From Deinococcales bacterium (GTDB taxonomy: Bacteria; Deinococcota; Deinococci; Deinococcales; JAAFIG01), in the NCBI GenBank assembly GCA_031418155.1, contig JANOWZ010000512.1, positions 1-40,568 on the forward strand: DNA of 40,568 nucleotides, in the 5' to 3' direction. The position numbers were made by a program, and so were the translations under genes. Positions 1 through 40,568 of the stretch are shown here, in pieces. Numbering within the stretch: the stretch's first letter is position 1; every line of letters begins with the position of its first letter. The notes under the pieces were generated by a model that saw only the letters and a list, made by a program, of their open reading frames with translations, was not told the origin of the DNA and made no database searches.

Positions 1-233
1 TGGACGATGCCGATGTCATCTTCGGTATCACTTTCGACGAAGATGCTGGGGACGAAGTGCGCCTGACCGTGATCGCCAGCGGTTTCAACGAAACTCCAGG
101 CGTGATCACCAGCATTCAGAACGCTGGACGTGGCAACATTCCACTGCCGACCTTCTTGCAGCACCAGAACAAACCGGACCTGACCGATCTGGACATTCCG
201 GCGATCTTGCGTCACGCTCGAGAACGCGACTGA
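1..233 (+). CDS. ftsZ: Cell division protein FtsZ, C-terminal fragment (5' part outside window)
   Basis: The frame-3 ORF runs off the left edge and ends at TGA 231-233. The translation ...DEVRLTVIASGFNE...DLDIPAILRHARERD matches the end of the FtsZ core (R-V-T-V-I-A-T-G-F type) plus the conserved C-terminal D-I-P-x-x-L-R peptide. Confidence 0.8.
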   Translation, partial: DDADVIFGITFDEDAGDEVRLTVIASGFNETPGVITSIQNAGRGNIPLPTFLQHQNKPDLTDLDIPAILRHARERD

Positions 234-247
234 AGATCGGAAAAAGT

Positions 248-284
248 GAACCAAGCCTCGAGTCATGTGCTCGAGGCTTGGTTC
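248..284. terminator. Perfect 15-bp hairpin between convergent ftsZ and the M50 gene (bidirectional terminator candidate)
   Basis: GAACCAAGCCTCGAG (248-262), loop tcatgtg, CTCGAGGCTTGGTTC (270-284). It lies 15 nt after the ftsZ stop and overlaps the stop of the minus-strand ORF. Both arms end in CTCGAG. Confidence 0.6.
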
Positions 285-987
285 AAATTGGATTGCTCAC
301 GCCGGGAATTAAAATCCGAAACGCGAAACCAATGATGGCACGAATCACCTGCCCAATCGGTTGTTGAAAAATCACCAGAACAAAAATCAGTAGGTAACCC
401 GAGTTCGCCTGCGTGCGACGCAATGCCTCACCAAAATTGCCCGGAATCAATGCGGCCAGCAGGCTCGAGCCATCCAACGGTGGGATGGGTAATAAATTGA
501 AGACGAAGAGGGTCACGTTCAACTCGATCATCCGAATCAGCGTGTTGATTGCCCATTCGGGCGCGAGCAGATCACCGGTGAGCGCATCGTTCAGGCCACG
601 CTCGAGCCCGAGGTAACGCAGGGCGAAACCGGCGATCAAGACCAGTGCCAAGTTCATCAAAACACCGGCGCTCGAGACCAGGATTTCACCGAATTGCCGG
701 TTGCGGTACTTCCACGGTGCGGTACGAACCTGACCACCGAAGCCGAAACCGATCAGCACGATCAAGGCGATGCCGAGCGCGTTCAGGTAACGCAGTGGAT
801 TCCAAGAAAACTTTCCGTTCACGAGTGGTGTGTCATCACCCATCGCAATTGCGGCCCAGGCATGACCGTACTCATGCAACAGAAACGAAACGAGCAGGAC
901 GAGCAGATAAAGGCTGGCCTCGAGCGGTTGGGTGTTAAATTCACGCAGAATGTTCACGGTCAGTAGCCTACCTGAAGCGCAATCCAT
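283..987 (-). CDS. Site-2 protease family (peptidase M50) membrane metalloprotease
   Basis: HExxH motif in a TM segment (LLHEYGHAWAA) and a second M50 motif FNLLPIPPLDGSS; multi-pass hydrophobic profile. An alternative GTG start at 957 (VNILREF...) is preceded by TAGGCT plus 7 nt. Confidence 0.8.
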   Translation of the reverse strand: MDCASGRLLTVNILREFNTQPLEASLYLLVLLVSFLLHEYGHAWAAIAMGDDTPLVNGKFSWNPLRYLNALGIALIVLIGFGFGGQVRTAPWKYRNRQFGEILVSSAGVLMNLALVLIAGFALRYLGLERGLNDALTGDLLAPEWAINTLIRMIELNVTLFVFNLLPIPPLDGSSLLAALIPGNFGEALRRTQANSGYLLIFVLVIFQQPIGQVIRAIIGFAFRILIPGVSNPI

Positions 988-1025
988 TGTGGGTCACAAG
1001 AAGGAACAAGGCAGCCTCGAGCGGT

Positions 1026-1679
1026 TCAGAGTCCGACGGCGCTGACAATCCCGATCAGCAAGCGCAAGATTGGATTGACAATGGCGCTCAGAATTCCGGT
1101 GTAAGACAACACCAGGAAAATCAGCAGGAACCCAATCGGGCCGTAAGACTCGAGTTGGGCGAGGAAGCGTCTGGCCTCCATCGAACCAGCGGCGGCCAGG
1201 GCTCGAGCGCCATCGAGCGGCGGGACCGGCACGATGTAGACCACCGCGTATTGCACGGCGTAAAAGGCGGCGTTTTGCAGGCCACCGCCGATGCTCGAGC
1301 CGACCTCTGCGCCAAACTTTGCGGCGATTCCCGACAGGAGCAGCAGCACCAGCGCATAACCGATCAGGCCCAGCGGCCCGGAAAGCCAGACGATGGCCTC
1401 CGATCCGCCACCACGACCGCGCAGGCTCGAGCCGCGCAAGGGGATGGATTTGGGCACGCCGAAACCGAGCAAAAGCAAAAATGCGAGTGAAAGCGGATCA
1501 AGGTGAATGCGCGGGTCCGTGCCGTGAAAGCCGTAGGTGCGCGGCGTGCTGTCGCCCAAACGGTCGGCGACCAATGCCTGCACGATGTTGTGCAACACCA
1601 GTCCAAACAACACGCAGGCGATTACGATTGCGCCCTGAAGGGGCGATTGCAGCAGTAACGGCAAGAATCCAAAATTCAT
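1026..1679 (-). CDS. M50-like membrane protein paralog with degenerate zinc-binding motif
   Basis: Same architecture and same downstream motif (VPVPPLDGAR) as the neighbour. The HExxH position reads LHNIVQAL, so Glu is replaced by Asn and the second His by Gln. Confidence 0.65.
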   Translation of the reverse strand: MNFGFLPLLLQSPLQGAIVIACVLFGLVLHNIVQALVADRLGDSTPRTYGFHGTDPRIHLDPLSLAFLLLLGFGVPKSIPLRGSSLRGRGGGSEAIVWLSGPLGLIGYALVLLLLSGIAAKFGAEVGSSIGGGLQNAAFYAVQYAVVYIVPVPPLDGARALAAAGSMEARRFLAQLESYGPIGFLLIFLVLSYTGILSAIVNPILRLLIGIVSAVGL

Positions 1680-1737
1680 GTCCGATCAGGCTACCATGAC
1701 CTCAAGTGCAGCAATAGCGGCGAAAAAATCAATTCCG

Positions 1738-1779
1738 CCAATCACTTCTGGCCAATCACTTCTGGCCAATCAATTCTGG
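1738..1779. repeat. 14-bp tandem repeat x3 (CCAATCACTTCTGG, third copy with 1 mismatch)
   Basis: Units read directly at 1738-1751, 1752-1765 and 1766-1779. The repeat spans the stop codon of the M20 gene (1770-1772) and lies about 60-100 nt upstream of the M50-like gene start (1679). Confidence 0.9.
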
Positions 1780-2888
1780 GCGAGCACGTGCACCAGTCCC
1801 TCGAGTGCCAACAATCCAGGCTCGAGGCTTTCGGGTTCGATCCATTCGTCCAAGCGATGCGCGTTGCCGCCCCGGTACACGCCGAAGGCAATCGCGGGCA
1901 GGTGGTGCGTCACGGCGGCGTTCGCATCTGTGCTCGAGGCGACACGGCGCATTCCAAGCTTGACACCCTCGAGTGCCTGTTGTGAGGCTCGGACCAGGGA
2001 TTGATTGTCGGTCTCACCGGCGGGCCTGTCACCGACGGGCGTAAGGCGCAATTCGGCGCGGGCTCGGCGTGCGGCGCGGGTCAATACAGAACGGGCGTTG
2101 TCCTCCAAATGCTCGAGGGTACTCGCGTCGATGCTGCGCAAATCCAGCAGCATTTCGGCGTGTGAGGCGATGCTGTTGACGCTTGTGCCGCCAGAAACCG
2201 TGCCGACGTTTAGGGTGGCCCTGGGGTCTTGCACGAGCGGAATTTTGTACAGGTCATGGATCGCATCCCCCAGGGCTTGAATTGCGCTCGGTGCGCCAGC
2301 GTTGCCCCAGGAGTGACCGCCTTCGGTGTGAAAACCGACGCGGTAACGGCGCACGCCAACCGAACGGTCCACGACCAGGCCGAGGTAGCCGTCCACCGCG
2401 ATGAACGCATCGAAGTCTCGAGCATGCGCGTTCAACAGGTGCTTCGCACCCTTCAAATCACCGAGACCCTCTTCGCCGGTGGTGGCGGCCAACCACAGTT
2501 CGCATGGTGCGCCACTTTGAGCGAAACGTTCGGCGAGTGTGGTCAGCACGGCCAGACTCGAGGCGTTGTCACCGATGCCTGGACCGACCAGGTGGTTGCC
2601 CTCGCGCCGCACCTTTAAATCGGTTCCGGCCTCAAACACGGTATCCAGGTGCGCGGCCAGACAGATGCGTTTGCCAGATGCGCCCGCCTGCCCTCCGATC
2701 CGGGCGATCACATTCCCGGCAGCATCCAATTCTGGGTGCAGTCCAAAACTGGCCCACCAACCGGCGATCAGGCTCGAGCGTTCACCCTCATGGAAGGTCG
2801 GGGCGGGTGTCTGCGCGATACACAGCACACGTTCAAGCAGGGCAACCTGTGTGCTCGAGGTGGTCACGGACGGTATTGAGGCGAGCAC
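1770..2888 (-). CDS. M20 family metallopeptidase (ArgE/DapE/peptidase T-like)
   Basis: Motifs AAHLDTVF and ATTGEEGLGDLKGAKHL are typical of M20 metal-binding and catalytic segments; 372 aa; GTG start. Confidence 0.8.
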   Translation of the reverse strand: MLASIPSVTTSSTQVALLERVLCIAQTPAPTFHEGERSSLIAGWWASFGLHPELDAAGNVIARIGGQAGASGKRICLAAHLDTVFEAGTDLKVRREGNHLVGPGIGDNASSLAVLTTLAERFAQSGAPCELWLAATTGEEGLGDLKGAKHLLNAHARDFDAFIAVDGYLGLVVDRSVGVRRYRVGFHTEGGHSWGNAGAPSAIQALGDAIHDLYKIPLVQDPRATLNVGTVSGGTSVNSIASHAEMLLDLRSIDASTLEHLEDNARSVLTRAARRARAELRLTPVGDRPAGETDNQSLVRASQQALEGVKLGMRRVASSTDANAAVTHHLPAIAFGVYRGGNAHRLDEWIEPESLEPGLLALEGLVHVLAQN

Positions 2889-2894
2889 AGCCTC

Positions 2895-2900
2895 ATTCTA
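2895..2900 (-). promoter_or_regulatory. -10 box TAGAAT, 6 nt upstream of the M20 GTG start (leaderless-type promoter)
   Basis: Minus strand reads gggcTAGAATgaggctGTG. Confidence 0.45.
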
Positions 2901-3019
2901 GCCCGAGCGTGGCCTTGTGAATGGGACAAAATAGCCTGAACGAGGCTGGGCGGAACCGTCTTATGGACCCGGAGTTCACCAATCCTTATGGCTTTGAGAC
3001 CGCATTTATCCACGGACCG

Positions 3020-3025
3020 TAGACT
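3020..3025 (+). promoter_or_regulatory. -10 box TAGACT, 6 nt upstream of the esterase GTG start (leaderless-type promoter)
   Basis: Plus strand reads ccgTAGACTgaagttGTG. Confidence 0.45.
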
Positions 3026-3031
3026 GAAGTT

Positions 3032-4240
3032 GTGCGTGCCATTTCCCTGTCCTCGAGCCTGCTGTTGATCCTGACCGGGTTTTCATTGATCGTTGCCTGT
3101 GAGTTGGTCAACCCAACATTGAACAGTTCAACGGGCATACCTTCACGCACCGCCGGGTTCTCCAGGACCAATCCGGGACCGGGTTTGGAGATGCTTTCGC
3201 GTTCGTACCGGGTCAAAGACGTGTTGGAGCGCCGCGCCAAAGAAAAATCGGACATTTGGCGCGACGGCAACGACTTGAACTTCAGCTTTGAAGGTCAGGC
3301 GGACCGGGTAACGCTCTGCTGCGGACTCGAGGACGACCTGATCCCGGCCCTGAACGAGGATGGTACGCCCTCGAGCACAGTTTGGGCGTTGACGGCACGG
3401 ATTCGAGATTTGGACCGTGCCGTGATTACCGTGGGGTTCTCTGTGACCCGCAACGGGGTTGGTTTGGGACGGGTCAATGTTCGTGTCTGGCGTGGCCCGA
3501 ACGCCCCTGTTGCACCCGCTCAGGCGCAGCGGTTGCGAGGCGCGGAACGCCGTGTCGAATTTTACAGCAATGCCCTGGCCGAAAAACGCAATGTCTGGGT
3601 GTACCTGCCACCCAACCACGATCCAAAGAAAAGTTATCGCGTCGTCTACCTCGCCGATGGTGCGTCCGTGCCGGGATTGGCCCGAGTCCTCGAGCCTGCA
3701 ATTCTGGCGGGGAGCGTCTCACCGGTGATCTTGATTGGTGCTGAACCGGGCATCTCGAGCGGTCCCGAGGCGAACGATATTTCCCGCAACACCCGTGCTC
3801 AAGAGTACCTGCCGGATGTCAACCCGGCACGATTTAAAGCGCACGAAACGTTCTTCGTCGAGGAGTTGCGCACCTGGGCGCAAAGCCAATTTGGGGCCAG
3901 CACAAAACGCGAGGACCGCGTGGTGAACGGCTTCTCGAACGGTGGGCAGTTCGCTTTGCAGATGGCCTTGCGCCACCCAGAAATTTATGCGCACGCCGTG
4001 CCGATCTCCACAGCGGGCAAAACCTTCACCCTGACCCGATCTTCTTTGGGTGTGGTTCCCGCCGATTTCTTCCTGGTGGCGGGCACGCTCGAGCCGTACA
4101 TCAAGCAATCGCGGCATTTCAGCAGCGAATTGCAAAGCGCAGGGGCTCGGGTCAAGGGCAATGAATGGGTGTCCGGGCATGACGTGCAAGTTTGGATTGA
4201 GATTCTGCCCGCTGCGCTCGAATGGTTCTGGGCGAAGTAA
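3032..4240 (+). CDS. Putative esterase (esterase D / enterochelin-esterase-like alpha/beta hydrolase), lipoprotein
   Basis: Signal peptide with lipobox LIVAC; VWVYLPPNHDPKKSYRVVYLADG and nucleophile elbow VNGFSNGGQFAL are typical of the putative-esterase family. Confidence 0.7.
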   Translation: MRAISLSSSLLLILTGFSLIVACELVNPTLNSSTGIPSRTAGFSRTNPGPGLEMLSRSYRVKDVLERRAKEKSDIWRDGNDLNFSFEGQADRVTLCCGLEDDLIPALNEDGTPSSTVWALTARIRDLDRAVITVGFSVTRNGVGLGRVNVRVWRGPNAPVAPAQAQRLRGAERRVEFYSNALAEKRNVWVYLPPNHDPKKSYRVVYLADGASVPGLARVLEPAILAGSVSPVILIGAEPGISSGPEANDISRNTRAQEYLPDVNPARFKAHETFFVEELRTWAQSQFGASTKREDRVVNGFSNGGQFALQMALRHPEIYAHAVPISTAGKTFTLTRSSLGVVPADFFLVAGTLEPYIKQSRHFSSELQSAGARVKGNEWVSGHDVQVWIEILPAALEWFWAK

Positions 4241-4318
4241 TGCAACTCGAGGTTTCAATAGATCACGCATGAGCAAGTCAGGCCACAAAACCGGAGTGGA
4301 TGCTCGAGCCTTGAACGT

Positions 4319-5404
4319 TCAACCGCGAATGCCAATGACTTCTGCCGCCATGCGTTTCGCCTCGTCTGGCCCGAGCGCCCCAACCTCGATGTTGCAAGTC
4401 CAAGTCGCACCCGCCGCCAAGGTCTTGATGTTCCCTTTGGCAGCCTCGGCGCTGTACCCCTCAGGCTCGGCGGTGGCGGGCAGGTTCAGGCCGAAGCAAT
4501 CCTGATCCGGGGTTCTCGAGATCCAACGCACGCCAAAATCCAATTCGCTCGGTCGGTGCGAGATCAAATCCGCCTGACCGTCCGGCAAGAGTTGCATCGC
4601 GTGCGCCCAGCCGTGCTCATCCGCCAAGTAATCAATAAAAAAGACGATCTCCGGCGCGAACTGCAATCCCGGCTCGAGCACATGGTGTTTGCTCGGATTT
4701 GCCGCGAGTTCGGTCAGAAATTCCATGTAACCGGGCGCGGGCTTGACGTGACTCGGGATGCTGGTGCGCACGCGGACGTGTTCGGGCGTGTACTGCGCGG
4801 TGTACTCGAGCCGCGCGTGATCGTGTGGGCGAAAGTTCGCGTGTGCCATGTACATCAATTCCATCGGTGTGCGTTTGAGGTTGTGAATGTTCATCTGGAT
4901 CGGGAATCGGCTCGAGTTGGCATACAGTTTCACGACCGGACGCGCCTGGTAATTCTGGCTGAACGCGACCGTGTGCTGATACGTGCCGGTCACGCCGATG
5001 TACGCGCCTCGAGCGTCCTCACCGATCAAGAGTTGCGCGGTTTGATACGGTGCGTTTGGCAATTCGCCGTGCAACGGATGCGTGTCTTCCGGTCCAGGAA
5101 CGCCCATCGCGGTCGCGCCGCAATGCAGCAAGAACGCACCGTAATTCTCGAGGTACGCCGTGTTCAAACGCGGCGAGTCGAACATGCTCTGCATCGTTAA
5201 CGCGCGCCCGTAGAACTTGAGGTGCCAGATTTGCTGCCCCTGGTACGGCAGGACCGTCATCTGCCCGAGTTCGTTCTCGAGGCGGATCGCGTGAACGCCA
5301 CTCGGATACAGAAAGCTCGAGGCCCGCAGTCCGGCGTGTTCGACAAGAAGTTTTTCATGTTCAGAGAAAAACGATTTTTGCAGGTGCAGCGTAATTTCAG
5401 ACAT
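4319..5404 (-). CDS. Aldose-1-epimerase-like protein (DUF4432-type)
   Basis: About 361 aa counted from ATG 5404 (MSEITLHL...), which is preceded by GGAGA. The HPLHGELPN segment and overall beta-rich pattern resemble the mutarotase-like DUF4432 family. The assignment is by memory of the family only. Confidence 0.5.
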   Translation of the reverse strand: MSEITLHLQKSFFSEHEKLLVEHAGLRASSFLYPSGVHAIRLENELGQMTVLPYQGQQIWHLKFYGRALTMQSMFDSPRLNTAYLENYGAFLLHCGATAMGVPGPEDTHPLHGELPNAPYQTAQLLIGEDARGAYIGVTGTYQHTVAFSQNYQARPVVKLYANSSRFPIQMNIHNLKRTPMELMYMAHANFRPHDHARLEYTAQYTPEHVRVRTSIPSHVKPAPGYMEFLTELAANPSKHHVLEPGLQFAPEIVFFIDYLADEHGWAHAMQLLPDGQADLISHRPSELDFGVRWISRTPDQDCFGLNLPATAEPEGYSAEAAKGNIKTLAAGATWTCNIEVGALGPDEAKRMAAEVIGIRG

Positions 5405-5444
5405 GCGGTCTCCGGGTTCGGCAAACGATTGCAGATTTGTTTCG

Positions 5445-5450
5445 AGTCTA
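5445..5450 (-). promoter_or_regulatory. -10 box TAGACT, about 40 nt upstream of ATG 5404
   Basis: Minus strand reads gcggTAGACTcgaaac...ccGGAGAccgcATG. Confidence 0.35.
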
Positions 5451-5489
5451 CCGCAATCTCGTCGCGGCTCGAGTCTCAAATCAAATCCG

Positions 5490-8114
5490 TCAGCGGCTTG
5501 ACGGAGTACACCGTTGATCTGTCGGATTCTCAGGTCCGATCACGATGTTGGTCGTCTCGAGGGTGATGTCCTGTTCGAGCAATTTGGGCGTGCCGCTCGA
5601 GGAAAAACTCAGGTTGTCCAAACGCCCGAGTTCACTGATGCTGACCTCATCGCTTGGTCCGGGACTGGTTCCAGGTTTGATGCGGTACGCGATCAGGTCA
5701 TACGTGCCAAACTCGAGGTCGGGAAAGTTGAAGCTTCCGTCGTTTGTCACCTCAAAGCCGGGAAAGTTCACGCGCCGTTGATCGTTGGCGCAACTCGGGT
5801 CACGTTTATACAACCGCACCCGCACGTTCTGGCTGTCGCTGATCGGTCTGGCCGCGCCAACACTGTAATACGCCCGCACCTCGAGCAATCGGACGGGGTT
5901 CGAGCCGTAATTGATGCTGATCCGACCGGCGTAACTGCCATCCGCAACCCCGGCCCGGTTCAGGTTCACCACGATCAAGCCTTCGCTGTCCACCGGGACG
6001 TTGGCGCTGAACGCTTCGGCCTTCAACCCCGGCGATGTGGCTGTGACGTTCATGACCGCTGGCACATCGCCAACATTTTTAAGGCTGAATTTGATCAGTG
6101 AATCATCTGGTCCAAAGACGATTGCGCCGTTGACGCTTTCGCTGCTGGTGCTGCTGGTGGTCGCTACAAGAAGTGGCCCCATGCTGGGATAATCGATGGC
6201 TTTTTGCAGCGCTTTGGCCGCATCGAGCAGGCCCGCACCGCAACCGCGTTCGCACAGGGCCATTCCGCTCAGGCTCGAGGAATCCCGCAGGTATGCCAGC
6301 ACCCGAGCCCAATTGCGTTTGATGTCACTGCCGGTCGGGTTGCGCAATTTCGCTTGGGCTTGCAGCATCATGGCGACCACACCGGTCACGTGTGGCGTGG
6401 CCATCGAAGTGCCCTGCAAGTAGTGCATCCCGAATTCCGGGTCGCTGTCGCTGCAAGGCGGCACACTGCCCGCAAAGTTCTCCAAAGAGCCGCAACCGCC
6501 CAGGCTGAGCACACCGTCCTGCGCCAAACCGCGCCGCGCCTGATCGCCACCGGGAGCCATCACGCTGATCGCACTGCCGTGATTGGAATACGAGGCCCGA
6601 GCCACAGTGCCATTCCCATCCGTTGGTGCGGTCGCACCGACCACGATCACGCCACGCAGGTTGGCGGGCACGAACTCGCTGGTGTCACGGTTCTTGTTGC
6701 CCGCCGCAACCACCACGATCACGCCCTTGTTGGTCGCGGCGGTCACAGCATCCTGCAAAAAACGGCTCGAGGCGATGGCTGGCCCGCCCAGGCTCATGTT
6801 GATGATCTGGGCCGGATTGGAGTTGATTATTTTTTTCGTCGGGTCGTTTTTGTCTTCTATCGGCAGACCCGCCGCCCAGTACACCGCTCGAGCGATGGTC
6901 TCGAACGAAGAGGAGCCCCTGTCAAAGGCGCGAACCGCTTGGATTTGGGCGTTCCAGGCGACACCCGCACCGAATTTGTCGTTGTTGCTGCAAGCCCCGA
7001 TGGTTCCGGCCACATGCGAACCGTGAAATGAGGCATCGTTGTTGTCGAAGGGATTGTCGTCATTTTCAATCAGGTCGTAACCGGCAATGATTTTGGGCAG
7101 GCCCGGAGCGACCAGGCAATCAAAGTCGGGATGGCGCGATGCCGGATCGGTCGGATGCCACAAAATGCCGCTGTCGATCACTGCGACCCTGACGGCGTTG
7201 GCGGCGGTCAGGGGCGATAGTGGTTTGTCCCAGGCGGCGGGCAGGTTCAATTGCTCGTAATGCCAGCGTTGATTCGGGCCTGTCGTGCTGGTGTAAAACG
7301 GATCGGTCGGGGTGGCCTCGAGCGTGACCCGGTAGTTCGGTTCGGCATATTCGACATCGCTGCGGGCCTCGAGCGAACGAATCCATTCGAGCGTATCCTG
7401 ACCCGCAGCGCTCCCCGCCGTGACGAAACCACCGGCAGAAGAAGTTGTGAATCCTGTGCTCGAGCGACGAACCACACCGGTTTGTCCGATGACCGCCCGA
7501 GCAAATGGCAATGGTCCAGATGTGGTGGCACGCAAACTGCCCGTTTTGAGTTTGACAATCGCTTCGTTGGCGGCGAACACGGCATCGTCTGGAATGCGTG
7601 AAAGTTGGCTCGAGGCACTGACCTCAGGGTTCAGGCTCCCGGTATTGAAGTCCGTGTTCAGGCTCGAGAATCGGATTCCGTCACGCACTCGGCCTTGAAT
7701 GCTGCCGCACGGTCCGCCCGAACCTGCCGCCAGCGTCACCACCGGCCCCGCAATCTTCTCGGTCGTATTCGTTGCGAGATCGGTGACTGTGCCGGAAAAG
7801 GTCAACCGCGTGCTCGATTTTGGACTGACTGCGATCAACCATGTGGCTTTGGGTATCATGGCGTTTGTCTGAAATATTGCAGCATTCGGTAACGGCGGAG
7901 CAACTTCAAAGGTATAAACAAGTTTTTGACCCTTCAGTTTGGAATCATTCAAGTCCAAATTGAGTGTGATCGCCTCGCAGGGTGGCACCAAACCCGGTTG
8001 ACCCTGGTATGTGACCCGCACCACCGCCGGAACGGGTTGCCGTGGACACGCTACCAAAGCCATTGACAGCAGCAACAGGCCAGTGAGGGTGCGTCCAAGC
8101 GACAGGGGGGGCAT
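5490..8114 (-). CDS. S8 (subtilisin-like) serine peptidase, lipoprotein, with I9-like propeptide and C-terminal beta-sandwich domains
   Basis: Catalytic triad motifs VAVIDSGI (Asp), HGSHVAGTIG (His) and GTSMATPHVTG (Ser); propeptide end VEYAEPNY; signal peptide with lipobox LVAC. The ORF-track start is TTG 8126, but ATG 8114 (MPPLSL...) with GAGGG upstream is preferred. Confidence 0.85.
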   Translation of the reverse strand: MPPLSLGRTLTGLLLLSMALVACPRQPVPAVVRVTYQGQPGLVPPCEAITLNLDLNDSKLKGQKLVYTFEVAPPLPNAAIFQTNAMIPKATWLIAVSPKSSTRLTFSGTVTDLATNTTEKIAGPVVTLAAGSGGPCGSIQGRVRDGIRFSSLNTDFNTGSLNPEVSASSQLSRIPDDAVFAANEAIVKLKTGSLRATTSGPLPFARAVIGQTGVVRRSSTGFTTSSAGGFVTAGSAAGQDTLEWIRSLEARSDVEYAEPNYRVTLEATPTDPFYTSTTGPNQRWHYEQLNLPAAWDKPLSPLTAANAVRVAVIDSGILWHPTDPASRHPDFDCLVAPGLPKIIAGYDLIENDDNPFDNNDASFHGSHVAGTIGACSNNDKFGAGVAWNAQIQAVRAFDRGSSSFETIARAVYWAAGLPIEDKNDPTKKIINSNPAQIINMSLGGPAIASSRFLQDAVTAATNKGVIVVVAAGNKNRDTSEFVPANLRGVIVVGATAPTDGNGTVARASYSNHGSAISVMAPGGDQARRGLAQDGVLSLGGCGSLENFAGSVPPCSDSDPEFGMHYLQGTSMATPHVTGVVAMMLQAQAKLRNPTGSDIKRNWARVLAYLRDSSSLSGMALCERGCGAGLLDAAKALQKAIDYPSMGPLLVATTSSTSSESVNGAIVFGPDDSLIKFSLKNVGDVPAVMNVTATSPGLKAEAFSANVPVDSEGLIVVNLNRAGVADGSYAGRISINYGSNPVRLLEVRAYYSVGAARPISDSQNVRVRLYKRDPSCANDQRRVNFPGFEVTNDGSFNFPDLEFGTYDLIAYRIKPGTSPGPSDEVSISELGRLDNLSFSSSGTPKLLEQDITLETTNIVIGPENPTDQRCTPSSR

Positions 8115-8142
8115 CGTAACCCTCAATCTAGAGCGAAAAGAT

Positions 8143-8148
8143 TAAAAT
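8143..8148 (+). promoter_or_regulatory. -10 box TAAAAT, 8 nt upstream of the rnhB ATG
   Basis: Plus strand reads gatTAAAATaagcgtgcATG. Confidence 0.35.
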
Positions 8149-8156
8149 AAGCGTGC

Positions 8157-8888
8157 ATGACCGACAGTCGCAGCCGAAAAACCGTTCATGCTCGAGTGAT
8201 CGGGGCACAAATTCCAGCATTCGGTGAGCTCAAGTGCGAGATCGAGTTGAACCCCGATGCGAACCCTATGTGGGCACTCGAGGCCGAACACTGGCAACTG
8301 GGGCGGCAACGCATCGCAGGCATCGACGAGGCCGGACGTGGAGCCTGGGCCGGACCGATCTCGGTTGCCGCCGTGATCCTGCCCGCCGATGGGCTCGAGC
8401 GACTGTACCGCGACTCGAAAACCTTGAGCGCACCAAGCCGTGAACGCCTCGCCGTCAAGATCAAACTTGAGGCGCTCGCCTGGGCCATCGAGTTTGCCCC
8501 AGCCAGTGAAGTGGAAGAGTTCGGCGTGCTCGAGGCGACCAAACGTGCGGGCCTGCGGGCGATTGCACGGCTCGATCCAAGCCCAGATGCACTCGTGACT
8601 GATTACTTGCGCCTGGATACGAACCTGCCGTTGCTCGCACCCGCCAAGGCGGATTCAAACTCTTACAGCGTTGCTGCCGCCAGCATTCTTGCGAAAACCG
8701 CCCGCGATGACTTTATGCGGGAATTGGACCTCGAGCATCCCGATTACGGGTTTGCCAAGCACAAAGGTTATGGGGCTCGGGTCCACGCGCAGGCACTCGA
8801 ACGACTCGGTGTCTGTGACCAGCATCGGCGCAACTTCGCCCCGATTCGCAGGGCGCTCGAGGCTCAACTCCAACTGTTTGATCCTTGA
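8157..8888 (+). CDS. rnhB: Ribonuclease HII
   Basis: IAGIDEAGRGAWAGP (metal-binding DEAGRG), DSKTLS, AASILAK and KGYG motifs. Confidence 0.9.
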   Translation: MTDSRSRKTVHARVIGAQIPAFGELKCEIELNPDANPMWALEAEHWQLGRQRIAGIDEAGRGAWAGPISVAAVILPADGLERLYRDSKTLSAPSRERLAVKIKLEALAWAIEFAPASEVEEFGVLEATKRAGLRAIARLDPSPDALVTDYLRLDTNLPLLAPAKADSNSYSVAAASILAKTARDDFMRELDLEHPDYGFAKHKGYGARVHAQALERLGVCDQHRRNFAPIRRALEAQLQLFDP

Positions 8889-8890
8889 GA

Positions 8891-9589
8891 TCAGGTTGGA
8901 AACTCGAGCGTTCCCTCGTATAAGGCCCGTCCGACGATGGCTCCCTCGATGCCAACACGCTCGAGCAAATCCAAGTCCTTCACGGTGGCAACACCGCCAC
9001 CTGCCAGCAAACGCCCCGGCCACGCGGCCCGAATCGCCTGCAATGGGGTCTCGTCCAGACCCTCGAGCGTGCCATCACGGGTGACATCGGTGTAAATCAG
9101 GGTTCGCACGCCCTGCGCCCAAACGGCTGCCGCCAAATCGGTCGCCTGCACCTGCGAGGTCTCAGCCCATCCTTTGACCGCAACCAAACCTTCCCTGGCA
9201 TCAATCGAAACGATCACGCTTGCTGCCCCAAACCGCTCGAGGATCGCATCAACCACCTCGGGTTGCGTGACCGCGACTGTACCGATCACCACCTGACGCA
9301 CGCCGCCCTTGAGCAGGGATTGTGCTGCCTCAAGCGAACGCACACCGCCACCGACCTCAACAGGCACCTTCAAGGTCCGGGCAATCGCGAGGATCACCTC
9401 ACGGTTGCTGCCCGCGCCGGTCGCGGCATCCAAATCGACCAGATGCACCAAGCCAGCACCCTTGCCCACCCAATGTTGAGCCGCCGCCAACGGTGAATCA
9501 AAATACACCGTCTCGAGCTTCGGATCGCCCTTGAACAAGCGCACGGCGCGACCACGCTGAATATCGACACAAGGAATCACTTCAACCAT
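8891..9589 (-). CDS. hisA: ProFAR isomerase HisA (1-(5-phosphoribosyl)-5-[(5-phosphoribosylamino)methylideneamino]imidazole-4-carboxamide isomerase)
   Basis: The N-terminus MVEVIPCVDIQRGRAVRLFKGD and the (beta/alpha)8 HisA/HisF pattern ending in GAIVGRALYEG. Confidence 0.85.
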   Translation of the reverse strand: MVEVIPCVDIQRGRAVRLFKGDPKLETVYFDSPLAAAQHWVGKGAGLVHLVDLDAATGAGSNREVILAIARTLKVPVEVGGGVRSLEAAQSLLKGGVRQVVIGTVAVTQPEVVDAILERFGAASVIVSIDAREGLVAVKGWAETSQVQATDLAAAVWAQGVRTLIYTDVTRDGTLEGLDETPLQAIRAAWPGRLLAGGGVATVKDLDLLERVGIEGAIVGRALYEGTLEFPT

Positions 9590-9595
9590 GTTCTA

Positions 9596-9601
9596 AATCT
9601 A
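9596..9601 (-). promoter_or_regulatory. Extended -10 (TGG-TAGATT), 6 nt upstream of the hisA ATG (leaderless-type promoter)
   Basis: Minus strand reads TTGTGAcgaccacgcttTTGGTAGATTtagaacATG. Confidence 0.45.
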
Positions 9602-9675
9602 CCAAAAGCGTGGTCGTCACAATCGTGCAGCGCGGGAATGACCGGCACATTCAAACTCAACACGCCGGGAACGAC

Positions 9676-9720
9676 CGGCGTGACCACGTTGAATATCGAC
9701 GCAGAGAATCACTCAACCAT
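9676..9720 (-). repeat. Degenerate duplicate of the hisA translation-start region (about 45 bp)
   Basis: Minus strand ATGGTTGA-GTGATTCTCTGCGTCGATATTCAACGTGGTCACGCCG compared with the real hisA 5' end (9589-9544) ATGGTTGAAGTGATTCCTTGTGTCGATATTCAGCGTGGTCGCGCCG. The 1-nt deletion creates ATG GTT GAG TGA. Confidence 0.7.
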
Positions 9721-9847
9721 GCCTGTGAACATAACACCTCACCGACTTGCGAGGAGATGCGAGCGATTTAGGGGTGATTCGACTGTGATTTCATGCGAGC
9801 TGCACGCACACCGATGCGCAGATTGTATTTCACGCCCCAGGATTGGT

Positions 9848-9853
9848 TAGAAT
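9848..9853 (+). promoter_or_regulatory. -10 box TAGAAT; candidate minDE promoter giving a ~150-nt leader
   Basis: Plus strand reads ggattggtTAGAATatcgc. No start codon follows within 10 nt. minD itself has a strong SD (AAGGAGG). Confidence 0.3.
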
Positions 9854-10011
9854 ATCGCACTCACCCAAACGGGTTAGCCTCAGGTTCAACAGATTATTCA
9901 CGCCCAAGCCACATTCGGGCGTAAACGATTCCGAAAACATTCACAGCACGCATCACCTCGAGCAACACCCCGGCGCAACGGGGCACGGGGTGAACAGCCA
10001 AGGAGGAGTTC

Positions 10012-10812
10012 GTGGAGGGCAAAGTCATCGTGGTCACATCCGGCAAGGGCGGCGTGGGCAAAACCACCACCACCGCCAATGTCGGAACGGGCCTTGCAAA
10101 ATTGGGCGAGAAAGTCACCGTCATTGATGTGGACGTTGGTCTGCGCAACTTGGATGTCGTCATGGGTCTCGAAAGCCGCGTGGTTTTCGACCTCGTGGAT
10201 GTTCTGGAAGGTAAATGTAAGCTGCGGCAGGCATTGATTCGCAGCAAACACGTCGAACATTTGTTCCTGCTGCCCGCCTCACAAACCAGGGACAAGGACG
10301 CACTGACCGAAGACGGCATGAAAGAGATCGTCAAACGCCTTCTGGAAGAAGAAGGCATGGACCGCGTGTTTATGGATTCCCCGGCGGGCATCGAATCGGG
10401 TTTCAAAACCGCCGCCGCGCCCGCCAGCGCCGGACTGGTCGTGGTCAACCCGGAAGTCTCGAGCATTCGTGATGCCGACCGGATCATCGGGATGCTCGAG
10501 GCACGAGACATCCGTGAGATTCGCCTGGTTGTGAACCGCTTGCGACCCAAAATGGTGCAGCAAAAGAACATGCTTTCGGTCGATGACATCGTTGGGATTC
10601 TTTCGGCCAAACCGATTGGCATCATCCCAGAGGATGAAAGCATCCTGATCTCGACCAACGTTGGCGATCCTGCGGTGCTTGGCGATAGCAGGGTTGGAAA
10701 TGCCTTTCGGGACCTGGCCCGCCGCATTCACGGTGAGGACGTACCATTCGCCAGCCTGGATGAAAAAACTGGCTTCATGGCCCGCCTTTCCAAACTTTTC
10801 GGGGGCTCGTGA
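10012..10812 (+). CDS. minD: Septum site-determining ATPase MinD
   Basis: Deviant Walker A VTSGKGGVGKTTTTAN, full-length MinD pattern, C-terminal amphipathic helix (ARLSKLFGG); GTG start 7 nt after AAGGAGG. Confidence 0.95.
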   Translation: MEGKVIVVTSGKGGVGKTTTTANVGTGLAKLGEKVTVIDVDVGLRNLDVVMGLESRVVFDLVDVLEGKCKLRQALIRSKHVEHLFLLPASQTRDKDALTEDGMKEIVKRLLEEEGMDRVFMDSPAGIESGFKTAAAPASAGLVVVNPEVSSIRDADRIIGMLEARDIREIRLVVNRLRPKMVQQKNMLSVDDIVGILSAKPIGIIPEDESILISTNVGDPAVLGDSRVGNAFRDLARRIHGEDVPFASLDEKTGFMARLSKLFGGS

Positions 10813-11063
10813 TGGGCTGGCTTGAGCGGCTGTTCGGCACGAAAACCACCAAAGACACGCTCAAAGAACGCCTGCAACTGGTGCTGGCGTATGACCGGGC
10901 CGGAGTGTCACCCGGCAAGGTTGAAGCGATGCAAGAAGAATTGCTTGCCGTGATTCGCAAATATTTCCCGAACGATGGGACCAGCAACATCCCGGAACCG
11001 AAACTCGAAGTTGAACAGCGCGGCGATACGGTCGTGCTGACCGCAAACATTCCGCTGCATTAA
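10809..11063 (+). CDS. minE: Cell division topological specificity factor MinE
   Basis: N-terminus GWLERLFG...KDTLKERLQLVLAYDR is typical of MinE. It has a 4-nt overlap (GTGATGG) with the minD stop. Confidence 0.9.
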   Translation: MMGWLERLFGTKTTKDTLKERLQLVLAYDRAGVSPGKVEAMQEELLAVIRKYFPNDGTSNIPEPKLEVEQRGDTVVLTANIPLH

Positions 11064-11081
11064 ACGATTTCAAAGCCAGCG

Positions 11082-11114
11082 CGAGACCATTGATTGCCAC
11101 TGTTGATGGTCTCG
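11082..11114. terminator. 9-bp stem hairpin between convergent minE and the S1-domain gene
   Basis: CGAGACCAT (11082-11090) / ATGGTCTCG (11106-11114) with a 15-nt loop. There is no clear U-tract. Confidence 0.35.
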
Positions 11115-11220
11115 TTACCGTATTCGGACAAGATGGCTCGAGTACGGATTGAATAAACCTCGAGGCCGAACAAATAAGTGACCCCGAATCTCGAGGCCAC
11201 CTTGGTTGAACTGATTTGGC

Positions 11221-11595
11221 TTACTTTTTCTTTTTCTTATCTGGGGCTATGCCGCCACCGCTTCGTTCCTTAGCGTCGCGCATGAACGAACGCAATTTCG
11301 CCTCGAAGGCCGGAGCCTGCTTGCCGATGCGCTTCGGACGGGGAATCTCCTCGGGTTCGTCCTGAAGTTCCTTGATCGAAAGGTCAAGCCGTCCGCGATC
11401 ATCGCGGCCCAGCACCTTGACGGTCAATTCCTGACCCTCGTGCACGAAATCCGAGACGCTGCGCACGAACTCATGCGCGATCTGCGAGATGTGCACCAAG
11501 CCGGTTTCGCCGGTCTCTTTGATCTCAACGAACGCGCCGAAATCGGTCACTCGCGTGACTTTCCCCTCCACCACCGCACCAGAATCAACAGTCAC
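11221..11595 (-). CDS. S1 RNA-binding domain protein (YabR / general stress protein 13-like)
   Basis: S1 fold signature VVEGKVTRVTDFGAFVEI...GLVHISQIAHEFV...G.ELTVKVL; Lys-rich tail. GTG 11595, 9 nt after AGGAGG, is preferred over the ORF-track ATG 11658. Confidence 0.75.
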   Translation of the reverse strand: MTVDSGAVVEGKVTRVTDFGAFVEIKETGETGLVHISQIAHEFVRSVSDFVHEGQELTVKVLGRDDRGRLDLSIKELQDEPEEIPRPKRIGKQAPAFEAKLRSFMRDAKERSGGGIAPDKKKKK

Positions 11596-11749
11596 TCCGT
11601 TCCATCCTCCTTGAGCACTTGGCTCGGTTCTATTGTACTTCAGATTGCAAGCCAACATACTATGCTGCTTGCCACGTACTTTACCCGGTTTTCAAGAAAA
11701 TGCTCGGATTCTCTTCATCTGCGGGCGGTAGACTATACACCGAGAACGC

Positions 11750-12223
11750 ATGAATCACCGTCCATTTGCCCGCGCCGTTGCCCACACGCTGATCTTCAGT
11801 GGCTTGATGTTCGGGCTGTTCGGCTGCGCCCCTGCCAACACGCCAACGGGCAAGCAATCCAGCGCGAGCATCAACTTTCAGAGTTTCATCAACGCTCGAG
11901 GGTACAAGACGGTCATCGTCAATGCCGTCGGTCCCTTCAGCGAGGATGGTCGGATCAAAGCCGGCAGCGGTCAGGAATGGATTATCAAACTCGCCAAGCC
12001 GGGGAAACGCCTGACTTTAGGCGTGATCTCGAGCCGAGGCTCGGTCGATTTCCTATTGCACGGCGCACGACTGAGCTCGAATTCGCCCGCCCATGCGGAC
12101 ACGAGCACCAGCGAACTCAAGAAGCTCGAGTTTCGCAATCCCGCCGAGGGAACGTATTACGTTTACACCCTGAACCGTACACGCAACAGCCAAGAGTACA
12201 CGCTGGTGATCTCGCTCGAGTAA
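11750..12223 (+). CDS. Hypothetical lipoprotein
   Basis: Signal peptide with lipobox LFGCA. The C-terminal beta-rich segment (GTYYVYTLNRTRNSQEYTLVISLE) is reminiscent of pre-peptidase C-terminal-like domains. A TAGACT box lies at 11729-11734. Confidence 0.55.
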   Translation: MNHRPFARAVAHTLIFSGLMFGLFGCAPANTPTGKQSSASINFQSFINARGYKTVIVNAVGPFSEDGRIKAGSGQEWIIKLAKPGKRLTLGVISSRGSVDFLLHGARLSSNSPAHADTSTSELKKLEFRNPAEGTYYVYTLNRTRNSQEYTLVISLE

Positions 12224-12238
12224 CCTGTGCTCGAATGA

Positions 12239-13591
12239 TTACATTCGAGGTCGCACAAATTGACCTCGAGAACCTTCAACAATCTGCCCGTCCAAGAAGA
12301 TTGTTTGACCTCGAGACACGGTTCGTTGAATCACGCCCGTAAATGTCTGTCCGAGGTACGGGCTTTGCGTGTGTCGGTACAGCAACGCCTCAGGCTCGAG
12401 CGTGAAGGATTTCGTCAGGTCCACCAGGCAGAAATCCGCATCGAAACCAAGCTCGAGCTTGCCTTTGTGTGAAAACTTGAAACGTTCTGCCGGTCTTGAT
12501 GCCAGCATCTTTGTGACCAAATCGAGCGGTAATCCTCGAGCCTGAACGCCCTCAGACAGCAGCACCGATAACGTGGATTGCACACCAGAAATCCCGCCCC
12601 AAATCGCAAAAAAATTGCTCGAGGTTTTCACCTCGGGCGGTGCGGGCGAATGGTCCGACCCGATGATGTCGATTTCTCCGGCGATGGCGTGCGACCACAA
12701 GTGATCGCGCTCGAGCCGATCACGAACTGGTGGTGCGCATTTCAAGACCGCGCCCAAACGCTCGAGGTCATCATCGGTGAACGCCAGGTAATGCGGACAA
12801 GTCTCGAGGGTGACATTCACACCACGTGCCCTCGCCTGTGCAGCCAGTGCCACGCCACGCCCGCTTGAGATGTGCACGATGTGCAGTGTGCAACCCGTCT
12901 CTTCGGCCAGCAGGATCGCCCGTGAGATTGCCTCGAGTTCCGCAATCACGGGGCGTGAGGTCAGGTAATCCCGGATGCCCGTTTTGCCCGCCGCCCGCAA
13001 TCGGCTCGAGAGTGCACCCGTGATCGAATCGGACTCGGCATGAACTGCGACCGGCAGTCCAAGCTGTGCCGCAACCCGCATCCCCTCGAGCAGCGTCAAG
13101 TCATCCGTCGCGTCAAACTCCGCCAGTCCAGAATTGCTCATGAATGCCTTGAAGCCCATCACGCCACGCGCCGCCAATTCTGGCAGTTGATCCAAATTCC
13201 CTGGCACGAGGCCGCCCCAAAGTGCGAAATCGGTCAGGCTCGAGGCCCGCATCGCCGCAAGTTTCAAATCGAAACTCGGACCATCCACCGTCACCGGGCT
13301 CGAATTCAGTGGCATGTCCACAAAGGTTGTGCCACCACCCGCCGCGAACGCCCTCGAGCCAGTCGCAATGCCCTCCCAATCGGTACGGCCCGGTTCGTTG
13401 AAATGCACGTGTGCATCGACCACTCCAGGTAGGACGTGCAACCCTCGAGCATCAATCTCGACTCGTGAAGTACCCAAGATTTCTGGCTCGAGCGCAACGA
13501 TCTTGCCATCACTGAGACCCAGGTCTGTAGCTTCGAGACCGTTGGTGGTCACGATGGTTCCGCCCCGCACGATCAAGTCAAAAGTCGGCAT
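12239..13591 (-). CDS. allB: Allantoinase (cyclic amidohydrolase)
   Basis: VVDAHVHFNEPGRTDWEGIATGSRAFAAGGGTTFVDMPLNS, carboxylated-Lys region GFKAFM, and SDHSPAPPE. It is colinear with my recollection of E. coli AllB. Confidence 0.8.
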   Translation of the reverse strand: MPTFDLIVRGGTIVTTNGLEATDLGLSDGKIVALEPEILGTSRVEIDARGLHVLPGVVDAHVHFNEPGRTDWEGIATGSRAFAAGGGTTFVDMPLNSSPVTVDGPSFDLKLAAMRASSLTDFALWGGLVPGNLDQLPELAARGVMGFKAFMSNSGLAEFDATDDLTLLEGMRVAAQLGLPVAVHAESDSITGALSSRLRAAGKTGIRDYLTSRPVIAELEAISRAILLAEETGCTLHIVHISSGRGVALAAQARARGVNVTLETCPHYLAFTDDDLERLGAVLKCAPPVRDRLERDHLWSHAIAGEIDIIGSDHSPAPPEVKTSSNFFAIWGGISGVQSTLSVLLSEGVQARGLPLDLVTKMLASRPAERFKFSHKGKLELGFDADFCLVDLTKSFTLEPEALLYRHTQSPYLGQTFTGVIQRTVSRGQTIFLDGQIVEGSRGQFVRPRM

Positions 13592-13596
13592 GGCAG

Positions 13597-13623
13597 ATTC
13601 TACGCAATCTATCCGAGAGTCAA
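13597..13623 (-). promoter_or_regulatory. Allantoinase promoter: TTGACT (-35-like) and TAGAAT (-10), with the -10 box 5 nt from the ATG (leaderless)
   Basis: Minus strand reads gtttTGACTctcggatagattgcgTAGAATctgccATG. The spacer is 15 nt for TTGACT and 17 nt for TTTTGA. Confidence 0.5.
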
Positions 13624-13694
13624 AACTTGGTCAGACCAAGATTTTGACATGAAAATCGTCCCGCACACAGTAGGCAAGGGACTTCTCGTCCAGG

Positions 13695-13769
13695 CTCGAG
13701 GACTGGCGATGCTCAAGCTCGAGGACTGGCGATGCTCAAGCTCGAGGACTGGCGATGCTCAAGCTCGAG
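13695..13769. repeat. 23-bp tandem repeat x3.26 (CTCGAGGACTGGCGATGCTCAAG)
   Basis: Identical units at 13695, 13718 and 13741, plus a terminal CTCGAG at 13764. It overlaps the last codons and stop (13759-13761) of the O-antigen-ligase-like gene. Confidence 0.95.
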
Positions 13770-15384
13770 TGATTTTTTCGTCTGGTGTTTCCATTACCGG
13801 CATCAGGGGCATGTTCACGCCATCCCAATTCCAGGAGGGCTCGTCATCGGCGCGACGCACCAAGGCTCCGAAGGCGAGACTGGACCAGAGCAACGCCAAC
13901 GCACCGTAATAGAACATTGATTGCGACATGTAGCTGGTGAACAACCCGGCCAACAAGGTCATGGCGAGCGCAAAATACTCTTTTTGATTCGGGCGGTTGC
14001 GTTGGCGGAACAATGCCGCCGCCGGATAAATCACCAAAAGAATCAAAACAATTGCGGTTGGGATACCGCACTCGGCGGCCAACTGCACGAAACTGTTGTG
14101 CGCCACATTGCCGTTGACGGTGGTGGCATCCACGTTCTGAAAGACCGTCACGAACTGATCGGCATCGATGTCTTCGGGCAAAAACCGAAACAGATTGATT
14201 GGAAATTGGTTGAAACCCACACCGGTGATCGGTGCATACCCAATCATCTTGTAGGCGCTGCGGGCGAAACTGTCACGGTTTCCGGCAGAATTCTGTGAGT
14301 TGTCACCGTTGGTGCGTTCAAAAATCGCATCAATGAACGGATTGTTGTCCAAAACCGTACTGGAACTCGAGAGGACATAACCGGTGGTGACGGCAATCAC
14401 GGCGAAAACCGGCAGCATGAATGGAATCCACGGGATCATGCGACCAACCTGACGGCGTGTGGGCAAGTGCAGCAAGAAATCAATCAGCAAGACGGCTAGA
14501 ATGCTCGACCACGAACTGCGAAAAAAGGTCAGGAAGGCCCCAACCACGCAGGCGATCAAGGCCATGTTGTTCACAAAGCCGCTTCTGGGGGCTTTGAGTT
14601 GACGTTTGTGAAACAAAATCAGTGCAGCCAGAACGCTGAACATGTAGCCCAACACCTCTGCGGCCAAAAACGGTCCCGGAGGGCGACGGTCAAAACCGTT
14701 TGACCGGAAGTAAAAGCCATAAATGCTCGAGTTGGTCATGTACTCAAATACCGTCAGGGCGCACAATAAGAACGCCATTGGTCGGGCAATTTCAGACATT
14801 TTCTCGAGCAGGGTTTTGGGTGAACCCAGAAAGCTTGCCAGGAATCCGGCGGCCAGCACCAGGAACGGTCCAGTCTGCCAGGTTCCCAAAGCATCGCTGG
14901 TGGTGTCGTTGTAAATCAGGGCCGAAGCACCCGTGACCAGGATCAAGACCACGCTCAGGCCACGGAAAACCCAGGTGCGCAGGCTGGGTCGCTCGAGATC
15001 GTCACGGGAACGGTTTAATAACAGCACGCCAATCAGCAACAGAATGTCGAAAGTGCGGATAGAGTTGATCGAAGGCAGGCCACCCAATTGGCTTTTCGAT
15101 GGTGGAAACAGCAGGATCACCGGGATCATCAGCCAAGCGGCGAGCGATTCAATCGCCATGCGGCGCACCAGCACCGTGCCAACCAGTCCAACCACGACCA
15201 AAGCCGCTATCGCCAAGCCCATCCCGAGCGCCCCTCGAGCCATCAAGAGTGCGGCAAACACCGGCACAACAAACACGAGCGCCAAAAACGGTGCATCCAG
15301 ATCTGGCGGCAGGTAGTTGCGCAGCCGCTCGAGCCAGCCTGGACCACCTGTATCAGGGCCGTAAGCTTTGTGTGATGGTTGCAT
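13759..15384 (-). CDS. O-antigen ligase/polymerase family (Wzy_C-type) membrane protein
   Basis: At least 10 predicted TM segments and the family-typical loop ...AHNSFVQLAAECGIP...; SD GAAGGAGGG upstream. Confidence 0.65.
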   Translation of the reverse strand: MQPSHKAYGPDTGGPGWLERLRNYLPPDLDAPFLALVFVVPVFAALLMARGALGMGLAIAALVVVGLVGTVLVRRMAIESLAAWLMIPVILLFPPSKSQLGGLPSINSIRTFDILLLIGVLLLNRSRDDLERPSLRTWVFRGLSVVLILVTGASALIYNDTTSDALGTWQTGPFLVLAAGFLASFLGSPKTLLEKMSEIARPMAFLLCALTVFEYMTNSSIYGFYFRSNGFDRRPPGPFLAAEVLGYMFSVLAALILFHKRQLKAPRSGFVNNMALIACVVGAFLTFFRSSWSSILAVLLIDFLLHLPTRRQVGRMIPWIPFMLPVFAVIAVTTGYVLSSSSTVLDNNPFIDAIFERTNGDNSQNSAGNRDSFARSAYKMIGYAPITGVGFNQFPINLFRFLPEDIDADQFVTVFQNVDATTVNGNVAHNSFVQLAAECGIPTAIVLILLVIYPAAALFRQRNRPNQKEYFALAMTLLAGLFTSYMSQSMFYYGALALLWSSLAFGALVRRADDEPSWNWDGVNMPLMPVMETPDEKITRA

Positions 15385-15401
15385 TGGACCCTCCTTCGAT
15401 G

Positions 15402-15407
15402 ATTCTA
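15402..15407 (-). promoter_or_regulatory. -10 box TAGAAT, 17 nt upstream of ATG 15384
   Basis: Minus strand reads cacTAGAATcatcGAAGGAGGGtccaATG. Confidence 0.4.
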
Positions 15408-15561
15408 GTGCCGTGCGGTCTAAGTTCTCTACCTATTTCCGCTTCGTTCCAATCGGTTCCAAACTCATCCGACACGTCACTTTTGGTCACTCGCCCTGCT
15501 CGAGAAATGCTCAGGCATTTATGCCACTTTCCACTAGGCCGATGGGCGAGGTTTGCGCCGA

Positions 15562-16815
15562 TCATGCTTTTTGCTTTTGACCCACGAAGGCTTTGGCATA
15601 CGCCTCGAGCAAGCGCGGCACGCTGTGCTCCCAGGAGAGCGCGGTTTTCATGCGTTCCAGCCCGATCTTGCCCATCTTCGCACGGCGTTCCGGGTCGCCC
15701 AACAACTCGAGGATTTTCGAGGCCAGGTCGCGTTCATCGTTCGGTTTGGCGTAAATGCTCGCCTCGCCCGCTGAGAAGCGTCCCTCGATCAGGTCGTACT
15801 GCACGACCGGTTTCTCGAGCGCCATGTATTCCATGATTTTGTTCATGGTGGAGATGTTGTTTAAGGGATTCATTGGGTCCGGGTTGACGCAAATATCACA
15901 GGCCGTCAACCTCTCGAGCAGGTCCTCGTCCGGGATGCGTCCGGTGAATTCAACATACCGCTCGAGGTTGAGTTCCTTGCTGTACGCCCGCAAGTCTTCC
16001 AAGCTCGAGCCGCCACCGACCAGCATGAATTTGATGTCCGTGCGGCCCGAATCGACGATTTGCTTGACGGCACGCAGCAAGTGATCGATCCCCTCCTGTG
16101 GTCCCATCACGCCCAAATAACCGACCATGTACTTGAAGCCCGACTTGTGATGCTCGCCGCCGGGACGCGGGTTGAACTTGTCCAGCTTTGGGGCGCTGCG
16201 CACGACGAACACTTGATCGTCACGCTTGCCGCCACGCTCGAGCGCGATGCGTTTATACGATTCGTTGGTCGAGATCACCACGTCCGCGAGTTTAAAGGTC
16301 AGGCGTTCAACCAGTTTCAGGCCGTTGTAAACAAAATCGCGGCGACCAAACTTGGTTTCGTACAGTTCCGGGTTCACGTCGTGCTGATCGAACAAGAATT
16401 TCGTGCCGAACAAAAACTTGAACGGTGCGGCCACAAAGAAAATCAAATCCGGTGGATTGCAGGCGTGAATGATGTCAAAGCCGTGCCTGCGCCAAATCTT
16501 CCAGGCCAAGCGCGTCTCGTGATACAAGGCCGCGACGTACTCGAGCAAGAACCCAGCCGCATCGTTGCGTTCGGGCGGTAAACCGTGCCGGTAGATGTGA
16601 ATGCCCTCGAGTTCCTCGTATTCGGCGGTGTACCCCTTGCCGGTGATGCAGATCACGCTGACCGCGTACCCCGCGTCGCGCAGCGTGGTCGCCTCCATCC
16701 ACACGCGCCGATCAAACGGCACGGGCAGGTTCTCAACCACGATCAGGACTTTCTTGCCCTCACCGCGTGGACCGGTTCCACTATTGAGGCCGGAATTGAC
16801 CAAATCGATACGCAT
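15562..16815 (-). CDS. Glycosyltransferase family 4 (WcaI/WbuB-like)
   Basis: N-terminal KKVLIVVENLPVPFDRRVW..., C-terminal GT-B region with E-x7-E-like segment (PLNNISTMNKIMEYMALEKPVV). Start taken at MRIDLV (16815), 4 nt after the upstream stop. Confidence 0.8.
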   Translation of the reverse strand: MRIDLVNSGLNSGTGPRGEGKKVLIVVENLPVPFDRRVWMEATTLRDAGYAVSVICITGKGYTAEYEELEGIHIYRHGLPPERNDAAGFLLEYVAALYHETRLAWKIWRRHGFDIIHACNPPDLIFFVAAPFKFLFGTKFLFDQHDVNPELYETKFGRRDFVYNGLKLVERLTFKLADVVISTNESYKRIALERGGKRDDQVFVVRSAPKLDKFNPRPGGEHHKSGFKYMVGYLGVMGPQEGIDHLLRAVKQIVDSGRTDIKFMLVGGGSSLEDLRAYSKELNLERYVEFTGRIPDEDLLERLTACDICVNPDPMNPLNNISTMNKIMEYMALEKPVVQYDLIEGRFSAGEASIYAKPNDERDLASKILELLGDPERRAKMGKIGLERMKTALSWEHSVPRLLEAYAKAFVGQKQKA

Positions 16816-16819
16816 CGTC

Positions 16820-18121
16820 TCACCACGCAACACCATTGACGCTCACCCCCTGGGGCAACTCGAGATTTTTAAGGCTGGCGAGGTCGAAAATTTTGGCGTT
16901 GGCTGGCGCTTGAGCCAGTAAATTCGAGAATTCTGTCGTCCCGTGCATCACGATAATAGCCTCCGCACCCTCGAGTGCCGCACCGGGTTCGACCAACAGG
17001 CTGGTCACGTGGGGCAGTTTGCGTTCGATGTATTCCTTGTTCGCACCGACCAACTTGGCGTGCTGCACCGCCGCATCGACCACTTTGATCTGGCAACCTT
17101 TACCGATCAGGCGTTCGACCAATTCGACCGCTGGACTTTCGCGCAAATCGTCCGTGCCGGGTTTGAAGGCCAAGCCCAAGACCGCAATCTTTCGCGCCCC
17201 CGTCTCAAGCACCCGGTTGGCGATCGCATCGATCTGGGCGCGGTTCGATTGTGGCAGGCTGCCCAAGAGTGGCAGGTCAATGTCGTTGGTACGTGCCGAG
17301 TAATTCAATGCCGCCACGTCTTTTGGAAGACACGAACCGCCGTAGGCGAATCCTGGTCGCAAGTAGGCCGGGGAGATGTTTAAAATCTTGTCCTCGCAAA
17401 GAAGTGCCATGACTTCGCGGCCATCGACACCCAAACCTTTCGCCAACTGCCCGATCTCGTTGGCGAAGGTGATTTTCAAGGCGTGAAACGCATTCGCCAC
17501 GCACTTCATCATCTCGGCGGCCCGCAAACCGACCGTGTGAACCGGCGCGTCAATGCTCGAGTACAACTCATTGACCGCCTCGACCGCGCAGGGATCGTGC
17601 GAACCAATCACCGTGTACGCCGGGTGATCGAAATCCTTGATGGCGCTGCCCTCACGCAAGAATTCCGGGTTGAAGGCCACGTGAACCGGAACGCCGCCCG
17701 CGTGCTTCTCGAGGATGGCGATGCAGGTGTCGGTCGTGCCGGGAAGCACGGTCGAGCGGATCACCACCGAATGCGCCGTGCCCTTCCTCGAGATGGCCGC
17801 ACCGATCTGCTCGCAGACTTTATACAGGTAAGCGTAATTGTGGCTGCCGTTCGCGTAAGACGGCGTGCCGACCGAGATGATCGAAAGGTCCGTCTCGATC
17901 ACGGCCTGCGCCCCATCGACCGTTGCTGAAATGTGCCCCGAATTGACACCGGCCTGCAAGAGTTCCTCGAGCCCCGTTTCAACAATCGGGCTGCGGCCCT
18001 CCATGATCATCTTGCATTTGTCCGGGTTGACATCCACGCCAACGACCGTGTGCCCACGTTGAGCGAAACAGGCGGCTGTGACCGCACCGACATAACCAAG
18101 TCCAAAAATACTGACCTTCAT
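16820..18121 (-). CDS. Nucleotide-sugar 6-dehydrogenase (UDP-glucose/GDP-mannose dehydrogenase family, AlgD-like N-terminus)
   Basis: MKVSIFGLGYVGAVTAACFAQRGHTVVGVDVN...GRSPIVETGLEELL closely resembles the Rossmann N-terminus of GDP-mannose 6-dehydrogenase. Catalytic Cys region GGSCLPKD; SD GGGAGG. Confidence 0.85.
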   Translation of the reverse strand: MKVSIFGLGYVGAVTAACFAQRGHTVVGVDVNPDKCKMIMEGRSPIVETGLEELLQAGVNSGHISATVDGAQAVIETDLSIISVGTPSYANGSHNYAYLYKVCEQIGAAISRKGTAHSVVIRSTVLPGTTDTCIAILEKHAGGVPVHVAFNPEFLREGSAIKDFDHPAYTVIGSHDPCAVEAVNELYSSIDAPVHTVGLRAAEMMKCVANAFHALKITFANEIGQLAKGLGVDGREVMALLCEDKILNISPAYLRPGFAYGGSCLPKDVAALNYSARTNDIDLPLLGSLPQSNRAQIDAIANRVLETGARKIAVLGLAFKPGTDDLRESPAVELVERLIGKGCQIKVVDAAVQHAKLVGANKEYIERKLPHVTSLLVEPGAALEGAEAIIVMHGTTEFSNLLAQAPANAKIFDLASLKNLELPQGVSVNGVAW

Positions 18122-18133
18122 AGTCCTCCCGGT

Positions 18134-18164
18134 CTCGAGCGTTTGTCACGAGGTTCGCTCGAGC
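18134..18164 (-). promoter_or_regulatory. Inverted repeat CTCGAGCG/CGCTCGAG in the 5' leader of the sugar-dehydrogenase operon
   Basis: 8-bp arms at 18134-18141 and 18157-18164 with a 15-nt loop, ending 3 nt upstream of the GGGAGG SD. A TAGGAT -10 candidate lies at 18191-18196 (minus strand). Confidence 0.4.
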
Positions 18165-18346
18165 TTTACCGCTGCCCTGCACAGTCTTCAATCCTAGGAC
18201 CGAACTCCATGAAGCTTGCCCGAAGTTCCTTAACGGGGCGTGAAGCAATTCAGCCGACCTTACCGTGCGGCTCGCGGAAGGCTTGGTCAACAACCACATC
18301 GCGGCAGGGAAATCATTGTGATCTGCGTACAATGCTGACGAAAGCT

Positions 18347-19165
18347 TCAGGAGCCCGATTCGGGAATACTGACATGCTCGAGGATTTGGGCTGCTGCAGC
18401 GATCGCGATCACTTCCGGGTGCTTGCCACGAACGCCAGAGACACCAATCGGCGTGGTGACTCGAGCGAAGTCTGAATCCGAAAAACCTCTGGCCTGTAAC
18501 TGAACCTGAAAGCGGGCCCATTTGGCGCTCGAGCCGATCAAACCGACATAGTCGAGGTCCGGACGGTGCAAGGCCGTCTCGAGGATGCCGATGTCTTCGC
18601 GGTGATCGTGGGTCAGGATGAAGACGAAGGCTCCGGTGCGAAGTTCGGCGAAAACAAACTCCGGTGATGGATGCTGAAAGCTGAAGGTGCGAACGTGGGC
18701 GGTGCTCGAGAGATCTGTCAGCCGTGCCGCCTCGAGCATTTCTGAGCGCGAATCGCAGAGCAGCAACTCGAACGGCAATCGGGACAGGATTCGGGCCAGC
18801 GCAATCCCGACATGCCCCATGCCGAACAGGGCAATTTGCGTTAATTCTGGTTGAACCGGCTCGAGCAAAAGTGTGACCTCGCCGCCGCAGCATTGCACGC
18901 CAAATTCGGCCGGGGCGCGTTCGGTGAGTGTTAGCTCGAGCGTTTCGGCGGTTTGCGTCCGCGCTTCGAGCATGGTTCGAGCTTTGCGAATGGCGACCTC
19001 CTCGAGATTGCCGCCGCCGACGCTGCCAGAAATGCTTTTGCTCGAGACGATCATCTTCGCGCCGGGTGCTCGAGGTGCATGACCGCGAACGTTGGCGACC
19101 GTGACGATTACGCACGGCTCACCACGGCCTATACAGGCATTCAACGCCTCGAGCCAGCCGTTCAT
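18347..19165 (-). CDS. XdhC/CoxI family molybdoenzyme maturation (accessory) protein
   Basis: N-terminal XdhC_CoxI pattern (EPCVIVTVANVRGHAPRAPGAKM...GSVGGGNLE) and C-terminal Rossmann-like IALFGMGHVGIALARIL. Start taken at MNGWLEAL (19165), 10 nt after the tsaD stop. Confidence 0.75.
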   Translation of the reverse strand: MNGWLEALNACIGRGEPCVIVTVANVRGHAPRAPGAKMIVSSKSISGSVGGGNLEEVAIRKARTMLEARTQTAETLELTLTERAPAEFGVQCCGGEVTLLLEPVQPELTQIALFGMGHVGIALARILSRLPFELLLCDSRSEMLEAARLTDLSSTAHVRTFSFQHPSPEFVFAELRTGAFVFILTHDHREDIGILETALHRPDLDYVGLIGSSAKWARFQVQLQARGFSDSDFARVTTPIGVSGVRGKHPEVIAIAAAAQILEHVSIPESGS

Positions 19166-19175
19166 GCCAGAACCT

Positions 19176-20183
19176 TCATAAGTGGGCCAACGGCCAGTAC
19201 GGTTCCACGCCGAGCGAGAAGGCATCTGGCGCATCCTCTCGAGCCGCACGAACGTACCCGGCCAGGGCGATCATCGCGCCGTTGTCGGTGTTCAACCCGG
19301 CGGGCGGAAACAGCACGCGCCAAGATTCTTTTTCGGCTTTCTCGAGGAATGCCGCTCGCAACGCCCGGTTCGCCGCCACGCCACCAGAAATCACAATCGT
19401 CTCGCGTTTCAAAGCCTTCGCCGCTCGGGTCGTCGTGCCGACCAGACTCTCAACCACCACCCGTTCAAAACTTGCCGCCAAGGTTGCCGTGCTGACCTCA
19501 AGCCTGCCCTGACCTTGAGCTTCCACCGCCAACCGCGCCGCGTTTTTCAATCCCGAGTAACTGAAATCGAAGCCAGTTTGTCCACGCAACGGAACCGTGA
19601 ACGGATAACCGTGCGCATCACCCTCGAGCGCCGCTTCAGAGATTGCGGGACCGCCCGGAAAGCCCAAGTCGAGGAGTCTTGCCACTTTATCGAATGCCTC
19701 GCCCGCCGCGTCGTCCTTGGTTGCGCCAACCAATATGTACTCACCAACTGTCGCCGAGTCAAACAAATGCGTGTGCCCACCCGAAACCACCAACGCCAGG
19801 AACGGAGGCTTGAGGCTCGGATCGCTCGCCAGGGCCGCCTGAATGTGACCCTCAAGGTGGTGCATCGTATACAGCGGTTTGTTCAGTGCAAACGCCAGAC
19901 CTTTGCCGAACATCAGCCCGACCAGCAATGAGCCAGATAAACCCGGACCTCGAGTGACCGCAATCGCATCGATCTCCTCGATCTTCACCCCGGCCTCCTG
20001 CAACGCCCGCAAGAGCACCGGATCGATCTCGCGCAAATGCTCTCGAGAGGCGAGCTCCGGCATCACCCCGCCATAGGCCGCGTGCAAGGTCTGCGAGGCG
20101 ATGACGTTCGAGAGCACCAGCCCATCCCGCACCACGCCGATGCCGGTGTCGTCGCAACTCGTGTCAATGCCCAAAACCAACAT
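19176..20183 (-). CDS. tsaD: tRNA N6-adenosine threonylcarbamoyltransferase TsaD
   Basis: MLVLGIDTSCDDTGIGVV, HHLEGHI metal site, and SGGVAAN near the C-terminus. Confidence 0.9.
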   Translation of the reverse strand: MLVLGIDTSCDDTGIGVVRDGLVLSNVIASQTLHAAYGGVMPELASREHLREIDPVLLRALQEAGVKIEEIDAIAVTRGPGLSGSLLVGLMFGKGLAFALNKPLYTMHHLEGHIQAALASDPSLKPPFLALVVSGGHTHLFDSATVGEYILVGATKDDAAGEAFDKVARLLDLGFPGGPAISEAALEGDAHGYPFTVPLRGQTGFDFSYSGLKNAARLAVEAQGQGRLEVSTATLAASFERVVVESLVGTTTRAAKALKRETIVISGGVAANRALRAAFLEKAEKESWRVLFPPAGLNTDNGAMIALAGYVRAAREDAPDAFSLGVEPYWPLAHL

Positions 20184-20189
20184 GCCTCG

Positions 20190-20195
20190 AGTCTA
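20190..20195 (-). promoter_or_regulatory. -10 box TAGACT, 6 nt upstream of the tsaD ATG (leaderless-type)
   Basis: Minus strand reads ctcgggcTAGACTcgaggcATG. Confidence 0.45.
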
Positions 20196-20279
20196 GCCCG
20201 AGTTCAAGCGGGAGTTTCGGCCCGCCCATGAAATCCCAGACCGTAAGCCCGAGCCGAAATCGAAACTTGCAAACGCCGG

Positions 20280-20285
20280 TAGATT
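20280..20285 (+). promoter_or_regulatory. -10 box TAGATT, 5 nt upstream of ATG 20291 (leaderless-type)
   Basis: Plus strand reads gccggTAGATTggttcATG. This supports the internal start rather than the ORF-track start at 20228. Confidence 0.45.
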
Positions 20286-20290
20286 GGTTC

Positions 20291-21160
20291 ATGTCTACTC
20301 AACCCGACGTTTCTCGACCAGTTGGCCCCGGAAGCCCTTTTGAAGTCTGCTTCGACCTGGATACTCGAACCACAGCCAGCATTCCCGAACACTGGCGAAA
20401 CGTTTACGGTGGCGATTGGCACGCACCGGACACCGGGGATCGCCCGTACACCTTCATCAACTTCGTGACCTCTCGAGATGGTCGCGTCAGTTTCTCCACG
20501 CCCGGTCATGTCGGTGGGGGAGATGTCAGCGGTTTTCAAAAACACGACACCTGGCTGATGGGATTCCTGCGGGCTCGGGCCGATGCCGTGATTGTCGGCG
20601 ACATGACCCTTCAGATCGAACCGGACCACATTTGGAACTCGAGGTTCATCTGTCCAAGTGATGCGCCCGCGTTCGAGGCGTGGCGATCCGAACTCGGTTT
20701 GAGGCCCGAACCGATCCAGATTTTTTTGTCCGCTGATGGCAACTGCAACCCGAACGCCGCCGTGTTTGCCCGACCAGACCTGCACATCGTCATCTGCACC
20801 AGCCAAGCCGGAGGCGCGAACGCTCGAGCCATCCCGCACCAAGGCCAACTGGACGTGCTCGAGTTCGGCAAGGACTCCGTGGACCTGCACGCCATGATGC
20901 GTGAACTCAAAGCCAAATACGGCATTCAATTCCTGCTCTGCGAGGGCGGCCCTCGAGTCTACGGATCACTGCTTGCCGCTAAACTGATCGATGACGAATT
21001 CTTGTGCCTCAGCCCCATCGTGATTGGTCAAACCCCAGAATCCACCCGTCCAAGCCTGGTTCAAGGTGTCGCCTTCATGCCCGAAAATGCGCCACACTCG
21101 AGATTGCTCAGCCTGCGTCGCGCCGAGAATCACTTGTTCCTGCGCTCGAGATACGAATAG
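20291..21160 (+). CDS. RibD C-terminal domain / dihydrofolate-reductase-like family protein
   Basis: YTFINFVTSRDGRVSF... and LLCEGGPRVYGSLLAAKLIDDEFLCLSPIVIG match the RibD_C reductase fold pattern. Confidence 0.7.
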   Translation: MSTQPDVSRPVGPGSPFEVCFDLDTRTTASIPEHWRNVYGGDWHAPDTGDRPYTFINFVTSRDGRVSFSTPGHVGGGDVSGFQKHDTWLMGFLRARADAVIVGDMTLQIEPDHIWNSRFICPSDAPAFEAWRSELGLRPEPIQIFLSADGNCNPNAAVFARPDLHIVICTSQAGGANARAIPHQGQLDVLEFGKDSVDLHAMMRELKAKYGIQFLLCEGGPRVYGSLLAAKLIDDEFLCLSPIVIGQTPESTRPSLVQGVAFMPENAPHSRLLSLRRAENHLFLRSRYE

Positions 21161-21295
21161 ATTCGAGGCTTGAAACGGTGAGCATTCGCTGCTCGAGTTC
21201 GCAAGGTTCTTCAACGTGTGACCGAACGCGTTTTCGGGAATCGTTAAGGCCAATTTTCTTCTCCGCAGAACACACTCTTACCGCAACCTCGGGCG

Positions 21296-21301
21296 TAGAC
21301 T
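21296..21301 (+). promoter_or_regulatory. -10 box TAGACT, 31 nt upstream of ATG 21333
   Basis: Plus strand reads cctcgggcgTAGACTttgtcg...gtgAAAGGAaaatccATG. Confidence 0.35.
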
Positions 21302-21332
21302 TTGTCGCATCCAAGCAGTGAAAGGAAAATCC

Positions 21333-21758
21333 ATGCGCCGAATGTTGTTCGTCTGCCTGAGTCTTCTCGGTTTCGCCTTCGCCTCTTTCGGCTCGAGTCA
21401 ATCCGGCGCAACGCAATTGACTGACGCGCAAATTCTTGAGCGTGGTCGCCTGCTGACCTACTTTTTTTACGCGGTCAATATCGAACCGGTCTTCAACCAG
21501 TTCATCCCAGAATTGCAGGCTGGTGTCGGTGGTCTCGAGGCGTTTCGTGCATACCGGCAGGGCGGCGTTGAACAGTTCGGTGATGAGTTGAAGATGCTCA
21601 AAGAGGAAGTGGTTTCCGAGAATGGCGTGATCGGGTACGTGCGCACAGCAACGTTTGTGAAACGTCCGAAGGTGGTTTGGAGTGTGATTTTCGTTTTTGA
21701 TCCGATCTCAGGTGCGGTTGTGAATTTCGGCATTGAGTTCGCGGGCAATTTGCCGTAA
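21333..21758 (+). CDS. Hypothetical secreted protein
   Basis: Signal peptide MRRMLFVCLSLLGFAFASFG; no recognisable catalytic motif. ATG 21333 with AAAGGA upstream is preferred over GTG 21318. Confidence 0.5.
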   Translation: MRRMLFVCLSLLGFAFASFGSSQSGATQLTDAQILERGRLLTYFFYAVNIEPVFNQFIPELQAGVGGLEAFRAYRQGGVEQFGDELKMLKEEVVSENGVIGYVRTATFVKRPKVVWSVIFVFDPISGAVVNFGIEFAGNLP

Positions 21759-21801
21759 AAGCAGGGGAAAGATGAAAGGGAAAGGTAAAAGCCTCGAGCC
21801 C

Positions 21802-22527
21802 TTACTTTTTTCTTTGATCTTCTGTAACGTTTCTCTGCCCTTGATCGGCAAGTGTTTTCGCCCGCTCGAGAATCGCATCGAACATGCTCGCGGTCAATCT
21901 TCCCGTTTGCGTGTTCTGACGTGACACATGGTACGAGTCCAACAGCACGCGCCCGTCCGGAAGTTGATGCTCGAGCCCATGCCCAAACTCGAACGCGGAT
22001 TTGCGCAGGCCATAGACCTCGAGCCATGCCTCGTGTCCAATCCGGCCAATACCGAGGATCACGCGCAGGTTCGCTAAGAAGTTCAGTTCCGCCTCGAGCC
22101 AGGGTCGGCAGGTTCGCAATTCTTCGGGTGAGGGTTTGTTCTCCGGCGGTGCGCACCGTCCCGCCGCCGTGATGAACAGGTCGTGCAAGCTCATGCCATC
22201 ATCTCGAGAAATGGCTTTCGCTTGCGATGCGAGTCCGGCGCGATGCAAGGCTGGAAACAAAAAATCTCCACTCGAGTCCCCGGTGAACATCCGCCCCGTG
22301 CGGTTGCTGCCATGCGCCCCCGGTGCGAGGCCCAACAACAAGATTCTGGCGTTTAGATCACCGAATCCTGGAACGGGTTTGGCCCAGTACGTCTGTTCGC
22401 GGTACGCGGCGCGTTTGACCCGGCCAACCTCTTCGCGCCAAGCGACCAAGCGAGGACAACGGGTGCAGGTCTCGAGTTTTGCGTGCAATTGCTCGAGCGA
22501 TGTTGAATTCACACGGCATTCTCGCAT
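21802..22527 (-). CDS. Uracil-DNA glycosylase, family 5 (UdgB-like)
   Basis: CTRCPRL Fe-S cysteines and motif GLAPGAHGSNRTGRMFTGD (the GLAPA/HG.NRTGR form of family 5, not the GEAPG of family 4), plus HVSRQN near the C-terminus. Confidence 0.8.
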   Translation of the reverse strand: MRECRVNSTSLEQLHAKLETCTRCPRLVAWREEVGRVKRAAYREQTYWAKPVPGFGDLNARILLLGLAPGAHGSNRTGRMFTGDSSGDFLFPALHRAGLASQAKAISRDDGMSLHDLFITAAGRCAPPENKPSPEELRTCRPWLEAELNFLANLRVILGIGRIGHEAWLEVYGLRKSAFEFGHGLEHQLPDGRVLLDSYHVSRQNTQTGRLTASMFDAILERAKTLADQGQRNVTEDQRKK

Positions 22528-22702
22528 CAAACCGGGACCGTCGGTTTTGCTTCATGAAGACTCAAACCTGAGAATTTCTAGCAGAAAGTTTGGTTTTGTC
22601 TGTAATCAAAACCCGAATTGACCAGCATCAATTAACGCCCAAGCATTCATCGGTGTTACGATGCTTTCGCAAGTGATACCAAGGTTCAAAAGGGAGGTCT
22701 TT

Positions 22703-23899
22703 ATGAACTTGTTGGACATGGTTAAAGGACAATTGACGGATTCGGTCATGCAGCAACTCGGGAGCGCCAGCGGTTTGGGTGCGGGCGATGTTTCCAAAGC
22801 GATGGGTGCAATCATCCCCACGCAACTGAGCGCCATTGTCAAGCATGGTTCCACCCCGCAGGGCGCAGAGGGCTTGATGGGCATGTTGGGCAACTTGGGC
22901 AACCTCGGCGATTTCGCCGGAATGCTCGGACAGACGGGCGGCGCGGCCAACATCGCCAAGATCGGTGGTTCGATCCTGCCCGCACTTTTCGGTGGAAACC
23001 TCTCGGGCATTGTCAGTGGGCTCGCCTCGGCAACCGGTTTGGGTTCCGGTCCATTGAACATGCTGATGGGCTTGGCCGGACCATTGATCATGGGTCAACT
23101 TGGCAAGGCCGTGACTGGTGGCGGCTTGAACGCTACCGGTTTGGCGAGCATGCTTGGCGGTCTGGCTCCACAAGTTTCGGGGATGCTGCCAGCGGGCCTG
23201 GGCAACATTCTGGGCGGTTTGGGTGGACTGGGCGCACTCGCCGGAGCTGCCGGGAACATCGGGAACATCGCTGGAGCCGCCACAGGAGCCCTCGGCAACC
23301 TGAGCGGTGCCGCCGGAGCAAACCTCGGTGATGCCGCCAAAGCCGCCGGAGCGGTCGGTGCAGGTCTCGCTGGGGCAGCCACGTCTGGTCTGGGCGGTGC
23401 GGTCAGCAGCGCAGCCTCGAGCATGGGGAACGTCGCACCAGTCGTAGCCAAGGGTGGCATGGGTTGGCTTCCAGCGGCAATCGCCGGTGTGTTGGCCTTG
23501 GGTGGTTTGGTCTGGTACTTCACGCGCCCCGCGCCGGCACCGGTTGCTGCTGATACGACCACAACTCCAAGCACAGACACCACGACCGCACCAGCAACGG
23601 ACACGATGGCCGCAGCAGCTTGCACCAAGACTTTCACGCTGTCGGTCAAAGATGGGGACACTGTGACCAACAACTTCCCATTCGGTGGCGAGGGCGAAGG
23701 CGAAGGTTACGCCGTGACCGTCACACGTTTGGATGTTCAACCTCGAGTCATCGGCACGAAGATATTGCCGCTCGATAAGGACTGCAAATTCGGGTACGAC
23801 TCGATCCCAGGCAAAGGCAAAGTCCAGTACGATGTTCGTCCAAAGAATGCGGCCCCGGACTCGACACCGATTCAAACCCTGACCTTGACCGTTAATTAA
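22703..23899 (+). CDS. DUF937-like N-terminal domain protein with long Gly/Ala-rich repeats, one TM helix and a C-terminal extracytoplasmic domain
   Basis: MNLLDMVKGQLTD...MQQLGS...AMGAIIPTQL is a DUF937-type start. About 200 aa of GxxG/AGA low complexity follow, then TM WLPAAIAGVLALGGLVWYF and a Thr-rich linker. ATG lies 8 nt after GGGAGG. Confidence 0.6.
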   Translation: MNLLDMVKGQLTDSVMQQLGSASGLGAGDVSKAMGAIIPTQLSAIVKHGSTPQGAEGLMGMLGNLGNLGDFAGMLGQTGGAANIAKIGGSILPALFGGNLSGIVSGLASATGLGSGPLNMLMGLAGPLIMGQLGKAVTGGGLNATGLASMLGGLAPQVSGMLPAGLGNILGGLGGLGALAGAAGNIGNIAGAATGALGNLSGAAGANLGDAAKAAGAVGAGLAGAATSGLGGAVSSAASSMGNVAPVVAKGGMGWLPAAIAGVLALGGLVWYFTRPAPAPVAADTTTTPSTDTTTAPATDTMAAAACTKTFTLSVKDGDTVTNNFPFGGEGEGEGYAVTVTRLDVQPRVIGTKILPLDKDCKFGYDSIPGKGKVQYDVRPKNAAPDSTPIQTLTLTVN

Positions 23900-23920
23900 A
23901 CCTCGAGTTTTCAAGCTTGG

Positions 23921-23949
23921 ACCGGGAGAATCTTCCCGGTCTTCTTTTT
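23921..23949 (+). terminator. Rho-independent terminator after the DUF937-like gene
   Basis: ACCGGGA (23921-27), loop gaatct, TCCCGGT (23934-40), followed by cttcttttt. Confidence 0.7.
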
Positions 23950-23969
23950 GGCTGCCCTCAGACCTGCGG

Positions 23970-23975
23970 TATGCT
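23970..23975 (+). promoter_or_regulatory. -10-like TATGCT, 7 nt upstream of the glnS ATG 23983
   Basis: Plus strand reads ggTATGCTcgagcagATG. Confidence 0.3.
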
Positions 23976-23982
23976 CGAGCAG

Positions 23983-26337
23983 ATGTCAGACCACGCCCCG
24001 AACCCAGAACCGAAACGCCGCATCAGCCCGAATTTCATCACGGAGATCATTGACCGTGACCTCGAGCAGCAACGGTACGGGCAGGTTGTGACGCGCTTTC
24101 CACCGAACCCGAACGGTTTCGCGCATTTGGGCCATGCCTTTGCTAGTTTGCTAAATTTCGGTATCTCGCAAGATTACGCGGGACGTTTCGTGTTGCGCAT
24201 GGATGACACGAACCCAAAAACAGATCAGCCCGAGTACGTGACCGCCATTGCCGAAAGTTTGAAATGGCTGGGCTTGGATTGGGGCAGCGAGATCAGTTAC
24301 GCCTCGAGCTACTTTCCTGAATTGCACACCAGCGCCATTCGTCTGATCGAACGTGGCCTCGCCTACGTGGACAGCGTGAGTCCCGAAGAGATGTCACGCA
24401 TGCGCGGCACGGCCAGCATTCCCGGCAAGCCCAGTCAATACCGTAACCGCAGCATTGCCGAAAACCTCGAGATGTTTGCCCGAATGAAAGCCGGAGAATT
24501 CCCAGATGGAACTCACGTGCTTCGCGCCAAGATCGACCTCGAGAATCCGAATTTCAAATTGCGCGATCCGGTGTTGTACAGGATCGTTCACGCCACCCAT
24601 TACCGCACTGGCGATGATTGGTGCATTTACCCGAGTTACGATTTCGCGCAAGCGATCACCGACGCGCTCGATGGTGTGACGCACAGCTTGTGCTCGCTCG
24701 AGTTCATTGACAACAACGCCGTGTACAAATGGTTGATGCAGCATTGCTGGATCGAAGAGGGCCGAGGCGAACCGCCAGTGCAGTACGAGTTTGGACGCCG
24801 CAGCCTCGAGTACACGGTTGTATCCAAACGCAAATTGCGCAAGTTGGTCGAGGGCAACTTTGTGCACGGCTGGGACGATCCACGAATGCCAACCATTGCC
24901 GCGCAGCGTCGTCGTGGCGTGACATCCGAAGCGATTCGCACCTTTGCCGCCGGTATCAGTGTAAACCGCACAAACCGCACCGTCGATCTGGCGTTGCTCG
25001 AGAATGCGATTCGGGACGATTTGAACCATCGCGCACCTCGGGTCATGGCAGTTTTGAAACCGTTGAAAGTTGTGATCGAGAACTTGACGGAATCGCAAAC
25101 GCTCGAGGTTCCGTACTGGCCGCACGATGTCGTGCGCGAATCACCGGATGGTCTGGTTGCGCTGCCATCGGGTGAGCGTGTTGCGCCAGAAAAAGCGACT
25201 CGAGCCGTGGAGTTAACTGGAGAAATTCTGATCGAGCAGGACGATTTCGCGGCGAATCCGCAACCCGGATTCAAACGTCTAACCGTCGGTGGCAAAGTGA
25301 GATTGCGTGGTGCAGGCGTGATCCAATGCGAATCGTTCACAACCAACGATGCTGGAAAAATCATCGAGTTGCGTTGCAAACTCTTGCCAGAACCCGAGAA
25401 GGCGAATGCCGTGATCCACTGGTTGAACTCGAGCGCCGTATCAGCAGAGTTCAGGCTTTATGACCGGTTGTTCAAAGTTGCGCAGCCTGAAGCGGAAGCA
25501 AAAGAACTCGAGGAAGATGATGCAGAAGATGGCGAGCCAGTCGCAGATTTCTTGTCATTCTTGAATCCGAACAGCCTCGAGACCACGCACGGTTTTGTTG
25601 AGGTGAGCATCACATCTGATCCACCCGAGACGCGCTATCAGTTTGAGCGTTTGGGCTACTTCTGGCGTGATCCTGTGGACTCGACCAGTACGAAATTGGT
25701 GTTTAATCGGATCATCACGCTTCGGGATTCATGGGCGGAAAGAGCAGAACCCATCGAGGCCCGTAAAGCAAAATCCGACAAACCTCAAGTTCAACGCGAA
25801 CTCGAATTGAGTGTAGAAGAACAAAAAATTTTCGAGCAATTTAAAGCCAAAGGTGTTTCCGAGAACGAAGCGAGTGTGCTGGCCCGAGAACCAAAACTGG
25901 CCGCGTATCTCGAGTCTGCGGCACAACATGCACCGATCACGGCGCTCTCGAATTGGGTGGTCAACGATCTCGGCGGATTGCTGCGCGAGGGTGAAATCAA
26001 ACTGTCACCGGCTGGATTGGCTGGACTGGTGCAACTGATCGCGGATGGTTCGATCACGCGGCGCATCGCGCAGGACGTTCTGGTAGAATCGCTCGAGACG
26101 GGCGCGAACCCAAGCGAACTTGTGGCGCAAAAAGGTTTGAAAGTCGTCAGTGACACGGGCGAACTCGAAGCGATTCTCGAGGCTTTGATGACTCAATACG
26201 CCGATAAGGTCGCGGCATACCGTGCGGGCAGAACCGGCATGGCGGGCTTTTTCGTTGGGCAGGTCATGCAGGCCACCAAGGGCGCAGGCAATCCGCAGGT
26301 TGTGCAAGAATTGGTGGCGCGAAAACTGGCCGGTTAA
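23983..26337 (+). CDS. glnS: Glutamine--tRNA ligase with C-terminal YqeY/GatB-like appended domain
   Basis: Class I motifs (RFPPNPNGFAHLGH = HIGH; VVSKRKL = KMSKS-like), a GlnRS core of ~560 aa, then a ~200-aa tail (...SNWVVNDLGG...GFFVGQVMQATKGAGNPQVVQELV) typical of YqeY/GatB C-terminal domains. Confidence 0.9.
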   Translation: MSDHAPNPEPKRRISPNFITEIIDRDLEQQRYGQVVTRFPPNPNGFAHLGHAFASLLNFGISQDYAGRFVLRMDDTNPKTDQPEYVTAIAESLKWLGLDWGSEISYASSYFPELHTSAIRLIERGLAYVDSVSPEEMSRMRGTASIPGKPSQYRNRSIAENLEMFARMKAGEFPDGTHVLRAKIDLENPNFKLRDPVLYRIVHATHYRTGDDWCIYPSYDFAQAITDALDGVTHSLCSLEFIDNNAVYKWLMQHCWIEEGRGEPPVQYEFGRRSLEYTVVSKRKLRKLVEGNFVHGWDDPRMPTIAAQRRRGVTSEAIRTFAAGISVNRTNRTVDLALLENAIRDDLNHRAPRVMAVLKPLKVVIENLTESQTLEVPYWPHDVVRESPDGLVALPSGERVAPEKATRAVELTGEILIEQDDFAANPQPGFKRLTVGGKVRLRGAGVIQCESFTTNDAGKIIELRCKLLPEPEKANAVIHWLNSSAVSAEFRLYDRLFKVAQPEAEAKELEEDDAEDGEPVADFLSFLNPNSLETTHGFVEVSITSDPPETRYQFERLGYFWRDPVDSTSTKLVFNRIITLRDSWAERAEPIEARKAKSDKPQVQRELELSVEEQKIFEQFKAKGVSENEASVLAREPKLAAYLESAAQHAPITALSNWVVNDLGGLLREGEIKLSPAGLAGLVQLIADGSITRRIAQDVLVESLETGANPSELVAQKGLKVVSDTGELEAILEALMTQYADKVAAYRAGRTGMAGFFVGQVMQATKGAGNPQVVQELVARKLAG

Positions 26338-26382
26338 ACACACCTTGACGTGATTTTGATCAAGATTTGCGAGGCTGAAGAA

Positions 26383-27900
26383 ATGACTCGAGCACTGCGT
26401 TTGCTGGCCATCCTGACCTGTTTGTTCGGCGTTGCACTGGCCGCAACACCGTGGCTGCCGTTCTTGCGTGGCGAGACGCGGCCTCGCAATCCTGGTGTGA
26501 TTCAGGCTCGAGCCTCGGGTTGGATTGCGGGTTCCAAAATTCCGCCGGTCTTGTCGTACATCCCCACCTACCAGCACGATGTCAAACCGATCCTCGAGCG
26601 TCACTGCACAAGTTGTCACACGGTTGGCGGGATTGGTCCGTTCAGGCTCGATGATGCCAAAACCGTGCTTGAGCACGCGGATGTGATGCGGCATTCGGTG
26701 ATCGATAGGCGGATGCCGCCGTGGTTGGCGGGCGGCGAAAGTCCGAAGTTTGTTGGCGAACGCAGCTTGAGTGATGACGAAATTGCAATCATCGCCAATT
26801 GGTCTTGGGCGGGTGCCCCCGAAGGCATGACCGAAACGCAAAGCGCGAGCCAGGTCAAAGGACAAATCTCGAGTTTCAAACCGGACCTCACGCTTGAGAC
26901 GGGATTTGATTTCGTGCCGGATGCGAAACTTTCTGACGAGTACCGCTGTTTTATCCTCGATCCGAAATTGACCGGCGACCGATTTTTGAGCGGTTACGAC
27001 ATTTTGCCTGGTGATCGGCGCGTGGTGCATCACGTGCTGATGTACGAACTCACCCCAGCCGCGATTGCGGAGGCGCAGAATCTCGAGGCGCAATCCGATA
27101 AACGTGGCGGCTACACGTGTTTCGGTGGGCCTCGACTCTCGAGCCAACTTGAGCTTGTTGGTGCATGGGCTCCGGGCAGCAGCGCCACAGTTTTTCCGAC
27201 CGGCACGGGTGCGCGGTTGTGGGCGGGCTCGAGGATTTTGATGCAGGTGCATTACAACCTTTCGGCGGGCGCGAAGGCGGATCGCACACGGATTGCCTTG
27301 GCGTTCTCGAGCGACACGAACCTGAAACCGTTGCGTAATTTCGCACCGAGCGCCCCGGTCGAACTGGCCTGCAAAGGGCCGTACACGCCGGATCGCTCGA
27401 GCGGTTGCAACCGCGAATCGGCTTACGCTCGGGTGTTGGCGCTCAACAATTCCGGGCCGAACCGTCGCCGCCAAAACGGTGGCATGCTCGCGCAATGCAA
27501 ACGCAGTCTCGAGGAATTCACGGCGGGCAATTTGACGGGCCGCAGCAAAACCAGTTGCGAGTACAGTGTGCCCGCTAATCTCGAGATTCGTGGCGTGGCT
27601 GGACACATGCATTATTTGGGACAAAGCATCAAGCTTGAGTTCAACCCGCAAGATGCGGCGCGGCGACAGGTGTTGCTCGAGATTCCACGTTGGGATTTTC
27701 ACTGGCAGGGCTTCTACTGGCTTGAGCAACCAATGCAGGTTCGCATGGGTGACACGTTCCGCATCACCTGCGAGTTCGACAACAGCCCGGAGAATCAACC
27801 GTGGTTGGATGGCAAACAACGCGCACCGCGTTACACCGTCTGGGGCGAAGGCACCGAGGAAGAGATGTGCCTTGCCTACGTGCAGACGACCTTACGTTGA
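26383..27900 (+). CDS. Secreted PHM/DBH-like copper type II monooxygenase fused to an N-terminal CxxCH (PSCyt1-like) module
   Basis: Signal peptide; VKPILERHCTSCH...MPPW...WSWAGAP (heme-c-type CxxCH module); then DEYRCF...RRVVHHVLMYE (CuH His-His), GHMHYLG (CuM HxH) and TEEEMCLAYV (Met ligand region). Confidence 0.6.
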   Translation: MTRALRLLAILTCLFGVALAATPWLPFLRGETRPRNPGVIQARASGWIAGSKIPPVLSYIPTYQHDVKPILERHCTSCHTVGGIGPFRLDDAKTVLEHADVMRHSVIDRRMPPWLAGGESPKFVGERSLSDDEIAIIANWSWAGAPEGMTETQSASQVKGQISSFKPDLTLETGFDFVPDAKLSDEYRCFILDPKLTGDRFLSGYDILPGDRRVVHHVLMYELTPAAIAEAQNLEAQSDKRGGYTCFGGPRLSSQLELVGAWAPGSSATVFPTGTGARLWAGSRILMQVHYNLSAGAKADRTRIALAFSSDTNLKPLRNFAPSAPVELACKGPYTPDRSSGCNRESAYARVLALNNSGPNRRRQNGGMLAQCKRSLEEFTAGNLTGRSKTSCEYSVPANLEIRGVAGHMHYLGQSIKLEFNPQDAARRQVLLEIPRWDFHWQGFYWLEQPMQVRMGDTFRITCEFDNSPENQPWLDGKQRAPRYTVWGEGTEEEMCLAYVQTTLR

Positions 27901-28419
27901 AGTTGAGGACGCTGAGCTTCGATACGCCTCGAGCGCACGTTCTTCCGCCGGGATGCGCACGCCGAGCAGCATGATTGCGTTCAAGATCGTCCAAACAATG
28001 GCCGTGATCGACGCGCCAAAAATCAGTGGACCGGTCAGCAACTCGAGCGCGACAACGACATAATTGGGATGCGGAATGAACTTGTACGGGCCGCGCCTCA
28101 CGAGTTTCGCCCCAGGCACGATCAGGATGCGGGTGTTCCAGAACTGCCCCAGACTCGAGATGGCCCAGTAGCGCCCGAATTGTGCGAGGACAAAAATACT
28201 CAACCAGAGAAACCAGAACGGCCCAAATTGTGATCCTCGAGCCAAGCTTTCAAAGAACGTGGCGAGAATCCAGGCGCTGTGCATCGCCACCATCCACGGG
28301 TAATGCTCGGGTGCGTGTTCGATTGCGCCCTGGGATCGCGCCCAAGCTTCGTTGCGTTTGGCGACGCGCAACTCGAGCAGGCGTTGAACGATCACGAAGG
28401 TGATGAAGGCGTAAAGCAC
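27892..28419 (-). CDS. Isoprenylcysteine carboxyl methyltransferase (ICMT) family membrane methyltransferase
   Basis: RRGPYKFIPHPNYVVVALELL matches the ICMT/phospholipid-MT signature (R.P.Y....HP.Y); 4-5 TM segments; GTG start. The 3' end overlaps the convergent monooxygenase gene by 9 nt. Confidence 0.75.
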   Translation of the reverse strand: MLYAFITFVIVQRLLELRVAKRNEAWARSQGAIEHAPEHYPWMVAMHSAWILATFFESLARGSQFGPFWFLWLSIFVLAQFGRYWAISSLGQFWNTRILIVPGAKLVRRGPYKFIPHPNYVVVALELLTGPLIFGASITAIVWTILNAIMLLGVRIPAEERALEAYRSSASSTST

Positions 28420-28460
28420 GCCTCGAGTGTACGACGTGAATCGAGGCTCGAGGCGTGCTT
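28414..28460 (-). promoter_or_regulatory. Perfect 14-bp inverted repeat enclosing the ICMT GTG start codon
   Basis: AAGCACGCCTCGAG (28414-28427) / CTCGAGGCGTGCTT (28447-28460) with a 19-nt loop. The GTG start (28419-28417) lies inside one arm. It sits between the Yip1-like stop (28471) and the ICMT gene. Confidence 0.55.
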
Positions 28461-28470
28461 GCAGTGCTGT

Positions 28471-29028
28471 CTATCGTCCTATTGAGGAGATCACGACCAA
28501 CGGAGTGACAACCAGAATCGTCAGCACGAAGAAGATCGCCAGGTAGCCGATCACTGCGCCACCCAGCGTGGTCCAGATTTTGCTCGAGTCGGTGAAATTC
28601 ATACTGCTTTGGATCGCCAGATACGCGAAGTACACGCTGGCTGCGAATTGCGCCAAACTGATCACCGTGCCGAGCGCCCAACCCAAAATCATCATTGCAA
28701 TTGCCCCAACCACCGCCAGCGGAGCCCAGAAGAGTGCAAAGCTGTACGCAACCTCATCGAGCGTGCCGGTCCCGCCCTGCTGTTTGGCAATAAAATGCAC
28801 CAGGTAGGTGAAGGCAAAGAATCCGACCAGGGCCATGATTACGGCGGCGATCATGCCTCCCGCACCGGCACGAAAACTCAGCAACCCGGCGATGGCGCTC
28901 GAGGCGGCGATCAACAGGGCCGCATCCCGCATCGTGCCGCGTTTTTCGTACAACTCGAAGGTGGTGACGCTGGGTTTGCTGACGACGCTGACGCTCTGGT
29001 TGACCATCTCGGCGAACGTGACGGACAT
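28471..29028 (-). CDS. Yip1-domain family membrane protein
   Basis: Short cytoplasmic N-terminus followed by 5 TM helices in the Yip1-like arrangement; SD AGGAGG 6 nt upstream. Confidence 0.55.
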   Translation of the reverse strand: MSVTFAEMVNQSVSVVSKPSVTTFELYEKRGTMRDAALLIAASSAIAGLLSFRAGAGGMIAAVIMALVGFFAFTYLVHFIAKQQGGTGTLDEVAYSFALFWAPLAVVGAIAMMILGWALGTVISLAQFAASVYFAYLAIQSSMNFTDSSKIWTTLGGAVIGYLAIFFVLTILVVTPLVVISSIGR

Positions 29029-29126
29029 AAGAACCTCCTGAATGAGGGCTCGAGTTGAGGATCGGACCCCTCGAGTCTATCAGCTTGAGTTTAAATTTGG
29101 ATCAAGGTTCTAAACAGGCTCGGGTC

Positions 29127-29172
29127 ATGTGTGCTCACGCTCATATGGTGTCTATGTGTGCTCACGCTCATA
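29127..29172. repeat. 19-bp direct repeat (ATGTGTGCTCACGCTCATA) with 27-bp period at a gene 3' end
   Basis: Copies at 29127-29145 and 29154-29172. The second copy encodes the last codons and stop (YEREHT*) of ORF 29152..29601. Confidence 0.85.
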
Positions 29173-29601
29173 CAACGGCATCAAATTCCAAGCCTGAATG
29201 ATCGGTGCCGCCTCGGACGGACGGCTGGCATTCAGGGCGAGTTTGAGCATGCTGGCGGGCAAGCGCCGCAAACCCTCGAGATCGTTCTTTCGGGCCAAAG
29301 CCAGCGCGTTCTCATGCGAGAGACCACGCCGCAACAAAACACGTTCTCGGGTCAGCAACTCGAGGTTTTCATCTTCTGAGAACATGCGTTTCGCCGCCCG
29401 AGCCGCATTTGCCAGTTCGTCGGAACTCCCCAGAATCAAATGCTCGAGCGATTCCAGAATCTGGGTTTGCGGAATCTCGACGTGATCTATCGCGAAGGCA
29501 AAGACCGATTCTGCCGCCCGAGGAACCGCCGGATCACCGGTCGGTTCCCGCACAAGTTCGGTCTCGAGCAGCGTGTGGATTTCGTCAAGAACGGGCAGCA
29601 T
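29152..29601 (-). CDS. Hypothetical protein (helical, acidic), 18 nt downstream of the PKS gene
   Basis: Long ORF, co-oriented and tightly spaced with the type III PKS. No recognisable motif. Confidence 0.45.
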   Translation of the reverse strand: MLPVLDEIHTLLETELVREPTGDPAVPRAAESVFAFAIDHVEIPQTQILESLEHLILGSSDELANAARAAKRMFSEDENLELLTRERVLLRRGLSHENALALARKNDLEGLRRLPASMLKLALNASRPSEAAPIIQAWNLMPLYEREHT

Positions 29602-29619
29602 CTCGAGAATTTTACCGGT

Positions 29620-30684
29620 TTAAGTTCTAAACAGCACTTGTTCGGCGCTGAATCCCGGTCCGACGGCAGTCAGCAATCCGGGTTCATCATGCGGTAATCC
29701 AGGATGGCGCTGCATGAATCGCTCGAGCACAAACAGGACTGTGGCGCTGCTCATGTTGCCATGTTCGGCCAGGACAGCCCGCGCATCCTCGAGAACACTG
29801 GCGGACAATCCCAGCGCACTTCTGAACGCCTCCATGACCTTCTCGCCGCCGGGATGGGTCACAAAATGCCGCAATTGCTCGAGGCTGAGGTTGTGCTTGG
29901 CGCAGGCCATTTCGACATCGGCCCGAATATTTTTTTCAACAATGTTCGGCACGCTTTTGGAAATGTTGACCTTCAGGCCGGTGTTGGTCACATCCCAACC
30001 CATGATGTCCTCGGTCTCGTCCCAGAGCGTGCTCGAGCCGCCGATGATGCGCGGCCCATTCCCCTCTGGGGCGAGCACGATGGCTGCCGCGCCATCGGCG
30101 AACAGGCTGGTGGCGATCAGGTTCGGCCTCGAGATGTCGTTCGCCTGAAAGGTCAGGCTGCACAATTCGACCGCCACAAGCAATGCGGGTTTGCCAATGG
30201 CCCGCACGAATTCGCTGGCGCGGTTCAGGCCGCCCGCTCCGCCCGCACAACCCAAACCCCAAATGGGAACGCGCACGGTGTGCCTCGAGAGGTCGAGGCG
30301 TTTGATCAACCAACTGTCCAAACTCGGCGTGGCGAGACCGCTGGTGGAAACGAAGAAAATCCCGCCAAGCTCGCTTGCGTCCAAACCGGAACGCTCGAGC
30401 GCAATCCGGGCAGCGCGTTCGGACAAATCCAGCGCAACCCGAAAGTAAATCTCGTTGCGTTCCTGCCAGGAGTGATTCGTTTGAAACCACTCGAGCGGCG
30501 CACTGACATACCGCGATTGAATGTGACCGTTGTCGAACACGGCCAGCAGGCGGTCCACGTCGCGCAGACCGGCATCGAACAAGGATTTGACCAGTGTGCG
30601 CACATCCGCTTGGCTCAGGTGATGCTCGGGCACAGCGGTTCCAACCGATAAGATTCGCGGCTCGAGTTGAGAGGTTGAACTCAT
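29620..30684 (-). CDS. Type III polyketide synthase (chalcone/stilbene synthase superfamily)
   Basis: Active-site Cys context [13 protein letters not shown], His [10 protein letters not shown], Asn [14 protein letters not shown]; 354 aa. Confidence 0.9.
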
Positions 30685-31493
30685 CGAGTCCCGTCCCCAG
30701 CATGGTCAAGGGGGTCGGTTTCTGGCGTTTCACAGGATTCCCGAAACACGTACTGCGAAAGTCGCTTGCGGTGACGGCTCGACCAATCGATGCTCGGACG
30801 ACGTTCACCCGCACGGGCGTAACCCAGGCGGTAAATCGCCATCAACTCAAGGTGATCCGGGACTTTGAGAAGGTCCACAATCTGCTGCCAGTTCTCGGGA
30901 ATTTCCATCGGGGTGGACACAAACTGAATGCCCATCCCCAGCGCGTGCGTGGTCAACCAAATGTTCTCCATCGCCGCGCCCATGCCGAACAAACTGTAAA
31001 AACCGGAAAGTTGACCAGGCTTGTACTCGGCTTTGTCCAGCATCACGCCCATCAACAGCGGGCTGCTCGCCACCAAATCACGGTTGTCACGGCCAAGCAT
31101 TTTCGGCACGCCCAAACGCCGCATCAACTCAAGCCCAGTTGGGCTAAAAACCTGCTTGATGAACGGCTTGAGCGGCCCCGGCAATTGATCGATCAGGATG
31201 CCATCGCCGCGCTCCTCGAGTTCTTTTTGGTTGAAACGAAAGTACGGCATGTAGCGCTCGAAGAATTTACCCTCACCGATCAGGCGTTCCATGCTGGCCC
31301 CGGCAATCTCGGCGATCTTGTTGCGGGTCGTTTCGGACTCGATAAAACAAAAGCGCCACGGTTGCGAATTGAAATGGCTTGGCGCTCGAGAGGCGGCCTC
31401 CATCAACAGCAATTGATGTTCACGCGACACGGGCCGAGGATCGAACGGGCCGTTCGTGGTTTTGCGGTTGCGAATCACCTCGAAGAAATCCAT
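30681..31493 (-). CDS. Nitroreductase family protein
   Basis: [17 protein letters not shown]...[12 protein letters not shown] matches the nitroreductase N-terminal FMN-binding pattern. The stop overlaps the PKS ATG by 4 nt (ATGA). The ORF-track N-terminal extension to 31880 is judged non-coding. Confidence 0.8.
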
Positions 31494-31591
31494 GCGCACC
31501 TCGAGCTTAACCCGCCAGGGACCATTCTTCACGATACGGAATACAAATCGAACCTGGACAATTGCACCTGTCAAAGCTTGGCTCGAGCGGA

Positions 31592-31903
31592 TCAAACAAT
31601 GGCCAGTACGTAGCCGAGCAGACCGACCAAGGCCAGATTTCGATGCGGCCCGGAACCGCCGCGAAAACGTGGCAGCAAGCCGAGCGCCAACAAAGTCGGC
31701 AAGAATGCCCACCACCTCGAGCCCGCCAGAATCGAGGTCAATGCCGCCGCGCCCGCTGCGACGAAGACCACGCCATACAAGGCGTGATGCACCCAATGAA
31801 AGCGTTTGGTGCTGACCCAACGAAACTGCACGCCAACACCCAACGCCAGGTTCGAGACGTACAACCCAAACCCGACCCAAAGCGCCAGTACCTCGAGTTT
31901 CAC
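31592..31903 (-). CDS. Small hypothetical membrane protein (3-4 TM) heading the PKS operon
   Basis: From GTG 31903 the protein is hydrophobic with a conserved-looking [11 protein letters not shown] segment. The upstream part of the ORF-track ORF (to 32095) is not protein-like. Confidence 0.4.
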
Positions 31904-31938
31904 AGCTTCACCATCACGGCTCGAGTCTCCACCGCTCG

Positions 31939-31944
31939 AGTATA
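31939..31944 (-). promoter_or_regulatory. -10 box TATACT, candidate promoter of the PKS operon
   Basis: Minus strand reads gtgcgTATACTcgagcgGTG.... Six nt later a 10-codon mini-ORF begins, and its TGA overlaps the GTG at 31903. Confidence 0.35.
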
Positions 31945-32033
31945 CGCACGAGATTCTGGGCTCGAGATTGAGGCGATACCCATGGTGTTGCATTTTCGCT
32001 GGCAAATCGTGAAAAGGACCCTGCAATACCAAT

Positions 32034-32999
32034 TTGTTGGGCCTTTTGACGCAAAAAAGTCGATTGCTGTGGTGGTTGGGAATCATCCTGACCACCGGTT
32101 TTTTGGGCTCGAGCCTGCTGAGTTACGTCGCCGCCCGCAACACCGTGCGTGACAACATCGTCAATCAGGGCTTGCCACTGACCAGCGACACGGTGTATTC
32201 GGAAGTGCAACGCGAACTGTTGCGTCCGATCTCGATCTCGGCGCAGATGGCCGAAAACACTTTTTTGCGCGAATGGGTTCAGGCCGGAGAGACCGACATC
32301 GGTCCAGTCGTGCGTTACTTGCGCAACATCAAGGATCATTTTACCGCCGACAGCAGCTTTTTCATCTCCGAACGAACCCGTCGTTGCTACCATCCGCTCG
32401 GGATCCAACAGGTGGTGAGTGAAAGCGACCCAAAAGACACCTGGTACTTCTGAACTCGAGCCCTGAACGTCCCTTACGAGTTGAATGCCGATCCAGACAT
32501 GGGCAACCGCGACACGATGACGGTCTTCATCAATTACCGATTGCTGGATGCCAAAGGTCAATTCTTGGGTGTGACCGGTGTCGGCGTGACCCTGAAGACG
32601 TTGCAAAAACTCTTGCAAGGCATCGAAAAACGGTTCGAACGCCGCGTCTACTTCGCCGATACGCACGGCAAGATCGTGCTTGCCAACAGCGAAGACCTCG
32701 AGCTTGGCGGTTCGCTGCAAGCCATCCCAAACCTGAGAGACGTTGCGGCACAACTGCTGAACAAGAATGCGGTCACGACCAGCGCCTCGTACAAAAATGG
32801 TAGCTCGATGGTTTTGGTTCACTCGAGGTTTATCCCAGAACTCAAATGGTTCTTGGTGGTCGAACAGGACGAAGCGACCATCATCGAACCGTTGACACGC
32901 CTGCCCTTGATCGGCTTGATCCTTGCGGACCTGACATTCCTGGTGATGTTGTGGGTGGCGATCAGCTCAAGGTTTGGTTCGAGGAAACCGGCACAGTAA
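32034..32999 (+). pseudogene. Double-Cache-type periplasmic sensor gene, interrupted by an in-frame TGA and lacking any output domain
   Basis: ORFs 32034..32453 and 32481..32999 are in the same frame, separated only by TGA 32451-32453 (..DTWYF*TRALNVPYELNADPD..). The layout is TM1 - Cache-like sensor - TM2, then a stop 12 codons after TM2. Confidence 0.6.
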
Positions 33000-33029
33000 A
33001 CCTCAGACCGAACGCTCAAGCCATGAGAT

Positions 33030-33719
33030 TCAGACCAAAAACTCGAGTGCAGGATGAAATCGTTTTTCAACCGTGAACTTCTCGGCGTATTTCACACCAA
33101 CCAAACGTCCGGCGTGTGCTCGGGTTTGCAACCAGTCATCACGGTTCGTTTTCCAACCGTAAAACCGTGCAAAAAACTCGAGCGATTCCGCACCAACATG
33201 CGCGTGATCCGTGATGTTGGTGTGAACGACTGTCCGGGTCGATTCGGCGCAGGCGTATTGGTAAAAGCTCACGCCGCCACGGTGTGCCTCAAGATGATCG
33301 AAACCGCCCTCTTGCACGACCTTCGGAATTCGGGCCAGCGTGATCGCATCGAACGCAATCTTTGCCACCGCACGGTGATCCGGGTGCCGGTTGAAATCGT
33401 CCCAAGTGATGATCGCATCCGGTTTGAACTCGCAGTACAAACGGGCAACCTCGAGCGCCTCGGAACGATCACCGGTCATGCGGGTGTCACCGAAATCAAA
33501 GAAACGGTACGAACCACCGACCAGCTTGGCGATGTGCTCGCCGTGAGAGTGACGCACCCGTTTGACCTCAGCGGCATCCACACCCACAAAATGTGAGGCG
33601 TTCTCGCCATAGGTCGTCCAGACCAGCATCACCTCGTCCCCTCGAGCGGCGTGCTTGGCGAGGGTTGAGGCGCAACCGACCTCATCGTCGGGATGGGCGA
33701 ACACGGCAATGATCTTCAT
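33030..33719 (-). CDS. PIG-L/LmbE family N-acetylglucosaminyl deacetylase
   Basis: MKIIAVFAHPDDEV and NRHPDHRAV zinc-binding motifs. Confidence 0.85.
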   Translation of the reverse strand: MKIIAVFAHPDDEVGCASTLAKHAARGDEVMLVWTTYGENASHFVGVDAAEVKRVRHSHGEHIAKLVGGSYRFFDFGDTRMTGDRSEALEVARLYCEFKPDAIITWDDFNRHPDHRAVAKIAFDAITLARIPKVVQEGGFDHLEAHRGGVSFYQYACAESTRTVVHTNITDHAHVGAESLEFFARFYGWKTNRDDWLQTRAHAGRLVGVKYAEKFTVEKRFHPALEFLV

Positions 33720-33725
33720 GCGCGG

Positions 33726-33731
33726 ATTCTA
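33726..33731 (-). promoter_or_regulatory. -10 box TAGAAT, 6 nt upstream of the PIG-L ATG (leaderless-type)
   Basis: Minus strand reads ttcggTAGAATccgcgcATG. Confidence 0.45.
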
Positions 33732-33781
33732 CCGAACACAGAACGTTTTGTTGGTCGCAGACACTGCATCCTTCAAGCGCG

Positions 33782-33787
33782 TACACT
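33782..33787 (+). promoter_or_regulatory. -10-like TACACT, 7 nt upstream of ATG 33795
   Basis: Plus strand reads gcgcgTACACTcgagccaATG. Confidence 0.35.
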
Positions 33788-33794
33788 CGAGCCA

Positions 33795-34763
33795 ATGCCA
33801 GCTCGCATCACCATCGAAGCATCTGTGGGCCTCGAGCGGCGAGCACACGCCCTGAGCGAATACCTGAGCGAACTGCACGCCAACTTGGAAACGAACCTCG
33901 AGCGAACCCTGAAACCCGTCAAACTCTGTGTCTTGAGTGAGCTGGACTGGGGCCAGCAGGTGCAATACCCTTACGGCTTCACCTTCTACCGGCGCTTGCG
34001 TGACGGCGGCGGCGTGATCTTCGCCCCAGGCAATTATCCGGGCAACCTGACCTGGGTGTTCAAAAGCGTGATGGTCCGCGCCGAACAAGCTGGTGTGCGT
34101 GTTCCCGGAACGCTCGAGGAATTCTTTGACCTGACGCTCGGGCATGAATTGGGGCACGCGATAGCCGATCAGCTTTCGGTGCGGACTCGAGTGCGCTGGC
34201 TGGACGAATTTCTCGCCACGTACCTGTACGTTGGAGCGCTCGAGCAGACGCAACCCAAAGCCCTGGCCCGAGTGATCCAGTGGGGAAACGTCCTCGAGCA
34301 GGCCGAGTTTGACCCGGATGAAGTTCGAGACGAAATTCTGAATGACCTCGAGTCAGACGAATTGAACCCGACCGAATTCGATTCACTCAGCCTCGAAACT
34401 CGAGAACGACCAGCCAGCCCCGAATCAGTGGCTCGAGAACAACTGATCAGACCCGCCGGGAATCGAAAACGCAAAACCAAAAAACGCTTGGAACGATCCC
34501 TCGAACACACCATCAAACGCCACGACCTTGGCGCGTTCGAGTTTCCGTTTCAACGCCTGCCGCTCGCCAATCAAGCCTGGTATCAAGCCAGGTTTACCTT
34601 GCGGGCCACGGACCTGCTGCGAACTCGAGGTTTGGAATTCATGCGCAGCGCCAGCGAGGTGCTGCCCACTGCTCGAGGTCGAGGCGGGATTCACCGCGCC
34701 ATGATCCAACTCGAGCCATCGTTCAAACCGTGGTTCGCCAGTTTTGGACGTGCCCAAATCTGA
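33795..34763 (+). CDS. Uncharacterised HExxH protein (putative zinc-dependent hydrolase)
   Basis: LTLGHELGHAIAD motif, followed by a highly charged insert (..RKRKTKKRLERSLEH..). Start taken at MPARITIE. Confidence 0.5.
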   Translation: MPARITIEASVGLERRAHALSEYLSELHANLETNLERTLKPVKLCVLSELDWGQQVQYPYGFTFYRRLRDGGGVIFAPGNYPGNLTWVFKSVMVRAEQAGVRVPGTLEEFFDLTLGHELGHAIADQLSVRTRVRWLDEFLATYLYVGALEQTQPKALARVIQWGNVLEQAEFDPDEVRDEILNDLESDELNPTEFDSLSLETRERPASPESVAREQLIRPAGNRKRKTKKRLERSLEHTIKRHDLGAFEFPFQRLPLANQAWYQARFTLRATDLLRTRGLEFMRSASEVLPTARGRGGIHRAMIQLEPSFKPWFASFGRAQI

Positions 34764-34802
34764 ACCGGTGGGAAAACACACGCATCACTCGAGCACAATT
34801 GT

Positions 34803-34808
34803 TAAAAT
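34803..34808 (+). promoter_or_regulatory. Extended -10 (TGT-TAAAAT), 6 nt upstream of ATG 34815 (leaderless-type)
   Basis: Plus strand reads aatTGTTAAAATacgcgcATG. Confidence 0.45.
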
Positions 34809-34814
34809 ACGCGC

Positions 34815-35465
34815 ATGTCACAAATCCCAGCCGAATTCCAACTCACCGAACTCGAAGCCCGAGTCTTAGGCGTGATGATGGAAAAACAAGTCACCGTGCC
34901 GGACTCCTACCCGATGACCGTCAATTCTGCGCGGCTCGGCAGCAACCAGAAAAACAGTCGCTTCCCGATCACCGAATACACCGAAAAAGACATCGCCGTG
35001 ACCCTCGAGCGACTCGGCGACCGGCGACTCGTGACGATTGTGCGCGAATACAACGCTCGAGCGCCAAAATACTCGCAACTCTTAACCCGAGAACTCAAGC
35101 TTGAGCCGCAACACACCGCCATCCTGAGTGTGCTGATGCTGCGCGGCCCACAAACGCCCGGCGAACTGCGCGGACGGGCCGAAGCGATGTTCAAATTCTC
35201 CGGCCTCGAGCATGCCGAACAGGTTTTGCAGCAACTCTGCGAATGGATTCCCGATCCGCTGGCGGTCAAACTCGAGAAGTTGCCTGGAGAACGCGATGCC
35301 CGTTATGTGCATCTCTTGACCGACCCGGAAGTGCAACGCGAAGCTCGACCCGCACAGGCCCCAGGCGCGAGCCCCACTGGAGGCACATTAGAACGGGTCG
35401 AAGCGCTCGAGGCGGAAGTCAGAAGTTTACGCGAACGCATCGAAAGGCTCGAGCGCGGGGAATAA
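34815..35465 (+). CDS. yceH: YceH/DUF480 (UPF0502) family protein
   Basis: LTELEARVLGVMMEKQVTVPDSYPMTVNS...NQK, LRGPQTPGELRGRA, ERDARYVHLL and a C-terminal coiled coil. It is colinear with my recollection of E. coli YceH. Confidence 0.75.
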   Translation: MSQIPAEFQLTELEARVLGVMMEKQVTVPDSYPMTVNSARLGSNQKNSRFPITEYTEKDIAVTLERLGDRRLVTIVREYNARAPKYSQLLTRELKLEPQHTAILSVLMLRGPQTPGELRGRAEAMFKFSGLEHAEQVLQQLCEWIPDPLAVKLEKLPGERDARYVHLLTDPEVQREARPAQAPGASPTGGTLERVEALEAEVRSLRERIERLERGE

Positions 35466-35489
35466 TCGGCCAAGCTCAGCACCAATCAA

Positions 35490-35533
35490 AAAGCTCGAGC
35501 GAAACACCCAAATGGGCATCCCGCTCGAGCTTT
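35490..35533. terminator. 12-bp inverted repeat between convergent yceH and ilvC (bidirectional terminator candidate)
   Basis: AAAGCTCGAGCG (35490-35501) / CGCTCGAGCTTT (35522-35533) with a 20-nt loop. A/T runs flank both sides. Confidence 0.55.
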
Positions 35534-35550
35534 GTATTTCTTGTAATGCC

Positions 35551-37162
<1,612 letters not shown>

Positions 37163-37163
37163 G

Positions 37164-37496
37164 TCACTCCTGATGTTGCGCGTATCGCTCAAGGTACGGC
37201 GTGACTTTCGCTTGCAGCACTTCGATCAAGTCCGGGTCCATGAATTCGTAATGGTCTGGAATGCCCAGCGTGATGATTTTTGTTCGGGTTCTGAATTTCT
37301 CGAGGATGTTTTTGCGATGGTGGCGTTCCATGACCAGGATCAGATCGGCCCATTCGATATCGTCTCGAGCGATTGGGTTCTCGGCATCTTTGGCGGTCCC
37401 GGCAGATCGCACGTTGATGCCTGGCGTGTCGAAAAAGACGCGCTCGGCGGTGGGGCTGCGCAATCGGTTTCTCGAGCAGACAAACAAAATGTTCAT
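37164..37496 (-). CDS. Low-molecular-weight phosphotyrosine phosphatase-like protein (short form)
   Basis: P-loop C-x5-R-S: ILFVCSRNRLRSP; 110 aa. Confidence 0.7.
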   Translation of the reverse strand: MNILFVCSRNRLRSPTAERVFFDTPGINVRSAGTAKDAENPIARDDIEWADLILVMERHHRKNILEKFRTRTKIITLGIPDHYEFMDPDLIEVLQAKVTPYLERYAQHQE

Positions 37497-37826
37497 TTAG
37501 TCCACGATAAAAAGTTTCGCACCGGTTGCGGTGCTCGAGCGATGCGCCTCAGCTCCATCGGCCACTTGATAATTGATTCCTGGCTTGAGTTTGAAGGTGC
37601 GTCCATCCTCGAGTTCGGTATCGAGTTCACCCTCGAGACACAAGAGGATGTGGCCTTTTTTACACCAGTGATCGGCCAGGTATCCGGGCGTGTATTCGAC
37701 CATGCGCACGCGAATCTCACCGAAATGCTGCGTGCGCCAGAAGGCCGTGCCGGTCTCGCCGGGATGTGTTGTGGTTTCGATGTTCGCCCAATCGGTTGTA
37801 CCGAATGGGATCTCGAGCATCTTCAT
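37497..37826 (-). CDS. Small cupin-fold protein (DHCW-motif cupin family-like)
   Basis: 109 aa; ...VEYTPGYLADHWCKKGHILLCLEGEL... matches my recollection of that family. Confidence 0.6.
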   Translation of the reverse strand: MKMLEIPFGTTDWANIETTTHPGETGTAFWRTQHFGEIRVRMVEYTPGYLADHWCKKGHILLCLEGELDTELEDGRTFKLKPGINYQVADGAEAHRSSTATGAKLFIVD

Positions 37827-38105
37827 TTAGACGCTCGCGTGAACGTACCGGGCAAGGCTCATGTCGTGCCAACCAAAACGCTCGAGTGCGGTCAAGCGTC
37901 CGAGTTCGTCGATCAGTGTGACCTCGAGCGTGTCGAGTTGCGTGCCGTGCTTCACGAGGTCGTCGTAGATGACTTCAAAGGCGTGCGTGAACATGTTGCG
38001 CCCAGCAAAATCTTGAGCCTCGAGCGCGGCAAAGAAATCGAGTTTGGATTCGACACGATGCAGCAGTGCCTCGAGTTTTTGTTTGAGTTCTGTCCGTTTA
38101 GTCAT
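37827..38105 (-). CDS. Hypothetical 92-aa helical protein
   Basis: The ORF overlaps the ilvN stop by 8 nt, and its stop abuts the cupin ATG (TAAATG). No motif recognised. Confidence 0.45.
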   Translation of the reverse strand: MTKRTELKQKLEALLHRVESKLDFFAALEAQDFAGRNMFTHAFEVIYDDLVKHGTQLDTLEVTLIDELGRLTALERFGWHDMSLARYVHASV

Positions 38106-38652
38106 TGGCGACCCCTTGAAGTGGATGCTCGAGTGCGACGCTTTCGCCCTGGTAGACGTGGCTTGGAATGTCGGCGTTGCTGCCTCGGGTCAATGCGACG
38201 CGGCCCGTGCGCATGGTTTCGATCAATCCGAATGGACGCATTTGTTCAATAAACGCAATGATTTTTCCTTCGTCGCCGGTGGCCTCAAAGACGTAACTCG
38301 AGCGGCCCACGTCCACATTGCGGGCGCGGAAGTCCTCGGCGATTTGTCGAATCTCGAGGCGGGTTTCGGGTGTGACTCGGACTTTGAGCAATACCAGTTC
38401 GCGGTCCACGAATTTCTCTCGGGCGTGATTGGTCACCAGTAGCACATCCTCGAGTTTTTCGAGTTGGCGTTGAATCTGATCGGCCATCGCTTCGGGCGCT
38501 TCAGCGATAAACGTCATGCGCGAGATGCCGGGTTGTTCGGTGTTGCCGACCGACAGCGAATAAATGTTGTACCCACGCCGAGCGAACAATCCGCAGACGC
38601 GCATCAAGACTCGGGGTTCGTCGCGCAGGAACGCGGAGAAAATGTGTTTCAT
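38098..38652 (-). CDS. ilvN: Acetolactate synthase small (regulatory) subunit
   Basis: ACT-domain start ...LRDEPRVLMRVCGLFARRGYNIYSLSVG.TE.PGISRMT; 4-nt overlap with ilvB. Confidence 0.9.
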   Translation of the reverse strand: MKHIFSAFLRDEPRVLMRVCGLFARRGYNIYSLSVGNTEQPGISRMTFIAEAPEAMADQIQRQLEKLEDVLLVTNHAREKFVDRELVLLKVRVTPETRLEIRQIAEDFRARNVDVGRSSYVFEATGDEGKIIAFIEQMRPFGLIETMRTGRVALTRGSNADIPSHVYQGESVALEHPLQGVAND

Positions 38653-40337
38653 GCTATGACTTTCTCGCGTGCGCCCAATGGATCGACTGGCTCGAGTTTC
38701 GGATCGTCATCGAGCATTTCGTCAAGACCTTTTCCGGCGGGAACCATTGGGAAGACACCTTGCTCGGACGGCACGCGTACCTCGAGCACGCTGGGGCCGT
38801 CGGCATCGAGCCATTTTTGAATTGTGCTTTGCAAATCACTGGCGGTTTCGGCGGTGAATCCTGGAATGCGGTACGCGCTCGCCAGGATCGCAAAATCCGG
38901 GTTGGAATCCTCGAGGTAGACCTCGCTGTAACGCTTCGCGTGGAACATCTCCTGCCATTGGCGCACCATGCCAAGGTAGCCGTTGTTGATAACCACGAAT
39001 TTCACGGGAATGTCGTACTTGCGTAGCGTGGCGAGTTCTTGAATCGTCATTTGTGCACTGCCGTCTCCGGCGAAAGCAATTACGCGCTTGTTCAGTGCAA
39101 TCGCAGCCCCCATCGCGGCGGGCAGTGAGAAGCCCATCGTGCCAGCACCACCGGAATTGAGCCACAAGCGCGGCCCCTCGAATGGATGGAGTTGCGCGAC
39201 CAGCATTTGATGCTGCCCGACATCGGAAACCACGATGTCATCGGCTTTGAGCGCTTTGGAAATCATTTCAATCGCTGCCGCAGCGCCCCAAGTTGGGCGT
39301 TTGGGTTGACGCGATTTCCAATCCTCGAGCTTCGTCCACCAATCGCCCGTCTCGAGTTTGCCGCTGATGCCTGCCGTGAATGCCTCGAGTGCGGCGGCAC
39401 TGTCCGCATGAACTGGGATCAGGGCCGGGATGAGTTTGTTGTGCTCGGCAGTGTCCACGTCCACGTGAATGATCTTGGCGTTCTGTGCGAAACGGCTGGT
39501 TTTGCCGGTCACACGGTCATCGAAACGCATGCCGACCGCGACCATGACATCGCAGTTGGTGATTGCACGGTTGCTGGCGACACTGCCGTGCATTCCGGGC
39601 ATCCCGAGCCATTGCGGATCGCTCGCCGGAAAATTGCCAAGGCCCATCAAGGTGGTGATCACGGGCATTCCGGTTTTGTGTGCGAACTCGAGCACTTGCG
39701 CACTCGCATCACAGGCTCCGCCACCGACGATCAACAATGGCTTTTTCGCGTTGCGGATCAACTCGAGGGCGCGTTCAACGTCGCTGGCTTTCGGCTCGAG
39801 ACGGGCTGGAATGGTTTTCGGTCCGACGATTGGCGCGTTCGTTTTCGCCTGTTGCACGTCTTTGGGCAAATCCACCAGCACCGGTCCCGGACGGCCCGAG
39901 AGCGCAATGCGGATCGCTTCGGCCACGGTTTTGGAAACGTCATCGGCGCTGCGAACCAGGAAATTGTGCTTGGTCACGGGCGCGGTGATGCCGGTGATGT
40001 CGGCCTCTTGGAAGGCATCCGTGCCGATCAGTGGGGTTGGGACATTGCCGGTGATCGCCAGGATTGGCAGGCTGTCCAGCATCGCGTCGGCCAGTGCGGT
40101 TACGAGGTTCGTCGCACCGGGGCCGCTCGTCGCCATGCAGACACCAAGCCCGCCCGTGACGCGAGCATAACCCTCAGCCGCGTGACCTCCGCCCTGTTCA
40201 TGCCGGACCAAAATGTGCTGAATCGGGCTGTCGTACAGCGCGTCATAGACCGGCATGATCGTGCCGCCGGGATGTCCAAAAATGTGTTTGACCCCGTGGG
40301 CCTCGAGTGTTTTTAGGAGTGCTTCTGATCCGAGCAT
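38649..40337 (-). CDS. ilvB: Acetolactate synthase large (catalytic) subunit, biosynthetic type
   Basis: ThDP enzyme pattern: GHPGGTIMPVYDAL, GPGATNLVT, and the ThDP-binding GDGSAQMTIQEL...NNGYLGMV. SD AAGGAG upstream. Confidence 0.95.
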   Translation of the reverse strand: MLGSEALLKTLEAHGVKHIFGHPGGTIMPVYDALYDSPIQHILVRHEQGGGHAAEGYARVTGGLGVCMATSGPGATNLVTALADAMLDSLPILAITGNVPTPLIGTDAFQEADITGITAPVTKHNFLVRSADDVSKTVAEAIRIALSGRPGPVLVDLPKDVQQAKTNAPIVGPKTIPARLEPKASDVERALELIRNAKKPLLIVGGGACDASAQVLEFAHKTGMPVITTLMGLGNFPASDPQWLGMPGMHGSVASNRAITNCDVMVAVGMRFDDRVTGKTSRFAQNAKIIHVDVDTAEHNKLIPALIPVHADSAAALEAFTAGISGKLETGDWWTKLEDWKSRQPKRPTWGAAAAIEMISKALKADDIVVSDVGQHQMLVAQLHPFEGPRLWLNSGGAGTMGFSLPAAMGAAIALNKRVIAFAGDGSAQMTIQELATLRKYDIPVKFVVINNGYLGMVRQWQEMFHAKRYSEVYLEDSNPDFAILASAYRIPGFTAETASDLQSTIQKWLDADGPSVLEVRVPSEQGVFPMVPAGKGLDEMLDDDPKLEPVDPLGAREKVIA

Positions 40338-40568
40338 GGTGTTCTCCTTAAGGGATGGGAGGGCGATTTTGTGGAGTCTAACTCGAGGAAGTGAGGCGGA
40401 GAGGAAAGTAACAGAAGAGGAAGGGCGAACAGCCCGTCAGCGATCTAGGCCCATTAGGTGCCGGTGTTGGATCAAGAAGGTGCTGTCCTGTGAACAAGAA
40501 AGATCAAAGTAACGGCCTAAAGTGCGTTCGATTTTGGGTTTTGATTTTACGTTTCTCTTTCATCTTTC

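Follow-up and report, generated by a model that had tools for sequence, protein, structure and literature searches.

The closest described parallel to the repeated word reported here is HIP1 (GCGATCGC) of cyanobacteria, which is, like CTCGAG, a short GC-rich palindrome over-represented tens of times. Other words are also spread through bacterial chromosomes: the uptake sequences of Neisseria (DUS) and Pasteurellaceae (USS) are over-represented genome-wide in coding and non-coding DNA, are often found as inverted pairs within terminators, cause a slight distortion of coding sequences and serve as marks of 'self' DNA; the receptor is known in Neisseria. Chi is over-represented, asymmetric and strand-skewed and lets a repair nuclease recognise self DNA, and GATC, the target of Dam, is a methylated palindrome that occurs every ~250 bp and is read by repair and replication proteins. 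Within cyanobacteria, alternate highly iterated palindromes have been described, namely GGCGCC in Calothrix, GCSGC in Cyanothece PCC 7822, RCCGGY in Oscillatoria PCC 10802 and GGGATCCC in Yellowstone Synechococcus, so that another palindrome, hexamers included, can take the place of the iterated word, accompanied by a methyltransferase of matching specificity (PMC4390886). HIP1 was recently proposed as a kin-recognition tag in transformation (10.1101/2024.09.10.611283, 10.64898/2026.06.24.733823).

The window analysed here, a stretch of 40,568 bp, originates from an uncultured bacterium related to Deinococcus and Thermus and carries CTCGAG at 7 copies per kb. As with DUS and USS, a short word is over-represented genome-wide in coding and non-coding DNA, but those are asymmetric, 9–12 bp long and found about once per kb, whereas CTCGAG is a 6-bp palindrome. 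Its palindromic nature also sets it apart from the asymmetric, strand-skewed Chi, while GATC reaches its density without enrichment and shows no over-representation or proteome distortion comparable to CTCGAG. HIP1 (PMC4390886, PMC5861425) and CTCGAG both occur in spacers and in all frames of genes with codon usage offering no explanation, both are lineage-wide with exceptions, both kinds of genome avoid other palindromes, and in both cases relatives possess methyltransferases for the word with no restriction partner listed. In contrast, CTCGAG is a hexamer of unrelated sequence in Deinococcota, while HIP1 is an octamer, and HIP1 densities are 0.3–2.7 per kb, compared to 6–8 per kb for CTCGAG. 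HIP1 also has a periodicity at the kb scale. Modification differs as well, with m6A placed on CTCGAG by an Eco57I/TaqI-type enzyme (in relatives) and GATC (m6A) and CGATCG (mainly m5C) given for HIP1. The over-use of Leu-Glu, exclusion within ~20 bp and compensatory turnover of sites, all seen for CTCGAG, were not found in the consulted sections of the HIP1 reports. The alternate palindromes belong to single cyanobacterial strains, whereas CTCGAG is common to a clade deep enough for GlnRS identity to fall to 63%.

Enrichment and codon independence of CTCGAG

Exact counting gave 285 copies of CTCGAG in 40,568 bp with a mean spacing of 141 bp, identical in number and in first (217) and last (40382) positions to the first-pass annotation, which had put one copy at every ~140 bp:

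217..40387, no strand: dispersed array of 285 CTCGAG sites (251 genic and 34 in spacers), covering 4.2% of window bases

Dinucleotide-preserving shuffles (n=100) contained on average 10.94 copies (sd 2.86, maximum 18) and base composition alone predicts 12.5, in line with the 10–15 copies estimated earlier. The excess, previously put at ~20-fold, is ~25–26-fold over chance and ~26-fold against the dinucleotide shuffles. No other hexamer, palindromic or not, is as common in the window as CTCGAG; the runner-up among palindromic hexamers, TGCGCA, has 28 copies, and GAGCTC, which uses the same codons in reverse order, only 3. The flank bias toward 5' G and 3' C described in the first-pass annotation is present (G at −1 in 115/285 sites, C at +1 in 124/285), yet weak, with at most 0.08 bit per flank position, and a weak symmetric preference is seen for A at −3 (1.6x) and G at −1 (1.4x). 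The repeated unit is therefore the hexamer and not a longer repeat, and the near absence of flank information argues against a repeat family.

Synonymous-codon shuffling, which kept every protein sequence and the codon usage of each gene, lowered the genic count from 251 to 41±5 (maximum 61). The enrichment thus survives what had been put forward as a refutation test, and the CTCGAG excess is not a codon effect. Each codon phase is enriched (149/39/63 observed vs 33/2/6 in the shuffles) and spacers are denser in sites than genes (11.0 vs 6.7 per kb), which bears out the earlier placement of copies in genes of both orientations, all three phases and intergenic DNA. Leu-Glu is the most over-used dipeptide of the window (195 observed vs 82 expected; Glu-Leu 86), and 149 of the 195 occurrences (76%) are spelled CTCGAG, though CTC accounts for 26% of Leu codons. 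Relatives were compared along one gene, in which roughly 8 of the 16 sites are kept throughout the strongly enriched clade:

23971..26337, plus strand: GlnRS-YqeY fusion gene with 16 sites, used as the ruler for lineage comparison
24538..24543, plus strand: CTCGAG (Leu-Glu) in the window and L001, a site made at the protein's cost

At the latter position L005 and L006–L007 read TTGGCA and L008–L010 CTGGCA or CTGGCC, all encoding Leu-Ala; four bases differ and the 24-nt flanks are almost unchanged. Across the GlnRS alignment, LA, LP, KG, AQ, AN and VD turn into LE exactly at appearing sites. The driving force prevails over codon preference and in many places also over the encoded amino acids.

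Spacing, conservation and turnover of sites

Only 2 spacings below 20 bp were observed vs 37 expected, and a Leu-Glu pair within 20 bp of another site is spelled CTCGAG in 25–35% of cases vs 81–87% farther off; in the ~20 bp around an existing site, a further one mostly does not arise. Site spacing displayed no helical (10–11 bp) phasing, only the 3-bp codon period. Individual arrangements in the window, including one of only two short tandem arrays, are:

248..284, no strand: perfect hairpin, read directly from the sequence, with a 15-bp stem (GAACCAAGCCTCGAG, 7-nt loop, CTCGAGGCTTGGTTC) between convergent genes, the stem top being a CTCGAG pair
13694..13769, no strand: 3.3 perfect tandem copies of a 23-bp unit within a spacer, with one CTCGAG per unit (13695, 13718, 13741, 13764)
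22498..23415, no strand: longest site-free stretch, 924 bp between sites and within random placement, of which ~750 bp lie inside a DUF937 gene and the remainder in the upstream spacer
28415..28459, no strand: hairpin with a 13-bp stem (AGCACGCCTCGAG, 19-nt loop, CTCGAGGCGTGCT) between two minus-strand genes, likewise formed from two CTCGAG sites

At a DNA identity of 83.5%, 55 of 67 compared window sites (82%) are common to L001 vs 42% for all hexamers; in spacers, 7/9 sites are conserved vs 39% of hexamers, and CTC, GAG and TCG codons are better conserved within the motif than outside. Polarising substitutions in aligned relatives, as proposed in the first-pass annotation, revealed in two three-genome comparisons that 8.5–23% of ancestral sites were lost per branch vs 31–43% expected for an average hexamer, a loss 2–4 times slower. 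Gains numbered 1, 6, 6, 7, 5 and 9 per branch, exceeding a rough neutral expectation (~1 for the first trio) on 5/6 branches, and many altered 3–5 bases together. Among the 34 gains assigned by three-taxon parsimony on MAFFT alignments, 7 fell within 40 bp of a loss in the same lineage vs 2.8 expected (P=0.02), as illustrated by two positions:

29788..29793, no strand: site in the window and L001; L005 reads GTCCAT and has a new CTCGAG 21 bp to each side
30128..30133, no strand: site in the window and L001; L005 reads CGGGAA, with a CTCGAG 30 bp from it at a place that is CTGCAC in the window

Recently inserted DNA is devoid of the tag, with zero CTCGAG in 1.4 kb of an L006 gene absent from L007 and L008. 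The dynamics look like selection for even coverage, and the tag density is held at about one per 120–170 bp by a directional force on the whole hexamer.

Distribution across Deinococcota and the methyltransferase lead

Further uncultured Deinococcota (L001, L003–L008; GlnRS 63–91% identical to that of the window, GC 49–57%) carry 5.9–8.3 CTCGAG per kb, and L138 carries 4.1 per kb. Since L003 and L004 are independent assemblies of the same species and the relatives' assemblies (L001, L005–L008, L138) are likewise enriched, the assembly or chimera artefact considered at the outset does not apply; in all, nine independent assemblies show the trait. CTCGAG qualifies as a highly iterated palindrome at the scale of both genome and lineage, and the HIP1-like reading of the first-pass annotation is supported by the ~26-fold excess, presence in all phases, denser spacers, codon independence, conservation and lineage-wide spread. 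Its remark that no CTCGAG equivalent had been described agrees with our literature search, which returned no earlier description. Enrichment of 2.3–4.4x over synonymous shuffles was also observed in Meiothermus taiwanensis, Calidithermus chliarophilus, an Allomeiothermus silvanus-like contig (3.4x) and Deinobacterium chartae, while the controls, the D. peraridilitoris chromosome, D. radiodurans MP1, T. thermophilus pTT27 (the latter two being megaplasmids) and E. coli, displayed none.

The 43 called genes of the window are housekeeping or unknown and include no DNA methyltransferase or nuclease, as expected from the earlier statement that no gene in it explains CTCGAG. No NPPY- or PCQ-type methyltransferase ORF was detected in ~150 kb of DNA from the strongly enriched lineage, which amounts to <5% of a genome and is hence uninformative. 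Candidate orphan enzymes are described by Blow et al. (2016) for Meiothermus ruber, Calidithermus chliarophilus and Marinithermus hydrothermalis, hosts of the active type II m6A methyltransferases M.Mru1279II, M.Mch9957IV and M.Mhy14884I, which methylate 99.5%, 94.1% and 94.6% of CTCGAG sites, respectively, have no restriction partner listed and, together with a Nocardia family, recognize the same word as the tag (PMC4752239, S3 Table); M.Mhy14884I (Marky_0034) is annotated as Eco57I family (S5 Table). Among cultured bacteria, these Thermales hosts are the most closely related to the organism studied here, and the same genera or close relatives are 2–4x enriched. Blow et al. do not report genome-wide CTCGAG over-representation, and in Nocardia describe clusters at the replication origin only (PMC4752239). 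The link between enrichment and methylation is imperfect, as the A. silvanus-like contig is enriched although CTCGAG methylation is not listed for M. silvanus DSM 9946 (PMC4752239); the enrichment of that contig may have been left over from methylation in the past, or the mismatch may mean that methylation is not the cause.

Competing explanations

Our best reading, to which we assign a probability of roughly 45%, is a HIP1-like tag that is probably methylated by a solitary CTCG(m6A)G enzyme and kept at even coverage. A conserved methyltransferase of the Eco57I/TaqI type would most likely target the tag, and methylated or hemimethylated CTCGAG would be read by a DNA-transaction system requiring that no position lie farther than ~100 bp from a mark, for example to recognise strand or self in repair, recombination or natural transformation, by analogy with the logic proposed for HIP1 and DmtA/DmtC in cyanobacteria. 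We consider it unlikely that the sites are a functionless by-product of biased repair or gene conversion (methyl-directed, Vsr-like or other) resolving heteroduplexes toward CTCGAG. Such a process would fit the enrichment in each codon phase, highest in spacers, the enrichment of all relatives whatever their GC content, the inserted DNA free of sites, and amino-acid changes that are tolerated and not obviously useful; all conservation and gain/loss tests run here could also give a selection-like outcome under biased gene conversion, and a repair-based origin of highly iterated palindromes has been put forward by Elhai (PMC4390886). However, a site-by-site process predicts neither the ~20-bp exclusion nor gains beside losses, and correction of one mismatch cannot directly yield gains of 3–5 bases at once. 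Vsr-type very-short-patch repair in E. coli depletes T:G product words; this single-base signature is absent here, the transition neighbours being alike (CTTGAG/CTCAAG 44, TTCGAG/CTCGAA 46, CCCGAG/CTCGGG 56) with none depleted. The first-pass suggestion of biased repair linked to a CTCGAG methyltransferase gained ground for the methyltransferase, given the active enzymes of related Thermales (PMC4752239), and lost it for one-base Vsr-like repair.

A kin-recognition signal in natural transformation, acting at uptake or afterwards in protecting or integrating DNA so that relatives' fragments are preferred, appears quite unlikely. Even coverage at ~140 bp would tag every short fragment, inverted pairs of spacer sites are frequent in terminator-like hairpins, an arrangement also known for Neisseria uptake sequences, and Thermus and Deinococcus are naturally competent. 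For HIP1, preprints point to a tie with methylation-dependent transformation efficiency and DNA-uptake genes (10.1101/2024.09.10.611283, 10.64898/2026.06.24.733823). Against this, a hexamer at 7 per kb provides little specificity per site, known uptake sequences are non-palindromic words of 9–12 bp at about one per kb, DNA uptake in Thermus is sequence-independent, and the tested Thermus and Deinococcus sequences were not enriched. It is less probable again that CTCGAG is the binding site of an abundant dimeric nucleoid-associated or chromosome-organising protein, whose footprint would produce the exclusion zone and whose occupancy the density. The palindrome would suit a symmetric dimer, close pairs are few, the weak flank preferences are symmetric, and a chromosome-structure role was argued for HIP1 by Xu et al. 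(PMC5861425), but helical phasing is lacking, the flanks carry far less information than a protein site would suggest and no candidate protein was identified. A trivial cause is practically excluded: the word can be common in high-GC genomes favouring CTC and GAG codons, and some high-GC viral contigs hold 4–7 sites per kb alongside high GAGCTC, whereas here 84% of genic copies vanish on synonymous shuffling. Together with the scarcity of GAGCTC, near-zero flank information, two short tandem arrays only and nine independent assemblies, this refutes an origin from codon or dipeptide usage, a dispersed repeat (MITE) family or an assembly chimera.

The highly iterated palindromes known from cyanobacteria have yet to be explained, and CTCGAG in Deinococcota provides a second, independent case of them.

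Abundance of CTCGAG and its independence from coding

An exact count gave 285 copies of CTCGAG in the 40,568 bp (first site at 217, last at 40382), in agreement with the approximate figure of the first-pass annotation, while 100 dinucleotide-preserving shuffles of the window (GC 57.4%) yielded 10.94±2.86 copies and never more than 18, in line with the 10–15 copies it had expected at about 55–60% GC. The excess is of the size, at least ~15-fold over composition or Markov nulls, that marks the highly iterated palindromes (HIPs; Elhai 2015, PMC4390886; Xu et al. 2018, PMC5861425). CTCGAG tops all hexamers in the window and takes up 4.2% of its bases, the second most frequent palindromic hexamer being TGCGCA with 28 copies, and in 133 kb of clade DNA pooled from the window and five loci of uncultured relatives (L001 and L005–L008, the strong clade) 916 copies were observed compared with 37.6 expected.

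The previously described bias to G on the 5′ side and C on the 3′ side is present (G at −1 in 40% of the window sites, C at +1 in 44%), but carries at most 0.08 bit per position; pooling of the relatives revealed a weak symmetric preference for A at −3 (1.6x) and G at −1 (1.4x). As the flanks hold almost no information, the unit is the hexamer and no longer repeat is concealed. A dispersed repeat of the REP or MITE type is ruled out, since flanks are not conserved past ±1–3 nt, and a single 23-bp array is the only tandem array with CTCGAG in the window.

Gene calls made in this analysis assigned 92% of the window to 43 genes, which hold 251 sites (6.7 per kb), and the spacers hold the other 34 (11.0 per kb), so that copies lie in all three codon phases and in intergenic DNA as had been claimed. 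For the synonymous null, codons were moved within each gene, leaving the protein and the per-gene codon usage unchanged. Such a null errs on the conservative side, as codon usage and protein sequences are themselves inflated by the motif.

Genic CTCGAG sites in the window, by codon phase
Phase 0 (CTC, GAG): 149 observed, 33 after synonymous shuffling
Phase 1: 39 observed, 2 after synonymous shuffling
Phase 2: 63 observed, 6 after synonymous shuffling
All genic sites: 251 observed, 41±5 (maximum 61) after synonymous shuffling

The enrichment, which the first-pass annotation had proposed to challenge by such shuffling, survived it, and like that of the HIP class it extends to all frames and to non-coding DNA and goes beyond codon and amino-acid usage. 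Leu-Glu (LE) is the top over-represented dipeptide of the window (195 compared with 82 expected), with Glu-Leu at expectation (86). CTCGAG spells 149 of the 195 LE and single-transition neighbours a further 31, whereas TTG and CTG, the commonest Leu codons overall, account for only 13. An explanation by codon or dipeptide preference is ruled out by the synonymous shuffling together with the near absence of GAGCTC (3 copies), the same two codons reversed.

The 43 called genes are either of ordinary chromosomal kinds or unknowns, the calls in the sole ambiguous region being backed by contigs of other assemblies. None of them encodes a DNA methyltransferase, a restriction enzyme or an obvious DNA-binding factor, consistent with the earlier statement that no gene in the window explains the excess, and an Rfam search of the window returned no RNA family.

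Genes, repeats and paired sites of the window
GlnRS-YqeY fusion gene
ilvBNC genes
MinD/MinE genes
RNase HII gene
TsaD gene
HisA/HisF-family gene (His_biosynth)
Family-4-like uracil-DNA glycosylase gene
Glycosyltransferase genes and one subtilase gene
1737–1779: 14-bp tandem repeat, 3.1 copies (GCCAATCACTTCTG)
13694–13769: perfect 23-bp tandem repeat, 3.3 copies (GCTCGAGGACTGGCGATGCTCAA), one CTCGAG per unit
248–284 and 28415–28459: hairpins in spacers, each with a pair of sites
18134/18158, 22471/22492, 29049/29070 and 35494/35524: further site pairs in spacers

The GCTCGAGGACTGGCGATGCTCAA repeat sits in a spacer flanked by genes for an amidohydrolase and an O-antigen-ligase-like protein, and the GCCAATCACTTCTG repeat begins in the spacer past a gene ending at 1679 and reaches the 3′ end of the gene at 1770–2888. 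Paired spacer sites 20–30 bp apart are frequent and several pairs top hairpin stems; one copy of a palindrome can always pair with another, and CTCGAG is thereby built into terminator-like hairpins. The 420-bp spacer at 9590–10011, upstream of minD, has neither an Rfam match nor a called gene and contains a single CTCGAG, near that gene.

Distribution among relatives

Relatives were sampled around one gene, GlnRS, which also served as the ruler for relatedness. Within the species collection, the closest genome is that of a MAG under the label Deinococcales bacterium (GlnRS 90% identical), and the nearest cultured relatives are Meiothermus and Calidithermus (61–64%), Deinobacterium (62%) and Deinococcus (57–58%).

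CTCGAG in relatives of the window
L003, L004 (same species, independent assemblies): GC 56%; 8.2–8.4 CTCGAG per kb
L001, L005–L008 (strong clade): GlnRS 63–91%; GC 49–57%; 5.9–8.3 per kb
L138 (further Deinococcota lineage): GlnRS 64%; GC 61%; 4.1 per kb; 65 compared with 10.8 after shuffling
M. taiwanensis, A. silvanus-like contig, C. chliarophilus, Deinobacterium chartae (cultured relatives and their close kin): GlnRS 61–63%; GC 62–71%; 2.3–4.4x over synonymous shuffles

The word is thus not confined to one contig, as an assembly artefact would be, but is also dense in L001, L003–L008 and L138. In L005–L008 it exceeds synonymous shuffles 6–10x, with an excess in all three phases and in spacers, and LE reaches 2–2.5x expectation there and 1.9x in L138; the LE count within GlnRS splits the strong clade (13–20) from the rest (9–11). 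In the last group, CTCGAG ranks first of all hexamers in the A. silvanus-like contig, C. chliarophilus and Deinobacterium chartae, and third in M. taiwanensis. Control stretches revealed no enrichment over shuffling in E. coli (1 compared with 2.4), the D. radiodurans megaplasmid MP1 (7 compared with 9) or the D. peraridilitoris chromosome (3 compared with 5.4), and the T. thermophilus megaplasmid pTT27 showed depletion (31 compared with 63). L138 (ENA ERZ26165376, contig ctg355590, 1.46 Mb) is a megabase contig of a strongly enriched lineage and is the best public sequence in which to seek the lineage's methyltransferase.

None of the 14 viral contigs densest in CTCGAG could be tied to the window lineage, and nearly all are of high GC (61–70%); in three of them (L040, L115 and L119) the density was dismissed as a codon effect, GAGCTC being abundant too. 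The first 2.9 kb of the viral contig L095 (IMGVR_UViG_3300017971_000277) hold AGCGCT 16 times along with 13 CTCGAG; AGCGCT may be a further iterated word there, or part of a local repeat.

The other 63 palindromic hexamers occur 899 times in the 133 kb pool compared with 2114 expected, about 25 of them at an observed/expected ratio of 0.1 or less. CCGCGG (0 compared with 56) and GTCGAC (0 compared with 38) are absent, GCGCGC, GGCGCC and GGGCCC occur once each (compared with 56), CGATCG and GGATCC twice, and CTGCAG and GAGCTC three times. This purge suggests a long history of heavy restriction pressure. The octamer CCTCGAGG is specifically avoided in the window, L001, L003 and L005–L008, with 2 copies in the window compared with 19 expected from independent flanks and 10 compared with 48 in the pool. 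GCTCGAGC is not avoided, and most frequent in Deinobacterium chartae is CCTCGAGG, which makes up 33 of 73. The clade may have a restriction system specific for the 8 bp.

Conservation, spacing and turnover of the sites

In a 9.7 kb alignment with L001 (83.5% identity), 55 of the 67 window sites (82%) are found at the same position, compared with 42% of all hexamers, and 7 of 9 spacer sites are kept, compared with 39% of spacer hexamers. Codons are better conserved inside than outside the motif (CTC 88 and 65%, GAG 82 and 71%, TCG 100 and 75%; small numbers), and the sites are therefore kept beyond both control words and their own codons elsewhere, a further property of the HIP class. Two three-genome comparisons (window, L001 and L005 over 7.8 kb; L006, L007 and L008 over 11.5 kb), polarised by majority rule on MAFFT alignments, gave losses of 8.5–23% of ancestral sites per branch, compared with 31–43% calculated for an average hexamer from measured branch lengths. 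Gains amounted to 1, 6, 6, 7, 5 and 9 per branch, the neutral expectation being about 1 per branch in the first trio by a rough estimate in which one-off precursors mutate at neutral rates. When GlnRS from eight genomes was aligned by codon, the alignment revealed about 8 sites kept throughout the strong clade at which outgroups spell LE as CTGGAG or TTGGAA, and new sites often coincide with a residue replacement (LA, LP, KG, AQ, AN or VD to LE).

Spacings below 20 bp number 2 in the window compared with 37 expected, those of 40–150 bp are in excess, and the short-spacing deficit recurs in every relative. Site spacing showed no helical phasing, the 3-bp codon period being the only periodicity at the short range that a 40-kb window covers; the HIP class is further characterised by a chromosomal periodicity of 10–90 kb. 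The clearest single result on coverage is the spelling of LE by distance: pooled over five loci, LE less than 20 bp from another site is written CTCGAG in 25–35% of cases, and farther away in 81–87%. Furthermore, of the 34 gains specific to one lineage, 7 are no more than 40 bp from a site that this lineage has lost, compared with 2.8 expected (P = 0.02), and from these alignments the turnover looks compensatory, although its statistics, like those on multi-base changes, rest on a few dozen events.

Examples of site turnover
Window 29788: L005 has instead two sites, one on each side at a distance of 21 bp
Window 30128: site replaced in L005 by one 30 bp off
L006: site shifted by 8 bp (CTCGAG to TTGGAA, CCAAAG to CTCGAG)

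Gains and losses frequently change three to five of the six bases with conserved flanks, for which one explanation is stepwise change with a quick return to preferred codons or residues after a site is abandoned, and the other is block events. In L008, two paralogous SBP_bac_5 genes (9905–11476 and 11656–13233) carry the same new site in homologous places (columns 9002 and 10756 of the alignment), GA[AG]GC[AG] having become CTCGAG by 4–5 base changes where L006 and L007 keep the old sequence; either gene conversion between the paralogues or parallel gain would account for it. L006 has a 399-aa AAA_16-like gene (20368–21567) which is missing at that place from L007 and L008 and has no CTCGAG in 1.4 kb, arguing that recently acquired DNA lacks the word. 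A second site-free stretch of L006 (4318–6557, 2.2 kb) holds two ORFs of unknown family beside pseudopilin genes, and both stretches look like recently acquired DNA.

Among the causes raised in the first-pass annotation was biased repair, which in its single-base form, akin to very-short-patch (Vsr) repair, would deplete the deamination products CTTGAG and CTCAAG. These occur 25 and 19 times in the window, compared with a composition estimate of ~9 each, and do not differ from the other transition neighbours (the three symmetric pairs number 44, 46 and 56 copies, none being depleted), so that no footprint of this form of repair is seen and it is the hexamer as a whole that is restored. An exclusion zone and compensatory turnover are predicted by selection for even coverage with diminishing returns, and not by a process independent at each near-cognate site; as far as sequence comparison alone goes, biased gene conversion may still be the force. 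Taken together, the 20-bp exclusion, the compensatory turnover and the residue replacements narrow the possible mechanisms toward one in which a reader requires every position to have a tag close by.

Possible link to methylation and comparison with HIP1

Active type II m6A methyltransferases with the motif CTCGAG and no cognate endonuclease are recorded in S3 Table of Blow et al. 2016 (PMC4752239) for three organisms.

CTCGAG methyltransferases in PMC4752239
Meiothermus ruber DSM 1279: M.Mru1279II (Mrub_2385), 99.5% of sites methylated
Meiothermus (now Calidithermus) chliarophilus: M.Mch9957IV (MeichDRAFT_0814), 94.1% of sites methylated
Marinithermus hydrothermalis: M.Mhy14884I (Marky_0034; Eco57I-family in S5 Table), 94.6% of sites methylated

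The text of that paper treats only an orphan CTCGAG enzyme of Nocardia, whose motif clusters at the replication origin, and does not mention a genome-wide excess. According to Elhai (PMC4390886), each cyanobacterial HIP is accompanied by a methyltransferase of matching specificity. As the Thermales enzymes mirror this pairing, a solitary CTCG(m6A)G methyltransferase is by analogy most likely the partner of the word, and in the strong clade a putative one. Strict dependence on methylation is weakened by the A. silvanus-like contig, which is 3.4x enriched although Blow et al. report no CTCGAG methylation for M. silvanus DSM 9946, so that our prediction of an unenriched M. silvanus failed; its excess may have outlasted a methylation since lost, or else it speaks against such dependence.

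No methyltransferase motif of the NPPY or PCQ/ENV kind was found when ~150 kb of DNA from the clade was scanned with regular expressions. A TaqI-type (TCGA) enzyme as the cause was rejected, since other NTCGAN contexts are not enriched and GTCGAC is absent, and the homologues listed for M.TaqI (query identical to PDB 1AQJ) came from Thermus, Anaerolineae and Armatimonadota, none evidently from the window lineage. Remote homologues were sought with HMMER, using a TaqI-like protein against 1.84 billion representatives and ranking matches by LE excess as a proxy for the host. The best-ranked candidate (P0324) was discarded as a member of a planctomycete family from a contig with 2 CTCGAG in 21.5 kb. 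This family (L136, L137), a conserved Eco57I+TaqI_C methyltransferase widespread in Pirellulaceae/Anatilimnocola (Planctomycetota) at 44–50% identity, appears to be an orphan-like conserved enzyme unrelated to CTCGAG density.

DNA uptake sequences (DUS/USS) are asymmetric words of 9–12 bp that occur at ~1 per kb and have extended, conserved flanks. CTCGAG, a palindrome of 6 bp present at 7 per kb between nearly uninformative flanks, does not fit this definition, nor that of a Chi-like hotspot, which is asymmetric and strand-biased relative to replication, because a word that is its own reverse complement can have no strand skew. HIP1 proper (GCGATCGC or a CGATCG-core derivative in a cyanobacterium) is excluded by a host in Deinococcota and by two CGATCG in the window. 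The array qualifies as a highly iterated palindrome, though not HIP1, on the four HIP-class properties tested, upholding the original HIP1-like reading. In both systems the word is palindromic, its sites are conserved, methyltransferases lack a known restriction partner and, in HIP1-bearing cyanobacteria as in the window clade, other palindromes are purged. They differ in word, phylum and likely methylation chemistry, and CTCGAG is several-fold denser. The over-use of one dipeptide, the 20-bp exclusion zone and compensatory turnover, seen here for CTCGAG, were not found reported for HIP1 in the accessible parts of the literature. A literature search likewise found no described CTCGAG iterated palindrome, as the first-pass annotation had supposed.

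We tentatively propose, with a probability of roughly one in three, that HIPs are a convergent genome-tagging system, represented here by a methylated palindrome kept at about one per 140 bp by selection for gap-free coverage, with about 1% of dipeptides rewritten. The tag function is one we infer: the methylated CTCGAG palindrome would be read by DNA-transaction machinery that needs a tag near every position. In practical terms, CTCGAG offers a sharp compositional signal by which these genomes can be binned and foreign DNA within them recognised, and the excess of LE and Ser-Ser represents a bias in protein evolution that could mislead phylogenetic and selection analyses.

To our knowledge, HIP1 has been known for about three decades, has no function on which there is agreement, and has been studied in cyanobacteria alone. 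If our proposal is true, HIPs would not be peculiar to cyanobacteria, undiscovered DNA-transaction machinery reading such tags would be implied, and relatives that can be cultured and have a known m6A methyltransferase for CTCGAG, Meiothermus ruber for example, would offer an independent system for the problem of HIP1 function. An independent case, with another word, another phylum and, in relatives, another methylation chemistry, provides comparative leverage that work on HIP1 has lacked, and the features common to the HIP1 and CTCGAG systems point to what matters.

Follow-up and report, generated by a model that had tools for sequence, protein, structure and literature searches.

CTCGAG, a hyperabundant palindrome of Deinococcota that resembles HIP1, with a proposal for its driver

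The ilvB gene of this stretch raises a simple question: why is every Leu-Glu dipeptide of its product encoded by CTC-GAG, and does the cause lie in the protein or in the DNA? We followed the palindrome CTCGAG over the whole stretch of 40,568 nucleotides (hereafter the window), which comes from an uncultured bacterium of freshwater sediment related to Deinococcus and Meiothermus, and compared it with related loci.

Abundance, placement and coding effect of CTCGAG

1..40568, no strand assigned: field of 285 CTCGAG sites, 6.8 per kb in the 36 called genes and 8.5 per kb elsewhere
13694..13769, no strand assigned: perfect 23-bp tandem repeat of 3.3 copies in an intergenic spacer, with one CTCGAG per unit

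The 285 sites have a mean spacing of 141 bp. Dinucleotide shuffles gave an expectation of 10.9±2.9 sites, while a second-order Markov background gave 22 when the sites were left unmasked and about 6 when they were masked, the observed number being about 46-fold higher than the latter. CTCGAG is about 25-45 times commoner than chance, with one copy per about 140 bp of the window, while the runner-up palindromic hexamer has 28 copies. The set of 36 genes was checked by Pfam scans and by comparison with called genes, which led to the replacement of four ORFs as spurious antisense frames, at 9894-10727 (-), 22628-23914 (-), 31914-32822 (-) and 36777-38252 (+). No tRNA genes and no Rfam families were found in the window.

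Of the sites within the 36 genes, 147 (62%) read in frame as CTC-GAG, with a further 36 in phase 1 and another 54 in phase 2, when shuffling of synonymous codons leads to an expectation of 27.6, 1.3 and 4.1, respectively. The excess is thus 5- to 28-fold across the three phases, reaching 28-fold in phase 1 and 13-fold in phase 2. Since CTCGAG is enriched in all three phases and also outside the called genes, where its density is higher than inside them, it is neither a peptide signal nor a translation signal, and its origin is at the DNA level.

CTC-GAG encodes 147 of the 191 Leu-Glu dipeptides of the window genes (77%), when codon use outside Leu-Glu predicts a share of about 7%: away from this dipeptide, CTC represents 16% of the leucine codons and GAG 42% of the glutamate codons. 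The pair CTG-GAG is absent and TTG-GAG is found 4 times. The product of the single-codon frequencies, which had been set beforehand as the refuting comparison, predicts about 11 CTC-GAG pairs (11.3) when 147 are seen. Two GC-poor relatives (loci L084 and L087) behave in the same way, with 78-82% of Leu-Glu encoded by CTC-GAG, while elsewhere CTC is used at 11-13% and GAG at 20%.

The preliminary description had also suggested that Leu-Glu itself is over-used, and this was borne out: it occurs 191 times against 76±8 expected (2.5-fold) and is the most over-represented dipeptide, while Glu-Leu shows no excess (79 against 76, a ratio of 1.0). Among the peptides of the other phases, which it had suggested tabulating, x-S-[SR] is over-used (115 against 78±8), while the tripeptide of phase 1, [SPTA]-R-[VADEG], shows no amino-acid excess (85 against 76±8). 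Together with the enrichment in all phases and in non-genic DNA, these figures support its proposal that a pressure acting on the DNA fixes synonymous sites and also alters the amino-acid sequence.

Spacing, which was analysed on pieces of 20-40 kb, appears to be even, and the sites avoid one another within 20 bp. Gaps of 6-9 bp are found 2 times when about 21 are expected under a geometric model, gaps of 10-20 bp are found 21 times when 50 are expected, and gaps longer than 250 bp are depleted. The longest stretches free of CTCGAG fall on low-GC segments, and one of these segments is an insertion not present in syntenic relatives; CTCGAG is missing from this low-GC, putatively foreign DNA. 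A scan of viral contigs for three clustered CTCGAG gave, among the matches listed, mostly high-GC contigs, in which GAGCTC is common too.

Genes of the window and their relatives

38649..40337, minus strand: ilvB, acetolactate synthase large subunit (Pfam TPP_enzyme N, M and C)
8891..9589, minus strand: hisA, 5 of 5 sites in frame, CTC-GAG in 5 of its 6 Leu-Glu
23917..26337, plus strand: glnS, GlnRS with a C-terminal YqeY/GatB domain, 16 sites, 13 of them in frame
33693..34763, plus strand: clade-restricted HExxH protein (HELGH motif), 13 sites, 8 in frame and 5 in phase 1

The ilvB gene, with ilvN immediately downstream, carries CTCGAG at positions 38691, 38781, 38910, 39324, 39351, 39384, 39687, 39762, 39795 and 40302. 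Each of these sites lies in phase 0, and the 10 Leu-Glu of the protein are all encoded by them. Our recounts for ilvB and hisA agree with those of the preliminary description, and the finding that all sites of these two genes are in frame is partly luck because the overall share of phase 0 is 62%. The sites of glnS are mostly in frame, as had been stated, with the counts corrected from 12 of 15 to 13 of 16. The HExxH protein is indeed rich in Leu-Glu, having 13 in 356 residues when 4.1 are expected from its own composition, instead of the 12 in 322 residues and the expectation of roughly 2 given earlier. The suggestion that the excess is special to less constrained proteins has to be abandoned, as the ratio of observed to expected Leu-Glu is higher for ilvB than for the HExxH protein, and ilvC and an S1-domain protein have no excess.

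Comparison with orthologues showed that 80 IlvB proteins contain 2.2±1.3 Leu-Glu (maximum 6) against 10 in that of the window, and that all 10 of the latter are located at variable columns and none at a conserved Leu-Glu column. The GlnRS of the window has 15 Leu-Glu, when the number is about 10 for Meiothermus, 4-7 for Deinococcus and 1-4 for Archangium. About 6 of the 15 are ancestral and recoded, while the others are new and found where the second residue varies. Columns with a majority of Leu-Glu number 5 in the GlnRS of the outgroup and 18 in each of the in-group subclades, of which 11 are shared and 7 are private to each.

Hyperabundance of CTCGAG is a trait of the whole uncultured Deinococcota clade and not of the window alone. 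Eight further clade loci, with a GC content of 49-61%, have 4.1-8.4 sites per kb; the loci were drawn from independent JGI, ENA, NCBI and Logan assemblies, and about 250 kb of the clade were examined. The GlnRS proteins with a high Leu-Glu content all belong to one monophyletic clade of a neighbour-joining tree. Enrichment is weaker at Meiothermus, Calidithermus and Truepera-like loci (1.4-3.6 sites per kb) and there is none in Deinococcus. A silvanus-like locus, assigned by a GlnRS found in a cluster named for Allomeiothermus silvanus and derived from a metagenome rather than from the typed strain, is enriched 8-fold.

The sites are also conserved in position. Between the window and the clade locus L083 (82% nucleotide identity), 37 of 49 CTCGAG are kept (76%) against 35% of control hexamers, in one genome pair and over 7.4 kb; in the same pair and length, retention inside and outside the motif is 83% and 50% for CTC, and 83% and 57% for GAG, respectively. 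One-off neighbours of CTCGAG match the motif in the sister genome in 21% of cases against 4% for controls. Two closer relatives (L001 and L002, 99.2-99.3% identity) have 2 and 1 motif differences from the window when 3.5 and 2.0 are expected, there being few differences overall.

What may keep CTCGAG abundant

The explanation that we favour, as a probable one though by no means a secure one, is that a genome-wide DNA-level force maintains CTCGAG in the clade, with a copy every 140 bp or so, and that this force is selection for a dense and even set of target sites of a symmetric DNA-binding enzyme. The cheapest placement of the word in a gene would be in frame as CTC-GAG, and as a consequence nearly all pre-existing Leu-Glu now use this pair. 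New Leu-Glu have arisen at tolerant positions, typically from L-x or from I/V/M/A-E, and so have x-Ser-Ser/Arg pairs to a lesser extent. Transitions would erode the sites while the force would restore or replace them, leading to a dynamic equilibrium. The most plausible candidate for the enzyme may be the family of partner-less CTCGAG N6-adenine methyltransferases documented in the sister family Thermaceae, and the methylated sites would label the cell's own DNA for repair, recombination or self-recognition, a role that has been proposed for HIP1 of cyanobacteria and its orphan methyltransferases.

Partner-less Type II m6A methyltransferases specific for CTCGAG are found in Meiothermus and Marinithermus (Blow et al. 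2016, PMC4752239, supplementary tables). No restriction partner is listed for M.Mru1279II, M.Mch9957IV and M.Mhy14884I, and 99.5% of the CTCGAG sites are methylated for M.Mru1279II (PMC4752239). The same work reports an orphan CTCGAG m6A methyltransferase of Nocardiaceae, with clusters at the replication origin of Nocardia, and an absence of CTCGAG methylation in strain DSM 9946 (Allomeiothermus silvanus); its main text and the supplementary tables that were searched contain no mention of genome-wide hyperabundance of CTCGAG or of effects on proteins. Because the silvanus-like locus, which had been expected to lack the motif, is still enriched 8-fold, the motif may persist without the enzyme, or the link between the two may be looser than proposed. 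A search seeded with M.TaqI (its sequence verified against the PDB) gave TCGA-type orthologues only, and a search of 50%-identity cluster representatives gave 150 distant relatives. The latter were ranked by Leu-Glu excess, and the best candidate (P0404) was rejected, its genome being unrelated and having almost no CTCGAG. No CTCGAG methyltransferase of the window clade was found in these searches.

More tentatively, Deinococcota outside Deinococcus may have independently evolved a HIP-like watermark, in which dense, even and m6A-methylated CTCGAG sites would be read by a repair, recombination or self-recognition system and would be under strong selection. Such selection could conceivably be strong enough to account for about 115 added Leu-Glu per 11,600 codons, or about 1% of dipeptide positions, a reading that we hold just as tentatively. 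If the watermark reading is true, the function of hyperabundant palindromes becomes testable outside cyanobacteria because weaker versions are found in cultured Meiothermus and Calidithermus, the methylomes of which are mapped.

The main competitor is neutral and in our opinion rather unlikely: biased repair or gene conversion would turn near-cognate hexamers into CTCGAG in long-resident DNA, the motif having no function and the protein changes being collateral. The enrichment of every compartment, the near loss of the synonymous near-cognates of Leu-Glu, the matches of one-off neighbours to the motif of the sister genome, and the absence from putatively recent low-GC inserts, as time-dependent accumulation predicts, all agree with such a process. 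However, the neighbours with one mismatch show no overall depletion, those by transversion being at 0.8-1.5 times and those by transition at 2-3.5 times their expectation, and they resemble decay products rather than consumed substrates. A Vsr-like signature was rejected, since CTTGAG and CTCAAG, the T:G products on which such repair acts, are 3-fold enriched in the window instead of depleted. The methylation known in the relatives is moreover m6A, which does not deaminate, and neither the short-range exclusion nor the deficit of long gaps is predicted by site-autonomous conversion.

A sub-case of the favoured explanation, which we regard as improbable, is that CTCGAG, methylated or not, is a watermark for DNA uptake or self-recognition during natural transformation. 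Clade-wide conservation, foreign inserts without the motif and the occupation of all compartments are consistent with it, and naturally competent species exist in Thermaceae and Deinococcus. To our knowledge, however, the uptake sequences that have been described are non-palindromic and 9-12 bp long, and uptake by Thermus and Deinococcus is, as far as we know, regarded as sequence-independent. For HIP1, a preprint reports a methylation-dependent improvement of transformation (bioRxiv 10.1101/2024.09.10.611283), and a role as an uptake signal has been proposed (bioRxiv 10.64898/2026.06.24.733823).

It is very unlikely that the cause is in proteins or translation, with Leu-Glu favoured for helix stability or adaptation, CTC-GAG as the preferred codon pair and the hexamer as a by-product. 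The predominance of phase 0 and the first rank of Leu-Glu among dipeptides would fit, but phases 1 and 2 greatly exceed the synonymous shuffle, non-genic DNA is the densest compartment, CTC and GAG are not preferred when apart, Glu-Leu is not enriched, and orthologues of other lineages are without Leu-Glu at the same columns. Pfam hits on most called genes argue against grossly wrong gene models. Codon-pair or translational bias was rejected on the product expectation as well as on the enrichment of other phases and non-genic DNA.

A dispersed REP/MITE-like element, XhoI linkers or a chimeric assembly artefact has a negligible probability, for although one 23-bp tandem array (the sole one found in the window) carries four sites, the sites are not part of a longer repeat because their flanks are nearly random and close to background beyond a weak G(-1)/C(+6) preference, they are in frame within conserved enzymes, and they recur in assemblies made independently (NCBI, ENA, JGI and Logan) as well as in the genomes of cultured Meiothermus and Calidithermus.

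Comparison with known systems

In the searched literature we found no published description of CTCGAG over-representation or of its link to HIPs, Meiothermus, Thermus or Truepera, and no citation of the source MAG or of the sample identifiers. Nearly all work on hyperabundant palindromes has concerned HIP1, the function of which is a matter of debate even after three decades. Another, independent case would allow comparative tests of a selected motif against a repair by-product, and CTCGAG offers a new word, a new phylum, graded strengths across lineages and cultured relatives with mapped methyltransferases. It is also a clean, quantifiable case of a DNA-level constraint that overrides codon preference and changes protein sequence, which bears on codon-usage models, on alignment-based inference of selection and on phylogenetics (convergent Leu-Glu gains in separate subclades). 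In practice, the density of CTCGAG offers a simple means to bin the clade and to flag foreign DNA, and XhoI would cut clade DNA to fragments of about 140 bp.

Dam/GATC and Dcm-Vsr/CCWGG of enterobacteria are methylated palindromes, and a repair-linked system shapes how often and at what distances they occur, but they deviate less than about 2-fold from expectation and do not reshape dipeptide use. The depleted T:G products of Dcm-Vsr are not seen for CTCGAG.

The USS of Pasteurellaceae and the DUS of Neisseriaceae are asymmetric words of 9-12 bp, found about once per kb and recognised by the competence machinery. CTCGAG resembles them as a genome-wide word with an influence on the choice of codons and on peptide content and with a preference for tolerant protein positions, but it is a 6-bp palindrome found about 7 times per kb, without a known uptake role. 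A word of the USS/DUS type was rejected, as the core is a 6-bp palindrome with near-random flanks and no extended context.

The orphan CTCGAG methyltransferases share the word itself, and M.Mru1279II, M.Mch9957IV and M.Mhy14884I are from the same phylum, with no cognate restriction enzyme listed (PMC4752239).

The closest likeness is to HIP1 (GCGATCGC) and the alternate HIPs of cyanobacteria, GC-rich palindromes that are 15-300-fold over-represented (Elhai 2015, PMC4390886; Nucleic Acids Res 2018, PMC5861425). HIP1 is found in every reading frame as well as in non-coding DNA, with a non-random distribution and an association with orphan methyltransferases (PMC4390886; PMC5861425). CTCGAG similarly exceeds its Markov expectation by at least about 15-fold, is enriched in all three phases and in non-coding DNA, is conserved in position (in one pair, over 7.4 kb) and is a lineage-wide trait; in both systems the sites and their constituent codons are conserved beyond control words and codons outside the motif. 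HIP1 proper was rejected, as CGATCG is found only 2 times in the window and the organism belongs to Deinococcota. CTCGAG differs from HIP1 in being a 6-mer instead of an 8-mer, in its phylum (Deinococcota rather than cyanobacteria), in its higher density per kb, in its strong preference for one frame, in its measurable dipeptide shift and in a methyltransferase link documented in relatives only. CTCGAG is thus a HIP1-like hyperabundant palindrome of a second phylum, for which selection through an enzyme that recognises it is our proposal for the driver.

Abundance and reading phase of CTCGAG

The window holds 285 copies of the CTCGAG palindrome, compared with 10.9±2.9 (maximum 18) in dinucleotide-preserving shuffles of the whole window and about 6 expected once the sites are masked and the background is modelled as a second-order Markov chain; the runner-up palindromic hexamer is present in 28 copies. 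Around CTCGAG the bases are nearly random, position -1 showing only a weak preference for G and position +6 for C; the repeated unit is therefore the bare hexamer rather than some longer element.

The 8-mer CCTCGAGG was found twice in the window when 19.2 copies were expected from the flanking-base frequencies (P=6e-7), and 12 times instead of about 56 in the pooled loci of an uncultured Deinococcota clade (L083, L084 and L086-L090), the overall shortfall being 5-10 times below this expectation. Unlike CCTCGAGG, GCTCGAGC is at its expected frequency, and the Thermaceae loci show no shortage of CCTCGAGG (27 versus 31 expected). The rarity could result from an 8-bp-specific restriction activity or from a context rule of the agent that maintains the motif. 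Tandem repeats of the window are as follows.

13694-13769: perfect 23-bp repeat, 3.3 copies of GCTCGAGGACTGGCGATGCTCAA, one CTCGAG per unit, in the spacer from the stop of a Wzy-like gene to the start of an amidohydrolase gene
1737-1779: 14-bp repeat, 3.1 copies of GCCAATCACTTCTG, at the 3' end of an M20 peptidase gene and downstream of it

Reading phases were assigned in 36 genes, most of them backed by Pfam and the others by the genes called on two nearly identical contigs, L001 and L002.

Genic CTCGAG sites by reading phase (phase 0, CTC-GAG, encodes Leu-Glu)
Observed: phase 0, 147; phase 1, 36; phase 2, 54
Synonymous-codon shuffle (proteins kept): phase 0, 27.6; phase 1, 1.3; phase 2, 4.1
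Codon-order shuffle: phase 0, 11.6; phase 1, 1.2; phase 2, 2.1

The density of sites was 8.5 per kb outside the gene set versus 6.8 per kb within genes. In the 36 genes, CTC-GAG encodes 147 of the 191 Leu-Glu dipeptides; CTC makes up only 16% of the Leu codons not beside Glu, and GAG 42% of the Glu codons not beside Leu. CTG and TTG are the Leu codons used most, yet Leu-Glu is never written CTG-GAG and is written TTG-GAG four times. The preliminary description had named, as the alternative to a DNA-level pressure, a pair frequency equal to the product of the codon frequencies; this product predicts 11 CTC-GAG pairs, clearly short of the 147 found. The phase counts, the density outside genes and the codon choice show that the signal is a property of the DNA word, and not of translation or of the peptide.

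Leu-Glu in the encoded proteins

Peptide counts in the window were compared with amino-acid shuffles.

Peptides observed in the window and in shuffles
Leu-Glu: 191 observed; shuffle 76±8 (maximum 96 in 500)
Glu-Leu: 79 observed; shuffle 76
x-Ser-[Ser/Arg] (phase-2 host): 115 observed; shuffle 78±8
[SPTA]-Arg-[VADEG] (phase-1 host): 85 observed; shuffle 76±8

Genes compared for Leu-Glu content include the following.

38649-40337, minus strand: ilvB, acetolactate synthase large subunit (Pfam TPP_enzyme N, M and C)
33693-34763, plus strand: HExxH protein (motif HELGH), no Pfam family

All 10 CTCGAG sites of ilvB are in phase 0 and coincide exactly with its ten Leu-Glu dipeptides, and in hisA 5 of 5 sites are in frame and CTC-GAG encodes 5 of 6 Leu-Glu, as the preliminary description had stated. 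The sites of glnS are mostly in frame as it had reported, but we counted 13 of 16 rather than 12 of 15. The surplus of Leu-Glu in the HExxH protein also stands (13 in 356 residues), but the expectation of about 2 does not, since the protein's own composition predicts 4.1. Its 80 detectable homologues bear no genus name, the four taxon-labelled ones being Deinococcota or Deinococcales MAGs, and the protein seems to be a putative metalloprotein confined to its lineage.

Leu-Glu occurs 10 times in ilvB versus 2.2±1.3 (maximum 6) in 80 orthologues, and Leu-Glu is not conserved at any of the 10 alignment columns; as a rule one residue of the pair is the family consensus and the other a conservative change. 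The ilvN gene, immediately downstream, has 4 Leu-Glu versus 1.7 in orthologues, and ilvC, farther along, has no excess (2 versus 1.6). Few or no sites were found in the S1-domain protein, ilvC, ParA and DUF937. The excess is not concentrated in less constrained proteins, which had been described as very rich in Leu-Glu: the observed/expected ratio of ilvB exceeds that of the HExxH protein. About six of the 15 Leu-Glu of GlnRS are ancestral and merely recoded, and the others are new and lie where the second residue varies. In GlnRS, Leu-Glu is the majority pair at 5 alignment columns of the outgroup, compared with 18 in either of two in-group subclades, which have eleven of these columns in common and seven each to themselves; the private columns indicate, from this alignment, that Leu-Glu is still accumulating. 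The DNA-level origin of the signal, the fixation of synonymous sites and the shift in amino-acid sequence are thus all observed, in support of the pressure first proposed.

Other genes of the window are listed here.

26350-27900, plus strand: resembles copper type II ascorbate-dependent monooxygenases (PHM/DBH family, unusual in bacteria); between glnS and an ICMT-family gene, missing there in syntenic L083
27892-31493, minus strand: type III polyketide synthase, ICMT-family methyltransferase and nitroreductase-like gene in one stretch
32037-32999, plus strand: dCache-domain gene lacking the GGDEF half and interrupted at codon 148 by an in-frame stop

The layout at 27892-31493 is reminiscent, on Pfam evidence only, of bpsA/bpsB or srs-type alkylresorcinol/alkylpyrone clusters. 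The dCache-domain gene is probably a pseudogene; L083 has an intact orthologue, a dCache-GGDEF protein of 492 aa, and L001 a frameshifted copy.

Distribution, turnover and spacing of the sites

DNA near-identical to the window was found in NCBI MAG GCA_031370845.1, in one ENA assembly and in freshwater-sediment metagenome runs. The best named relatives of ilvB are from Deinococcus (58% identity) and Trueperaceae (55%), and that of the YqeY-fused GlnRS is from Meiothermus (63-64%).

CTCGAG density in the window and in relatives
Window: 7.0 per kb
Eight further uncultured-clade loci (GC 49-61%): 4.1-8.4 per kb
Calidithermus chliarophilus: 3.6 per kb
Allomeiothermus silvanus-like locus: 2.9 per kb
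Meiothermus taiwanensis: 2.3 per kb
Truepera-like and Trueperaceae MAGs (L004-L006): 1.4-2.3 per kb
Two Deinococcus loci, about 21 kb each: 0 and 2 sites

The uncultured-clade loci were taken from assemblies made independently of each other (JGI, ENA, NCBI and Logan), and one lies on a contig of 5.08 Mb. In every one of them CTCGAG is the commonest palindromic hexamer, and CTC-GAG encodes 53-82% of their Leu-Glu, even with GAG at only 20% of the other Glu codons. In the three Thermaceae loci (L091-L093), CTCGAG is again the top palindromic hexamer, at 6-10 times expectation, and CTC-GAG encodes 53-80% of Leu-Glu; we found no published mention of this enrichment in cultured-type Thermaceae. Among the Truepera-like loci it ranks first in L005 and L006 and sixth in the GC-rich L004. 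In a neighbor-joining tree of GlnRS, the sequences with 12-26 Leu-Glu all fall in one clade, sister to Meiothermus/Calidithermus (7-14), with Deinococcus (4-7) and Archangium (1-4) outside both groups.

Comparison with L083 (82% nucleotide identity, 65% at third positions) showed that 37 of 49 window sites were kept versus 35% for phase-matched control hexamers, and that CTC and GAG codons were kept at 83% within the motif and 50-57% outside it. Sites present in one genome only were about equal both ways (12 and 16), and 21% of one-mismatch neighbours had the motif at the corresponding place in the other genome, compared with 4% for controls. Transition neighbours of the motif stand at 2-3.5 times expectation in the window and transversion neighbours at about 1 times, a pattern typical of sites decaying out of a large pool. 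Vsr-like repair of CTTGAG to CTCGAG was rejected, since it should deplete that transition neighbour.

Spacing was more even than random in five pooled loci (826 gaps). Gaps of 6-9 bp (2 versus about 21 expected), of 10-20 bp (21 versus 50) and of more than 250 bp were depleted, and those of 40-180 bp were mostly enriched (0.9-1.9 times expectation across 10-bp bins). The largest motif-free stretches in relatives (L084 4318-6557 and 20213-21607, L088 15741-17694) have a GC of 0.37-0.42, versus 0.49-0.59 for the loci, and no CTCGAG over 1.4-2.2 kb. One of them, an AAA_16 gene, is an insertion that the syntenic loci L086 and L087 do not have. DNA acquired recently thus seems to be without the motif, and CTCGAG density may be usable for recognizing foreign DNA in the clade.

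Methyltransferases and comparison with HIP1

A literature search covering any organism gave no paper that connects CTCGAG with HIPs or with over-representation. Type II N6-adenine methyltransferases that act on CTCGAG and have no restriction partner are listed by Blow et al. 2016 (PMC4752239, supplementary tables), and these make an orphan methyltransferase the obvious candidate for the partner of the motif, by analogy. They include M.Mru1279II of Meiothermus ruber (99.5% of CTCGAG sites methylated), M.Mch9957IV of M. chliarophilus and M.Mhy14884I of Marinithermus hydrothermalis, an Eco57I/TaqI-superfamily protein; the main text mentions CTCGAG only for an orphan enzyme of Nocardiaceae, whose sites cluster at the replication origin (PMC4752239). 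None is listed for M. silvanus (PMC4752239), and the fact that the silvanus-like locus is still enriched makes a strict dependence of the motif on the enzyme less likely. An orphan m6A methyltransferase may be linked to CTCGAG, whose sites would be a selected genome mark. The main rival, in which a neutral repair bias yields the abundance of CTCGAG, we regard as rather unlikely.

The most fitting description of CTCGAG is that of a HIP-type hyperabundant palindrome of Deinococcota that reaches its extreme in a single uncultured clade from freshwater sediment. Among known motifs it is most like cyanobacterial HIP1 (GCGATCGC), which is over-represented 15-300-fold, occurs in every frame as well as in non-coding DNA, is kept beyond codon conservation with non-random spacing, and is linked to orphan methyltransferases, its function still being debated (PMC4390886, PMC5861425). 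Over-representation, occurrence both in every frame and outside coding DNA, and conservation beyond codons are common to HIP1 and CTCGAG, and the even spacing of CTCGAG may be a further likeness. With CTCGAG this old question can be approached in a separate system, part of which is already in culture.
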